Part shown: piece after piece, positions 1 through 39,408 of the stretch
Layout of the letters: each line of letters opens with the position of its first letter
How positions within the stretch are numbered: the first letter of the stretch is position 1
Source of the DNA: Macrostomum lignano
Taxonomy: Eukaryota
DNA length: 39,408 nucleotides
Direction of reading: 5' to 3'
Assembly (NCBI GenBank): GCA_002269645.1
Contig: NIVC01004649.1
Location: 1-39,408 of the forward strand
Translations under genes and position numbers: made by a program
Notes under the pieces: generated by a model
Database searches by the model: none
The model's input: the letters and a program-made list of their open reading frames with translations, nothing else
What the model was told of the DNA's origin: nothing

Positions 1-529
1 AATATTTCTGCAAGTTTTATTGGACAAAAAACGGAAGAATTTCTCACCATTGTTCATGCTCATAAAAAGAGCAAACTTGCCACCCAGTACTCCAGTGATG
101 CAAGTCTCAATCTATCTTTCATTGGAAGCTGTTGAGCTTCAGTTGGCTGCTTCATCAGTAAGAGAACAATAGGATCCACCCAAAAGATGATGGTCTCAAT
201 ACAGTCTTCCATTTGCACTGAAATTTTCATTTTTAAGTTCCATTTTAACCATCGGGCTTAGGTTTTTGTGAAACTCATGCAAACATCCATTGACGAGAGA
301 CTTACCGCTCTCTCCTTCCTCGCTACCGGCGATGTAGTCGAAGTGCACGGACAGGTACTGATCACGCGGTGCTTGCTCACCTTCCGGCTCGTCCACGGCA
401 TATCGTTTCCGCTTCACTTTGGCGCAGTCTTCACACGGCAAAAGTGGCAGCTCCTGAGATGCTGTGGCAGCCGGATGCTGCGCTGGCTCTTCTTGTGCGG
501 CCGCCTCCGCCAGCTCGCGAGGGTCTCGG

Positions 530-1330
530 GCGTCAAAGACTTGCCTCATCGCGGCGGTAGTCCTCCGAGCCCCTCCAGACTCACGGAGCGCGACAGCCCG
601 TACTGGCTGACACTGAGTCCAGACGGGCCAACGCCAAACGCCCAACAGCGAACTCTACGGGCTGTCGCCTTGGCCTCGAAACTTGCCACGGCAGATGGAG
701 AGAAGCTGCCGAGCCCGGCGTCAGTGAAGACAAGCACGTGCCGCTGGCCCGATGGGTCTCGTAGCAGCAGCTGCAGCAAGCCGTTAGCGCAGGCCCATCC
801 GCACTTGCCGCCTGATTCGGATCAGGGGCCTCGCAGTTTGTCACCGAGCCAAGCAGTCGCGCCTTGTCTGCTGGGCTCCAGCCGACGCCAGCCGTCTTTA
901 CGACACTTACTGACTGCGAGAACGTCACGCAGCATGTGGAGACATGCTGGTGGTCCAGAGCCTCTGCTAGCGATACCAGGCTGTGGAGCAGCATTGGACG
1001 CGACGATACAGTGCTAGATGTGAGGGAGACAGCTATGCCTACAGCAATCCTGCGCTCTGTGACTCTGTGCCTTTGTAGCCAGATTTTGTTGCTAGTGCCA
1101 TTTGTCATGAACCAGTTCATCAGGCCCCTGATGCTCAGCTTCTTGCCTCTGTTTGCCAGATGGTATCGCATCCGCGAGTGCTGGTTGGAAACTTGAATAC
1201 TGCTAATAATCCGGTTGGTGCATGGGTCCACTTTTGCCGCTAATTTCTTCCACATTTCATCCGCTGCATGGATTCCGGTGACATCGCTGAGTTCAGTTAG
1301 GTATCGCCGCATTTCGGGCATACTCAGGTT
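530..1330 (-). CDS. Midasin-type pre-MIDAS segment and VWA domain 2 (frameshifts near 800 and near 550)
   Basis: GKKLSIRGLMNW...KIWLQR...IAVGIAVSLTSS, CCVTFSQSVSVVK, HVLVFTDAG, RCWAFGVG, and LP..AMRQVF (midasin ends LP...LRQWF). Confidence 0.75.
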
Positions 1331-1589
1331 CGCTACTTCACCGGACAGATTTTCGTATTCGTGATATTGCGTCGTTATCTGTTCTTTGTTTAGCCCAAGG
1401 TCGTAGCCTTTATTTTCGCACTCGAGCCACTCTTCCAAAACAACCTGCCGGGGCTCGGGCACGAACTGACCGCATGGGTCTGGCTGGCTTTGCACTACTT
1501 GGGCATTAGCAGCATTGGTAATAAAGGAAAGTTCTTCAGTCTCGGGGCAGCAACGAAAGGGTTTTCTGGTCCGCTCCTTTCAATTCTTC

Positions 1590-2037
1590 CGTATTTCAGA
1601 CACCAGTCCTCTTCAATCCACAAGGCGGAGTAAATTTCACCCGAAAACTGTTGCAGAGAATCCTGGAACAGCTGGGAGCCAAAGCCTCTGTGCTGATCCG
1701 TGATTAAAATCACCCACTGGCAGTCCAATATTTTCGAATCAGTTGCTAGGAGTTCGTCTGAATGACAATGCAGTTTGTGAAACACCTTGCGACAGGTGTG
1801 CGGCATCCAGGGGGTGTTAAAGTCTTTGATCGTTGCCGGTACGTTTGCCAGGGACATGAAGCCTTCGTTGCTGATTTGAACGCTTTTGTCCCCAGTGAGA
1901 ACGATTTGAACTTTGCAGTTGTGCATTTCGGAATGTCTTACAACTCTGAATACAGCACGAGTGAGTTCATTTTCTTTTCGGCCATTGTTTTGCTTTTTCC
2001 ACAGGGAGCATTTTGTATCGATTAAAATGGTACCCTC
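1590..2037 (-). CDS. Degenerate VWA-like domain 1
   Basis: One frame reads EGTILIDTKCSL (DxSxS-like), ELTRAVFRVV, KVQIVLTG, HTCRKVFHKL, WVILITDQ, SQLFQDSLQQF, IYSALWI. This matches the VWA order of strands and helices. Confidence 0.5.
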
Positions 2038-2101
2038 GTTTCCTTTTTAAGATTTGCATCTTTATGAACTCTTGTTTCCTTACTAACGGTGCTGAAGGAA
2101 G

Positions 2102-4399
2102 TCAAATGCTGGACTTGAAACCAATTCGAGGGATCCGCTGTGAAGATAGAAGATTCCTGAGGTGGACGCTGGCTGGTCTTCTGTAAGAGCGTCGCGAGTG
2201 AATTGGAACGTGTGGGTGAGAGATCTCCACAAAAGTACCTGCTGTACTGGCTTCGTTATCTGAGTCGTCTATTCCAGCACTGAACTCTTGCATCCCAACC
2301 TCCAGCTCCGCGTCAACGTTCGATCGCGGACTAAATTTCATAACCCGACCGGTTGCTATTTCTGTCGATATATCTCCGCCAACAGCACCTTCCACTATGC
2401 TGGCATCTGACAGATGACCAAGGTGGCCCCTTAAAGGATCAAAACTGCTATCAGCTGCATCGCTTTCTTCAAAATTGGTTGCTGTCGTAGAGGCAGCACT
2501 GGGTCCTTCTGCAGCTGATGCTGGGTTTCCCTCTTTTTCTATCTTTTGTGCATGCTCTGACATGAAAGTAGAATCTGGCTTGCCCTCAGCCGTTTCTTCC
2601 GGGAACGAATCAGTCGGTATTGGCGCTTTTAGAGCTGCACCAAATGCTTCTGACTTGGCTGTTTCTTCCTGTGCAGAGGCTCCTTTACTCGCTTCTGTTG
2701 GTTTTGTTTCTTCAGTTGATTTTTCATCAGGTTCTGTCGCAGCTTCAGATTCTTCTGCATTCGGAGGTTTCATTTCGCTTTGATCTGTTTCCCTGCTTTC
2801 TTTTCTTTCTTTATCATTGATATCGCTCGTTTGGTTTGTATCACTCGGTGACTTACTTTCGGTATTCTGACCAGCTTGCTTTTCTTTTTCTGTCGGTTCC
2901 GAATCGTTTGGTGCGAAAGTTTCCTCTTCAGTCTGTAGCTGGTCAGTTTCTGATTCTTCTTGCGAATCTTTAGCGGATTCCACATCGCGAGAGGTTTCGT
3001 TCTTGTTCGTTTTCTCAGAATACGACCCCACTTCTCCTTCCTGTTCTCTTTGCTCGGAACGGGATTCTGCTGCCCCGGCTTCTTCTACTGGCTGACTCTG
3101 TTCATCACTAGTTTCCAATGGATCACTATTTGGACTGGATTCAACACATGAAGAGTCACTGTCCTTATGCTCTAAGAGCTCCTCCGCAGAAGACTCATCC
3201 TTGGGTGCCGTCCCGCCAGACTCGCTTCTTTCAGTCCCCGAGCCCGAAGGATCCGCAGACTCTGTCTGGCCAGACCCGCTTTCATTGGTTCCTGAGCCGG
3301 AAGGATCTGTAGACTCTGTCTGTCCAGACCCGCTCTCATTGGTTCCCGAGCCCAGAGGATCTGCAGACTCTGTCTGGCCAGACCCGCTCTCATTGGTTCC
3401 TGAGCCGGAAGGATCTGTAGACTCTGTCTGTCCAGACCCGCTCTTATTGGTTCCCGAGCCCAGAGGATCTGCAGACTCTGTCTGGCCAGACCCATAGCCA
3501 CCAGTCGAGGAGTCTTTTGCCTCCGACTGGCCCATGATTTGCTCGTCGGTCCCCATTGAAGGCGGAGGACTTTCAGTCAGACCGCTCTTCTCTGCATCAG
3601 CAATGGCCTCCTTGGCATTCTGAACTTTGTCCATCCACTTTTTGATTTCTTCTCCTCGCGGTCCAGCCAGGTCACTTTCAGTGGGCTGAGGATCTGAGCC
3701 TCCGCCTTCATCCAGCGAAAATCTATCAGCGTAGCTGTTAGCGATCGCCGACTTTAGCTCCTTTCTTAAATCCTCTTCCTTCGTAGTGGAGCTGAGAGCA
3801 AATCTGAATGCGCCGCTTGCATCTTTGTTGTTGATATTTGCACTATAGGACACAACTGTAGCTGCTTCTGTCCCATCCTCTTTTCCTCCAGAAATCACCA
3901 GTTCTTTCATCGGATTTTTCTCACGACTGTCCAACTCAGCTTATTTCTCGATTTCCTTCTCGTAGGCATCAATGCCGCAAATTGCCGACTGAACAAAGTC
4001 CACCCCTTTTATAATCGCGTGTGTTGCGGCACGAGCAAGCTGCAGAAGTACCTGGCAAAATTGGTAAAAAAGCCACTTGATTCCCGAGTTTGATTCGACC
4101 TTTTCCCTCATCTTCTTGATGCTGTCATCCAGCTTTTGCTCCAATTTCTTGAGAAGTTTTCGAACGCTACTGATTATTTCTTTGATTAATTTCTTTATAC
4201 TGAACGTGCTGTTCAGTCGGATGTCCCAGTCAAGAAATCTCCGCTGGTTCTCTCGTTCACCAAAGTTTAGCATTACTTCGACGGAAATAATTTTGAAGAA
4301 AGTGACCTTAAACCACGCGTAGAAGCACTTTTTGGCGGTGTCTGTCTCTATTTTGGCAGCTACTTCGATAATAAAAAATATGCTCACTTTGACGTCCAT
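2102..4399 (-). CDS. Amphipathic/coiled helices followed by an acidic D/E/S-rich low-complexity tract; in-frame TAA at 3941-3943
   Basis: KKLIKEIISSVRKLLKKLEQKLDDSIKK... is followed by EKEIEK*AELDSREK in one frame. The 610-aa E/S/D/T-rich ORF occupies the position of the midasin D/E-rich region. Confidence 0.75.
3228..3495 (-). repeat. In-frame 54-bp (18-aa) tandem repeat x5: SGSGQTES(A/T)DP(L/S)GSGTNE
   Basis: CAGACCC recurs at 3271, 3325, 3379, 3433 and 3487, a period of 54. Confidence 0.95.
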
Positions 4400-7300
4400 C
4401 AGGAATTTTAGTCCGTTGCTTTGCTCACAACAAGTGCAGCTTTGGCCCCGCCTTGCCGTCGGTGCTGCTCACCTCAAGCAGGTCGAGCAATTTAAGGGCT
4501 CTACGAGCTCACCTCCGAACTCAATCTTCTTATCTTCGCCATGAAAGGTAAAGCCTCCCCATAGTTAGCGTTCATCCGAGCCAGTTGATGGCCGCATCGA
4601 ATTTGACGCACGGTCCAATCTCATATCTTTCCGTTAAGCCTTCCGGGTTGCCTCCGCCTACGTCTTCCGGTGTTCTGACAGCTTTTTCAGTCATTTGCTG
4701 CTGACCGTCAGGACGGACGAAATTTTATTGACTCCATATTTTCATTGGCGGCGAGATAAGAAAAAAAAATGGTTGAAGCCCGGCAGCAAGAAGTCAACGT
4801 GTTCGCAAGACTTCATCAACGCCAAGAAGCTTTAGAAGATTGGAAAACCGCAGGGTCTTCTCTCGTCTTTTGAAATCGGAAGTAAGCCCCTACAGGAACG
4901 ACACGAGTAGGTTAACCAAATCTTTTTTCTTGTCATGAATCTAATGCGAAACTCAATGTCGCTCTCGAACAACTTCATGGCAGCTGCTACTTCAAAGCTT
5001 AATGCGTCTGGCGGAACGGAAATCGAGAGCTGCATCGAAGCGGAGATCAGTGTTAAAAACTTTAGACCAAAGGGCGTTGGCCAGGCCAAGTCATTTCGCC
5101 GGTTATTTTCAAGTACCTGAAATTTCTCGCTTTTTGCCACTGCTTTCGATGCTAAGCCTGCCTGAAAACTCAGCTTTGTGTTTGGCGTTTCCTAAGAATT
5201 CGGTGGGAAGATTTATATTCATCTTGGCGTCCAAGAAAAGCTTGATTATTCCTTGAGTCTTCTTTAATAACTTGCCATCTGCATCAGTCTGCTTTGATGC
5301 CTCTTCAGCTGCTTTAATGTGCACGACTCCGAAGGAGATAAAGAGCGACACGCAACCAAACAGTTCCACCGAGCCGCACTCGATGTCCAAACTAAAGCCG
5401 CTGCTTACAACGCTAAGACAGCCAGAAAAGGTTTTTCCCGTCAAGCTTAGAAAGTCGTACAGCCAATTCTGCGGCATGGTCGCCTTGAATGACAAGACTG
5501 CAAATGGTGTTTGTTTAGTTTTCTTCACGCATTCAGTCACGAAAGTTGAATCGTAGTTCATTAATTGCTTCATTTTATCAGATGCCTCGCTCAGCCTTTC
5601 ACTGCAAATCTGTTCATTCGCTTTTTTAGAGCGCAGAAGCAGCACGAGCTGTAAGTTGTTGAACACTGGGATAAGCTCGATTGATTCGACCACTTCAAGA
5701 CCGTGCCAGATTTCGCTGAGTTTCCCTTCGTATACTACGCACACTAAGTAGAAGAATTCTTTTTTCGGGAATCCACCCGTCATTCCAACCTGAAACCCTT
5801 GTGGATTTCTGCAGGCAATCGCAAACTTCTTTTCCTTTAAGTAAACTTTCACCGCGGCTCCACTTTCTTTCAGGTTGACCTCCCCAATCCGAGCAAGGGC
5901 GCTGCTGAAGCAGCTGTCCAAGGAATCCTGGTCGACAATGCTGCTGGCTTGCAGCTTGCCGTCGGATTCACCGGCATCTGCCGTGAGCTTCGGCTGAGAC
6001 TTCTTCTGAAGTGTCAGCACACCGTTCGGCAGATCCAGCACCATGCCAAGCCGCAGCTTAAACAGGTCAAACAGGCAGAACAGCTTTCCTTTCCCGAATC
6101 GCCGTCCGCAGGCGCCTTGAACGCACCGAGCTCCTCCTCGCTCTGTGGCGTCTGATTAGCTTCATTGGTATTCTTTGCTCTTTCGAGCTTCAACTTTGCT
6201 CCAAGGCAAATAATTTTAAAAGGTTTTATCTGGCCCGTAGTCTCACCAATCACTTCTAATTCGAAAGAATTCAGTGTTCTGTCGGGCTGAATCTTGGCTT
6301 CAAAATGTAAGAGCTTGAATGTCAGATCAATTTTTTTACTTAGAGATTTAACTTGCTCCTCGAGTTTGAATTTCTCGGCAACAATTGCAGCCAAATCTCC
6401 CAGGCTAAAGTCGATCTTTTGTCGAGGAACAACTATGGTCCATGGTTGCTTTATCTCCAGGGGTAGCTCGACCTTGCAGTCTACGATTCGCAGGTGCTTC
6501 ACTTCAGGTCTTCCAAGACAAAATGCGAAGTTCAGAGTCGCAAGCTTGAAACTGCTGTCAAACTTTTTATCGCTGCCCTCTTCGCCATTCGCAGACGCGC
6601 CAGCTATTTCTTGCTGTTTCTTTTCAACTCGAATCTTCAAGTCCTCGAGTCGGAGTAAGGTGCAGTTTGGAATTAGGCAAAGCCGCTGCAGTCCGAGCAC
6701 AAGTACCCAAACATCGGGTTCCACCGCCTTCGTCCAGCTGAAATGAACTCCAACATCCGTAAGTATGAGGCCAAAGTCTGGCAGACTTGTCTTTAGCACA
6801 CGGCCAAACAGCTCGTTCAGTTTGATGTCTTCCGGAAGCCTTGCAGTGCTGCCGGTTCCGTCAAAAGATTCCGGCAATTCCAACAGCCAGCACTGGCGAC
6901 CTTTTTCAGCCGGTCTGTGGAATTTCAGTTTGAGCCTACCCAGTCTAAAATCAGCCAGGGTCAGGTCAGCTGTCAGCTTGAAGTCAGACGTCGCTGAGTT
7001 GGAGTAAGTCCACAAGAAATCGATTTCAACAGATCCCAGCTTCAGTAGACTTGTGAAAGGCAATCTCAGCTCCTTGATTTTTGCCTCAAGTGTCAGTTTA
7101 TGAGTCTGACTCGCGGCGGCTTTGCTTTCTTTACCAGACTCTCCAGCTTCTGATGACCCGGCTTTGATGGAACGGCTTTCTTGGCTGCTCTTCGATGCTC
7201 CAAGCTCTGTCCTGTTCTCGTACCTCACTCTGAGCTTCTCAAATTTCACGAACTTAAGAAGTGGGACGTCAACTAGACTTGAGTTGATCTTCAGCAGTTC

Positions 7301-10264
7301 AGCAAAGGGTTTTATTAGTTCCACCAGAGTAAATTGGGCTTCAATATGAGCATTCAATGTGAACTGCATTGAGTCCTTGTCTCTTTTAACTTCTGACACG
7401 TAATCTAGGATGGGCAGAGTAAGGAATTGGATTTTTCCTTTAAGCGAGACCTGAAAGTGCCTGTCCTGATCGAAACTGGTTACTTTCATGCTGAATTCCG
7501 AATCTGTGAGCTCAATCTTCATCAGGCCTTTCTTCAATTTAATCAAGTCAATTGTCATCGCCAGCTCGCAGGTTTTCTCTTTGAAGTCTAAATAGCCACT
7601 GACGAGCTTGTCAAGATTGGTTCTGACCAGCACTTCTGGTATTGCCTCGGCTGACACTTCGAAATTCTTAGACACAAACGTTTGAAGACTGAAAGTTCCT
7701 GTACCATTTTGACGCGGCAAGACCTTCAACTCGTTGCTGGATGTCAAAACAAATCTCGAGCCATTGTCTTCACATTTTAGTAGAAGCTGACAATCAAGAA
7801 TGTCGAATACGGCATAGAAAGTGCACTTCGTTGGGCTTTCAGTTCTTATCTGCACACAGAAGGCTTTGCCTGCTAAGAGCTTTGAGACTCTGAATGAGTA
7901 GCTCTTGGTCAGAGTTTCTAGTAAGAATCTCTTTAAGCTGTTGTCGAAATTCCACTCGATATCAACAGCTGTTTCGGTAAACTGCATTACTGATGGAACA
8001 CCGTAGTTGGACAGGTCAACACCCCGCCCCATGCATTCTGCCAGCAGGGACACTACGTCAGTACTTGAGTAGTGCGTTTTCAGATCGCACTGACTGACTG
8101 CCCAATGCTGGTCGTTGATGGGGTAGGAGGCGGACAGAGTTGGAGTTTTCAGCTTCGCGCAGTTTCCCAGCTCCAGAACCATTGACAGACTTGGATAGCG
8201 GAGCATTTCGTCAATGAGGGTGTGCACCTCTCCTCTGCTGGTGCTCAGCTCTATTTCTGTAAGAGTCAACATAGGGCTGAGGCTGACGGGCTTCATATTA
8301 AGCATCATTTCTAATTCTTTTGGCTTCGTCCAATCGTTCCACTCCATCGAGTAGTTGCATTTTTCAACCATGACTCCTCTAGTGGCTTCATTCTCTCGCG
8401 ACAGCCGGCTCGCTACAAGTACAGAAAGGTCGAACGGCTCAATAGATTTGTCATCGGTTTGTAGCTTCCAACAAGTTCTTTTTTCTGCATTCCTATCCGC
8501 TGTCTGACACTGCAACTTGTTCTCATGCTCACACAGTAGAATGCTGAAGTGTCCTAAGTTCTGTCCGTGCAGAATGAGATCTCCCTCAATCAGGCTGCCG
8601 CACCATTTCTGATGCGCGGCCTTCCTTCCATGGTTCCGCAACACCATGCTGACTGACCGCAGCACAAGCTGGCTATCAACCTCGGAGTGAATGTCAGAAG
8701 AAGCTTTTGCTGTTAACTTTAGTTTCCATTTTGATATGTCAATGCGAATTTCCACTCCGCTGATTGGCACATTCGGGAACGGCTGCTGCACCTCCAAGTT
8801 CATGTCCTTCATTAGCTTGAGCAAGAGGCTTCCTCCATCATCTTTCGCCTGACTGGAAGAACAAAGCGTTAGTTGCAGCTGCTTGGACTTACCGGCCCCT
8901 GTTTCTTGTGCTCGTGTTATTTTTAAATCAAACTCGATGCCTAAAAGCGACAGCAGATCCATCTTTCCTTTTATGCGCACGACCATGTCCGACGGCTCCT
9001 TGCCCTCGATGACCAGCTGGGCCTCGTAAAACTGCATACTCGCTGTGTATTGATTCTGCATCTCGAATTTGGAGATTTGCGCTTCCATGCTGACTTGGCC
9101 TGATGAGTCAACCCGAAAGCTCTCCACACGATTGATCTGAGACTTTTCTGACAAGCCTGCCACCTCCTCGTCGGAGGCTTTGAAGATTTGCTTGATAAAC
9201 ATACGAAGATTAACTTTTTTCGTTTCCGCTATCTTCGATTGAAACTGAAGTTCGGCGATAATATCCGATGAAACTCTCGCGAGCTTGATGCCGAACATGC
9301 TCAAAACTCCCTTCACCTTGCACTTCCAATGCCCACTCGACTCGTGAAGATGCAGCTCTACTTCCCCTATGCTGAAAGGAAAATTTCGATTAGGTAGTTC
9401 GAGCGCTCGGTTTTCTGGCGCACTTATTATGACTCGCGCATCAGACTGCTGCTCTTTGATTTCCATGCTTTGTACCGATAAAGTCAAGACCTGCTTAGCA
9501 GAAAACCAACTTATGAAGGCCAGCGACTCAGGGACCTCTTCCAAGCAAAAAGAGATTATGCTGATTATCTTTGTGCTGCACTCAGCCTCAAAAGGGTCGA
9601 TTTTTAGCAGCGTTTGCGACATGTCGATTGTTCCTTTAAAAGTACTTTTCTTTTTTGATTCCTTAACCTGCATCTTGCCCGTTAGTAAAACAGTTTTCGT
9701 GTGTTGAATTTCCAGTTGAACGTCTTCGAAACTGAACAACTTGAAAGCCGGCCATCCATAATTGATTTTTTCATCGAAAGTCAGCTTAAAGAAGTTCGAG
9801 TCTTCAACCGCAGCAATCATAATTCTGTTGCATATTTCTTTTGCTCTTTCGTTCCAATATGGAATTTTGGTGGGCAGAAAATTTCTGAAAATAAAAACAT
9901 CGCTCGGTTTCAAGAGTTTGATTTGAAAGAAATCATCTCCCGAGGAGTTGGACTGAAGGCTGAGGTCGACCTCGTTTCCTTTTCTTGTATCTCCTGAGCT
10001 AAGCACAGCTTTTAGTTTGGCAGAGAAAACTCGCCTCTCCATATCAATAGAGAGTTTTCCGTGCAGATCCGACATCTTTACTTGGATTCCAAGAAACCGA
10101 TGGCAGTCAGCTGACTCTACAGCAAAACTGATATTTGCGAAGTCTTTTGAGCCACGGAGTAACAGTTTGTACCGCTGAGCTACCAATTGAAACTCATTGG
10201 TTTTGCTGCTTCCAATTTTGAATCTGGTATTGTGATAACACTCGCTTATTGCTCTAGTTAAATC
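4400..10264 (-). CDS. About 1,900-aa beta-strand-rich repetitive region of the giant protein (frameshifted near 6090, near 5120 and repeatedly in 4400-4930)
   Basis: ORFs of 1417, 311 and 102 aa show alternating hydrophobic/polar strands punctuated by short helices (VNLRMFIKQIF, FSLQTFVSKNF, FTLVELIKPF, IKLNELFGRVL, FSLGDLAAIV). It is in frame with the upstream part once the 950-bp insertion is removed. Confidence 0.7.
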
Positions 10265-11214
10265 CAATGGAGAGTTTACTACTTCTGTTTGCTACTTCTG
10301 GGTCAACTCCAGTGTTTTCCAAAATGAAGTTCTGGCCATCAGCTCCTGCACTGCAGAGCTTCTCGCCACTGGCGTTACTGGTAAGAACATCATTTTCCAT
10401 TCGGACAGCCAAGCTGCCTTGCACGCCATCAGTGGCTGCAGCACCAACTCTGCTACAGTCCTTGACTGTATCAAACTCCTCAATGTGTTGGGTTCCGCCA
10501 ACAAAATTACCCTTAAGTGGGTTCCGGGGCATGTGGGGATCCGAGGAAATGAGTTGGCTGACACCCTTGCAAAAGTTGGTGCCTCCGGCTCCTCTCTCGG
10601 CCCCGAACCTCTTGTCCCGATCCCTGGCTGTGTCATCGACTCGCGCATCAAAGCGTGGATCAGGACTCAGCACCGCTCGACTTGGGCGAACCGCACGAAC
10701 TGCAGGCAATCCAGAGGCGCTGTCCCTCAGCCCTCTCACCAGCTCCGGAAGCTCCTCTTGCGCCTCTCGCGCAGAGACATCCGGGCTGCCACCATGACCC
10801 TCTCTGGTCACGGCTGCTTCTCCAGGCACCAGTACCTGCAGGGCAACGCCACCAACGCCACCTGTAGTTTCTGCAACTCAGGTGACGAAACCGCTGAGCA
10901 TTTCGTCAGCATCTGTCCCGCCTTCACGCGGGCCAGACTCACTTACCTCGGGCCACACACATCTATTACTGAAGCGTGCAAACCCGAAAACTTTAATCAG
11001 CTCATGCGCTACCTTCGGGCCACCCGCAGGGCTGAACTCTCCTTTCCAGAGAGCACCATAGCTGCTGGCGACACTGGGGGACCTCCCTGGGCGGCGCCAA
11101 CCCTCCGTCCATAGCGACGCGTCGGCCGTTCAGGGACTAGCGGAATGGGCGCCCGCGCCTTCCCGCTGTGTCCCCTCCGGGACAGCCCTGCAGCTAAGTC
11201 AAGTAAGTCAAGTC
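10265..11214 (+). mobile_element. 5'-truncated non-LTR retrotransposon (LOA/R1/I-like clades): RNase H, CCHC knuckle, 3' UTR and (TAAGTCAAG)2 tail
   Basis: An open frame from ~10260 to 11114 reads SVFQNEVLAI...FHSDSQAAL...LKWVPGHVGIRGNELADTLAK (non-LTR RNase HI) and LSGHG...CSFCNSGDETAEHFVSIC (CX2CX8HX4C). It is GC-richer than its flanks. Deleting these 950 bp restores the host frame EKEQTDLTRAISEC. Confidence 0.9.
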
Positions 11215-13248
11215 TGTTTGCTCTTTTTCATTGCTAGAAAGATGAACTGGAATGTTTCCCTCCGCAAAGAGACCAATTCTAGCCTTGAATTCCCACATCG
11301 GCTTTCCTTTCTTTACTGTCATACTGAAGTTGCTGTCCGCGAAGTAAACATTTGCACTTTCACCGCTACCGTCTTTCAGCTGGTACTCTATGAGCTCGGG
11401 ATCCGAGATAGCAGTAGTTCTGCAGAGGAACTGGTTGAACTTCAATGATTTCACTACACTTGGCCCATCGAAATGTCTCAAAAATTTTGTAGGAACAGCA
11501 TTCTCCAAGCCAACACTTCCTTGTTCCAAATGAATATTAACAACAATGTTAGACCCACCGTATGAGCAGCAGAATTCCCAACTGAAATTAAGTGCTTCCT
11601 TTTCATTACTGGTAAGGTCACCGACTACTTTCCACAGGAAGTCTCCAGCCTTATTGTTGCAAAGCAAGTGCCGACACTTCAGTTCACTCTCGAATGGCAA
11701 AAGTATGTTGGTAATAGCAGGCTGAAAGTGTTCGGAGTGGGACAGCTTCACTTTTGCATGAGCCTCTGGATCCCTCTGCAGTCGGCTGATGGCACAGCCC
11801 ATGCTGCTGGTTACGCTCTGGATTTCATCGCCTACAAATTGGACAAGAGCTCTCTCTGCAGACTTCGACTTGCATTTCATTAAGACGATAATATCCATTA
11901 GCTTTCTGTCATGAATTGCCTCAACTTTTTGAACGGATTTTAAATTGAATCTGGGCGAGAGAATTCGTCCAGACATGTAGTACTCCTCTTTGTACTTCAA
12001 CGACTTCGACATCATTTCGCCCACCTGACATCTCAGCGTCTCATCAAAAATGTCTTCCATGAGACTCGACGCATCAAGCAGCATTCCATTTTCAATAAAA
12101 AATAAAATGTGTCTCAGATCTCTTGCGGTCACTTGCTCCCTTTTTGCCTTTTCTGACGTTTTAAAATTGTTGATGAGACGTCGAACGATGGAAGCAATTT
12201 CGTTGTTGCATAGAGTTCCATCTCTTAGCGGCGCGAACAGGTCAGGAAAGCAGTCCGTTTGCGGATCCAACTTGGGACAGAAAATCTCAATGCAGCGGTT
12301 GCGGAAAGATTCAGACAGCTGAAAGCTGCTACTTCTACCGATTGTTGCTGTGCAGATGAGAGCAAATCCAGGTTTCGGATCGATTCCGCCCTTCGGTCCG
12401 TCAGTGAGAGCCACTTCATGGACGTACAATCGCTGGCCCGACTCGCCAATGGAATTGAGCCTCTCGATCACCTCTGGTCTCGCGTGGTCAACATTGTCCA
12501 GCAGGATCCAGTTACCATTCTTCATCGACTTTACTAGAGGCCCGTCAACAAACTGAAAGCTGTTTTTGGAGCCACTGCTGACCGGGGAGAAGCCGCCAAT
12601 GAGGTCGCAGACGTCAGTATCAGCATGAACCGCAACAGTGACCAGCTGCTTGCTGCACCGCCGAGCCAGCTCCGCAACTGCGCTGCTCTTTCCGGAAACT
12701 GGAGGTCCCAGTAGAAGTAAGATTTTACCACTTCCAATCGATTGTTGCAGGAGACGCACGAGTCTGTCGGACGCGTCGCAAGGATTCAGCCTCTGACTTG
12801 AGTGTAAGAAGTCCCCGCGGCTGGTAAAAGCTCTCTTAGCTGTTTCTTCTGGAGACTCGCAAACAGCTAGTTTGCTTATCAGCTCCTGGGTTTCGGAACT
12901 ACTGGAAGAACTACATTCGCAGTATACAATACCAAGAGCTTCTTTCACAGTGTTATGCGCGTTCAACAAGCCGACAACCTTTTCTACATCTCTAAGGTTG
13001 AATTTACGATCAAAGTGGCCAGACGGGCATGCGTGATCTTTACAGCTAGCAACCATTTGCCAGTGAAATGAAGCCACTGCTTCAGTATTCGGACCAAATT
13101 CATTTCGAAACTTTTCGATTATTTCTTGCGTCTCTTTCTCTCCGATGACGTCCACGCTTACCTCCGTTAGCAGCTTTGACAGAGCTGGCGGCAGCTCCTG
13201 GCGTCCTCCGCCAGAACTTGCCGGGTTCATCGCGCACACAAACTGCAG
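11215..13248 (-). CDS. Start of the very large last exon: end of AAA5, AAA6 and post-ring segment, cut by a retroelement
   Basis: LQFVCAMNPASSGGGRQELPPAL resembles the midasin ATMNP motif. AAA6 has GPPVSGKS, FQFVDGPLVKSMKNGNWILLDNVD and SFRNRC. The ORF stops at 11194, inside the retroelement tail. Confidence 0.85.
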
Positions 13249-13386
13249 CTGCAATGCGACATGTTATAGAGAACAGAGTTTTACAGATTACACTTGACTA
13301 AACTTTCTGTATACAACTAGGAAACCCTAATGATGAATAACTCAATTTTCTATAATTTCAACAGCGTTGTGTCAATTGCTTCTTAC

Positions 13387-13451
13387 CTTTTTCAGGGAAT
13401 ATTCCTTAGAGTTCACAACCATCTTTGTGCCTTTAGGATGCTTCATGATCC
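13387..13451 (-). CDS. 65-nt exon within AAA5 (GIMKHPKGTKMVVNSKEYSLKK)
   Basis: Acceptor ttattttAG| at 13452 and donor AAG|GTAAG at 13387/13386. Phases 1 and 0 fit both neighbouring exons. The next acceptor is ttgcAG| at 13249. Confidence 0.75.
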
Positions 13452-13540
13452 CTAAAATAATTTCAGAGAACACTGGCAATCAAGCAAATGACATAAAACG
13501 ATAAAATGTACTTCTATTAAAAGCGATTTGTTCTGCTTAC

Positions 13541-16500
13541 CAATAATTGTGCTCAGAACATTGCTGGGAGCCAAATTAATTTCGTCGAATAAAATAACGG
13601 CTCCTTGATATTCATCGGGACTTTTCGGTTTTCTGCCCGCCATTCGAGCAGAGTCGGCCACTGCTGCCTGCTCCAGAATTGCACCCTCTCTGAATTGAAA
13701 CGTCATTTTGGTAGCTTTAGTTCCCGAATTCGAGTGCGCCGTTGGAACAAATGACCCAAATAGGTCTTCTTGAGAAAGATCACTAGAGCAGGAAATTCTG
13801 ATGAACTTCTTTTTGAGAACCGATTCTGCAAATATCCTCGTGATTTGGGTCTTGCCAACTCCCGGAGGTCCAACGAGGTTGACCACTGATTCAGTGTAAT
13901 GAGCAATTAGCAAGTGGCTAAGTACTTCTTTTGCCCGTCGGGTTACTGTCAGATCCTGACCCACTCTTTGAAACTCCTGTTCTGAGAATAGCGATGCTTC
14001 AGACAGAATTTCGTTTGGACTGTCACTTTGTGGAAATTCCTGCTTCAGGGCGAGACTAAAAGGTGATTTGCAACATTTTGGAGGAATTTTTGCAAATGAT
14101 GCCATGTTGACTAGGCTCTTCACACTCAGAATTCCATTTGAGAGTTTCAAGGCTTCGCTAAGGCCACGGTCGATGTCTTCCGACAAAGAGGAAGGGATAG
14201 ACGATTCTCTGCTCAGGATATCCCGAAAGAAGACTTCAGCCTCGCTGCCTCTGCTCACATCTGTCAGCTGAGGATCTCGCACATGAATCACTGTGTACCG
14301 CGACCTCATTGAGGGCGAGATGTCTTTGTCCGTTGGCAAAGAGATTGTGGCTATTAGTTTAAAGTTCACGCTCAAAGCGATCGGAGCATCAAACTGATGA
14401 GGATGAGTAAAGCTGGGCTCTAACTCGGTCACGCTGTTGAGGCACTCAATAACTGCCTGATCAGCAAGGTTAATGTCTCTCAGGAAGGCAATTCCACCGA
14501 AGCGAATATTTCTCATGATTCCCCTCTCACAGAAAGGAAAAATCTGAGATCCCGATGAGCAAAGGGACAAGTTTTGCAATGTTTCATGCGCGAACGCTGC
14601 ATCAGAGAGGAGGCATTGCTGAGGACAGCCGATAAAATCAGCTGAGTGCTGCTTCAGTATGTCGCAAAACTGACTTGACTTGCAGCTCTTCCATCTCTCT
14701 ACTGCAGGTGATTGCTTGAATGGGGCTGGTAGTTCGTTTGTAAGTCGATTTCTAAGCTTGGAGCAAGTGCTTTCGAAGTACGATGTGCATTTACTGAAGC
14801 TCTTTGCCTTGCTCGGATACCGCGTCATCAGCAACTGTGCAGCTGGATTGGCGCAAGTCTCTTCGAAGGACTCCGCTGAGTGCGGCTCGATCCCGCCAAA
14901 CAGATCTCGGGTCTCGGTTAGATCCGACATGTACAAAGTAGTCAGTCTGCAAAGCTCAGGAGCACCAAAGTCTACGATTTGAGTCAGGTGGCGCACCATC
15001 GTTGCTTTAAAATTCGTCCGGCCTTCGAGCACCACGGGCTCAGCGAAGTGGAGCGCCAGTGCAAGCTTGCAAAGGCTCAGCTGTTCGCTCCTTATCATGG
15101 GCTGCGGAAGGCTTTTCTGCAGCGCTTTCAGCTTCACAGACACAGTTGCCGACACAGCTGCATCTCGAAAGAAAATTTCAAAGAGCCAATCGTTTTCGAC
15201 GCATTCAATTTTGCAGTCCAAAACTGCTGCTTGAGGTGGAAATAGGTCCATCAAAACGGCAACGTGTAGCTTCACCTTTTCCAGCCAATTTTCTGCGCTC
15301 AAATCTTCCGTAATGGTGAGTCGTCTCACAAGCTTTAAAAGAGTTCTCAAGGTTGTTGAGTTCGATTGGTTGTGGTGACCCTGCAAATATTTAACAAGCT
15401 CTTGGATTCGAGTTCTCATCTCCGAGCTTGATAGCTCGCTACTAAAGAGATTTTTTGCCACATTTTTCATGAATGACCTTGCTCCGTGGTATAGTCCTGA
15501 TAGACTTTTTATTTCGCTGCTGGGTTTGTTCTGCTTCATCGAGTCTGCAAAACATGCTACTTTTCCGTAGAGGATGTCGACGATCTCATCGCGAGTGTAA
15601 TCTGGCACCGAGTACTTCACCAGTCTGGCCAGCACAGGTTCTGGAAGGCACTGTCTTCCAACATATTCTGTCGGATTTTGCGTACCCACAAAGGCAAACT
15701 CCGGGTGAACATCAAGCCATTGTTGTCGAATCGAGCAACGAAATTTGCTGCCACCGCTCAGAAGAGGCGTCAGATAGCTCGTGACTTCGGGCGATGCCAA
15801 ATTAAGCTCGTCCGCAATAAATATGCTTCCTTCTCTCATGGCCTTGCTCAGCGGCCCTTCTTTGAACTTGGCCTTCGTTCCATCAGGCAGATAGCAGCCC
15901 ATTAGGTCAGTAACAACTGTGTCCTTGTTGAACAGAAATATAACTGGCCTGGCCGCATAGCCTAAATGATTGCTCACTAGCTTTACAAGCGATGTTTTGC
16001 CTACTCCGGAGTGCCCTTCCAGCAGCACGGGAATCTTCATTCTGAGGAGAACCATTAACAGGCCAGCCAGTTTCTGTCGAGACTCCCCAAGAGTGTACAC
16101 TGGACTGTCAAGAATAACATTCTGTGTCCATTCGTGTTTGCATTCTACGGACGACTCAAGCACTAATTCTGCAATGCTTTCAACTACTTGAAACCAGTCA
16201 TAAAGAGAATAATTTTTGCCATCTAAAGCGATAGGCTTCTTGGCCAAGTAATTGGTTCCGTTTACGAATTGGGCTATCTTCCCGATCGAGGCGTAAATCA
16301 GTTTACATTTTATCGTCGAATCTTGTTCGCGCATCGGCAAGTGACGGAACATCAAGTCCAGAATTCTTCGAGCATTGTTTCTGCTCATTCGATTCGCGAT
16401 AAAGGATTCGACATCCGAGCTCAATATGTTTTCCGGCACGTCAAATATGACGAAGCGACTGAGGAACGACTGGGCCCAACTCGAATAGTTCGTTCTGACG

Positions 16501-16719
16501 CTGCTGACTGAATGTGGCGAGCACAAAGAAGCTTGGATCAACCGGCACCATCTTGCCGTCAATTAGATAGCGGCGCTCTGGCCCTGTCTCCAATAGTGCG
16601 TTCAGAGACTCCAAGACTGCCTTTTCTACCAAGTTAATCGACCTGAGTACCAGGCATTTTCCCTCTTTGATAGCTCGAGCTACTGGTCCGTCAACCCATT
16701 GGAATACGGCTCCTGAATC
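13541..16719 (-). CDS. Exon: rest of AAA2, AAA3, AAA4 (with insert), most of AAA5; one +1 frameshift near 16475
   Basis: AAA3: GHSGVGKT and FIADELNLA. AAA4: GRTNFKAT and FLRDINLA. AAA5: GPPGVGKT and ILFDEINLA. Removing one base from TTGGGCCC (16472-16477) joins FVLATFSQQRQNELFEL to (A/G)QSFLSRF. The exon ends at donor G|GTAAG (13541/13540). Confidence 0.85.
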
Positions 16720-16819
16720 CTAAAATGCAACATCAAAAATGATGTCAAAGATAAAAAGATAAGGTACTCGTACATGAGTTTTCGAGAGCTACGGTAAATA
16801 AATAAGTACAAAAGCTCAC
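16720..16819 (-). other. 100-bp phase-0 GT-AG intron
   Basis: GTGAG...ttgcattttAG. Splicing gives GQFQPQ|DSGAVFQWVDGPVARAIKEG, which matches the MoxR/midasin F.W.DGP motif. Confidence 0.85.
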
Positions 16820-19411
16820 CTGGGGCTGAAACTGTCCCACCAGATCATCAGTTGATGTTTCAGAATGGCAATAGTATTCCTCAAGTTCGATGTTTCTCTT
16901 CTTTGCCCAAATCCAAATGGCGGTGAATTTTCCCGAGAAGCTTTCCCCGACCAGCATGCCGGGCCTCTTCGTGTCATGACAGAGATCAAGATACTCCATA
17001 GTGTCGCTGTAGGTGCTGAGTACTGCCACTTCGCCAATTCTCAGGTCGGATAGATTTTGGGACACCTGCTTGGGTCCGAATTCCATTTGCAAACTTTCTT
17101 GAACAAGCGTATGAGTTTCTTCAGCTTGCGAAGCAGTATTTTCGCTGTGCCGAGAAAAAAGACACATGAGCCGGTTTGTCACTTCCTCGGGCTTAGAATT
17201 GATAATAATGTCTTGAGCATGCAGCAAATCTCGAAGAGTAACATGCAGTTTATCTTTGAACTTCCTGTAGATTGAAATCAGTTTATCGGCCATTTGAGTA
17301 TTGCCGTCTGAGCATCTGCCTTTTAATATTTTTTCGACATCATCATCAGGCAGCTTTGAAAAAGTTAAGCGGACAAAGTGGCTCATAAGAGACTTTGAGA
17401 AACGAAGACTGTCGAATCCAAAAACAACGACATTCGAATTTTGACAAAGGAAAAGGCGAAAGTTCGGGTGGCGTCGGTAGCACAGACATCCATTCTCCGC
17501 ATCTGACTGGCCGGCGATGAGGCTGTCCCGAATTTGCAGCATCCCTGTGTCCAGAACGTCCTCCAAAACCCGCAAAACAGCGTCACTCGCCAGATTGGCC
17601 TCGTCCAACAGAAGCCAATAGCCGTCCCTGACTGCTCGGGTAAAGATGCCTGGCTCGAACCGGAACTGCGATCCGGATCCCGAACCAGCGAATCGAACAC
17701 TCCCGAGTAGGTCTGCCGCGCTGGTGTGTGGTGACAGGGTAAATCGCAGCAGCGGGGCGCCGGAGATGGCAGCGCAATACCGAACTGAGAACGTCTTTCC
17801 TGTGGCTGGTTCGCCTTCAATAAAGACGGGCATGTTGGAGTTGATCAGCAGTAATAGGCGCTCAACATTTTCTTTGGTCCGGTCAGTAAATACGAAGTTC
17901 ATTGTTTCGTGGCTCTCAACCGCTTGTTTCATGCTTTCTGAAATTTCCGATGGAACACTTTCTAGACTTTGTCTTGGCAGTCTTATTCGCAAGTGATCGT
18001 CGAAGAGCTCCTCAACTTCTAGCTCTCTATTTTCGTGGATACTCAGAAAGAGCTCCTGTACAAAATAATTTTCTTGAGGTAGCTTTCCTTGGAGTTTCAA
18101 ATGCTTCGTAAGCTTCTCGTGGCTGAACTCAGACATCAGAGTATCCATGTACTTTTTGTCACTCCTTTTCCCTGCTTTGATGAATGGCAGAAATCTGTTT
18201 TTGTCTTTATTTGCTTTAGTTTGTTGTTGCTTTTTCGCAGTCGGCTGTGTAATACCAACAGGTGTGGGTAGCGGTCGACTAGACCTCACGCTCCACCTAT
18301 TGCTTTTGCTTTTCTTAGCCACCTGCTGCTCCAGAACAGTCACCTTTTGATCCACTGAGCCTATGATAATGTCAAGACATCGCGCGTCCAACACCTCATC
18401 TGGCAAAGCGACCTCATCGGAATCTTGCTTTAACTTCCGGATCTGAATCACTGACTCTTCGGATGGGTTCACCAAATAGTAGGCGTTCTCGAGAGGATCC
18501 GTGGCCAGCCTTATTGGAGCATCGAGTGCTGCTTCACCGGCCTGAGTGACGTCCCAGTCAACAGACAGAGCAATCACATCGGTCGCGGTTAAGCTGTCGA
18601 CAATACAGCCCTCGGCTTTGAAAATGGCATCGATTCGGTCACTCTGGTGACCAAGCCGGGCGGTGCATAACTTCCAAACCCGCTGATGCAGAACGACCAT
18701 GCGAAGGAGAAGCTCATCATTCAAGTTAACAAAGACAGCGCCTTTAACATCCGATCGACAATAGATGGTTGGAGTTTGTTCTTTCAGGGGTACTAGATAG
18801 AATTGCATTCGGTTCGAACTGTCCTTAGCAAATATTGTGGCGAAATCGGAATTCTCTGAAACCTGATAGTGAAGCACCGATCTCAGGCTCAACTTGTGCT
18901 CTAATCGAAGGTCATGCTGGTCGAAACCAGCTTGATTGTTCTTGTAAACCCTGATTCCAGCCCAGTGGTGAATCAGAGTGCTTTCGGTTACTACAGCAAA
19001 AACATCGGTGCTAAGCCACACTAGCTTTAGCGCTTTCTCAGCCTGCAACGAGTGCACAGCAACGGGAGACCATGGTGAGCTCGAGGCAAAGTCGAATACT
19101 AGTACTCGATCGGCAGAGTTTCTTCGAACCACAACCGCAAGCCTCGAAGTCGTATCGTTCGGTACGGTGTGAACAATGGCGTCATTGCCACACTCGGGTA
19201 TGACGAATCGGCGAAGCGTGTAAGATTCCGGGTCAAAGACAGTCGTGCAGTTCACTTCAGAGCCCTTCAGTCCCAGAATATCCGGTAAACTGTACGAACT
19301 GTGGATAACGGCCGAAGTCTTCGTGAAGAACACATCGTGCAGTTTATAGTTCTTGTCAGGACCGACCACGTCAAGTCTGAAGGGGAAGTTATCCCCTTCC
19401 ATGCCTGAGAG
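16820..19411 (-). CDS. Exon: clathrin-terminal-domain-like propeller, AAA1, and the start of AAA2
   Basis: AAA1 has Walker A GEPATGKT, FRFEPGIFTRAVRDG and Walker B WLLLDEANL. AAA2 has Walker A GESFSGKF and STDDLVGQFQPQ. The exon ends at donor CAG|GTGAG (16820/16819). Confidence 0.85.
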
Positions 19412-19585
19412 CTGGGGAATAAAAGGAGCATTTTCGGGTTTCGCTTCTTGCTGCGCAATTTACGATCAAAATTCTATCAAATCAGAAATTCAGTCAATGC
19501 AGCGAAACTGTGGAAATGTTAAGAGCCTTATTATCCGAAACTAGAGCTAGTTAATTAATTGATGGGTAAGCAGCAAGATGACTTC

Positions 19586-20580
19586 ACTTCATCCCAGGTC
19601 ACTGCACCCCATCCCAGGTCACTGCACCCTATTCCAGATCACTGCACTCCATTCCAGATCACTGCACCCCATCCCAGGTCACTGCACCCCATTCCAGATC
19701 ACTGCACCCCATCCCAGGTCACTGCACCCCATCCCAGGTCACTGCACCCCATTCCAGATCACTGCACTCCATTCCAGGTCACTGCACTCCATTCCAGGTC
19801 ACTGCACCCCATCCCAGATCACTGCACCCCATTCCAGGTCACTGCACCCCATCCCAGGTCACTGCACCCCATCCCAGATCACTGCACCCCATCCCAGGTC
19901 ACTGCACCCCATCCCAGATCACTGCACCCCATTCCAGGTCACTGCACCCCATCCCAGGTCACTGCACCCCATCCCAGGTCACTACACCCCATCCCAGGTC
20001 ACTGCACCCCATCCCAGATCACTGCACCCCATTCCAGGTCACTGCACCCCATCCCAGGTCACTGCACCCCATCCCAGGTCACTGCACCCCATCCCAGATC
20101 ACTGCACCCCATTCCAGGTCACTGCACCCCATTCCAGGTCACTGCACCCCATCCCAGGTCACTGCACCCGATCCCAGGTCACTGCACCCCATCCCAGGTC
20201 ACTGCACCCCATCCAGGTCACTGCACCCCATCCAGGTCACTGCACCCCATCCCAGGTCACTGCACCCCATCCCAGATCACTGCACCCCATCCAGGTCACT
20301 GCACCCCATCCAGGTCACTGCACCCCATCCCAGACTGCACCCCATCACCAGGTCACTGCACCCCATCCCACCACCATTCCAGGTCACTGCACCCCATCAC
20401 TCAGATCACTGCACCCCATCAGGTCTGCACCCCATTCACTGCAGGCAGTCTGCACCCCATCCCAGATCACTGCACCCCAATCCCAGTTCACTGCACCCCA
20501 ATCTCATGTCACTGCACCCCATCCCAGGTCATTGTGCCCCAATCCCAGTTCACTGCAACCCATCTCAGGTCACTGCACCT
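19586..20580. repeat. 20-bp minisatellite (ATCCCAGGTCACTGCACCCC), ~50 copies, degenerating rightwards
   Basis: Direct reading. Variants ATTCC, CAGATC and CACTCC occur, and units shorten to 19 bp or become irregular after ~20200. There are no spacers. Confidence 0.97.
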
Positions 20581-21159
20581 AGACATTTCTACGTATCTAC
20601 GAGCGTATCTATCCCAATAAGCAAACCCACCTAGATCCATTCTGCAATCTGCAGTCACACCCATATCGAAAGTGCAACCTGCAGAACCACTCAGATCCAA
20701 GCTGCAAAAATCTCAAACCAGCTTACCTCGGCCTCGACTTATGACCAATCTTAGTTGAAGTCTTGGTTGTGTCAGATAAAAGTACTAAATGAATATACCA
20801 GTAAATTTATAGAATTTATTAAAAAGTAGGTAAACTGCGTTTGAGATTGGCAGACTTAATTTTTGTTTTCTTCTATTTCTAAGTTTCTAATCTATGATAG
20901 CTAATTTAGTGCAGTAAAATTCCAGACTTTTGTTAATTAAACAAATTTATATAGGCTGAAGATGGTACCGTTTACCCAGACAGGGGTAGGGGGGCAGTTA
21001 CGAGTGCATGAAACGTATTCGCTACTTGTGCATGCTGCAGTCTTTAATGCACAATAGTCTACAACTGCACTGCTATTGTACGGTGCTTCGAGACGCACAG
21101 GTGGTGTGTAATTAATCCCAACCTCTAAAGCTGCCGCTGCCCTGGAAAGAGAGTCTCAC

Positions 21160-21267
21160 CTTGGACTTTACTTTCGTATTCCACTGCAGTACTATAGAAA
21201 GGGAACTTTGCTTGGTTATGTTCAAGGTACCAGCAATGAATTTTGTCATCATTTGAGGGAACTTCAT
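21160..21267 (-). CDS. Candidate first coding exon (MKFPQMMTKFIAGTLNITKQSSLSIVLQWNTKVKSK, 36 aa)
   Basis: ATG at 21267 has A at -3 and an in-frame TAA four codons upstream. The exon is exactly 108 nt and ends at a strong donor AAG|GTGAG. Phase 0 fits the acceptor cttttattccccAG| at 19412, giving ...KSK|LSGMEGDNF in frame. Confidence 0.5.
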
Positions 21268-23281
21268 CTTAGATGCTTAAAAGCGTCGGAAAGGCCGTGG
21301 AAAAGCCGTGGGAAATCCACGGAAAAGACTTTCTAGAACTTTCCCGGGGCAAGAATAATTATCAGGCGTGATGTGATACTTCAATGTTATTTAGATTGAA
21401 ACACTTTGACTTTAGTTAAAGTATATGGTACAGGACTGGCAACTACTGACTTCCTCAGTATATGCAATACAATAAACCAATCCCAGACCTTTCCTCGTAT
21501 CTATCTATCCCAAATTGCAGACCTACATGCATTTAAGCCGATTGAACCCATCTTCGCTGCATAAGACCTTGCAAAAATACTAAGAATTTAATTTACTAAG
21601 AATTTGTCACTTTCAATATCTTTACAAACTGGAATGAGTGGGCTCAAAATTCTGGACTAATATGTAAAAATATATTTAATAAGCATTCCATAAGTTTCTT
21701 TAATCTCAATGGCTTTTGGCAGAGTGTTATTGTGAATTTTCACACGTATATACAACTATGTGTAGAAAAAAAGCAGAAAAACGCTGGCATTGCTACTTAG
21801 TAGGCAGTTGACAATCACAACTGCAGATATTTAAGAGGGAAGAGGAACATGGTAAACCAGCTTTCAATAGCAGTTTAAGTAAGATTTTATTCAAAACAAA
21901 CTCGATCAGCTGAAAAAGAAGTAGCCCTTTTAGCTGAAAGTAAAATATGCTTCTCTAACGTCCATTTCATTGAATGTGGTGTCAAATTTCACTTTGCTTC
22001 TTCTGTCATTAACGACAGCTACCGGGTAAAATGCCACTCAAGTTCCAAAGTGGCTAGGATTGCGTCCAGTGCTTTGCAAGGCATCTCTGTTCCAGAAGCA
22101 AACCCGAGCAGCGGTCCCACCGGTGAGTTGGTCGCCTCTGATGAGTCTCGTGAGTCCTCTACTGCACACGGAGTGAAGTCATGGTCATCGATGGTCCTAA
22201 AATTGCAATCCTGTTTAAGTAAATGCGTGCAAACTTTTTTGAAGCAGGGAAAACTATTGAGAAGTATGAGGGGGAGTTTTTTTCGTATTTTTTCGTTTTC
22301 TGTTTTTTCTCGTGTTCTATTTGCGACACCAAATGCAACATAAATTGTTTATTCGACTATCGTACATCCAGTCTTTCCCGAGACCAATAAATGGGGAATA
22401 TTTGATGTATCCATCAATTGTCTCTGGTCTGAAGCGGAACTAGGACGTTAATTTGCTTTATGTTAAACTTCGGGTATCGTTGTGAACTTGTTCACAACCG
22501 GTGCAGATAAATGAAATAAACAATTAAACCATAGACTATACTGCACCAGTGCTCGCAATCTTTCTAAACTACTATTAACAACTTAAATAAGTAGTAACTG
22601 TGCACATAGCCTAAGCTAAGGTTGTAAACTTAAACTTGCATTTGAGTTGGGCGAAAGAAATTAAATGACAGAGTGATAAGTTGAAACCGGAAACGCGAGG
22701 AGACTGGAAAGCCTCATCAGCAAAGAAACCAGGCAGGCATTGTTAATCAGATATTTTGTGCATTCGAATATTTGCACGTCGCAACTATTCTTCATCTATA
22801 GGCCTAATCTTCTTTGCATTAGCGCTAGATGCCTTTCTCCGGTGCTTTCTGGCCTCGCGCTGCTGGAGCAGGGGAGAAGCGCAGACGGGGGCAAACAGTG
22901 CCACAGCGAGAGTCCCTCGCCGAATGGTTCGGAAGAGCGTGGCACCTCTTTGATGCCCCCAGAGGTACACAGACATCCCATCGCCATCAATTTTGGTTTG
23001 GGAGATTAAAGTCAGATCGGAAGTTGTTTAACCAAGTCGCATTTCCTTAGGCAAATTTCTTCGCCTACTCAGAATGTTTGCACAGGGCTTGGGGCCTCGC
23101 CTCCGTTTCTGGGCTGTCAGTTCAACGCTTAACGCGCTTCCTTGCCAGTAATTCTGTCCTGAATTGGTCTATCTTTGGAGGTGGTCTTTAACTTTCCAAA
23201 TGAATAAGCTCATGATCAGTAATCACTATAGTTATAATCAGCAGCTACCCCCCAAACTCACGCTGTGGGTCCATTGGTGAT

Positions 23282-23318
23282 TAGGGACTGCAATCCCGGG
23301 ATCCCGAAATCCCGGGAC
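23282..23318. mobile_element. Solo terminal fragment of a TAG-ended (hAT-like) element
   Basis: TAGGGACTGCAATCCCGGGATCCCGAAATCCCGGGAC resembles the TAG terminus and ATCCCG-rich subterminal motifs of the 35862 MITE. No partner end was found. Confidence 0.3.
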
Positions 23319-24737
23319 AAATATTTTTATTATTTTTGCAAAAAGTGTTGTAATATGAACATAATTGGGCTCACAATTAGTATATTGATACTGCGCTAAT
23401 TTCCGTTAATTGACCCACGTCGCGTGGCGCCTTTTTAAACCCCGCATCACAGATTTATATTTGAAATTTATTCTAATGTATATTTTGTCTCCATAACTAG
23501 AGGGAGATACGTGCTATAAAGTTTTTATTATTGAATGACAATCGCCAAGAAGAAAGTGAAAAATTGTGCTAAGTTAAGTTGTTAAGGCAGTCAAACATTC
23601 AACAGAATTAAATAGGCCTAGTTATACTGCTGTTTTTCTTGGAAGATACGAACCGATTCTGATTCTGGAATTGGTAATATGAAAAGCCTTAGGGTAGAGC
23701 CACGAAATAGGTTACAGAGGGGCTGACCCAAAAAAATCGATAAACTCACACCCGTCCAACCCCGCACAGGCTTCGTGCGTGGGTATGTACACAAAGATAG
23801 CGAATGTACACCCTCACAACTAACTCTATCCTATATACTAAAAATGGAATAGTTAGTGTACATGCTTTTAAATTCGTGTCTAAAAAGCTAAAGCCTACCT
23901 ACGGAGTCCAATATCTGCATCAGGCAGATGACAACTGATTGCCTGCAGAATGCAAGAAGGCAAGGGGGGACAAAGAACAGAAATTCTCTCCTCCTCCTTT
24001 CGTGACTGCAGAAGCGACCGGTCGAAAGCGTGGAGCGGAGGCTGAGCTGATATTTCTATCTATTCTCTTTGAACACGGCGGGCTGCGTGACCCGCTAGCT
24101 GAGAATTTTTCATTATTTCGCTCACTGGCCGCAACAAGGCGTTTGCGACAAATTTCGTTCGCGTTTGTCCAAAGATTGATTAAGGCGGCTGGGCATTTGC
24201 TTTTAATTTTCTGCAACTTGTAGCAGAGTTGCTTCCCGCCCACTGAGCTTGCCAGAGGAATTGCTTCCCTCTCTCTTTCTCCATCTGCTTTCATCGGGAT
24301 TAGCGAAGAAACAATTCTTCTTTTTTTGATACAGGAACCACGATATGGAATCATTTGGCGATTTATGGCGCAAAAGCAACACGCGGTGAGGCATTCGCTT
24401 TTGCCGTAAGAATCGCCGTCCTAACAAAGACACGCGACTCGCTACTGTTTCCGTGGTGGAGAGACGCGGAGTAGCGCTTCTCTCCCTCCGACCCGCCCCT
24501 GGGGAGCGGCGGCCGTTACTGAAATTGATCGTTTGAAGTTGAAAGATTAGCCAATTCGGATGCTGCTTGGGTATTAATTAAAACTGTCTTGTCATTAAGA
24601 AAGAACAAAGCCAACTTGTCCCGCGCTGAGAAGAAATCGAACACTTGCAGCACCCCCGCGGAAACTTCCACTTTATAGAATCGTATTTTAAAATATGAAA
24701 TTTTCAATAAAAACTATCTTGTTTTCTTAATAATCTC

Positions 24738-25072
24738 TGGCTTGACTTACTTGACTTAGCTGCAAGGGGGCATCCACCGGCGGATGTAGCGAGGAGGCAG
24801 AGGTGACCGCCCATTCCCCGAGCCCCTGGCCACCAATAACTTCCATCGAAGTCGCTCAGGGGACCCGTCGGTCTCGACTACAGCGGGGTGCTCCTGGCGG
24901 TGGCGAAGAACTCAGCTCGTCCCGTGTCCCTGGGGTACCGGGCGAGCAGCGGTATGCTCTCGGTCTCGGGCCTGCAAGCGTCAGGGAGAACAGGGTTTGA
25001 CCCGAGGTGAGTGAGTCCGGCCCTTGGTGAAGACCGGGCAGTGGCCAGATAAAGTGCTCAGCGTTTTCAATG
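24738..25072 (-). mobile_element. Second, shorter and degenerate 3' fragment of the same non-LTR family
   Basis: 24741-24764 is the exact reverse complement of 11189-11212. Frameshifted translation ENAEHFI..CPVFT..LTHLG..DACRPE..RY....RAEF matches ETAEHFV.ICPAFT..LTYLG..EACKPE..RY....RAEL. Candidate TSD: CTTAATAATCTC (24726-24737) / CTTAAGAATCTC (25073-25084). Confidence 0.85.
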
Positions 25073-27051
25073 CTTAAGAATCTCAATCCAGAGAAGTTTC
25101 TTTTTTTGAGACACTCAACTCAAAGATTCGGATTGCTTTGAAAAAATGAAAACAAAAAAATCTACCCCTCATAATATGAAACGGCTCTAATGTTGAGTTT
25201 GACATACAAATCTGGATTGGCTCATTATCCATAAGAGTTTTCAAACGTGGATTTTCAGTAAAAATCGCAACAGCCCAGTCAGCACCTGTTCACCCGCTAA
25301 AATTAATATCAGAAAGGTCTATAAGGCAAATCAAGCTTGAAATCTGGATCAGTAATCAGGATTATATCGACATGGGATAAATATATATGAGAGCTCCATC
25401 AGATTTGGTCCCAGTTTGAGAGGCTGGAGAATCTGGGGAGCGGGGATTTAAGAAAAATGAGCGGGGCCAGTATTTTATAGAAGCTGGCAAAAGAAGACCC
25501 CGGGAGCATAGAGGAGAAATCCCATAGCATAATCCCCCCCGCCAAAGCCGAGTTCAAGTCTTCCACTGTCCGCGCGGAGCTGCGCAGCGGAAAAGCGAAT
25601 TTTTAATGACTTTAATTAGTCTTAAGTCTTCCAGCCGGCTCGGCACAGCGGCCCGATGAAAGTGAATTATTCAGAGCCTGGAAGATCCCCGTCTCCCTGA
25701 AAGACCGAGCTCTCTCTGCCCATCACCCTTCGAATGCTTGCGGTGCCATCAAACAGGCGGGCCGGGGGCATAACTCACCTGTAATTAACTGATAGGAGGA
25801 GGAGAATAGGCCTTCCCACTTTTCATCCCGCCTCGAAAGCTCCATGGATCCGACCCAACCCCCCCCCCCCAACCGGAGCGGCTGCGGTCTCCCCGGGGAG
25901 ATTCCGGTTGTAGCTGAGTTATGGCCGCGTTTCCTGACGGCAGCTCGGCCTTGTCCGGCCATTTCTACTCTAATTCACCTGAGATTGCTCCGGCCGAGGC
26001 TGTGAAAGCTAAAGCGGACCAATTTGCCTAATGGCTTATGGAAGCCGAGGCCATTAGTTATGCAGCCGCGGCACCAGCCGCGGAGCAACAGGGATCGGCG
26101 GGTGTGGCGAGTTCCTGCCCTGACAAATCTCTGCACAGTGTGTAGATAAAACACACACTTGCTGTATATATCCTTTATAGCTTGTATAGCCCCCCCCCAC
26201 TTTTAATTCTGAGTAGTGGTGGCCTTTCAGCTAGATCTGGAGCGATCGCAATTCACCGCCACTCCCCAATCAAGATCACACAAAGATTTATTGCTCCGCA
26301 CAGTCACTCCGCTTCTTTCATGCTCAGATTCAGCTGATCAACCGAATTATAACACCTTGCGCCGTTTCTTCTCTTTCAATCTAAAAATAAAAGCAGATTT
26401 GCTCAATTCTTCAGACAGAGAGTGTGCAAATATTTATCAACTACAAGCGTATATTCATAGGTTGGAGATTTCGTTGTGTCAATTTTCTGTCGCGTGGCAG
26501 AAGAGCAGTGAGAAAAAAGCAATGAGTTGAGAGGCGCAATCAATTAGATTGAATTGTCTTCGGGCAAATATATGAGAGCTGCCAATGGGTGTTTGACGAT
26601 GTTTGACCCGCCTTGGCTCACAGCATGAAATTCAGGCCCCAACAGTTTGGGGTCTCTTTGGTCTCTGTAAAGGAAATATTGATGAGGATTTGGGATTTCT
26701 TTGTAGGGGTGTATAGGGAGCGCTCTCGCATTGGCTGGACCGCAGTCAGACTCCTCCCCCTTAGAGTTTTCCAATTCCAGCTATTCCTCATCTCTGCTCT
26801 ACCCCTCAGAGCCTGAGCAGCCTCGCATTCTCGCTCCGACACTGGGGAGAAGCAGAAATTCTTAGGGGGGGGGGAGTTTGAGTCCGCGGGCAGGCCGCGA
26901 CCAATGGGATCCTGAGCAGGAGCTTTGGGAGGAGCGGAGGCTGGGACTCCCATCGGAAATAGCTGCATCACCTGTCGGCTCTGGCATCGAATTTCGACTC
27001 GATTGTTCAGGCTCTTCCTTCCTCAACCGCCTCCGGCCTCCAGCCTCCAGC

Positions 27052-28275
27052 ATGACAGCTCCGTACTTTGCCCACTTCGGCCGCAGGCCACCGTGGCTGC
27101 AGCAGGGCAGCTTCGGCCGAATTCCGCCTCCGCCGCCTCCGCCGCTGCCGCCGCCGCCACCGCAGATGTTTCCCAACATCGGTTGCCATCCTTACAATTT
27201 CCCACCTGGACTTCATCCGCACGCTTCTGCCGCGCCGTTTCTTGACCCGCTCAACATGGTGCACCTGAACTGCTTGATGCAGCAGTCGCTGATGCCGCCG
27301 CATCCTCTGCCGTCGCCGCTGCCTCCCCCTCCGCCGCCACCTCCTCTGCAGCGACCGCCGCAAGCAGCGATGCACGAGTTCTTGAACAGCAAATTGCCAT
27401 TGAAGTCACCGCCATCGAATTCGCCGCCGCATCCCCTGCCGCCGCCGCCTCCGCCACCACCTCCGCCGCCCCCGCCGCCACCGCCACCAAAGTCCCAGGC
27501 GGGCCCGAAACGAAAGGCAACTCGTCGAACAGCGGCGCCGAAGGACGGCGACAACGACAACAGAAGCCCGGTGAGCGGCACCCTCATTCGCAAGCTGACG
27601 GACAAGGACGGTGTCCGTCAATCGGCCGACATCCCCGAGCCGTCAAAGTTCGTGGCCGTCACGCCGGAGACCAAAGCGCAGCTTGCCAAGATAAAAAATG
27701 TGATTGGCGACTTCGACTGCCAGCTGTGCTCGGTGAAGTACCCGGACGCGTTCCAACTGGCCCAGCACCGCTGCCCGGGAATCGAGCACATCCACTACAA
27801 ATGCGAGGACTGCGACAAGTCGTTCAACTGCCCGGCCAACCTGGCCAGCCACAAGCGCTGGCATAAGCCGAAACCGCCGGGCGGCTCGCTGAAGAGATCG
27901 AAAGACTCAACGGTTGCAACGGGCAAACCGGCCGAGATCTCAACGCCGCGACAGTCGAAACCCTATCCGTTCAGAATCGAGGACATCCTGCTTGATTCAG
28001 CCAGCTGCAGGCCGGGAGGCAAGCGAGGGCGTCAGGACGTTAAGCCGGAAAAGTTAGAAACGCCGTCAAAAACTGACGACATCGATGCCAGCGACACCAG
28101 CTCCGCCGGTGACAGCTCGATGGATCGCTGCATCTGCGGCTGCCTGCTGACTAAGCAGGAGCTGGAGGAGCACATGCTGAAGCACCTGATGGAGAAGGCG
28201 GCCTCTGTGAAAGCCGAAGCTCTCGAGAGACAGCAGCAGCAGCCGGTGTTCCCGGAGCCACTGACAGACAATTAA
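27052..28275 (+). CDS. insm1: INSM/nerfin/egl-46 family C2H2 zinc-finger transcription factor, intronless, 407 aa
   Basis: SPVSGTLIR...KAQLAKIKNVIGDFDCQLCSVKYPDAFQLAQHRCPGIEHIHYKCEDCDKSFNCPANLASHKRWHKP (fingers 27712-27870) is the diagnostic INSM finger pair. The first in-frame ATG is at 27052 (cagcATGA), with an in-frame TAG at 26863. The N-terminal half is proline-rich. Confidence 0.93.
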   Translation: MTAPYFAHFGRRPPWLQQGSFGRIPPPPPPPLPPPPPQMFPNIGCHPYNFPPGLHPHASAAPFLDPLNMVHLNCLMQQSLMPPHPLPSPLPPPPPPPPLQRPPQAAMHEFLNSKLPLKSPPSNSPPHPLPPPPPPPPPPPPPPPPPKSQAGPKRKATRRTAAPKDGDNDNRSPVSGTLIRKLTDKDGVRQSADIPEPSKFVAVTPETKAQLAKIKNVIGDFDCQLCSVKYPDAFQLAQHRCPGIEHIHYKCEDCDKSFNCPANLASHKRWHKPKPPGGSLKRSKDSTVATGKPAEISTPRQSKPYPFRIEDILLDSASCRPGGKRGRQDVKPEKLETPSKTDDIDASDTSSAGDSSMDRCICGCLLTKQELEEHMLKHLMEKAASVKAEALERQQQQPVFPEPLTDN

Positions 28276-28712
28276 TTGACTTATTCGTTTACCGATTAGC
28301 TTACTGTATCCTGCCATCTAGATATGAACAGTTTTGTTATAATCATATAATTTGGAGTTTCCCGCGCTTTAAGGTTAGTCATGTGGAAAGTTATATTTTG
28401 CTGCAGGATGTTTTCAGAATTAAGCAGTTGAGCCAAATTGAGGTCAAATTTTTAATTATATGAAATATAGATGTGGTTTCACATCGCATAGCTACGCTCG
28501 TATAGCCGCTGAACATCCTCGCACAAAAATACAACTTTTTACGCGTAAGCGATCAAAAGTTTAAAGTTTTTGAATTTAAAAAACTTTGCTTTCTTATACT
28601 TTTTGGAGTGTAAATTCATTGAATGATATAAAGCGAAAGTTCCCTCCCTATAGATTTTAAAATCTTGCGTGTGAAATGTACTTCTTATGCATAAAATGTA
28701 ACAAATATTACC

Positions 28713-28718
28713 AATAAA
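28713..28718 (+). promoter_or_regulatory. Candidate polyadenylation signal of the INSM gene
   Basis: AATAAA lies ~440 nt after the stop, in an AT-rich 3' region. Confidence 0.35.
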
Positions 28719-29926
28719 TTTTGTTATAACACACAGTTAAACTGTGTTCCTAAAAGTACGCAATGAATGAAAAGAGTCGATCTGCAAGGTGCAGCAGTGC
28801 AATGACAAGTGGCTAAAGGTCGCTACTAGCCGCTGCTGATGAATCTACCAAGGAGGCCGATGCAGCAGCTGTAGTCCAGCTGCAGGAGAATGGACGGCCT
28901 GAGCTAACCTTCTTAAAGGATTACCGCCGCTGCAAGACAATGGCATGAACATTGGGAAACAATGAGACAGGTCGGGTGTTTGCTTACCGTCAATACTTGA
29001 GCTCGAGGATCTGAGAGGATCAAATTTCAGTAGCTTTTTTGCGGACGGTGAGTGAAATGGGATCTGTCTCTGAATTGCATGAGCAGCGAGTGGTGACGGC
29101 AGCTGTGCATCGCTCCTGAGCCTTGATCTGCGAATGCCAAAATTTAGCAGCAGCTAATAACCGACAAAAATGATTGGATGGTAAACTGAATTGTCAGCTC
29201 TTTTTCCAACTGTTGGAAACAAATTTATGCTTTTTTATGCGTTATAATTTACTTGTGCAACTTTACAATTTTACTGGCTGTGAGGCAGCACGTCTCAACC
29301 CCCTCACAGAACTCTGGTTGGGACTCTGTTTCTGTATGTTTGTTTTCTCAACTATTGTCTCAGGCTCCTGTCAACAACTCGTGACTGAAACTTCCCCATT
29401 AGGAAGCAGACGGCATCCAGACTCTCTTGGATTTGACAGCAAAAATTCGGCACCATCGTCGGTTCCCCTGCGTGCGCATAAATTTCTGTTGAAATTTTTA
29501 AACAAATCCGAAAGACTCAATGTTTGCTCAAAAATCTCAATATTCTTCGCGTGAAATGTCGGGTTGAGTCAGAAATAGCGAAACTACCTGACCAGTTGCC
29601 ACAATATTGTATAGAATGAGACAGAAATCTCATCAAGAATTCAAAATTGCAGGTGAATACTAAAGGCCCGATTTCAGCAAATTCAGTTGCCAAATATCTT
29701 CAACACTCCGTTAGCAAAATTTATTCACAGAAACGAGTAGGTTTCTCTGAGACCTTGAATTTTGCCAGGACCCATGTGTGATGTGCAGTGGCTCGATTCT
29801 GCATCTGGTATGTAGGGGGATAGTTTGCTAAGCTGCAGGTGAAGTTTTCCCACTTGCTGGTAGACAGACAATTGATTATGCAATCGCCTGTAAAACTGTG
29901 GTGAAGCTGTTTGCTATTCACTGATC

Positions 29927-30697
29927 CAGGCAGGGGCCATGGATTTTGTGGTGGGGGGACAAAGCCAAGAATTCAACATGCACATGTACATGACTAAATT
30001 TCATGTACATGTGCATGAAATTTAAAGTACATGACGCAAGCACTCATTTTAGCGCCGCAAGCACTCATTTTAGCGCCGCAGGCACTCATTTTAGCGCCGC
30101 AGGCACTCATTTTAGCGCCGCAGGCACTGATTTTAGCGCCGCGGGCACTCATTTTGGCACCCCAGGCACTCCTTTTGGCGCCGCAAGCACTCATTTTAGC
30201 GCCGCAGGCACTCCTTTTGGCGCCGCAGGCACTCATTTTAGCGCCGCAGGCACTCATTTTGGCGCCACGGGCATTCCTTTTAGCGCCGCAGGCACTCATT
30301 TTTAGCGCCACAGGCACTCATTTTTGGGCCGCAGGCACTCCTTTTGGCGCCACGGGCATTCCTTTTAGCGCCGCAGGCACTCATTTTAGCGCTGCAGGCA
30401 CTCATTTTAGCGCCGCAGGCACTCCTTTTGGCGCCACGGGCATTCCTTTTAGCGCCGCAGGCACTCATTTTAGCGCCGCAGGCACTCATTTCGGCGCCGC
30501 AAGCACTCATTTTAGCGCCGCAGGCACTCATTTCGGCGCCGAAAGCGCTATATCTTGGCGCCTTGAAGAAAAATTTTTGATTACCACAACGACTCACAAG
30601 GTGGGGTGGAGGGGACAAAGCATTGGCATGTCCCCCCCAAAGCTTTTACTGGCGGGGGGGACATGTCCCCTTTGTCCCCCCGGTGGCGACGCGCCTG
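29927..30697. mobile_element. MITE-like element enclosing a minisatellite
   Basis: GATC|CAGGC...GCCTG|GATC ends. Perfect inner inverted repeat GGGGGGACAAAG (29953-29964) / CTTTGTCCCCCC (30670-30681). Palindrome GGGGACATGTCCCC near 30657-30670. Confidence 0.55.
30035..30541. repeat. 21-bp minisatellite (GCAGGCACTCATTTTAGCGCC), ~24 copies
   Basis: Direct reading. A recurrent variant GCCACGGGCATTCCTTTT appears at about 30263, 30351 and 30433. Confidence 0.95.
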
Positions 30698-33600
30698 GAT
30701 CCAACAAACGCGCTATTGAAATGTCTAGGGTTTCTGCACAAGCATCACCGCTATTCACATAAGCTTGTAGCCGCTTCTGCTGTGTCGTCTAAAACTTACG
30801 AAATTTTTATAAGGAATTCTCTATATAAAACACTTTGAAAAAGAAGGGTCCTGTACAAAAAAGCTCACTACTCCTCTTAGAATGAAGATTGACAAAAATC
30901 GAGTTGTGCATCTTGTAAAGGGATAGATTCTGTACAGGATGGCGAAAAACCAGCTTTCTACATTCAATTATAAATTCTGGGGAGCACTAGAAAAAACCAG
31001 CCTCCAAATATTTTCTGCATGATTTGGCCGGTTTCCCATCCCTAGTTTAAGTATAGTCCCTGCTCGGAGAACAATAAAAACCTGTAACCAAGGGGCAGCA
31101 AGGAAACAGTGCGCAGTCATGAGCAAATTTCTCTAAGCATCGAGCTGATTTCAGAACCATATAGACGCGGGCTCGTCAGGCCAGTGCTCACTTGCATTTT
31201 TTAGAAGACGTGTCCTCCGTGAGTTGGTCTCAATTTATTTGAGTCGGACGCGGGGCAGGAGAGCGAAGCAAATAGAAAAGCAGCTGCAAAGCTGTGGAAA
31301 AACTCTGCTGACAGTGGCAACCTGAAGAGAATTTCAATGCAATGCTGATTATTATTTAAGGCACTCGAGAGGCCGCGTGGCTGCAAAGTGTGGCTGGCTG
31401 ACAGGAAAGACGGTCGGGAAGAAAAGATTAACCAGGGTAGGGAGAGACAGCTCGCCTGAGGATGAGAAAAAAAAGTTAAACAAGCAACTTCGTTCTATTT
31501 GGCTCCCAAAAATTTGCTTCTGCCATGCACGAGCCAGCGCCATGGATGCGATGGTCATGGGGACACCTATGGTCTGGGGAAGATAGAGGGATTATAATCC
31601 CTGTGGCTGGAATCTCGGCCGGAACGCGTGATCCGTTCAATAGGGCCTGGCATATCGTGAAAAAAGCTGCAAACTGCGACCGCGTACAATTTTTTTAGCA
31701 AACTGGGGCCTGAAAAGGGCCAGAGACGCCGGGGCTGTAAATTAGACATTTCCTCCCTGCTCAGCCTCAATTCGCAAACAATTCCGCGGGTTGCTCAAGG
31801 CTCCGAGCTAGAAGTTTGAGCTGTATTTTAGCCTGAAAAGCAAGCGAGGAGGGAGGATGCGAGTCGCCGATAAAAAAGACATCGGTGGATTAAGATAAAA
31901 CAAGAAGTGGCGCAGCAATTATCAATGCGGCATCGCTAATTTACTCAGCCTCCTCCCGGCCTGGGTCCGATCTTCTGCTCAAGAAATCCGCATCCCTTCC
32001 TGCAGCACACGGGCGATGAAATCTAATAGGGACTGCAGGAGGGCATACAGATGGATAATAAATCGCAGCGCTAGCGGTGTCGTCTTATTGGGCTGGAGTG
32101 GATGAGAGCAAATGAGACACCGCAGCAAGCACTTGATAACGGCTAGGTACTAACGGCAATTTGTTTATGCCCAGCATCTTTCGCGAACACCGGGAGGAAC
32201 GCAAATAACATGCAGCAAGCTTAGATTTTCCTTGCATCTCAAAAAATGATTTATATATAACCTATTAGCTCGTATATTGGCCCTGATGGAGTTCTCGAAC
32301 CCCCCGGAACTGTAAGAAGTCACTTATGTACACAGTAAGAGGGCATATCCTGTGCAACAAATGTTATGATTTGAGTCTTGAAGAGTCCTGCTGGGCTCAT
32401 TTTCATTTTTCATTTTCAATGAGAGAGGGGCTCGTTTTCGTGCGGGCGCTATTTTATTTGACTGTCCACCAAAACCAGCACCAAGGGTGACGTTTAATTT
32501 CAAGGTACGCCACGTCGTTTGGAGGACGCCGATTTCATTTGAGGTGGTACCAGCCGTACTCTATTGTTGTTGTTCTTGCTGCCGCTGCAATTGTTGTTGC
32601 TGTGTCGTTGTTGGCATAAACTAGAAATTCAATAGTGCATTAAAACTATACAAATCTCGAGATTTTTTTGCGTTTCGCCCAAAAGTTCAGTTTATAATTT
32701 CCAAGAAAAAACGACATGCATTTAATAGCAACAATTTCCTCGAGCATAGTTACGACTCACTTGATGTAATTATCAGCTCGACAGTCGATTGTCACAATTT
32801 GATTCTTTGCACAAACACGAGATACACCGAACAATATTTTCCTCTGCTACTTAGATTCGCTCCAACTATTGAAACCTCAAAGTGCATTCTAAGCGCTGAA
32901 CAAAGCAGCCATCGTTGTTCATGAATGCTCTCTCAATATAAACACGAGACCGGCGTCTTTCGTCATCGACTTCCCAAAATTGGAGCAGATCCATGCTCGA
33001 AATGCTAGTCTACACCACCAACAAGACTTTGTTCAAAACAGAGGTAAAATGGTGTGTTCAATTCGATCAGACTGGGACAATTTTGTCGATGGCTAAACTT
33101 GCTTCGACCGGTGGCAGAATGAACAGAATGTTTTGAACTGGGTTTTGTTTTTATTGATGTTCCGTAAGTGTTGACCCAGTCTGAATTGTCTAAATTGAAT
33201 TTTCGCTAGTTTTCTTAGAACTGGACTTTGATCATAATAGAACGCGAAAAGGTGTACTAGTTGGCTTTTATCTTGCTTCGAGGGTGGATTAAAATTTGCT
33301 TGATTTTATCTACAATTTCTCACCAGTGGTAGACTGATAAGAGCTTCGTAAAATTGGATTCAGCACCTCTGCCACACAAAATTGTATCTGGTTATTCGAT
33401 GGTTGATGAGTGGTGAAAAACAGTGCTTTGTAAAATAGAGATAGAAAAATACCACTGGTTCGCTGGCTATTTACCAGTGGTAAGTGCTTCGTAAAATTGG
33501 TCCCTGGTGTTGCCTTTGAGTCATATCTATGATTCATGGCACAAAAATAAACACAGTGAGACCTAGAAGCAGTCTAACAGTAAACTGGGCTTCGAATTAA

Positions 33601-33854
33601 TTAAACGAGTCAAGTTTAAAAATTTTTAATCTACAGTGAAACAAAAAATTTTAGTGAAAAGCACAAGCAATGGCAGCTATTGATTGTTACGTCAAAAATT
33701 TACAGTTTTTAAATTTAGTATAAGTTTTATTTTCATGAACAGAATAAAGGGGTAAAGTCTGTTAACGTGCAGCTGCGCAAATCCAAATCTGGTCACTGGC
33801 CAGCCGTGTGCTCGATGACCACGAACACACACGTGTAGCCTAATACATGTACTA

Positions 33855-34130
33855 CTTTGTAAAATTTAACGAATATTCATGTCCCAACCCCCTTTGCAAA
33901 ATTTGCAAATAATCATCGTTCCAATGTCCTCTTTGTAAAGTTGAATGAATATTCATCTCTCCTCGTCCCCCTTTGTAAAATTTAATTAATATTTATCTTT
34001 CCCTACCGGCCCACCCCCATGGCCTTTGTAACATTTGGCAAATATTAATCTCCGCCCATAGGCCTACCCCCTTTGCAAATTTGGGGAATATCCACCTCCC
34101 ATCCCCCTTTGTAAAATTAGCGATATTTCG
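33855..34130. repeat. Degenerate ~38-50-bp tandem repeat, ~7 copies (CTTTGTAAAATTT..CGAATATT core plus C-rich spacer)
   Basis: The CTTTG(T/C)AAA core recurs seven times, separated by variable C-rich segments. Confidence 0.75.
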
Positions 34131-34492
34131 CCATTTATGGCGCATGACCAAGATAGCCACACTAAGATGGCCACAGCTCTAAATGTCTTAATAAGATAAT
34201 AAGAAACCTGAGGTCTATATATTTAATTTATTTCCTATTGGTAGCAATTTTTATTAGGTATAGATCTTCAAGTCTTAGAGAGATAGATGCTATTATAATG
34301 GAATTATATAAGTCTAGTATAAAAGATACCTTATTGCATATTTATTACATTTTTTGAATATTATTATCATTAGCAATGATTTCTTGATAAACAAATAATA
34401 ATAGATTTGATAGATATAATGATAGAGGCCTAGGCCTAGGGAATAAATTGGCATACAAATTCAAAAAGATTATATATAAAGTTTTTATATTA

Positions 34493-35582
34493 GGCATTTG
34501 TTATTTGTCCAGTTAAATTGCTAACACAAATATCTATTTGTTTCAAATATTCTATATTTTTAAGATATTTTCTTGTATACTGATTCATATTTTGTTGTTT
34601 ACTACTAGTGTTAAAAATGCAGTGGGCTCATTCCATATAAGATGAACATTTTTGGAAAATAGAAAAAAGTAAATATTTTTGCTTGCCATTGCCTTATCAG
34701 CCAATTTTTTTACCAAATGTTTTTTATGTGTAATATCTACAATCTAAGAATAAATAAATGATAAAATGTTGGATTAGTATGTTATCAAGTGGCAAAAAGT
34801 CATTTTTGTAAAAATTTGGACATTTTTCTAAGCAAAAGACATCATTAAGTTTGTGTACCTTTTAAAAACAAATAGAAAGCTTTGGAAGGTTGAAACAAAC
34901 TATAGATAAAAGTATAGTACTTGCATCATCAGATAAAAGTATTGGTGACCAAATAATCTATTATATTTTTAATATATTGGTACCTCAAAGTTACTGAATT
35001 GACAGAAAAAAATATGTTACGACCATAATGTTACGACCATAAGGCTGCCTTTTTTTGTATCTTTGTTGCCTTTTGAGTTTATATATTCTACAAAAAGAGT
35101 ATGATTACTGAAGATGTTGTTAGTCAAATTTTTAAAAATGTATTGCAAAATATAAAAAATAAAAAATGTTATAAGACTTTTACCTTTTAGTTTCTATATG
35201 TCAAAAATCCTGTTGTTACGACCATAAGTGCCATTCAAGGTTTAATAGCATCTATACTAATGATGATATCTACATGAAACTCTATAAAAATATTCTTGGC
35301 AAAATTATCTTTCATTTAAATATTGGTTTAGTATATTCTATTATTATATTTCATTTTATAAGTAAAAATAGTCTGTCATGTTATGACCTCATTTTATATG
35401 GAATGAGCCAGTGTATTCAATTTGGCATAATTTGGTATATATAGGATATATACCAGTATAAAATAATAATCAAGATACAAGTAAGAAATCTTTGAAGTCT
35501 AGGAATATTCACCCTTGTATTCACCCTTGTAAAAAAAGATATTTTAGCATTATTAATTTAACTAGACAAATAACAAAATGCC
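34493..35582. mobile_element. Outer MITE with ~28-bp TIRs and TA TSD
   Basis: TA|GGCATTTGTTATTTGTCCAGTTAAATT (34491-34519) vs AATTTAACTAGACAAATAACAAAATGCC|TA (35555-35584): one gap and one mismatch. Confidence 0.65.
34620..35413. mobile_element. Inner MITE nested in the outer MITE
   Basis: GGCTCATTCCATATAAGATGA (34625-34645) vs TCATTTTATATGGAATGAGCC (35389-35409): 20/21 inverted match. Internal GTTACGACCATAA occurs three times. The TSD is ambiguous: AGTG, or TG/TA if the ends are CAGTG/CACTG. Confidence 0.7.
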
Positions 35583-35861
35583 TATTTGTTTGTTATTAAC
35601 TGGATAAATAAGAAAGCATAGCCGTTATCTAGTAACTGGACAAATAACCATATTGCTATTTGTCCAGTCACCGGACAAATAACAACTGTCTTTATATTAT
35701 AGGTAATTATTAGATTCAAACCTTAGATCTATTATTGTATGGTATTACTAATATTTATAAATATGATTGATTAAAAATAATAATTAGTATAACAATAGGT
35801 ATTAAGTTGCATATTAATAGTGAAAAAAGAAAAGATATGATAATAAAGATTCAATGTTGTG

Positions 35862-36253
35862 TAGAGGTCAGACAGGATCCCGATCCCGATCCAGAAATCT
35901 CGGGATCCGAGGAAAATTGAATTCCCGCGGGACCAGAATCCTGACTCTAAAAAACTCAAGATTTGGGAACAGGTCTTTCAATTAATAATTTATAGATTTA
36001 GTGATTACTTGAAGGTATTTTGCTTTAACTTGTACTCGTTACATTATTTACTTTGTTGGTTACAAAACTTCATATCAATTTTGTTGTGTTTTACTTCTTG
36101 ATCTTGACAATAATTTCTCAATTTTGTTTAACTTTACATGGACAATACACTAAAAGACCTGATCCTGATTCCCGAATCCCAATCCTGATCCCGAGAAAAA
36201 AATTATTCCCGATCCTGATCCCACCCAAAGATTTCAATCCCGTCCAACCTCTA
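35862..36253. mobile_element. hAT-type MITE, 392 bp
   Basis: Exact 8-bp TSD ATGTTGTG (35854-35861 and 36254-36261). TIRs TAGAGGTCAGACAGGATC / revcomp TAGAGGTTGGACGGGATT (14/18). Subterminal ATCCCG/ATCCTG repeats at both ends. Confidence 0.9.
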
Positions 36254-37249
36254 ATGTTGTGGCTATCTTGGTGTATGGCTATCTGATTCTTGGTCTTATA
36301 CTATATAGAAAGGGACTTGGTCACTGCTGCTTGTTTACTTGATTATATGACCTTCTATGAGTATTTAACTGGAGTCAATAAGCATTAGCACAATATTGGA
36401 TTGTAATATAGTAGAAAATCATATCACCAATGAAAATAGTCATAATAGAACAAAGCTATTAAGGTACAAAAGCCATTGTAAAAATGCATTCAAATGTTCA
36501 CAATGTTGTAATAGTTTGCTTAAAAGTAATCATATAATAAAGCAAAAGCTAAAAAGGAGCATTTTTGTAGCTCAACATATTCAACACTAGTTCTAAATAA
36601 ATTTCTTGTAAAAAATGACAGTAAGTATAATTTTCACTCATTTTTACTTTCTGGACTAAGGTGGTTTGATTAGGTTCCATAATATAATATAGCATTTTTA
36701 TTATAAAAAGAAGTAACTTTTAGTAAGTTATTAGCAAGTTAAAAAGCCACAACAAAGAAATGACATAATTTGTTTAAAATGTTATTAGCACAGGCCTTGA
36801 TTAAATGTTCCCTGGCACTTAAAAATGCTGCATGGGTACATGTCCTTATAAATTTCAACCTATTGGACAATTTATTTTACAATTAATTTATATTTCTTGC
36901 TAGTAAAGTTGGTCATAAGTTAAAATAATAAAGTTGTCTTTTTCAATTCAAAATTTAAGATAATGTTTTTTAATGTTTTTTGTAATGAGTTAACAAGCTA
37001 ACAAAGGAAAAACATTTAAAAACTGCTTGATAGAATTATCATTCAGTCATTTTATTAATATGTAACATTTTTCATAGAATATCTTATATAAAATAAATTA
37101 AAAAGTAAAGAGTGGCAATTCTGGCTAGTTATAATTGCTTTAATCCAAATTCATGCTTTCAGCTTTCAATTTGTCATGATCAAAATTAATGCAAGGGAAA
37201 TCGGCAAGAATCCAATCAATTCTAGGCATTTCTAATAGAAACAAGCATC

Positions 37250-39060
37250 TATGCTACCTTAAAAGTTGCCTTAATGTAATGTTGCCAAGCTTTTTCTACA
37301 AAGTATAGGCAACTTGCAAAATTGTCAAACCTCTCGAAATTAAGCCACTACTCTTACCACTTTGACATTTGTCAAACTTCTTTGGAGCAAAGATCTTCCT
37401 CTTAAAGCCTCTGTTGGAGATTACAAAGTTTAATGGCCTGAATTGTGTGACATACATATCCTAAGGCAGCTTGTTAAAAGTAGATGAGCTTGGGTACCTG
37501 ACACTTTCAAAGTCAAGTGGTGCTTTGAGATGGTCCTGGTTGTTTTTTTATATGTGTCTTGCTGCTAGCCAAACTTTTGTTAAATATACTTTTTAGATAA
37601 GCTGCCATGTTTTATCCCTCTAGGTTAGCAGATAATGCAAGAAAAACTCACAATTGCAAGCTTGCATATGCAAAAAATTTATTGTCACCTCCTTTGTTGC
37701 TAGGATGTAACTTGGTTTGCTTTGTATATTTTGAGAATGCACTTGGCTTTGTCATCTATATAGAAAATGCAAAGGTTTTATCAGTCACTTAAATGCACAT
37801 AATTGACAATAAAAGACTAACCAAAAAACTGCAAAAGGAATTGCTATTTCCTAAAAAGAGAAGCAGTGAAATGAAGAATAGGAAGCACAAGAAAAAATTA
37901 AAATACCTATTTTGGCTACATTGCCAGACATGCCTTCTTGGTAATGCAAAGTCTGCTTGGAGCTGTTGACTTTCTATCAGCCAGAATCCTAAAATGAACT
38001 AAAATTATTTTCATAAAATACTAAATTACCAACATAACATAGAAATGCAGATTGCAGGAAAGTTGTGATTTGCTTACTAATTTTGAACACAAGAGCAAGG
38101 TTACAGTTACTACAGACAAAGTTTAGGAAGTTCTGGCAATTCCTCTTTATCATTTTAGTTTGCTTTGTTATTAAGCATAACTTTGATTAGAATTGTTCAA
38201 TAGCCTTGCCATCAGTTTATCCAGTACCTTTGGTGGTGTGGATACCAGACTTCAATTGGCAGCCAGCTGTGTGATCATAGTTATGAAATGTAGGCATAGC
38301 AAACTGAAGTCGCTTGTCTTGGTGAAAGTGTCTTGATAGCTTACAAGCCACATTGTAACTTATGACAGCTTTGCAGCTTGATAGAAGCCTACTCAAGAAG
38401 TTATAGACCATCAACTTTGCATAATTAAGTCTAAAAGGGCAAGACATCAACTGTCTCCCAGCTGTCTTCAAAGCGCTGGACCTACTTGTTAACCATGGTT
38501 TTTGATAGTGCACATTCACCATACATTGCTTGTACCTTGCAAAGAATTTCCACTTGTCGCCTCCCTTGCTTTCACAAAAAACCAAATAATGCTCTGCTTT
38601 TTACTTCTTTGTTATTCAGCATAGTGAAAAAATTAGTGTGTAACTAAAATCACTGCAAGAAGGAAATGCCTGGCTTAAACAAGACCACTCTTGCTTTAAA
38701 ACATTCAGAATGTGATATTTATCTATGGTATAAAGTTTTGAGACAAAGTAGAATCAAAAAAGATATAATGCACGTTTAATTGCAGACTTTCTAAGTAACC
38801 CTCATACCTAAAAATAAATTTTATAATTCTTCTAATTTAATATAATGCTCAGTAGCTTTGCTTTTAAATGAGATAACTTTGTTTTACTTTAAAAAAGTGC
38901 AATATTCAACATTTTCAAATGAATTCATGCAAGTTTTTTTAAACAAATTAAAGCTCTGCACACATAAACCTTTTGGAGTTGCACAAGTTTGCTAGTAATA
39001 TACGCATAAATGCACAAAGTTTTTTGTCAGTGTATATGGAATGCAATTACATTTTTTTAC
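37250..39060 (-). pseudogene. Decayed KDZ (Kyakuja-Dileera-Zisupton) transposase with upstream cysteine cluster
   Basis: VISYNVACKLSRH...FAMPTFHNYDHTAGCQL...KGTG*TDGKAIEQF*SKL (38180-38370) matches the KDZ signature YDxAC...FAxPxFHxYGH...CQ...GxGxTDGExxERxWSxL. Upstream CNC...C.TP.GL (38960-39050) and downstream QAIKL...QRL*EE....EV*QM (37330-37460) also fit. There are many stops. Confidence 0.8.
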
Positions 39061-39074
39061 AAAAATTCTATCTT

Positions 39075-39300
39075 GGCCCATAAGTCTTGACATCTTAAAA
39101 CCCCCTTTTAACTTTTGAAACATCTTAACAATTCTCTTTATAAGTCTTAAAATCTTAGCTATCCTCTATGAACCTTAAATCTTAGCAATTCCTGCTATAA
39201 GCTTTATAATTTTAGCAAATTCCATTGTCCATCAGCCTTGATATCTTTCAATTCTCTCTTGTAAGCCTTAGTTAAGGCTTAACATCTCAGTAAGCCTTAA
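39075..39300. repeat. Degenerate ~29-30-bp tandem repeat, ~7 copies
   Basis: Units such as ATAAGTCTTGACATCTTAAAACCCCCTTTT, ATAAGTCTTAAAATCTTAGCTATCCTCT and ATAAGCTTTATAATTTTAGCAAATTCC. Confidence 0.6.
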
Positions 39301-39408
39301 CAATAGTCATAGCATTGTAGTACCCTTAAGACTTAATATTATAACAATCCCAAATAAATCTTTTATGTTAAACAAAATTTTTTTGGCATGATGCTTCTTT
39401 TATGCTTT

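Follow-up and report, generated by a model that had tools for sequence, protein, structure and literature searches.

The giant gene and its coding sequence

The window, that is, the whole stretch of 39,408 nucleotides of Macrostomum lignano DNA that was analysed, carries according to its ORF analysis a giant gene with a very long coding region on the minus strand (19402..196). An earlier note on this DNA had given the gene a span of 196-21267; the minus-strand giant gene was recovered, whereas its extent to 21267 was not, since the CDS begins at the ATG at 19402. This start methionine is the shared first residue of the homology with a paralogue and of the UniProt model A0A1I8JC40, with which the exon 1 ORF and start ATG agree, and positions 19590-20579 are a 20-bp minisatellite. 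The coding region is interrupted by only three introns, all short and of the GT-AG type (100, 89 and 138 nt), and is divided as follows.

16820..19402, minus strand: exon 1 (aa 1-861), encoding the N-terminal domain, AAA1 and the start of AAA2; donor CAG|GTGAGC
13541..16719, minus strand: exon 2 (aa 862-1921), encoding the remainder of AAA2, AAA3, AAA4 and the first part of AAA5
13387..13451, minus strand: exon 3, a 65-nt micro-exon within AAA5 (GIMKHPKGTKMVVNSKEYSLKK) with GT-AG borders, included in protein P0020
196..13248, minus strand: exon 4, ~13 kb, from the end of AAA5 to the tail, a single open frame except for one TAA in the hybrid of the window and the sister locus L001
198-196, minus strand: stop codon after the tail, at the end of exon 4

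A 1,604-aa M. lignano database protein is 98% identical to the window gene, and the sister locus L001 (NIVC01004179.1) is about 98-99% identical to it across the whole gene (98.4-99.1%). The two loci are separated by 35 indel events, the positions of which differ between the copies. Choosing the frame-keeping variant at each site gave a CDS of 17,976 nt with 5,991 codons, four exons and a single stop; this 5,991-aa ORF is a reconstruction from two assembled copies, neither of them intact, and assumes that the indels are errors. Most of the joins that the hand-splicing in the earlier note needed are in fact frame repairs of lesions.

Lesions in the window copy

The disruption of the window copy had gone unnoticed in the earlier note. 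Its main features are the following.

10294..11222, plus strand: 929-bp retroelement, non-LTR and 5'-truncated, in the coding exon and antisense to the gene
3941..3943, minus strand: in-frame TAA between the helical region and the acidic tract, in the window copy only
4414..5112, minus strand: patch of 14 small deletions by comparison with the sister copy

The retroelement is bounded by a 9-bp target-site duplication (GCAAACAGA on the gene strand), its plus-strand ORF matches Pfam RNase_H (E=8e-7), and the insertion is missing in L001 and in protein P0020. The TAA site reads GAG in the sister copy and lies among five clustered substitutions. In exon 2 of the window copy, an additional G near 16477 causes a frameshift, whereas L001 is without this base and open. 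In all, the small lesions of the window copy comprise a 1-nt insertion, a duplication of 7 nt and some 20 short deletions; the sister copy is free of the window lesions but carries different 1-nt deletions of its own. Because the substitution rate in the patch at 4414..5112 is normal (2.0% mismatches in that bin vs 0-2.3% in the others), the patch is probably a low-quality assembly stretch. Most of the 1-nt indels look like assembly errors. The inserted retroelement and the nonsense codon are probably genuine, and because of them the window copy may yield no full-length protein. This leaves two possibilities for the copy, namely a dying allele or homeologue, or one that is in part poorly assembled.

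M. lignano is polyploid, with most genome regions present in several copies, and the window copy could on this ground be a pseudogene, a dead duplicate of a family member without a product. A retroelement with its target-site duplication inside an exon, an in-frame TAA that arose by substitutions and more than 20 frame-breaking indels all point that way, and we regard the possibility as a serious one, if somewhat short of even odds. Against it, the pN/pS ratio between the window and the sister copy is 0.31 overall, which indicates purifying selection, and 0.15-0.30 in the folded parts (AAA region 0.16, beta region 0.30, C-terminus 0.15), and any decay of the window copy must therefore be very recent. 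Furthermore, substitutions are at their normal rate in the indel-rich patch, and the different 1-nt deletions of the sister copy are the pattern expected of long-read assembly errors. In any case, death of this copy would touch the window copy only, not the gene family.

N-terminal domain and AAA ring region

The N-terminal half of the encoded protein comprises the following parts.

19402-17963, minus strand: N-terminal domain (aa 1-~480), conserved, aligning from Met1 with the M. lignano paralogue L003
17920-17033, minus strand: AAA1, exon 1; Pfam AAA_5, E=1.3e-14
end of exon 1 and exon 2, minus strand: AAA2, degenerate
16121-15132, minus strand: AAA3, exon 2
15131-13992, minus strand: AAA4, degenerate, with a long insert; exon 2
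exons 2, 3 and 4, minus strand: AAA5, spanning the micro-exon
12819-12025, minus strand: AAA6, exon 4

The N-terminal domain had been taken for a propeller, which was not confirmed: it has no match in Pfam, NCBIfam or the PDB and no internal repeats by hhalign self-comparison. A 22-aa motif resembles a blade of the clathrin terminal domain, weakly (E=0.0024, prob 12%).

The six AAA modules fared better, all six being recognizable from their Walker motifs and conserved in three family members. Pfam AAA_5 matches AAA1, AAA3 and AAA6, with a second AAA_5/AAA match over AAA5, and the AAA region of exon 2 reaches 3.1e-35. The top match in the PDB was Rea1/Midasin (2.6e-58), and, self-matches aside, the AAA exon matched only midasins and multi-AAA_5 proteins of bacteria in the databases (25-37% identity). 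Sequence comparison thus confirms midasin/Rea1 as the closest known relative of the six AAA_5 modules. Both Walker A and the Walker B 'DE' are kept only in AAA1, AAA3 and AAA5, whereas AAA6 has retained just Walker A and both AAA2 and AAA4 are degenerate; this pattern is common to the reconstructed model, the paralogue and the homologue in the annelid Owenia fusiformis.

The beta-rich region and the acidic tract

Behind the ring, exon 4 encodes the following segments.

10285-4485, minus strand: beta-rich region, after the post-ring region
6110..7468, minus strand: modelled beta module (aa 3560-4012), containing the second copy of a ~300-aa unit, R
4246-3932, minus strand: helices, a short segment after the beta region, assigned by eye
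3931-2177, minus strand: acidic tract, ~580 aa, Ser/Glu-rich and of low complexity
3215..3493, minus strand: tandem repeats in the acidic tract, 54 nt (18 aa) in 5.2 copies, GSGQTESxDPxGSGTNES

The ~1,940-aa region (aa 2621-4560), for which a beta-rich stretch of about 1,900 aa had been proposed, has no sequence match in Pfam, NCBIfam or the PDB. It stands as an orphan region, and its beta fold is supported for one modelled module of about 450 aa: AlphaFold2, run on a six-sequence alignment, gave useful confidence for that module only, the rest being a low-confidence model. The 453-aa module is predicted to consist of long antiparallel strands and short helices (pLDDT 69.4, pTM 0.62), at least 20 long strands forming a beta-meander. 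Unit R occurs at 7108-6161 (second copy) and, more weakly, at 8617-7895 (first copy), both on the minus strand; jackhmmer counted two units in the window protein, two in Owenia, five in the paralogue and one in P0023. When the beta region was searched against 1.84 billion representatives, only BOX15_Mlig028342g1, Owenia A0A8S4PQW1 and one 2.1-kb MAG contig were found.

Foldseek of the modelled module against the PDB gave no match (best E=0.011, TM scores ≤0.2); generic outer-membrane barrels headed the list, and the top 50 contained no VPS13/ATG2 entry. A bridge-like lipid-transfer module of the VPS13/ATG2 type, or another membrane-traffic module, was considered for this region and rejected, with neither a Pfam nor a Foldseek match. 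The membrane-traffic-like modules suggested previously were not borne out, the sole clathrin-like signal in the protein being the 22-residue motif mentioned above.

The acidic tract was confirmed as net acidic and of low complexity (S 15.7%, E 14.4%, D+E 21.5%, K+R 8.9%). With a pN/pS of 1.10, it evolves without constraint.

The C-terminal domains

Two conserved domains of alpha/beta-like character follow the acidic tract.

2045-1549, minus strand: VWA-like domain 1, with conserved strand-like motifs ILID, VLTG and W.ILITD
517..1297, minus strand: MIDAS-like domain, with a midasin-type N-terminal extension (GKKLSIRGLMNWF..NKIWLQR)

Neither of them gave a Pfam match to VWA, even at E≤10. The MIDAS-like domain aligns with the C-terminus of a canonical midasin (L005) at E=4e-7 by BLASTP and at E=1.3e-4 (prob 53%) by hhalign, and keeps the midasin-specific stretch GK[RK]L[NS][IM]R..[IM]..[YW][IF]......KIWL[RQ]R. 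It is 43% identical between M. lignano and Owenia; in database-wide and PDB-wide searches the M. lignano query reached E=1.2 and the Owenia query found noise matches only. At the position of the DxSxS motif, M. lignano has AVSLT and Owenia VIALT, and the metal site is therefore lost. The alignments confirm the C-terminal domain as a homologue of the midasin MIDAS domain that has lost DxSxS, and its putative tie to VWA runs solely through this homology. Of the two terminal VWA domains with a pre-MIDAS segment that had been read from the DNA, the last domain and its N-terminal extension hold by homology to the midasin MIDAS, and the first VWA was not confirmed.

Relatives and gene continuity

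By tblastn, the locus in Owenia fusiformis and the M. lignano gene are colinear, with 23-43% identity, over the stretch that begins with AAA1 and ends with the MIDAS-like domain; the Owenia N-terminal domain lies beyond the start of the locus, so that colinearity is seen from AAA1 on. Three intron positions are identical between the two species. Because the annelid orthologue is colinear and shares these introns, the family is old. Within M. lignano, where a search for paralogues had been proposed, the divergent paralogue L003 was found; it is about 30-38% identical to the window gene, and its ORF 9896-17416 spans AAA6 and the beta region. The family members are the window gene, Mlig028342g1, and Owenia A0A8S4PQW1 together with its upstream neighbour. 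Their hallmarks are a conserved N-terminal domain, seen in the M. lignano members, six AAA modules, of which 1, 3 and 5 have both Walker motifs, a beta region with unit R, an acidic tract, a MIDAS-less end and shared introns. Databases give these proteins generic names only ('AAA_5 domain-containing protein', 'unnamed protein product'), and a literature search found no paper on the architecture or the family. The architecture is accordingly undescribed, no existing family annotation having been met.

The Owenia locus is annotated as two genes (2,544 aa and 3,952 aa); a stop and a frame change fall in the 48 bp that separate them, and the M. lignano database models P0001 and P0020 also end near this border. 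Two adjacent genes, one for an AAA_5 ATPase and one for a beta/VWA protein, could accordingly have been read together here, their products being separate polypeptides like those of bacterial MoxR-VWA pairs. We consider this very unlikely. AAA5, AAA6 and the beta region lie in one unbroken open frame in both M. lignano copies, P0020 and L001 reading through the retroelement site; from AAA5 onward, the hybrid frame runs on to the end over ~4,070 codons and contains one copy-specific stop; the ORF of the paralogue is equally continuous; and in Owenia the break amounts to one frame change within colinear homologous sequence.

The best explanation of the locus, to which we give a probability of roughly 0.7, is that it holds an M. 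lignano gene copy for a single-chain AAA+ protein of ~5,991 aa that belongs to a distinct, unnamed, midasin-related family.

Possible mechanism and function

By analogy with midasin, the six modules may form a ring in which ATP turnover, in the new family at three alternating sites, could move the long post-ring arm. The C-terminal domain, on its flexible acidic tether, may hold a protein partner for the machine to pull on or remodel. The analogy with Rea1 is the basis for each of these proposed features, the ring, its ATPase activity, the tether and the pulling of a substrate. Rea1 binds the UBL domains of Ytm1 and Rsa4 through the DxSxS metal site, and MDN1 removes such UBL-domain ribosome assembly factors. 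Given the loss of the metal site and the different linker and N-terminus, the C-terminal domain probably has a partner other than these factors.

Action on coats, membranes or microbes, as the earlier note proposed, is pure speculation. In its boldest form, the proposal would make the family a second giant midasin-type motor of spiralians beside MDN1 and a new class of mechanoenzyme, with three alternating ATP sites, a ~1,900-aa amphipathic beta-sheet arm, a metal-free grip and a target other than ribosomes, for example a coat, an invading microbe or a membrane or lipid surface; taken as a whole, this is rather unlikely. Alternatively, the family could be an NTPase of innate immunity or conflict, with a logic like that of bacterial MoxR-VWA-beta-propeller systems or RNF213, not a housekeeping remodeller. 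Its distribution is patchy and lineage-specific, its paralogues are deeply divergent with a beta module amplified five-fold in tandem in one of them, its tether is unconstrained, and there are weak matches to PF20030 bpMoxR. However, these matches are below the Pfam threshold, the five near-identical unit R repeats of the paralogue may be an assembly artefact, and no effector, sensor or signalling domain was recognized in the protein, so that this role appears distinctly improbable.

Midasin is regarded as a unique single-purpose motor, encoded by one essential gene per eukaryote and devoted to 60S ribosome assembly. A distinct midasin-related family would constitute a second, anciently conserved lineage in which the ring-plus-tethered-adaptor design has been reused for another animal job, with a shifted ATP-site pattern, a beta arm (one module modelled) and an end domain without a metal site. 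Such a lineage would be a natural experiment on which parts of the Rea1 mechanism are essential and on how a ring of six modules operates when three alternating sites are active. The annotations of Macrostomum and Owenia split or truncate the family or leave it unnamed, so that orthology pipelines miss it. A functional test is feasible in M. lignano, a tractable model in which RNAi and transgenesis are available.

Comparison with known systems

The new family resembles midasin in its single chain of similar size, its six AAA_5-type modules, and a long post-ring region followed by an acidic low-complexity tract and a MIDAS-homologous end. Many flatworm genes are fast-evolving, and the M. lignano gene could on this account be the MDN1 orthologue itself, still acting in 60S ribosome maturation: midasin is the best and nearly the sole match for the ring, the overall order of N-terminal domain, six AAA modules, middle region, acidic tract and MIDAS-like end is that of MDN1, and the end domain is homologous to MIDAS. 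The details argue strongly against it. In Smith-Waterman comparisons with canonical midasin, the modules scored 100-240 off the diagonal (m1 with c3/c5, m2 with c4, m4 with c2), and are thus not one-to-one with those of midasin, whereas canonical midasins matched one another on the diagonal at 340-930, even between very different organisms. The Walker B 'DE' is found in AAA1, AAA3 and AAA5 instead of AAA2-5, as in the canonical midasins P0003 and P0004. The DxSxS site present in midasin is lost in flatworm and annelid alike, and the slowly evolving Owenia carries the same derived features; moreover, M. lignano has at least two members that differ widely from each other.

The remaining parts differ as well. 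The N-terminal domain is unrelated to that of midasin, and the midasin lid Pfam families were not found in the M. lignano protein. The expected midasin linker is mainly helical and ~1,700 aa long; the Rea1 linker has no sequence match in the M. lignano protein, where the orphan region with its beta-meander module stands in its place. The tract is Ser/Glu-rich and less acidic than is usually quoted for MDN1, and an extra VWA-like domain, which midasin does not have, precedes the last one. An orthologue of MDN1 is therefore extremely improbable, and the claim that the protein is not plain MDN1 is upheld, as is the plan of a ring with a tethered end domain and a replaced linker and N-terminus. 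Judged from sequence comparison with canonical midasins, the family is distinct, unnamed and midasin-related.

RNF213 and dynein also have six AAA modules in one giant chain, but the likeness is by analogy only, with no link in sequence or fold, and the M. lignano protein showed no sign of E3 ligase, microtubule-binding or stalk elements. VWA8, an animal mitochondrial protein of about 1,900 aa, likewise combines AAA_5 modules with a C-terminal VWA; it has neither an acidic tether nor a beta-rich region, and it was missing among the matches of all database searches. MoxR-class AAA+ proteins with VWA partners share the AAA_5/AAA_3 module type, CbbQ and NorQ being among the PDB matches (about 1e-10), and a multi-AAA_5 protein of the bacterial Omnitrophica scores about as high per module as eukaryotic midasin. 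No bacterial relatives of the beta region or of the C-terminal domains were found. The MoxR-VWA systems and the new family follow the same logic, an ATPase coupled to a VWA-type adaptor, but the new family fuses all parts in one eukaryotic, intron-containing gene.

Extent and organization of the giant gene

The minus strand of the window encodes a midasin-related six-module AAA+ giant in which the N-terminus and the middle region have been replaced. Every long open segment from 196 to about 19460 is on this strand, and the best database match of a 1,036-aa AAA segment is A0A1I8JC40, a 1,604-aa Macrostomum lignano protein with 98% identity, which identifies the window as DNA of this species. 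The coding sequence starts with the ATG at 19402 (MEGDNFPF...), where A0A1I8JC40 and the alignment to the divergent M. lignano paralogue L003 (NIVC01000300.1) also begin. Directly upstream of this start, a 20-bp minisatellite occupies 19590-20579 (50 copies of CATCCCAGGTCACTGCACCC) and generates spurious plus-strand ORFs of 334-353 aa. The 5' limit at 21267 assigned in the earlier note was rejected as too far upstream, because the minisatellite intervenes and homology begins at Met 19402. Only three introns are required, all of which are short and have GT-AG boundaries.

Introns of the giant gene
16819-16720, minus strand, intron 1
13540-13452, minus strand, intron 2
13386-13249, minus strand, intron 3

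The remaining frame changes were also considered as introns and rejected; many of them lack splice sites, and they represent indels relative to the near-identical sister copy L001 (NIVC01004179.1, assembly GCA_002269645.1). A hybrid coding sequence, built by choosing the frame-keeping variant at each indel between the window and L001, comprises 17,976 nt (5,991 codons) with one internal stop. Residue numbers refer to this model.

Regions of the model protein
aa 1-~480, N-terminal domain, conserved in the paralogue L003
aa ~495-2350, six AAA_5-type modules, from Pfam AAA_5 and Walker motifs
aa 2621-4560, orphan beta region without family or PDB match, holding a ~300-aa unit (unit R) twice
aa 4641-4745, helices with a heptad-like pattern, assigned by visual inspection
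aa 4746-5330, Ser/Glu-rich tract with 18-aa repeats (D+E 21.5%, K+R 8.9%)
aa ~5375-5540 and 5625-5885, two conserved C-terminal domains with alternating strand-like motifs

Pfam and NCBIfam gave zero matches for the N-terminus, for the beta region, for the helices and C-terminus, or for the protein of the annelid Owenia fusiformis. For the N-terminal domain (aa 1-~480), zero matches were likewise found in PDB, and no internal repeat was detectable. A 22-residue motif in this domain is similar to a blade of the clathrin terminal domain (hhalign E=0.0024, probability 12%, obtained with a clathrin query sequence that may be inexact). The idea of a clathrin-like propeller was set aside, as the match is confined to this motif at that probability, and the propeller of the earlier note is at most a tentative assignment.

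Module correspondence and ATP sites of the AAA ring

The nearest solved relatives of the AAA ring are Rea1/Midasin (2.6e-58), followed by CbbQ and NorQ. The ring was split into modules (m1-m6), each of which was scored against the canonical midasin modules (c1-c6). Canonical midasins from different organisms scored 340-930 against one another, with strictly diagonal matches; the window modules reached only 100-240 against canonical midasin and matched off the diagonal, m1 pairing with c3/c5, m2 with c4, and m4 with c2. Nucleotide sites in the family follow an alternating pattern, which is also shifted, as the motifs common to the model, L003 and Owenia differ from those of midasin.

Nucleotide-site motifs in the model, L003 and Owenia
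AAA1, AAA3 and AAA5: GxxxxGK[TS] with 'DE', intact family-wide
AAA2: GK[FLY] without an acidic Walker B, degenerate
AAA4: FKAT/FKST with 'RD', degenerate
AAA6: Walker A kept, 'DN/DG' instead of DE

In the ring, which spans 17033-12025 of the window, the Walker A and Walker B motifs of AAA4 are set apart by an insert of about 120 aa.

The orphan beta region

A single-sequence AF2 prediction of a 1,200-aa stretch of the beta region was unusable (pLDDT 31.7). With a six-sequence family alignment, aa 3560-4012 were modelled at pLDDT 69.4 and pTM 0.62; the model contains over 20 strands, each 8-15 residues long, together with a few short helices. The beta-rich nature previously ascribed to the middle region is thus supported for this module. 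Foldseek comparison of the model with PDB gave nothing meaningful (best E 0.011, TM scores of at most 0.2); the matches were outer-membrane barrels and ApoB-100, and none of the top 50 was a VPS13/ATG2-type entry. The description of these modules as "membrane-traffic-like" is therefore not supported. A word-indexed search with the beta exon yielded only a 55-aa overlap with P0020, the protein of the near-identical sister copy, and a profile search with alignment A1 gave zero matches. The strongest flatworm-annelid conservation in the post-ring region lies just before the helices, at 5153-4247 of the window (aa 4335-4640), and includes the motifs AWPTPFGL.FLT, GPC.KFD....W.GV....WGGF and EFGG....PLK.L.

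The C-terminal MIDAS-like domain

A PDB-wide sequence search with the M. lignano C-terminus found the midasin MIDAS domain only at E=1.2, which is not significant, and PDB-wide searches with the Owenia C-terminus and a two-sequence profile gave only noise. A canonical midasin C-terminus was therefore recovered from a Logan contig (L005) for direct comparison with that of M. lignano, resulting in BLASTP E=4e-7 and hhalign E=1.3e-4. The alignment pairs GKKLSIRGLMNWF..NKIWLQR of the window with GKRLNMRKLIPYI..DKIWLRR of L005 and extends into the first strand and helix. At the position of DxSxS the flatworm reads AVSLT and the annelid VIALT; the metal-ion-dependent adhesion site has been lost. The end domain is thus of the MIDAS type minus its metal site, and Pfam VWA models match neither C-terminal domain. 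Together, the off-diagonal modules, the shifted ATP sites, the replaced N-terminus and middle and the lost metal site bear out most of the proposal in the earlier note of a divergent paralogue with re-engineered architecture.

Relatives and age of the family

When 1,200 aa of the beta region were used as query in a full HMMER search of 1.84 billion representative proteins, only four proteins were retrieved.

HMMER matches of the beta region
P0020, near-identical sister copy
M. lignano BOX15_Mlig028342g1, 28% identity, 5.8e-63
Owenia fusiformis A0A8S4PQW1, 3,952 aa, 24% identity, 1e-40
Kangiellaceae MAG fragment, 688 aa on a 2.1-kb contig

The Owenia orthologue (L002, CAIIXF020000010.1, 1-21406) has been annotated as a pair of adjacent genes of 2,544 aa and 3,952 aa. 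The 2,544-aa AAA_5-rich model ends 48 bp before A0A8S4PQW1, and only a single frame change (~9911-9950), inside colinear sequence, divides the two. One exon of the Owenia locus is open over 11.5 kb (3,832 codons). The 3,952-aa model ends in PBZ-like zinc-finger exons (up to 35052), which may belong to a downstream gene fused to it in error. In tblastn, homology is colinear along the locus.

tblastn matches in the Owenia locus
AAA1: 40.6% identity
AAA2-5: 34.7% identity, E=1e-164
AAA6: colinear match
Beta/helix/acidic region: E=2e-138
Last domain: 42.9% identity

All three M. lignano intron positions are identical in Owenia (...QPQ|GT, ...I(I/L)G|GT and AG|.QF.CA). The family is old and shared by this flatworm and this annelid. 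Its members carry generic database names or none, and literature searches found no description of such a midasin-related family.

The paralogue L003 keeps the domain order of the window gene, N-terminal domain included, with 32% identity to the model protein over aa 1-860 and 38% over AAA2-5. At 13496-25969 of L003, a ~510-aa beta module is present in five near-identical tandem copies, which were either amplified very recently or produced by misassembly.

The fourth match, L004 (JAZBNS010000684.1), belongs to the 'Kangiellaceae' MAG GCA_036350755.1, and its beta region shares 25-37% identity with the animal proteins. A bacterial origin or contamination was considered and rejected, since the match is a lone contig and zero relatives turned up when GTDB genomes (bacterial and archaeal) and JGI metagenomes were scanned by pattern. 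Given these scans, the contig is most likely mis-binned host or animal DNA, and it points to a third marine animal with the family.

Condition of the window copy and selection

The window gene and L001 are 98.4-99.1% identical over 19 kb, which covers the entire gene. Between them, 170 substitutions and 35 indel events were counted; nearly all of the indels are single-base, and they fall at different places in either copy.

Lesions specific to the window copy
10294-11222, plus strand (antisense to the gene, in a coding exon), 929-bp retroelement insertion flanked by a 9-bp target-site duplication
3941-3943, minus strand, in-frame TAA (GAG in the sister copy)
~16477, minus strand, extra G
~4720, 7-nt duplication

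The plus-strand ORF of the insertion corresponds to the terminal part of RNase H (PF00075, E=8e-7), which marks the insertion as a 5'-truncated non-LTR retroelement; a Cys/His tail accompanies the RNase H end, and the 3' tail is (AAGTC)-like. Both L001 and P0020 lack the 929-bp insertion. About 20 small deletions are also window-specific, 14 of them inside 5112-4414. The majority of the indels look like long-read assembly errors, because the substitution rate in this patch is ordinary (2.0%) and L001 has ten frame-breaking deletions of its own. Both the retroelement and the TAA are probably genuine, and the window copy may represent an allele or homeologue that was disabled recently. The observation made in the earlier note is largely real, but its bounds are misplaced and the copy described is a damaged one.

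Between the window and L001, pN/pS is 0.16 in the AAA region, 0.30 in the beta region, 0.15 in the C-terminus and 1.10 in the acidic tract. Purifying selection has thus acted on the entire folded length of the gene, the orphan middle part included; the tether evolves free of constraint.

Other features of the window

A 465-aa plus-strand ORF at 26878-28275, proline-rich and with a C2H2 zinc finger (Pfam zf-met/zf-C2H2), is probably a neighbouring gene; its motif FNCPANLASHKRWH resembles INSM1/nerfin-type factors. A 21-bp tandem array (24 copies, 30035-30541) gives long repetitive ORFs on both strands, and 34000-38000 is very AT-rich, with 28-31% GC compared with 45-56% elsewhere in the window.

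Proposed mechanism and comparison with midasin

By analogy with Rea1, the AAA modules would assemble into a ring, in which ATP turnover at AAA1/3/5 could drive motion of the beta arm. The tethered end domain may then grip a partner, which would be pulled or remodelled. The UBL-domain factors of pre-60S particles are an unlikely partner, because the metal site they bind is absent, and the membrane, coat or microbe function suggested in the earlier note is unsupported speculation. The last domain is homologous to the MIDAS domain of midasin, which possesses DxSxS, whereas the window family does not. Likewise, the canonical midasins compared here carry 'DE' in AAA2-5, 'ED' in AAA1 and 'EN' in AAA6, in contrast to the window family, in which DE is found in AAA1/3/5.

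Follow-up and report, generated by a model that had tools for sequence, protein, structure and literature searches.

A midasin-type six-module AAA gene of Macrostomum lignano with a predicted beta-rich arm after the ring

The window, the whole 39,408-nucleotide stretch of Macrostomum lignano DNA that was analysed, carries a giant gene on the minus strand (about 19402 to about 196) in which a beta-rich segment lies downstream of six midasin-type AAA modules. Judged from its sequence, the product is a midasin variant, and its novel beta-rich arm has no match in any known family. The region is probably the post-ring arm of a lineage-restricted midasin paralogue, known at present from one flatworm and one annelid, and is predicted to form a beta-sheet rod. 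The gene encodes a single polypeptide and almost lacks introns. Reading from the N-terminus, it is made up of a first region of about 500 aa, the six AAA modules, the beta-rich segment of about 2,280 aa, two helices, an acidic tether and a conserved C-terminal head. A second M. lignano paralogue, L004, has the identical order. All coding features below are on the minus strand.

The first large ORF (16745 to 19402) contains the N-terminal region, which has no family match, followed by AAA1 with the Walker A motif GEPATGKT (17792 to 17815) and AAA2 with the degenerate P-loop GESFSGKF (16925 to 16948). Pfam AAA_5 was matched at residues 525 to 627, and the N-terminal part shares 32% identity with L004. 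AAA3 (GHSGVGKT, 15993 to 16016), AAA4 (GRTNFKAT, degenerate, 15000 to 15023) and AAA5 (GPPGVGKT, 13848 to 13871) are located in the ORF at 13452 to 16562, two stretches of which match AAA_5 (E 3.1e-35). AAA6, with the P-loop GPPVSGKS (12685 to 12708), and a following part that looks helical by eye occupy 11683 to 13254 (AAA_5, E 1.7e-17); the best-matching stretch of this ORF aligns to residues 2143 to 2248 of Rea1. In all, six P-loop sites were located, of which two are degenerate, and the AAA_5 matches are spread over three ORFs. Midasin (Rea1/Mdn1) was the best PDB relative of all three, with E values between 1.6e-87 (first ORF) and 2.6e-58 (second ORF, NorQ/CbbQ next), ahead of NorQ, CbbQ and CobS, as expected from the midasin-like protein that the earlier note had proposed. 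At E<=0.001, the PDB sequence matches comprised only midasin and single-module NorQ/CbbQ/CobS, with no dynein or RNF213 chain among them.

The beta-rich segment had been put at about 1,900 aa, which proved too short: positions 3941 to 10264 hold most of it, and its start lies further upstream, near 11682, within the AAA6 ORF. Its beginning (11213 to 11682) shares the continuous ORF 11194 to 13254 with AAA6. The main intact exon stretch (6100 to 10296, about 1,400 aa, ORF 6014 to 10267) has the homologues P0002 and P0003, and its ORF has no Pfam match. The C-terminal third (4200 to 6100) holds AWPTPFGL and GPC.KFD...WGGF...EFGG, both conserved, and is 32% identical to the Owenia fusiformis (annelid) protein over about 470 aa. 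All four motifs quoted previously were located on the minus strand: WPTPFGLKFLTL (the AWPTPFGL site) at 5048 to 5083, EVSSTDGKAGPKLHL at 4431 to 4475, KKLIKEIISSVRKLLKKLEQKL at 4130 to 4195 and LLQLARAATHAIIKGVDFV at 3992 to 4048. The mean beta-type hydrophobic moment over 2,150 aa of the segment was 0.365, compared with 0.291 ± 0.009 in 200 shuffles (z = +8.5), so the alternation of hydrophobic strands described earlier is above chance. The alpha-type moment of the same stretch was not raised (z = -1.2), and the adjoining AAA6 part showed the reverse pattern.

The segment comprises about 15 units of 120 to 170 aa and contains an internally duplicated super-module of about 450 to 500 aa. One copy (about 460 aa) is at 7895 to 9280 and the other (about 510 aa) at 6233 to 7759, as detected by hhalign self-comparison and phmmer. 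When the family profile was aligned with itself by hhalign, positions 516 to 977 matched 1023 to 1531 (Prob 99.1, E 4.8e-19). The best-conserved module, of 320 aa (6131 to 7120), belongs to the second copy and is present in about five tandem copies in L004; with phmmer, the module was found twice in both M. lignano and O. fusiformis.

A 581-aa piece (6143 to 7885) was modelled with AlphaFold2 on a six-row alignment, giving a medium-confidence model (mean pLDDT 64.8, pTM 0.56, 237 residues at pLDDT >=70, up to 88 within the conserved module). It consists of long hairpin-linked strands of 8 to 15 aa interspersed with short helices at intervals of 140 to 170 aa, and has about 50% strand and 10% helix by DSSP. 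A larger model of 1,200 aa had 35% strand and 11% helix at low confidence (pLDDT 38.6). Together with the lack of similarity to the midasin linker, the strand content bears out a beta-rich instead of a helical post-ring segment. Short helices, e.g., LRMFIKQIF, LVELIKPFAELL, LNELFGRVL and LGDLAAIVAEK, recur about every 120 to 170 aa in both models. Of the periodic 'F.L..L' helices described in the earlier note, the periodicity therefore stands, but the literal motif is not enriched (13 regex matches against 10.8 ± 3.2 in shuffles). DSSP of the medium-confidence model gives about six (5 to 7) strands per helix-delimited unit. Strands of at least 8 residues are 71% apolar on one face and 25% on the other. 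The strands are connected purely as a hairpin meander, with disordered inserts in the loops and low-pLDDT breaks between some blocks.

These breaks, and the fact that the helix-delimited units are of domain size, would also fit a chain of separate globular beta domains (sandwiches, small barrels, or folds of the PH or lipocalin type) that act as protein-binding modules, with no continuous sheet or groove. We consider this unlikely. Many small beta domains have been solved, and none was matched by Foldseek at E<=1e-3, with TM-scores normalised to small targets reaching at most 0.29. In addition, the strands are up to 15 aa long with all neighbours hairpin-connected, and the pTM over 581 aa suggests a defined arrangement between units.

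Foldseek, a comparison insensitive for twisted rods, returned no match for the 581-aa model at E<=1e-3 and no RBG (repeating beta-groove) protein among the top 50 PDB matches. The top matches, all non-significant, were outer-membrane barrels, LptD and ApoB100, with TM-scores of 0.1 to 0.3; in BFVD, a mimivirus Chorein_N protein ranked only eighth (E 0.24, TM 0.18). As none of the structural neighbours is significant, the proposed rod is deduced from repetition and strand topology, and its three-dimensional arrangement is that predicted by the single medium-confidence model. Pfam-A searches with four family members at E<=10 gave chance-level matches only, without Chorein_N, VPS13, ATG2, Apt1/Fmp27, AsmA, TamB or DUF6603, and the family profile had no match among PDB sequences, the Rea1/Mdn1 chains included, even at E<=10. 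Membership in the VPS13/ATG2/AsmA-TamB family, as had been suggested, was accordingly not recovered, nor was a DUF6603-type identity; we found no mention of the DUF6603 family in the literature. The arm has neither a Pfam nor a PDB relative and therefore represents a new large domain family.

An RBG unit of at least 150 aa has a five-strand beta meander and a sixth element, a helix and loop, that crosses back, and known RBG bridges have 6 to 17 RBG domains (PMC7613979). Less probably, the arm may be an open RBG-like groove that binds and conducts lipids, as in VPS13, ATG2, BLTP1-3 and AsmA/TamB, coupled to the midasin-type ATP-driven ring, the reading raised in the earlier note. The long, strongly amphipathic strands, the hairpin meander with one helix per roughly 150-aa unit and disordered loop inserts, a unit number comparable to that of known bridges (PMC7613979), the variable module number and the amphipathic helices at the C-terminal end are all consistent with such a groove, and the non-significant Foldseek neighbours are lipid-facing beta-sheets. 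On the other hand, neither the RBG-family Pfam models nor PDB sequences were matched; RBG structures were absent from the top 50 PDB matches (TM-scores 0.1 to 0.2); in the medium-confidence model, each unit combines a helix with about six strands instead of five strands plus a crossing element; and the array connects to AAA6 on its N-terminal side without a chorein-like cap. A two-layer sandwich explains the amphipathic strands equally well. The more specific proposal that the ring is covalently coupled to an RBG-like groove of about 15 units, as a motor-assisted or motor-gated conduit for lipids or other hydrophobic cargo with an origin in spiralian animals separate from that of VPS13, ATG2 and the BLTPs, is somewhat more doubtful still.

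The arm is followed by a pair of helices (3941 to 4195), one charged and amphipathic and the other long and hydrophobic, conserved in Owenia. The last 150 aa of the beta-rich segment had a raised alpha-type hydrophobic moment (z = +2.8), in agreement with the amphipathic helices predicted earlier for this end. No segment scored as a clear transmembrane helix, and no signal peptide was recognised by eye. An acidic, Ser/Thr-rich low-complexity region (2102 to 3934; D+E 20.7%, pI 4.3) includes 54/108-bp coding tandem repeats at 3215 to 3493 (Tandem Repeats Finder). The C-terminal region, some 600 aa in length (196 to 2050), is conserved, with 30% identity to Owenia across 530 aligned columns (E 9e-54). 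Read by eye, it may contain two VWA-like beta-alpha stretches that lack the DxSxS MIDAS motif, IAVGIAVSLTSS (1013 to 1048) and VLVFTDAGLGS (705 to 737); at the VWA-like positions, VSLTSS/IALTQK stands in place of DxSxS. No Pfam match was found (for VWA, at E<=1), and neither the single sequence nor the two-species profile matched the PDB. Since the head is not detectably MIDAS/VWA, the analogy with the midasin mechanism is weakened.

The Owenia protein P0003 is collinear with the beta-rich segment over 2,152 columns (E 3e-128). It starts at the point equivalent to the beginning of this segment, and an AAA_5-rich gene on the same strand ends 48 bp upstream. The dN/dS ratio between the window copy and the near-identical copy L001 was 0.22. 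With the collinearity and the layout of the paralogue, this ratio argues from sequence that the segment is genuine coding sequence. In a full HMMER scan covering 1.84 billion representative proteins, the matches were limited to two proteins of M. lignano, one of Owenia and a 688-aa fragment, P0004. The ORF of P0004 fills an entire 2.1-kb contig that was assigned to a Kangiellaceae MAG but is probably animal DNA. No relatives were found in JGI metagenome contigs.

The window copy itself is damaged or badly assembled. A 916-bp piece of a non-LTR retrotransposon, probably truncated at its 5' end, lies on the plus strand at 10297 to 11212, antisense in the coding exon, where it interrupts the beta-rich segment; it is missing from L001, which is 98 to 99% identical. 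The fragment is flanked by a 10-bp target-site duplication, TCTGTTTGCT (10287 to 10296 and 11213 to 11222), has the tail (TAAGTCAAG)x2, and contains an ORF (10419 to 11114) with a Pfam RNase_H match. From about 6090 to 4414, the window copy has many frame changes relative to L001 (98% identical), in which a single 689-aa ORF is uninterrupted; at 5112 to 4414, single-base deletions in the window copy number more than 17. The 1-bp deletions are probably assembly errors, because the indels are copy-specific, mostly single-base, and clustered where the other copy reads through, in a reciprocal manner. The window allele may be non-functional, given the retroelement in the exon and the frameshifts.

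This damage, and the filing of P0004 under a Kangiellaceae MAG, could point to a stretch without function, be it a pseudogene in decay, sequence derived from repeats or a segment obtained by horizontal transfer from bacteria or fungi. We regard this as very improbable, as the indels are of the kind assembly errors would produce, the dN/dS of 0.22 and the collinear annelid conservation over about 2,100 aa speak against it, and no bacterial or fungal match was found among the representatives scanned, apart from the 2.1-kb contig, or in the JGI metagenomes. All credible homologues are animal, so the scan lends no support to the horizontal acquisition raised in the earlier note.

In the preferred reading, that of the arm of a midasin paralogue, each unit would consist of some six long amphipathic beta-strands, connected as hairpins, and a short helix after them. 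The units would stack into a long rod, hydrophobic on one face, in place of the helical linker of midasin, and the rod would link the ATP-driven ring to the tethered head as a long arm or scaffold that could be tuned in length through module duplication. The apolar face may be buried in a second layer or a curl of the sheet, or open to hydrophobic cargo. To our knowledge, midasin is usually regarded as one machine for ribosome assembly that is conserved universally. The gene described here would represent a paralogous lineage in which the six-module ring, acidic tether and C-terminal head were kept and the helical lever was exchanged for a modular beta-sheet arm, and the ring-plus-tether design would prove rebuildable around a wholly different mechanical element. 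If the apolar face is an open groove, the arm would be the first bridge-like lipid conduit joined to an ATPase and would bear directly on how lipid flow through bridge-like transfer proteins is driven in one direction. In M. lignano, RNAi is well established for knocking down genes.

Midasin shares with the M. lignano protein six AAA_5/MoxR-type modules in one chain, a very long post-ring segment and an acidic low-complexity region before a conserved C-terminal domain. Unlike the beta-rich segment, to which it shows no sequence similarity, the midasin segment after AAA6 is an all-helical linker of about 1,700 aa, and midasin ends in a MIDAS/VWA domain with DxSxS, for which the M. lignano C-terminal region gives no match. 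The M. lignano protein has the additional N-terminal region and is of a type seen in one flatworm and one annelid only, whereas MDN1 is, as far as we know, universal in eukaryotes. The RBG or bridge-like proteins (VPS13, ATG2, BLTP1-3; AsmA/TamB/YhdP) resemble the predicted arm in their long arrays of roughly 150-aa units with amphipathic antiparallel strands and a helix, in weak sequence conservation, in varying unit number and in amphipathic helices at one end. They differ from the modelled arm in having five instead of about six strands per unit, and from the M. lignano protein in the Chorein_N cap, and no sequence or significant structural match links them to the arm; the M. lignano array is fused to an AAA+ ring, and we know of no RBG protein with such a fusion. 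The ApoB100 beta-belt and outer-membrane beta-barrels, the nearest though non-significant Foldseek neighbours, likewise have long antiparallel amphipathic meander sheets, but the low TM-scores indicate a mismatch in shape, and the M. lignano protein is fused to a ring of cytoplasmic or nuclear type. RNF213 (mysterin) and dynein heavy chain are also giant single-chain six-AAA rings with long non-AAA arms; these arms are helical, and neither protein is among the PDB matches of the M. lignano ring at E<=0.001. RNF213, which acts on both lipid A and lipid droplets, is a precedent for a lipid-handling ring ATPase.

The large minus-strand ORFs span 19402 down to ~196. Three of them, at 16745-19402, 13452-16562 and 11194-13254 (all minus), contained AAA_5 domains in the Pfam scan, the second in two stretches, and six P-loop sites could be placed, of which two are degenerate. 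The ORFs downstream of these three matched no Pfam family. The best PDB relative of all three AAA ORFs was the midasin Rea1/Mdn1 (E values of 1.6e-87, 2.6e-58 and 6e-83). Besides midasin, only the single-module proteins NorQ, CbbQ and CobS were matched in the PDB at E <= 0.001, and no dynein chain appeared at that threshold. The ring belongs to the midasin type.

The ~500 aa preceding AAA1 (residues 1-498 of the minus-strand ORF 16745-19402) are 32% identical to the paralogue locus L004 and had no Pfam or PDB match; they add another conserved but uncharacterised part to the protein. An array of a 20-bp unit (CATCCCAGGTCACTGCACCC), repeated 50 times, occupies 19590-20579, some 190 bp upstream of the gene's first ATG, and yields long spurious plus-strand ORFs. 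Another array, 24 tandem copies of a 21-bp unit at 30035-30541, overlaps the ORF 30031-30762, which has no Pfam match. A 465-aa plus-strand ORF (26878-28275) encodes one C2H2 zinc finger and sits where GC content in the window is highest (56%), and G+C falls to 28-33% over ~33000-39408, compared with ~47% across the gene.

We favour, with some reservation, the reading that this gene is a spiralian midasin paralogue in which a conserved beta-sheet arm takes the place of the helical linker. The earlier note had described a beta-rich segment at 3941-10264. The segment exists, but its true start is at ~11682, within the AAA6 ORF, and its length is ~2,280 aa; an insertion at 10297-11212 splits it. 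The four motifs quoted in that note were located at 5048-5083, 4431-4475, 4130-4195 and 3992-4048. The sequence pattern was measured on a corrected protein, that is, the window sequence with that of L001, a near-identical M. lignano copy, substituted where the window shifts frame. In its 2,150-aa candidate segment, the beta-type hydrophobic moment exceeded that of 200 shuffles (z = +8.5), confirming the alternating hydrophobic strands, and the alpha-type moment was not above the shuffles (z = -1.2). The adjoining part of AAA6 showed the opposite pattern. The final 150 aa were alpha-amphipathic (z = +2.8), as expected from the terminal amphipathic helices that had been described. The beta-rich character is thus real and beyond chance. 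The periodic short helices are seen in the AlphaFold2 (AF2) model, but the 'F.L..L' expression was no more frequent than in shuffles.

Over the entire gene the window and L001 (NIVC01004179.1) share 98-99% identity, and L001 is an allelic or homeologous copy. It encodes the partial M. lignano protein P0001, to which the 1,417-aa minus-strand ORF at 6014-10267 is 98% identical. The insertion at 10297-11212 is a truncated non-LTR retroelement of 916 bp, in plus orientation and antisense in the coding exon; what remains of its RNase H is encoded on the plus strand. A 10-bp target-site duplication, TCTGTTTGCT, borders the element, which has the tail (TAAGTCAAG)x2, introduces an in-frame stop codon and is not present in L001. 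Between ~6090 and 4414, the window carries more than 17 single-base deletions relative to L001, clustered at 4414-5112 and ~6085-6126. Over this broken part L001 has one uninterrupted 689-aa ORF, and it has 1-bp deletions of its own where the window is intact. Introns were ruled out as the cause of the frame changes in 6100-4400, since the window departs from L001 there by 1-bp indels; GT-AG introns were absent from the junction sequences. We infer from the comparison of the two copies that the single-base deletions would be long-read assembly errors rather than decay. Between window and L001, 1,248 codons could be compared; they differ by 14 synonymous and 11 non-synonymous changes, which gives a dN/dS of 0.22.

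The full set of 1.84 billion representative proteins was scanned by HMMER, the query being the first 1,200 aa of the 1,417-aa ORF. There were four hits in all: P0001, a near-identical M. lignano allele; P0002, another M. lignano protein, of 2,472 aa; P0003, a 3,952-aa protein of the annelid Owenia fusiformis; and P0004, a fragment of 688 aa assigned to a Kangiellaceae MAG (L003, JAZBNS010000684.1, 2,100 bp). The ORF of P0004 fills its 2.1-kb contig (46% GC) from end to end, and the simplest explanation is therefore that it is animal DNA, probably mis-binned into the Kangiellaceae MAG. Word-prefiltered protein searches with the ORF, a four-sequence profile and a C-terminal profile returned only P0001 or nothing. 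They missed P0002 to P0004, which were in the searched collection, indicating that a word prefilter is ill-suited to this beta-rich family.

The Owenia protein is collinear with the corrected M. lignano protein over 2,152 columns (23.6% identity, E = 3e-128), and further on it has an acidic region and a C-terminal region, the latter with 30% identity over 530 columns. At the Owenia locus L002 (positions 1-10001 of the locus; CAIIXF020000010.1), a same-strand gene of 2,544 aa with several AAA_5 domains lies 48 bp upstream of P0003. The annotation divides the homologue into this AAA gene and the 3,952-aa gene for the beta, acidic and C-terminal parts. By eye, no clean donor/acceptor pair joining the two models was found, so that a single gene in Owenia is suggested by adjacency alone. 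The M. lignano paralogue locus L004 shares the order of N-terminal region, AAA1-6 and beta segment. The architecture is thus common to two phyla and to two paralogues. The 1.84 billion representatives yielded no relative from bacteria or fungi, and horizontal acquisition from either, raised in the earlier note, is not supported. That the segment is non-functional or horizontally acquired was graded less likely, as very improbable. The literature searched contained nothing relevant on DUF6603, midasin-like proteins or a link between midasin and lipid transfer, and no paper describing such a family.

The segment contains internal repeats. Self-comparison gave only weak repeats with phmmer at the window level (best E, 0.018) and none with blastp. 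With module queries, phmmer found a ~320-aa module twice in the M. lignano protein and twice in the Owenia protein. A duplication of ~450-500 aa was exposed solely by profile self-comparison (Prob 99.1, E = 4.8e-19). In L004, the module matching corrected residues 1624-2133 is present in about five tandem copies: about five super-modules of ~500 aa lie at 13496-25567 of this locus (NIVC01000300.1), and two are identical in P0002. The tandem copies either arose by very recent amplification or are an artefact of the assembly.

A first AF2 run on 1,200 aa with a four-row alignment gave a poor model (pLDDT 38.6; 35% strand, 11% helix). A second run, on 581 aa (window 6143-7885) with a six-row alignment including internal module copies, reached a mean pLDDT of 64.8 and a pTM of 0.56, with 237 residues at pLDDT >= 70. 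DSSP assigned ~50% strand to this model, in 26 strands of 5-15 residues (mostly 8-15), and neighbouring strands are linked by short turns. The model is neither helical nor a short-strand solenoid. Helices occur at residues 187 (LVELIKPFAELL), 356 (LNELFGRVL) and 495 (LGDLAAIVAEK); from their spacing, the predicted units would therefore be ~140-170 aa, each with about six strands and one helix. There are also two disordered loop inserts, acidic or Ser-rich. The predicted strands are 71% apolar on one face and 25% on the other. Discrete beta domains were graded a less likely alternative and are, in our judgement, quite unlikely.

The family profile had no PDB sequence match at E <= 10, and none of the four members had a credible Pfam family at E <= 10; membership in DUF6603, suggested earlier, found no match in these scans. 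Foldseek with the 581-aa model gave no PDB match at E <= 1e-3. The top non-significant neighbours were TonB-dependent receptors, porins, LptD, VDAC and ApoB100 (TM-scores 0.1-0.3), and the top 50 PDB matches included no VPS13, ATG2, BLTP or TamB entry. Against BFVD nothing was significant, a mimivirus Chorein_N protein ranking eighth (E = 0.24). These results point to nothing more specific than a long amphipathic antiparallel meander.

Beyond the arm, the acidic region (2102-3934; D+E 20.7%, pI 4.3) includes coding tandem repeats; a 54/108-bp repeat at 3215-3493 encodes repeated SGSGTNESGSGQTESxDP units. The C-terminal region (196-2050, minus), of ~600 aa and conserved in Owenia, had no Pfam or PDB match in sequence and two-sequence profile searches. 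That two-sequence profile gave 125 pattern matches in metagenome contigs, none confirmed. By eye, the region shows two strand-helix patterns, GTILIDTKCS...WVILITDQHRGF and IAVGIAVSLTSS...VLVFTDAGLGS, ending FTD.G.GS; they have no DxSxS motif, and the region may be VWA-like. No clear transmembrane helix was found in the protein, the top 19-residue Kyte-Doolittle mean (1.78) falling in beta-like sequence. The beta-sheet arm would be an extended, length-variable connector from the ring to a tethered head.

The segment was also compared with the repeating-beta-groove (RBG) bridges. An RBG domain of at least 150 aa consists of a five-strand meander and a sixth element, which opens with a helix before crossing back. 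The domain is hydrophobic on its concave face, amphipathic helices cap the multimer at its ends, and Chorein_N is a homologue of the first domain (PMC7613979). Unlike these, the M. lignano segment has about six predicted strands per unit rather than five, lacks a chorein cap and gave no sequence or structural match, and it cannot be filed as an RBG protein. The lipid groove proposed in the earlier note agrees with the sequence pattern but is supported by no specific test, and we regard it as rather unlikely. The predicted unit size and helix would fit an RBG bridge, as would the amphipathic strands and the helices at the C-terminal end, and the segment may work like one.

What the first reader, a model, noticed from the sequence alone, without database searches (positions are those of the whole stretch)
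12280..17820. Alternating live/dead ATPase sites with matching arginine-finger pattern
Seen: AAA1 (GEPATGKT/LDE), AAA3 (GHSGVGKT/ADE) and AAA5 (GPPGVGKT/FDE) are intact. AAA2 (GESFSGKF/LRS), AAA4 (GRTNFKAT/LRD) and AAA6 (GPPVSGKS/LDN) are degenerate. The R-finger segments read AAA1 SLMSHF (no R), AAA2 SFLSRF, AAA3 VLARL, AAA4 SMRSRY, AAA5 ALSKLL (no R), AAA6 SFRNRC. If module n+1 completes site n, as in dynein-type rings, then dead modules 2, 4 and 6 keep the Arg for live sites 1, 3 and 5, while modules 1 and 5 lost it facing dead sites 6 and 4. This coherent pseudo-3-fold pattern differs from Rea1/Mdn1 (central modules active). It argues for selection on a functional enzyme rather than random decay.
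Basis: partly seen in the sequence, partly recalled or inferred. Interest (0 to 1): 0.75.

Follow-up and report, generated by a model that had tools for sequence, protein, structure and literature searches.

The report
Midasin paralogue with alternating ATPase sites
A giant flatworm gene encodes a six-module motor ring, related to the ribosome-assembly factor midasin, in which every second ATP site is dead; relatives from ciliates to rotifers share this layout, so it marks an undescribed branch of the family, although this particular gene copy looks damaged.

Summary
On the minus strand of a Macrostomum lignano contig, a spliced gene encodes six AAA_5 modules. AAA1, AAA3 and AAA5 have intact Walker A, Walker B (DE) and sensor-1 Asn. 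AAA2 and AAA4 are dead. AAA6 keeps Walker A but has LDN. The Arg-finger residues read H, R, R, R, L, R for modules 1 to 6.

On this one sequence the pairing is not significant (p=0.2). It is conserved in 19 representatives of a distinct clade (100/100 bootstrap against canonical midasin) that includes Owenia, rotifers, Paramecium, Paulinella, Hondaea and Ectocarpus. The fingers facing the live sites (R2, R4, R6) are Arg in 19/19, 19/19 and 16/16. R5, which faces the destroyed site 4, is absent in 18/18.

The finger column is the RxRF motif tested by mutagenesis in S. pombe Mdn1. In an AlphaFold model it lies at the end of helix H4.

- AAA6 Walker A is canonical.
- Loss of R1 and LDN in AAA6 are also canonical-midasin states.
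- SFLSRF of AAA2 lies behind a 1-nt frameshift.
- This copy also carries a LINE insertion in a coding exon and an in-frame TAA. The sister copy has none of the three.

pN/pS between the two copies is 0.23. I found no published description of this family.

The parts
199..19402 (-). Whole gene (about 6000 codons): N-terminal propeller, six AAA_5 modules, long beta-rich linker, D/E-rich region and a MIDAS-like C-terminus. NCBI annotates part of it as BOX15_Mlig003175g3 (PAA46920.1, partial).
   Evidence: ORF chain on the minus strand. The window is the whole 39,408-nt contig that carries PAA46920.1. It is collinear with sister copy L001 from window 24692 down to 132. The 3' limit is approximate.
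18353..19402 (-). N-terminal all-beta domain, clathrin-heavy-chain-terminal-domain-like propeller. The start codon is at 19402.
   Evidence: AlphaFold model has pLDDT 66 and pTM 0.68 and is all strands. The top 30 or so Foldseek PDB hits are nearly all clathrin terminal domains, with E down to 7e-9 and TM about 0.5. The domain is shared with P0021, P0022, P0023 and P0025. Pfam finds nothing.
17375..17815 (-). AAA1 core, live: Walker A GEPATGKT (17815-17792), Walker B LLLDE (17614-17600), sensor-1 QN (17449-17435). The R-segment is SLMSHF (17392-17375), with His in the Arg-finger position.
16452..16948 (-). AAA2 core, dead: GESFSGKF (16948-16925), LVLRS (16653-16639), no sensor-1 Asn. The R-segment SFLSRF (16469-16452) supplies the finger for site 1. 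The core spans intron 16720-16819.
   Evidence: The sister copy reads the same residues in a single frame.
16470..16477 (-). 1-nt frameshift inside AAA2. The window has TTGGGCCCAG where the sister copy has TTGCCCCAG.
   Evidence: This is not a simple homopolymer slip. Whether it is a real mutation or an assembly error is unresolved.
15621..16016 (-). AAA3 core, live: GHSGVGKT (16016-15993), FIADE (15821-15807), GTQNP (15686-15672). R-segment PVLARL (15638-15621).
   Evidence: The model puts Arg282 of the modelled ORF at the end of H4, just before strand 5.
14295..15023 (-). AAA4 core, dead, with a large H2 insert: GRTNFKAT (15023-15000), AFLRD (14489-14475), ATIS (14354-14340). The R-segment SMRSRY (14312-14295) supplies the finger for site 3.
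13168..13871 (-). AAA5 core, live: GPPGVGKT (13871-13848), ILFDE (13595-13581), CAMNP (13236-13222). The R-segment ALSKLL (13185-13168) has no Arg. The core spans introns 13452-13540 and 13249-13386 and micro-exon 13387-13451.
   Evidence: PAA46920.1 uses the same splice junctions.
12292..12708 (-). AAA6 core: Walker A GPPVSGKS is intact (12708-12685), Walker B is ILLDN without the catalytic Glu (12507-12493), and there is no sensor-1 Asn. The R-segment SFRNRC (12309-12292) supplies the finger for site 5.
10294..11212 (+). 5'-truncated LINE-like insertion inside the coding exon that follows the ring. It has an RNase H ORF at 10419-11114, a (TAAGTCAAG)n tail and a 10-nt target-site duplication AGCAAACAGA at 11222-11213 and 10293-10284.
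   Evidence: Pfam RNase_H. The junctions were read. The insertion is absent from sister copy L001.
6101..10283 (-). Linker exon of about 1395 codons, beta-rich, with no detectable relatives.
   Evidence: No Pfam hit, no PDB hit and no in-family hit. pN/pS against the sister copy is 0.24.
2105..3940 (-). D/E/S/T-rich low-complexity region with 54/108-nt repeats, preceded by an in-frame TAA at 3941-3943.
   Evidence: The TAA is absent from L001. pN/pS is about 1.0.
549..1160 (-). MIDAS/VWA-like C-terminal domain: GKKLSIRGLMNWFMTNGTSNKIWLQRHRVTERRIAVGIAV-SLTSS. The DxSxS metal site is degenerate, and there is a frame break near 815-825. Boundaries are approximate.
   Evidence: An HMM built from 25 canonical midasin C-termini hits the sister-copy translation at i-E 3.7e-7. 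phmmer hits the C-terminus of canonical-type midasin P0067 at 1.8e-5 and Paulinella P0024 at 8e-10. Pfam and PDB phmmer give nothing.

Best explanation
The region encodes the ATPase ring of a midasin-like giant protein. It belongs to an old, so far undescribed sister family of canonical midasin, here called family X.

The six AAA_5 modules of one chain form a pseudo-hexamer that behaves as three catalytic pairs:
- The odd modules (AAA1, AAA3, AAA5) carry Walker A, Walker B Asp-Glu and sensor-1 Asn. They bind and hydrolyse ATP.
- The even module that follows each of them (AAA2, AAA4, AAA6) is catalytically dead but supplies the arginine finger, from the end of its helix H4, to the live site before it.
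- The interfaces 2|3 and 4|5 are dead in this protein.
- Site 6|1 probably still binds nucleotide, because Walker A is intact, but it has neither a catalytic Glu nor a finger.

The ring sits between a clathrin-terminal-domain-like propeller and a long linker, an acidic region and a MIDAS-like tail. By analogy with midasin the protein is presumably an ATP-driven remodeller of some macromolecular assembly. Its target is unknown.

What is shown: the motifs, their family-wide conservation, the clade, the finger position and the domain order. What is inferred: which sites actually hydrolyse ATP, the pairwise mechanics and the cellular role.

The copy in this window (g3) is probably a recently damaged duplicate or a truncated version. 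Sister copy g2 lacks its three lesions.
For: Motifs and coordinates.

Midasin-type ring: AAA_5; PDB phmmer top hits are Mdn1/Rea1 at E about 1e-90; Foldseek on the AAA3-AAA5 model gives Rea1, Mdn1 and dynein on top.

Finger assignment: it aligns to the RxRF motif mutated in Mdn1, and finger n+1 serves site n (PMC5116814; PMC6286127). The model places it at the end of H4.

Family: HMMER against 1.84 billion representatives found Owenia (38% identity), a Logan protein (42%), and proteins from Paramecium, Paulinella, Hondaea, Ectocarpus, Rotaria, Adineta and Brachionus.

Motif table over 19 representatives:
- Walker A plus Walker B DE intact: site 1 in 16/18, site 3 in 18/19, site 5 in 19/19.
- Arg present: R2 19/19, R4 19/19, R6 16/16.
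- Site 4 is dead in all, and R5 is absent in 18/18.
- Site 2 never has the catalytic Glu. R3 is kept in 13/13 where Walker A2 is intact and in 3/6 where it is destroyed.
- Pooled over representatives, live sites have the finger in 50/50 cases and other sites in 31/56 (Fisher p = 4e-9). The sequences are related, so this is not an exact probability.

Clade: the X|canonical split has 100/100 NJ bootstrap on 790 columns.

Ancestral layout: odd modules resemble odd modules and even resemble even in both families, which suggests an ancestral (odd, even) x3 arrangement.

Constraint: pN/pS between the two M. lignano copies over ring and linker is 0.23 (30 nonsynonymous and 37 synonymous changes; binomial p = 6e-9).

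Tail: the C-terminus is MIDAS-like.
Against: - There is no biochemical or expression evidence for any member of the family.
- This copy has a frameshift in AAA2, a LINE insertion with a target-site duplication in a coding exon, an in-frame TAA and further frame breaks. It may not make a full-length protein.
- The assembly is noisy: 41 indels against 159 substitutions between the copies, mostly 1-nt homopolymer differences. Not every lesion can be trusted, and not every one can be dismissed.
- R3 is kept here although site 2 is dead. R1 is Arg in 12/18 relatives although site 6 is non-catalytic. The rule 'a finger is lost when it faces a dead site' is therefore a tendency, not a law.
- The number of independent loss events is small (about 5), which gives roughly 0.03 by chance.
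- The motif columns themselves were among the 790 columns used for the tree.
- Whether M. lignano also has a canonical midasin was not tested.
Confidence: 0.72

Rival explanations
1. The pattern is random decay. The locus is a dying duplicate of midasin whose motifs have eroded haphazardly, and the apparent coherence with the arginine fingers is chance.
For: On this sequence alone the finger/site match has p = 0.2. The locus carries a frameshift, a LINE insertion in an exon and an in-frame stop.
Against: The same states recur in 19 representatives from animals, ciliates, rhizarians and stramenopiles at 25-45% identity. R2, R4 and R6 are never lost in 54 observations. pN/pS between the two M. 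lignano copies is 0.23. The sister copy lacks all three lesions.
Confidence: 0.04
2. It is simply the fast-evolving canonical midasin (MDN1/Rea1 orthologue) of Macrostomum, still working in pre-60S ribosome maturation with a rewired ring.
For: The overall order of ring, linker, acidic region and MIDAS-like tail is that of midasin. UniProt auto-names the Owenia, Brachionus and Hondaea relatives 'Midasin'. I could not check whether M. lignano has a second, canonical midasin.
Against: It groups with family X rather than canonical midasins, 100/100. Family X shares derived states across eukaryotic supergroups: GPTxxK in AAA4, LDN or worse in AAA2, no R5, DE in AAA1, and no AAA2 H2 insert. It has an N-terminal propeller that canonical midasin lacks. 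The MIDAS DxSxS is degenerate here. From general knowledge, midasin is essential and near-universal in eukaryotes, so the family X species should also have a canonical copy. This was not tested here.
Confidence: 0.08
3. The window copy is an expressed but truncated or non-functional allele (a young pseudogene). The biology resides in the paralogous copies g2/g1, and nothing about enzyme function can be concluded from this locus itself.
For: The LINE insertion with a 10-nt target-site duplication brings a stop 6 codons after the junction. The TAA at 3941-3943 lies in a cluster of 6 substitutions. The AAA2 frameshift is not a homopolymer slip. The NCBI model needs a non-GT-AG 'intron' to skip the LINE.
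Against: The ring ORFs are otherwise intact. pN/pS of 0.23 leaves little time for neutral drift. Many indels in both copies are clearly assembly noise: L001 has private homopolymer frameshifts where the window is intact, and the window has 18 deletions in 700 nt where L001 is intact. This rival concerns the copy, not the pattern, and is compatible with the best explanation.
Confidence: 0.45

Closest known systems
Midasin (Rea1 in S. cerevisiae, Mdn1 in S. pombe, MDN1 in human)
   Same: One chain carries six AAA_5 modules, followed by a long linker, an acidic region and a C-terminal MIDAS-type domain. It is the best sequence and fold match. Finger n+1 serves site n. AAA6 keeps Walker A with LDN. 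AAA4 has an H2 insert. Odd modules resemble odd and even resemble even.
   Different: Canonical midasin has sites 2-5 live and site 1 dead (xEDxD), and R5 is present (VNRF). Here sites 1, 3 and 5 are live, sites 2 and 4 are dead, and R5 is lost. There is no AAA2 H2 insert: Walker A to Walker B spacing is about 70 residues against about 180. There is an extra N-terminal propeller. The MIDAS metal site is degenerate in Macrostomum. The clade is separate.
Dynein heavy chain motor domain
   Same: It is a single-chain six-AAA ring of the same AAA+ clade with a mix of catalytic, binding-only and dead sites. The fold match is at E about 1e-14.
   Different: From general knowledge, dynein hydrolyses mainly at AAA1, with AAA3 and AAA4 regulatory, AAA2 binding only and AAA5/6 dead. 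This is not an alternating pattern. Dynein has a stalk and microtubule-binding domain and an N-terminal linker, and no MIDAS tail.
RNF213 (mysterin)
   Same: It is a giant single-chain protein with a dynein-like six-AAA core in which only some modules are active (PMC7311170, listed).
   Different: Its active modules are adjacent (AAA3 and AAA4, from general knowledge). The ring lies mid-protein and is followed by an E3 ligase module. No sequence hit to it was seen here. The RBR-like Cys motif in the window is an out-of-frame artefact.
F1/V1-ATPase alpha3beta3 and other trimers of heterodimers (functional analogy only)
   Same: Catalytic and non-catalytic nucleotide-binding units alternate around a six-membered ring, and the non-catalytic unit gives the arginine finger to the neighbouring catalytic site (general knowledge).
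   Different: The fold class is different (RecA-type, not AAA+) and the subunits are separate polypeptides. No homology is implied.
MoxR-type AAA+ with VWA partners (CbbQ/CbbO, NorQ/NorD)
   Same: The AAA_5/MoxR module type is the same, and it hits single modules of the window protein. An AAA+ ring works together with a VWA/MIDAS domain.
   Different: These are homohexamers of identical, all-active subunits, and the VWA domain is on a separate protein.

Membership tests
AAA_5 / MoxR-dynein-midasin clade of AAA+ | Pfam AAA_5 module with Walker A, Walker B, sensor-1 and an Arg finger at the end of H4 | tested here: met
   AAA_5 hits above the cut-off on AAA1, AAA3, AAA5 and AAA6. AAA2 and AAA4 are recognised only through alignment to homologues. 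The secondary structure of the model fits.
Midasin-type single-chain ring (broad sense) | Six tandem AAA_5 modules in one polypeptide, collinear with those of Rea1/Mdn1 | tested here: met
   MAFFT aligns all six modules collinearly, with invariant Gly/Lys/Arg columns. PDB top hits are midasins. Foldseek top hits are Rea1.
Midasin-type single-chain ring (broad sense) | Linker, D/E-rich region and C-terminal MIDAS domain | tested here: inconclusive
   The D/E-rich ORF is present. The C-terminus matches a canonical-midasin C-terminal HMM at i-E 3.7e-7 and one canonical-type midasin by phmmer at 1.8e-5. Pfam VWA and PDB phmmer are negative. DxSxS reads AV-SLT. In this copy an in-frame TAA separates the tail from the ring.
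Canonical midasin (MDN1/Rea1 orthologues) | Walker A/B and Arg fingers conserved for sites AAA2-AAA5; AAA1 and AAA6 without Walker B (PMC5116814, PMC6286127) | tested here: not met
   AAA2 (GESFSGKF/LRS) and AAA4 (GRTNFKAT/LRD) are dead. AAA1 has DE. R5 is absent.
Canonical midasin (MDN1/Rea1 orthologues) | Large H2 insert in AAA2 (the auto-inhibitory element in Rea1, PMC6286127) | tested here: not met
   Walker A to Walker B spacing in AAA2 is 68 residues here and 67-84 in family X, against 172-193 in canonical midasins.
Canonical midasin (MDN1/Rea1 orthologues) | Groups with canonical midasins in a tree | tested here: not met
   Its closest relatives (P0021, P0022) fall in family X, which is separated from 52 canonical sequences with 100/100 bootstrap. 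The window sequence itself was not in that tree; its placement rests on 38-42% identity to P0022 and P0021.
Canonical midasin (MDN1/Rea1 orthologues) | Role in pre-60S maturation through Ytm1/Rsa4 UBL binding | not testable with these tools
   No functional data are available.
Family X (undescribed midasin sister clade defined here) | AAA1 Walker B = DE; AAA2 without catalytic Glu; AAA4 P-loop GPTxxK-type and Walker B xED/x[KR]D; R5 not Arg; AAA6 LDN | tested here: met
   The window shows every state. GRTNFKAT is a variant of GPTxxK.
Family X, short subgroup (Macrostomum, Owenia, P0021, Paramecium, Paulinella, P0025) | AAA2 P-loop Ser/Thr replaced by a hydrophobic residue; Walker B fully lost | tested here: met
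   The subgroup has 100/100 bootstrap.
Family X, short subgroup (Macrostomum, Owenia, P0021, Paramecium, Paulinella, P0025) | N-terminal clathrin-TD-like propeller | tested here: met
   Checked for the window, P0021, P0022, P0023 and P0025; Paulinella P0024 was not in the N-terminal alignment.

The most novel reading that the evidence does not exclude
Family X is an ancient sister of midasin, possibly as old as the last eukaryotic common ancestor, that has gone unnoticed. It would be a fourth kind of single-chain AAA+ ring machine, beside dynein, midasin and RNF213. It runs as a covalently linked trimer of heterodimers with three catalytic and three finger-donor modules. It uses a clathrin-box-type propeller and a MIDAS-like tail to act on a non-ribosomal target, and it has been lost from the usual model organisms.
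Probability: 0.45. Interest if true: 0.8.

Novelty: new variant of a known kind. Interest (0 to 1): 0.64.

Why it matters
Single-chain AAA+ rings (dynein, midasin, RNF213) are the textbook cases for asking why a hexameric motor keeps some ATP sites and kills others. Family X gives a natural experiment with a strict 1-3-5 layout, in which the arginine fingers have co-evolved with the sites they face.

Odd modules resemble odd and even resemble even in canonical midasin too. This suggests that the midasin-type ring arose by triplication of a two-module unit, and that family X has specialised that unit into a catalytic half and a finger-donor half.

The family occurs in experimentally tractable species. 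Paramecium, Brachionus and Macrostomum all allow RNAi. The questions of what a three-stroke midasin-type motor does, and on what substrate, are therefore directly testable.

Databases currently label these proteins 'Midasin', 'Dynein heavy chain', 'MoxR-like ATPase' or 'unnamed protein product'. Functional transfer from Rea1 to them is likely to be wrong.

Tried and rejected
- **The search for homologous proteins.** The first search gave only a near-identical UniRef model and canonical midasins. The second (AAA2 region) and the third (a family-specific AAA4 profile) returned nothing useful and did not even recover the query's own relatives. The family was found only by the index-free HMMER search.
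- **The look-up of encoding contigs on P0001.** Not on record.
- **Pfam.** Nothing on the linker, D/E region, C-terminus or N-terminus, even at E <= 1.
- **PDB phmmer.** Nothing on the linker or C-terminus.
- **RBR/parkin-like Cys motif** (CSACLTCLSCGLAWCWIC) at the end of the 1417-aa ORF. Rejected: E = 7.9, and it is read out of frame after an indel cluster.
- **My first reading of 5140-4470 as an intron.** Rejected: the sister copy has a continuous 689-aa ORF there, and the window has 18 single-base deletions.
- **Using P0001 as independent confirmation of the AAA2 frameshift.** Rejected. By my reading together with P0001, its 'LVSSYFDV' is explained by a g2-like sequence with one extra T and a 40-nt pseudo-intron, so it does not share the window's lesion.
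- **Literature searches** for a midasin paralogue or midasin-like family. Nothing relevant.
- **Whole-ring structure prediction.** Impossible because of the 1200-residue cap. The tools return no coordinates, so finger-to-P-loop distances could not be measured.

Full report
**What the window is.** The window is a whole 39,408-nt contig of the Macrostomum lignano (flatworm) Mlig_3_7 assembly. NCBI places the partial protein PAA46920.1 (BOX15_Mlig003175g3) on a contig of exactly this length, and that protein is identical to my translation. The finding lies on the minus strand in a gene with short GT-AG introns. The ring exons are 19402..16820, 16719..13541, 13451..13387 and 13248 onward. The gene continues through a 1395-codon linker exon, further coding sequence, a D/E-rich region and a C-terminal domain, down to about position 200. 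That is about 6000 codons in all.

**Checking the observation.**
- Pfam AAA_5 scores above its cut-off on AAA1, AAA3, AAA5 and AAA6.
- AAA1, AAA3 and AAA5 have GxxxxGKT, hhhhDE and a sensor-1 Asn.
- AAA2 (GESFSGKF / LRS) and AAA4 (GRTNFKAT / LRD) have lost both motifs.
- AAA6 has a canonical Walker A (GPPVSGKS) with LDN, so 'degenerate' is only half right.
- SFLSRF of AAA2 is read in another frame than the rest of AAA2. A 1-nt frameshift lies at 16470-16477.
- For this one sequence, the chance that all three needed fingers are among the four that survive is 3/15 = 0.2. The observation alone is therefore suggestive and no more.

**Is the finger column right?**
- phmmer against the PDB puts S. 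pombe Mdn1 (4.9e-90) and yeast Rea1 (1.7e-87) on top.
- Kawashima et al. 2016 mutated this motif in Mdn1. They state that finger n+1 serves site n, that R2, R3, R4 and R6 have two arginines and R5 only one, and that the second Arg is the critical one. The canonical columns in my alignment read RSRF, RNRF, RNRF, VNRF and RNRx, which matches exactly.
- Sosnowski et al. 2018 place the finger on helix H4 of the following module.
- An AlphaFold model of the uninterrupted ORF AAA3-AAA5 (pLDDT 71.5, pTM 0.72) puts the Arg of ARL and of SRY at the C-terminal end of H4, immediately before strand 5. Its best PDB fold matches are Rea1, Mdn1 and dynein.

The first refutation test is therefore passed. One limit remains: no coordinates were available, so no distances could be measured.

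**Are the states conserved in homologues?**
- An index-free HMMER search of 1.84 billion representatives found true relatives well above the canonical midasins. These are a Logan protein (42% identity), Owenia fusiformis CAH1795989.1 (38%), and then proteins from Paramecium, Paulinella, Hondaea, Ectocarpus, Rotaria, Adineta and Brachionus, plus several metagenomic proteins.
- In reference-anchored alignments with about 55 canonical midasins, 19 representatives share the window's layout.
- Walker A plus Walker B DE are intact at site 1 in 16/18, at site 3 in 18/19 and at site 5 in 19/19.
- The fingers that face these sites are Arg in 19/19 (R2), 19/19 (R4) and 16/16 (R6).
- Site 4 has a destroyed P-loop (GPTxxK type) and Walker B in all, and R5 is never Arg (0/18).
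- Site 2 never has the catalytic Glu. Where its Walker A survives (13 sequences) R3 is always Arg. Where Walker A is destroyed (6 sequences, including the window) R3 is Arg in only 3.
- Site 6 is LDN nearly throughout, and R1 is Arg in 12/18.
- A neighbour-joining tree on 790 columns separates these sequences ('family X') from canonical midasins in 100/100 bootstraps. The subgroup holding Owenia, P0021, Paramecium, Paulinella and P0025, to which the window protein is closest, also has 100/100.

The second refutation test is therefore passed. The fingers track the state of the site they face, most strictly for the live sites.

**What is inherited and what is new.**
- Canonical midasin has site 1 dead (xEDxD), sites 2-5 live, site 6 with Walker A but LDN, and R1 not conserved. 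The window's AAA6 state and its missing R1 are therefore not peculiar to it.
- The states that define family X are a live site 1, dead sites 2 and 4, a lost R5, and no H2 insert in AAA2 (Walker A to Walker B spacing about 70 residues against about 180).
- Module-by-module Smith-Waterman scores show that odd modules resemble odd modules and even resemble even in both families. The ring seems to descend from a two-module unit repeated three times. Family X has turned that unit into a catalytic half and a finger-donor half.

**The rest of the protein.**
- The first 350 residues fold, with moderate confidence (pLDDT 66), as a beta-propeller. Its best PDB matches are clathrin heavy-chain terminal domains, with E down to 7e-9. 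The domain aligns with the N-termini of four relatives.
- The C-terminus is recognised by an HMM built from 25 canonical midasin C-termini (i-E 3.7e-7) and by phmmer against one canonical-type midasin (1.8e-5). It shows the GKRLN...KIWLRR...DDSxS entry motif of the MIDAS domain, but with the metal-binding DxSxS replaced by AV-SLT. Another family member keeps DNSGS.
- The domain order is thus that of midasin, with a propeller added.

**State of this gene copy.**
- A second copy (g2, contig NIVC01004179.1, locus L001) is collinear with the window over the whole gene at 98-99% identity.
- It reads AAA2 as ...NELFELPQSFLSRF... without a frameshift.
- It lacks a 919-nt LINE-like fragment. In the window that fragment sits inside the coding exon just after the ring, flanked by a 10-nt target-site duplication.
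- It has AAC GAG ACC where the window has an in-frame TAA.
- The two copies differ by 41 indels against 159 substitutions. Most indels are single bases in homopolymers, and each copy is frameshifted where the other is intact. Much of the frame damage is therefore assembly noise.
- The LINE insertion cannot be assembly noise, and the TAA, which lies in a cluster of substitutions, is unlikely to be. This copy is therefore probably a young pseudogene or a truncated allele.
- Over ring and linker the copies differ by 30 nonsynonymous and 37 synonymous changes. This gives pN/pS = 0.23, with p = 6e-9 against neutrality. The gene was under purifying selection for most of the time since the duplication.

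**Most likely mechanism.** The protein has a single-chain pseudo-hexameric ring with three catalytic interfaces (1|2, 3|4, 5|6). At each, an odd module provides the P-loop, Walker B and sensor-1, and the next even module provides the arginine finger. The other three interfaces are structural. At site 6, and at site 2 in many relatives, the interface probably still binds nucleotide without hydrolysing it. By analogy with midasin, ring closure would be transmitted through the linker to a tail domain that holds a substrate. The motifs, their conservation and the domain order are shown. The activity, the mechanics and the cellular target are inferred.

**Novelty.** Two full-text literature searches found no description of a midasin paralogue family. 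Databases label its members Midasin, Dynein heavy chain, MoxR-like ATPase or unnamed protein product. I file it as a new variant of a known kind. It is a member of the midasin-type ring machines in the broad sense, but it fails three tested defining features of canonical midasin: live sites 2-5, the AAA2 H2 insert, and tree position.

Noticed in passing
window 10294-11212 (+ strand element); TSD at 11222-11213 and 10293-10284: A 5'-truncated LINE-like fragment sits inside a coding exon of the gene. It has an RNase H ORF, a (TAAGTCAAG)n tail and a 10-nt target-site duplication AGCAAACAGA. It is absent from the sister copy. The NCBI gene model skips it as a non-GT-AG 'intron'.
   Followed up: yes
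window 3941-3943: An in-frame TAA lies between the linker part and the D/E-rich part, in a cluster of 6 substitutions within 15 nt relative to the sister copy (which has AAC GAG ACC GAG CTG). I have no explanation for the cluster.
   Followed up: partly
window 4414-5112 and 6085-6360: There are 18 single-base deletions in about 700 nt relative to the sister copy, which keeps a 689-aa ORF there. A second indel cluster lies near 6085-6360 and creates a spurious RBR-like Cys-rich ORF end (CSACLTCLSCGLAWCWICRTVC). This looks like local assembly noise.
   Followed up: partly
window 19590-20579: A 20-nt unit is repeated about 50 times, starting about 190 nt upstream of the start codon. It gives long artefactual ORFs on the + strand.
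   Followed up: no
window 30035-30541 and 3215-3493: A 21-nt x 24 tandem array lies in intergenic sequence. 54/108-nt repeats lie inside the D/E-rich coding region and encode SGSGQTESxDP units.
   Followed up: no
window 18353-19402 (-): The N-terminal domain of the protein is predicted as a beta-propeller whose closest solved folds are clathrin heavy-chain terminal domains. Canonical midasin has no such domain.
   Followed up: partly
window 26878-28275 (+): An unrelated neighbouring ORF of 465 aa is proline-rich and, by eye, has C2H2 zinc-finger motifs. It shows no frame problems.
   Followed up: no
window 34000-38000: An AT-rich tract (GC 0.28-0.31) stands out against about 0.47 in the rest of the window.
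   Followed up: no
proteins P0049 (4471 aa) and P0040 (7557 aa): These two midasin-type hits are built of near-identical two-module units repeated along the chain (for example WITLEEFNLA / PLFLDELNLS alternating). They look like living examples of the (odd, even) pair from which the six-module ring seems to derive.
   Followed up: no
window 16820-19402 vs L001: The first exon (2.6 kb) differs from the sister copy by one substitution and one single-base indel. Synonymous divergence in the downstream exons is 1.5-2.7%. This suggests recent gene conversion at the 5' end.
   Followed up: no

What the first reader, a model, noticed from the sequence alone, without database searches (positions are those of the whole stretch)
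18420..19411. Clathrin heavy-chain terminal-domain-like propeller fused to the AAA ring
The N-terminal ~330 aa align collinearly with clathrin heavy chain residues ~30-300 (clathrin recalled from memory). Matches: MEGDNF..R..VVG vs MESDKF..R..KVG; DPESYTLRRFVI...DAI vs DPSNPIRRPI..DSAI; HSLQAEKALKLVWLSTDVFAVVTESTLIHHW vs [29 protein letters not shown]; FDQH...VLHYQ vs FDRH...IINYR; RMQFYLV vs AMQLYSV; KLCTARLG vs KLHIIEVG; DAPIRL...YYLV vs DFPVAM...VFLI. In clathrin this domain binds adaptor clathrin-box motifs, and I know it only in clathrin itself. Use as a substrate-recruiting head on an AAA+ ATPase would suggest a link to endocytic adaptors or coat remodelling.
Basis: partly seen in the sequence, partly recalled or inferred. 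Interest (0 to 1): 0.9.

Follow-up and report, generated by a model that had tools for sequence, protein, structure and literature searches.

The report
Propeller-like head on flatworm midasin-like ATPase
A giant midasin-like motor protein of the flatworm Macrostomum lignano starts with an extra ~380-residue all-beta domain, probably a seven-bladed propeller, whose closest but only weakly supported match is the clathrin terminal domain, and nothing shows that it binds clathrin adaptors.

Summary
They sit in the same exon as the first AAA module, so the fusion is real. The window is Macrostomum lignano (UniRef A0A1I8JC40). The gene (about 19402->581) has the midasin layout: six AAA_5 modules, a long linker, an acidic tail and a degenerate MIDAS-like end.

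The N-terminal domain has no Pfam or PDB sequence hit. Among 1.84 billion representative proteins it has one homologue (29% identity, a transcript).

Evidence for a clathrin-like propeller:
- AlphaFold models are all-beta with about 27 strands, but confidence is low (pLDDT 46 and 53).
- Foldseek against the PDB ranks clathrin terminal domains first for both models (E 8.5e-6 and 1.4e-6). TM-scores are only 0.33-0.42, and other propellers (Bulli, UTP WD40) lie within about 3-5 fold in E-value.
- Profile tests give an in-register match over blades 2-3 only (hhalign E 1e-3, probability 20%; clathrin HMM 7.9 and 4.3 bits).

Evidence against:
- Global alignment fails.
- The clathrin-box and W-box residues are not conserved.

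Verdict: a propeller is likely, clathrin ancestry is plausible but unproven, and the adaptor-binding function is unsupported.

The parts
18263..19402 (-). N-terminal all-beta domain (aa 1-380), a putative seven-bladed beta-propeller.
   Evidence: It lies in an open frame contiguous with AAA1. It is 29-30% identical to P0002 over aa 2-351. AlphaFold2 predicts about 27 beta strands, with pLDDT 70-83 for aa 70-150 and 170-200. The top Foldseek hits are clathrin terminal domains. The hhalign and HMM matches to clathrin blades 2-3 fall here.
17906..18262 (-). Low-complexity K/Q-rich linker (about aa 381-410) and the pre-AAA1 segment (about aa 411-499). The segment may be the counterpart of the alpha-helical NTD of canonical midasin; that is an inference.
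   Evidence: Sequence. It aligns with P0002 399-495. Rea1 has an alpha-helical NTD directly before AAA1 (PMC6286127). The structure of this segment was not modelled here.
16820..17905 (-). AAA module 1 (Walker A GEPATGKT at aa 530, Walker B LLLDE) and the start of module 2 (degenerate Walker A GESFSGKF at aa 819). Exon 1 ends at a GTGAGC splice donor.
   Evidence: Pfam AAA_5 at 1.2e-14. Midasin is the best PDB match, E 1.6e-87. Motif scan. Exon mapping of P0001.
11194..16719 (-). The rest of the AAA ring (modules 2-6) across further exons. Intact Walker A motifs: GHSGVGKT, GPPGVGKT, GPPVSGKS.
   Evidence: AAA_5 hits at 3.1e-35 and 1.7e-17. Midasin PDB hits at 2.6e-58 and 6e-83. Motifs. Modules 3 and 4 of P0002 match Mdn1 AAA3 and AAA4 in order.
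2102..10829 (-). Long region with no Pfam family at E <= 0.01; its largest ORF also has no PDB sequence hit. It occupies the position of the midasin linker and is followed by an acidic, Ser/Thr-rich tail that contains an 18-aa repeat.
   Evidence: ORFs all lie on the minus strand. No Pfam hit. No PDB hit for the largest ORF, 6014-10267. Tail sequence. The 54-bp repeat is at 3215-3493.
581..1495 (-). C-terminal MIDAS-like domain with a degenerate metal-site motif: S-L-T-S-S where Rea1 has D-D-S-S-S.
   Evidence: The best PDB hit is the Rea1 MIDAS domain 6qt8_A, below threshold (E 0.31, 13.6 bits). The alignment includes GKKLSIRGLMNWF...KIWLQRHR against GKRLNIKKIIPYI...KIWMRR.

Best explanation
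The finding is the N-terminal domain (aa 1-~380) of a giant, fast-evolving midasin-family AAA+ protein of the flatworm Macrostomum lignano. The domain is an addition that canonical midasin lacks.

It most likely folds as a seven-bladed, four-stranded-blade beta-propeller. Its nearest detectable relatives are clathrin heavy-chain terminal domains.

By position it sits just before the segment that, in Rea1, packs between AAA6 and the linker stem. I infer that it hangs off the ring-linker junction and serves as a protein-docking platform: it would tether the motor to its target or to a partner, while the ring and tail do the mechanical work.

Shown here:
- the domain exists;
- it is conserved in a second species;
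- it is encoded in one exon with AAA1;
- it is predicted to be all-beta;
- clathrin terminal domains are its top structural match.

Inferred, not shown:
- the propeller closes and has seven blades;
- it shares ancestry with clathrin;
- it has a docking role.

Binding of clathrin-box peptides is not supported.
For: - Source and architecture: the window protein is UniRef A0A1I8JC40 of Macrostomum lignano. Midasin is the only multi-AAA PDB relative.
- A real domain: it lies in the same exon as AAA1. A homologous transcript, P0002/L001, has the same N-terminus after an in-frame upstream stop. The two proteins are 29-30% identical across the domain and 34% identical over 1544 aa.
- Fold: the AlphaFold2 models are all-beta with about 27 strands. 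pTM rises from 0.43 to 0.52 with the two-sequence alignment.
- Clathrin likeness: clathrin terminal domains take ranks 1-6 and 7 of the top 8 places in Foldseek searches of 350,542 PDB chains. The clathrin HMM hits both homologues at the same blade-3 position. hhalign gives an in-register match, query 49-148 to CLTC 49-131, at E 1.1e-3. Among 228 six-frame ORF pieces of the window, this piece is the top clathrin-HMM hit.
- Canonical Rea1 has an alpha-helical NTD, not a beta domain (PMC6286127).
Against: - Model confidence is low: mean pLDDT is 45.7 and 52.8, and the C-terminal half is below 50.
- TM-scores to clathrin are only 0.33-0.42, with rmsd 10-14 A.
- Other propellers score almost as well.
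- AlphaFold and Foldseek in 3Di+AA mode may both be reading the same weak sequence signal, so they are not independent evidence.
- hhalign probability is only 20%, and global alignment fails.
- No Pfam family is found for the domain, and the two-sequence profile finds no clathrin chain in the PDB.
- Clathrin binding-site residues are not conserved.
- There is no experimental data, and only two sequences are known.
Confidence: 0.5

Rival explanations
1. The domain is a beta-propeller of generic or other ancestry (WD40-like, protocoatomer/Bulli-like, or built anew from blade repeats). Its resemblance to the clathrin terminal domain comes from shared fold geometry plus one chance blade-3 motif.
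For: - Non-clathrin propellers lie within about 3-5 fold of the best clathrin E-value: 8c7g_A at 4.0e-6 and 9n78_LH at 6.5e-6 against 1.4e-6, and 2gop at 4.6e-5 against 8.5e-6.
- The sequence signal is confined to about 100 residues, with hhalign probability 20%.
- HHW, FDQH and RMQFYLV are not conserved in P0002.
- One of 60 block shuffles reaches the real hhalign score.
Against: - Clathrin is first in both Foldseek searches, although WD40 chains greatly outnumber clathrin chains in the PDB.
- The profile match is in register (almost the same residue numbers), whereas the best off-register blade match scores far lower: 18.9 against 33.4.
- No WD40 or other propeller Pfam family is detected, even at E <= 10.
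Confidence: 0.3
2. The domain is not a closed propeller. It would be some other beta-rich fold, or a partly disordered and rapidly evolving N-terminal extension, and the propeller hits are artefacts of poor models.
For: - Mean pLDDT is 46-53, and aa 1-49 and 252-380 are below 50.
- TM-scores are below 0.5 for every hit.
- The family is very small and diverges fast.
Against: - About 27 regularly spaced strands are predicted over about 375 residues, the count expected for 7 x 4.
- Nearly all listed Foldseek hits are propellers.
- Conservation with P0002 runs through to the WS..SRPL motif at aa 370-378.
- pLDDT reaches 70-83 in the core.
Confidence: 0.12
3. One reading: a true clathrin terminal domain that binds clathrin-box motifs of endocytic adaptors and links a AAA+ motor to coat remodelling.
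For: - Clathrin terminal domains are the top structural match.
- R64 and F91 of the blade 1-2 groove align to R65 and F/Y103 in both flatworm proteins.
Against: - The four site-1 residues used to abolish clathrin-box binding (T87, Q89, K96, K98; PMC7041688) align to R/L/S/P and V/F/R/P.
- The W-box residues Q152 and I154 align to S/L and S/S.
- The rest of the protein is midasin-like, a family that acts in ribosome maturation (PMC6286127), and has no coat-related domain.
- The alignment is of low confidence, so this test is weak in both directions.
Confidence: 0.05

Closest known systems
Midasin (Rea1/MDN1), the giant AAA+ ribosome-maturation ATPase
   Same: It is a single polypeptide with six AAA_5 modules, and midasin is the best and only multi-AAA PDB relative. 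A region with no Pfam family, whose largest ORF has no PDB sequence hit, lies where the linker would be. An acidic tail follows. The C-terminal segment weakly matches the Rea1 MIDAS domain, including the GK+L.I+..KIW motif.
   Different: - It carries an extra ~380-aa all-beta N-terminal domain, whereas Rea1 has only an alpha-helical NTD (PMC6286127).
- Walker A is degenerate in modules 2 and 4.
- The metal-site motif of the MIDAS domain is degenerate.
- Module 1 resembles midasin AAA3 and AAA5 more than AAA1.
- No VWA or midasin-specific Pfam family is detected.
- I could not determine whether it is the MDN1 orthologue or a paralogue.
Clathrin heavy-chain terminal domain (seven-bladed propeller; PDB 1bpo, 6qnn, 9ext)
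   Same: It is the top Foldseek match for both models. The profile match over blades 2-3 is in register (DP..RR.I, W.S...A.VT...H). Domain length and strand count are similar.
   Different: - Identity is only 10-14%.
- There is no Clathrin_propel Pfam hit.
- The first ~30 clathrin residues have no counterpart.
- The adaptor-binding residues are not conserved.
- The domain is followed by a AAA ring, not by the alpha-solenoid leg.
- It is known from only two flatworm-type sequences.
Other propellers of coat-like and large assemblies (Bulli/RMC1 of Mon1-Ccz1; UTP WD40 proteins of the SSU processome)
   Same: Their Foldseek E-values are comparable: 4.0e-6 and 6.5e-6.
   Different: They rank below clathrin in both searches, and no sequence-level signal to them was seen.
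Prokaryotic MoxR-vWA-beta-propeller ternary systems (Pfam PF20030 bpMoxR)
   Same: They combine the same three kinds of module: a MoxR/AAA_5-class ATPase, a vWA/MIDAS domain and a beta-propeller. Weak bpMoxR hits fall on the AAA modules.
   Different: There the three modules are separate proteins in bacteria, and the hits here are below the Pfam cut-off. This is an analogy only, and I did not test it further.

Membership tests
Clathrin heavy-chain terminal domain | Significant sequence match to clathrin propeller repeats or to terminal-domain sequences | tested here: not met
   There is no Pfam hit at E <= 10 and no PDB sequence hit with the single sequence or the two-sequence profile. Only single-family tests give weak signals: HMM 7.9 and 4.3 bits, hhalign E 1.1e-3 with probability 20%.
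Clathrin heavy-chain terminal domain | Seven-bladed beta-propeller fold that superposes on the terminal domain | tested here: inconclusive
   The models are all-beta with about 27 strands, and the clathrin terminal domain is the top Foldseek hit in both searches. However, pLDDT is 46-53, TM is 0.33-0.42, and other propellers lie within about 3-5 fold in E-value.
Clathrin heavy-chain terminal domain | Conserved peptide-binding sites: clathrin-box T87/Q89/K96/K98 and W-box Q152/I154 (PMC7041688) | tested here: not met
   They align to R/L/S/P and V/F/R/P, and to S/L and S/S. R64 and F91 are kept. The alignment confidence is low.
Clathrin heavy-chain terminal domain | Followed by the helical linker and the CHCR alpha-solenoid leg | tested here: not met
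   It is followed by a low-complexity linker and AAA_5 modules, and no Clathrin or Clathrin-link Pfam family is found.
Clathrin heavy-chain terminal domain | Binds adaptor peptides | not testable with these tools
   This needs recombinant protein and peptide-binding assays.
Midasin (Rea1/MDN1) | Six concatenated AAA_5-type modules in one chain | tested here: met
   AAA_5 hits occur in three consecutive ORFs. Six modules are inferred from four intact and one recognisable degenerate Walker A motif, plus the midasin alignments; the fourth module has no motif hit. P0002 modules 3 and 4 map to Mdn1 AAA3 and AAA4.
Midasin (Rea1/MDN1) | C-terminal D/E-rich region followed by a MIDAS (vWA) domain with an intact DxSxS motif | tested here: inconclusive
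   The acidic tail is present. The best PDB hit of the last ORF is Rea1-MIDAS, but at E 0.31, and the motif reads S-L-T-S-S. No VWA Pfam hit is found.
Midasin (Rea1/MDN1) | Small alpha-helical NTD directly before AAA1 (PMC6286127) | tested here: not met
   The pre-AAA1 region is about 500 aa long, and its first ~380 aa are predicted to be all-beta. Whether aa 411-499 is a helical NTD equivalent was not modelled.
Midasin (Rea1/MDN1) | Orthology to MDN1 (a single essential gene acting on pre-60S particles) | not tested

The most novel reading that the evidence does not exclude
A clathrin terminal-domain-type propeller was captured by a midasin-family motor in macrostomid flatworms. This would be the first terminal domain known outside clathrin heavy chain. 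There it would act as a peptide-motif docking head that directs a midasin-style pulling machine to a new, non-ribosomal target.
Probability: 0.3. Interest if true: 0.65.

Novelty: new variant of a known kind. Interest (0 to 1): 0.4.

Why it matters
Midasin is regarded as a highly conserved, single-purpose machine with a small helical N-terminal domain. A lineage-specific relative that carries an added propeller, two degenerate ATP sites and a degenerate MIDAS motif would show that this giant motor can be rebuilt for another job.

If the propeller really derives from the clathrin terminal domain, it would also be a rare case of that domain being reused outside clathrin. It would then offer a natural system for studying how peptide-docking propellers recruit force-generating ATPases.

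As it stands, the case rests on two sequences and low-confidence models. It is a lead, not a discovery.

Tried and rejected
- Pfam scans of the N-terminus of both homologues at E <= 10 found no relevant family; the only hit was RNA_pol_L at E 0.096, which I treat as noise.
- A PDB sequence search with the single sequence and with the two-sequence profile gave only noise, TRPM2 and Cas7.
- The word-indexed protein search with the N-terminus and with alignment A1 returned no hits. It did not even return the protein itself, so that index seems not to hold these entries.
- Two searches that included AAA modules timed out.
- A metagenome scan for relatives found none.
- Global hhalign and semi-global pairwise alignment to CLTC gave no meaningful alignment.
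- Literature searches for the SRA run, for Macrostomum plus midasin, and for clathrin-like propeller plus AAA returned nothing.
- I considered an upstream exon that would supply the missing ~30 clathrin residues and rejected it. The homologous transcript has an in-frame stop before its ATG and starts MATDEFPF, like MEGDNFPF here, and a 20-bp tandem array lies immediately upstream in the window.
- I initially suspected a protist origin because of the repeats and the base composition. The UniRef identity rules that out.
Full report
**Where the finding lies.** Coordinates 18420-19411 fall on the minus strand, at the start of an 885-codon open frame (19402->16745) that begins MEGDNFPFRLDVVG. An exhaustive phmmer search of 1.84 billion representative proteins found the protein itself, P0001. 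It is UniRef100_A0A1I8JC40, 'AAA_5 domain-containing protein', from Macrostomum lignano. The search found only one other relative, P0002. The window is therefore flatworm nuclear DNA. Mapping P0001 back onto the window shows that aa 1-861 are one exon (19402..16820), which ends at a GTGAGC donor and is followed by a 100-nt intron.

**The gene around it.**
- All long ORFs from 19402 down to 581 lie on the minus strand.
- The first three ORFs carry AAA_5 modules. Their only multi-AAA relatives in the PDB are midasins: E 1.6e-87, 2.6e-58 and 6e-83.
- Four Walker A motifs are intact (GEPATGKT, GHSGVGKT, GPPGVGKT, GPPVSGKS). The second module has GESFSGKF, and the fourth has no recognisable motif.
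- In P0002 the third and fourth modules match S. pombe Mdn1 AAA3 and AAA4 in order. The first module resembles AAA5 or AAA3 more than AAA1.
- Downstream lie about 2900 codons with no Pfam family at E <= 0.01; the largest ORF of this stretch also has no PDB sequence hit.
- Next comes an acidic, Ser/Thr-rich tail with an 18-aa repeat.
- The last ORF has the Rea1 MIDAS domain (6qt8_A) as its best PDB hit. The hit is below threshold (E 0.31), but it includes the motif GKKLSIRGLMNWF..KIWLQRHR. The metal-site DxSxS motif is replaced by S-L-T-S-S.

The overall layout is that of midasin, in a divergent form. I could not determine whether the gene is the MDN1 orthologue or a paralogue.

**Is the N-terminal domain real?** Yes.
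- It is in frame and in one exon with AAA1.
- P0002 comes from a 6.5-kb Logan contig of run SRR28338163 (L001). The contig carries an uninterrupted 1932-codon ORF that runs straight through the position of the M. lignano intron, so it is a spliced transcript.
- Its ATG is preceded by an in-frame TAG, and the protein starts MATDEFPF, matching MEGDNFPF here. ATG 19402 is therefore the true start, and no upstream exon is missing. A 20-bp x 50 tandem array lies just upstream in the window.
- The two proteins are 29-30% identical across aa 1-380 and 34% identical over 1544 aa. The domain thus evolves about as fast as the rest of this fast-evolving protein.
- Conserved motifs include FDP..T.RRFVI, PWSP, W.S....A.VT, CRSD..GA.F, W.LCT, YY..NP.EES and WS...SRPL.

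**Sequence tests of the clathrin claim.**
- The CLTC 1-364 sequence I used is 100% identical to PDB 6qnn.
- Pairwise statistics are weak. BLASTP finds only the 20-aa WLSTDVFAVVTESTLIHHWA / [19 protein letters not shown] segment, with E 0.029 for one comparison. The Smith-Waterman z-score is 2.6.
- Pfam reports nothing for either homologue, and neither does a PDB search with a two-sequence profile.
- I built a clathrin terminal-domain profile from 32 diverse sequences, 49-97% identical to human. The HMM scores 7.9 bits on the window protein and 4.3 bits on P0002, both at blade 3. One of 5000 and 7 of 5000 shuffles reach those scores.
- Among 228 six-frame ORF pieces of the window, the N-terminal piece is the top hit: 7.8 bits, with the next at 3.9.
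- Profile-profile hhalign gives an in-register alignment, query 49-148 to CLTC 49-131: score 33.4, E 1.1e-3, probability 20%. None of 60 column shuffles and 1 of 60 block shuffles reach that score. The best off-register match scores 18.9.
- The remaining parts are not significant. Query 273-312 against CLTC 238-277 gives E 0.16, and global alignment fails.

The signal is real enough for a test of one pre-chosen family. It would not survive a database-wide correction.

**Structure tests.**
- AlphaFold2 on the single sequence gave pLDDT 45.7 and pTM 0.43. With the two-sequence alignment it gave pLDDT 52.8 and pTM 0.52, with pLDDT 70-83 for aa 70-150 and 170-200.
- Both models are almost entirely beta. 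The better one has about 27 strands spread evenly over 375 residues, close to the 28 expected for seven four-stranded blades.
For the second model they took seven of the top eight places, with a best E of 1.4e-6.
- The limits are plain. TM-scores are 0.33-0.42, rmsd is 10-14 A, and identity is 10-14%. Non-clathrin propellers are close behind: 2gop at 4.6e-5, Bulli/RMC1 8c7g_A at 4.0e-6 and a UTP WD40 protein at 6.5e-6.
- Foldseek's amino-acid term and AlphaFold's shallow-alignment behaviour may both reflect the same weak sequence signal, so the structural and sequence lines are not fully independent.

**Function.**
- Canonical Rea1 has an alpha-helical NTD. It replaces the missing AAA6 small domain and scaffolds AAA6L against the linker stem (PMC6286127). 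Here about 380 residues of beta structure and a K/Q-rich linker precede the roughly 90 residues before AAA1.
- The simplest reading is an extra propeller hanging off the ring-linker junction and acting as a docking platform. This is an inference from position and from what propellers generally do.
Under the low-confidence alignments, the residues mutated to abolish site 1 (T87, Q89, K96, K98) and site 2 (Q152, I154) (PMC7041688) align to R/L/S/P and S/L in the window protein and to V/F/R/P and S/S in P0002. R64 and F91 are retained.
- The first ~30 clathrin residues have no counterpart.

**Verdict.**
The motifs and the fusion are real, but only the blade 2-3 similarity exceeds chance.
A propeller is likely (about 0.8). 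Clathrin-type ancestry is plausible (about 0.3-0.5). Adaptor binding is unlikely (about 0.05).
- I file it as a new variant of a known kind: a midasin-family AAA+ protein with an added N-terminal propeller-like domain, known so far from only two flatworm-type sequences.
- Interest is moderate, because the evidence is thin and the distribution is narrow.

Noticed in passing
window 19590-20579: A 20-bp tandem repeat (consensus CATCCCAGGTCACTGCACCC, about 50 copies, 87% matches) lies about 190 bp upstream of the gene's start codon. It creates long spurious ORFs on the plus strand.
   Followed up: partly
window 581-1495 (-): The last ORF of the giant gene weakly matches the Rea1 MIDAS domain (6qt8_A, E 0.31). 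The metal-coordinating DxSxS motif reads S-L-T-S-S, so the MIDAS site may be inactive.
   Followed up: partly
window 16820-17905 and 13452-16562 (-): The second AAA module has a degenerate Walker A (GESFSGKF), and the fourth has no recognisable one. Canonical midasin modules matched here all carry GxxGxGKT-type motifs.
   Followed up: partly
window 13883-14796 (-): The UniProt model A0A1I8JC40 treats 912 nt as an intron. The frame stays open there, and the homologue P0002 aligns through it (FPFCERGIM..RDINLADQAV..). The public model therefore probably drops about 300 residues of the fourth AAA module, and it is also truncated at 1604 aa.
   Followed up: partly
window 3215-3493 (-): A 54-bp (18-aa) coding repeat, about 5 copies (SGSGQTES[AT]DP[LS]GSGTNE), lies inside the acidic Ser/Thr-rich tail.
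   Followed up: no
window 30035-30541: A 21-bp tandem repeat of about 24 copies overlaps the ORF 30031-30762, which has no Pfam hit. The ORF is probably an artefact of the repeat.
   Followed up: no
window 26878-28275 (+): A 465-aa ORF in a GC-rich stretch carries a single C2H2/zf-met zinc finger (E 8e-6). It is possibly a neighbouring gene.
   Followed up: no
window 33000-39408: GC content drops sharply to 28-33%, against 46-52% over the gene. I did not investigate the cause.
   Followed up: no
(database behaviour): The word-indexed protein search did not return P0001 or P0002, even when queried with their own sequences. The exhaustive representative search found both. Negative results from the indexed search are therefore weak for this family.
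   Followed up: no
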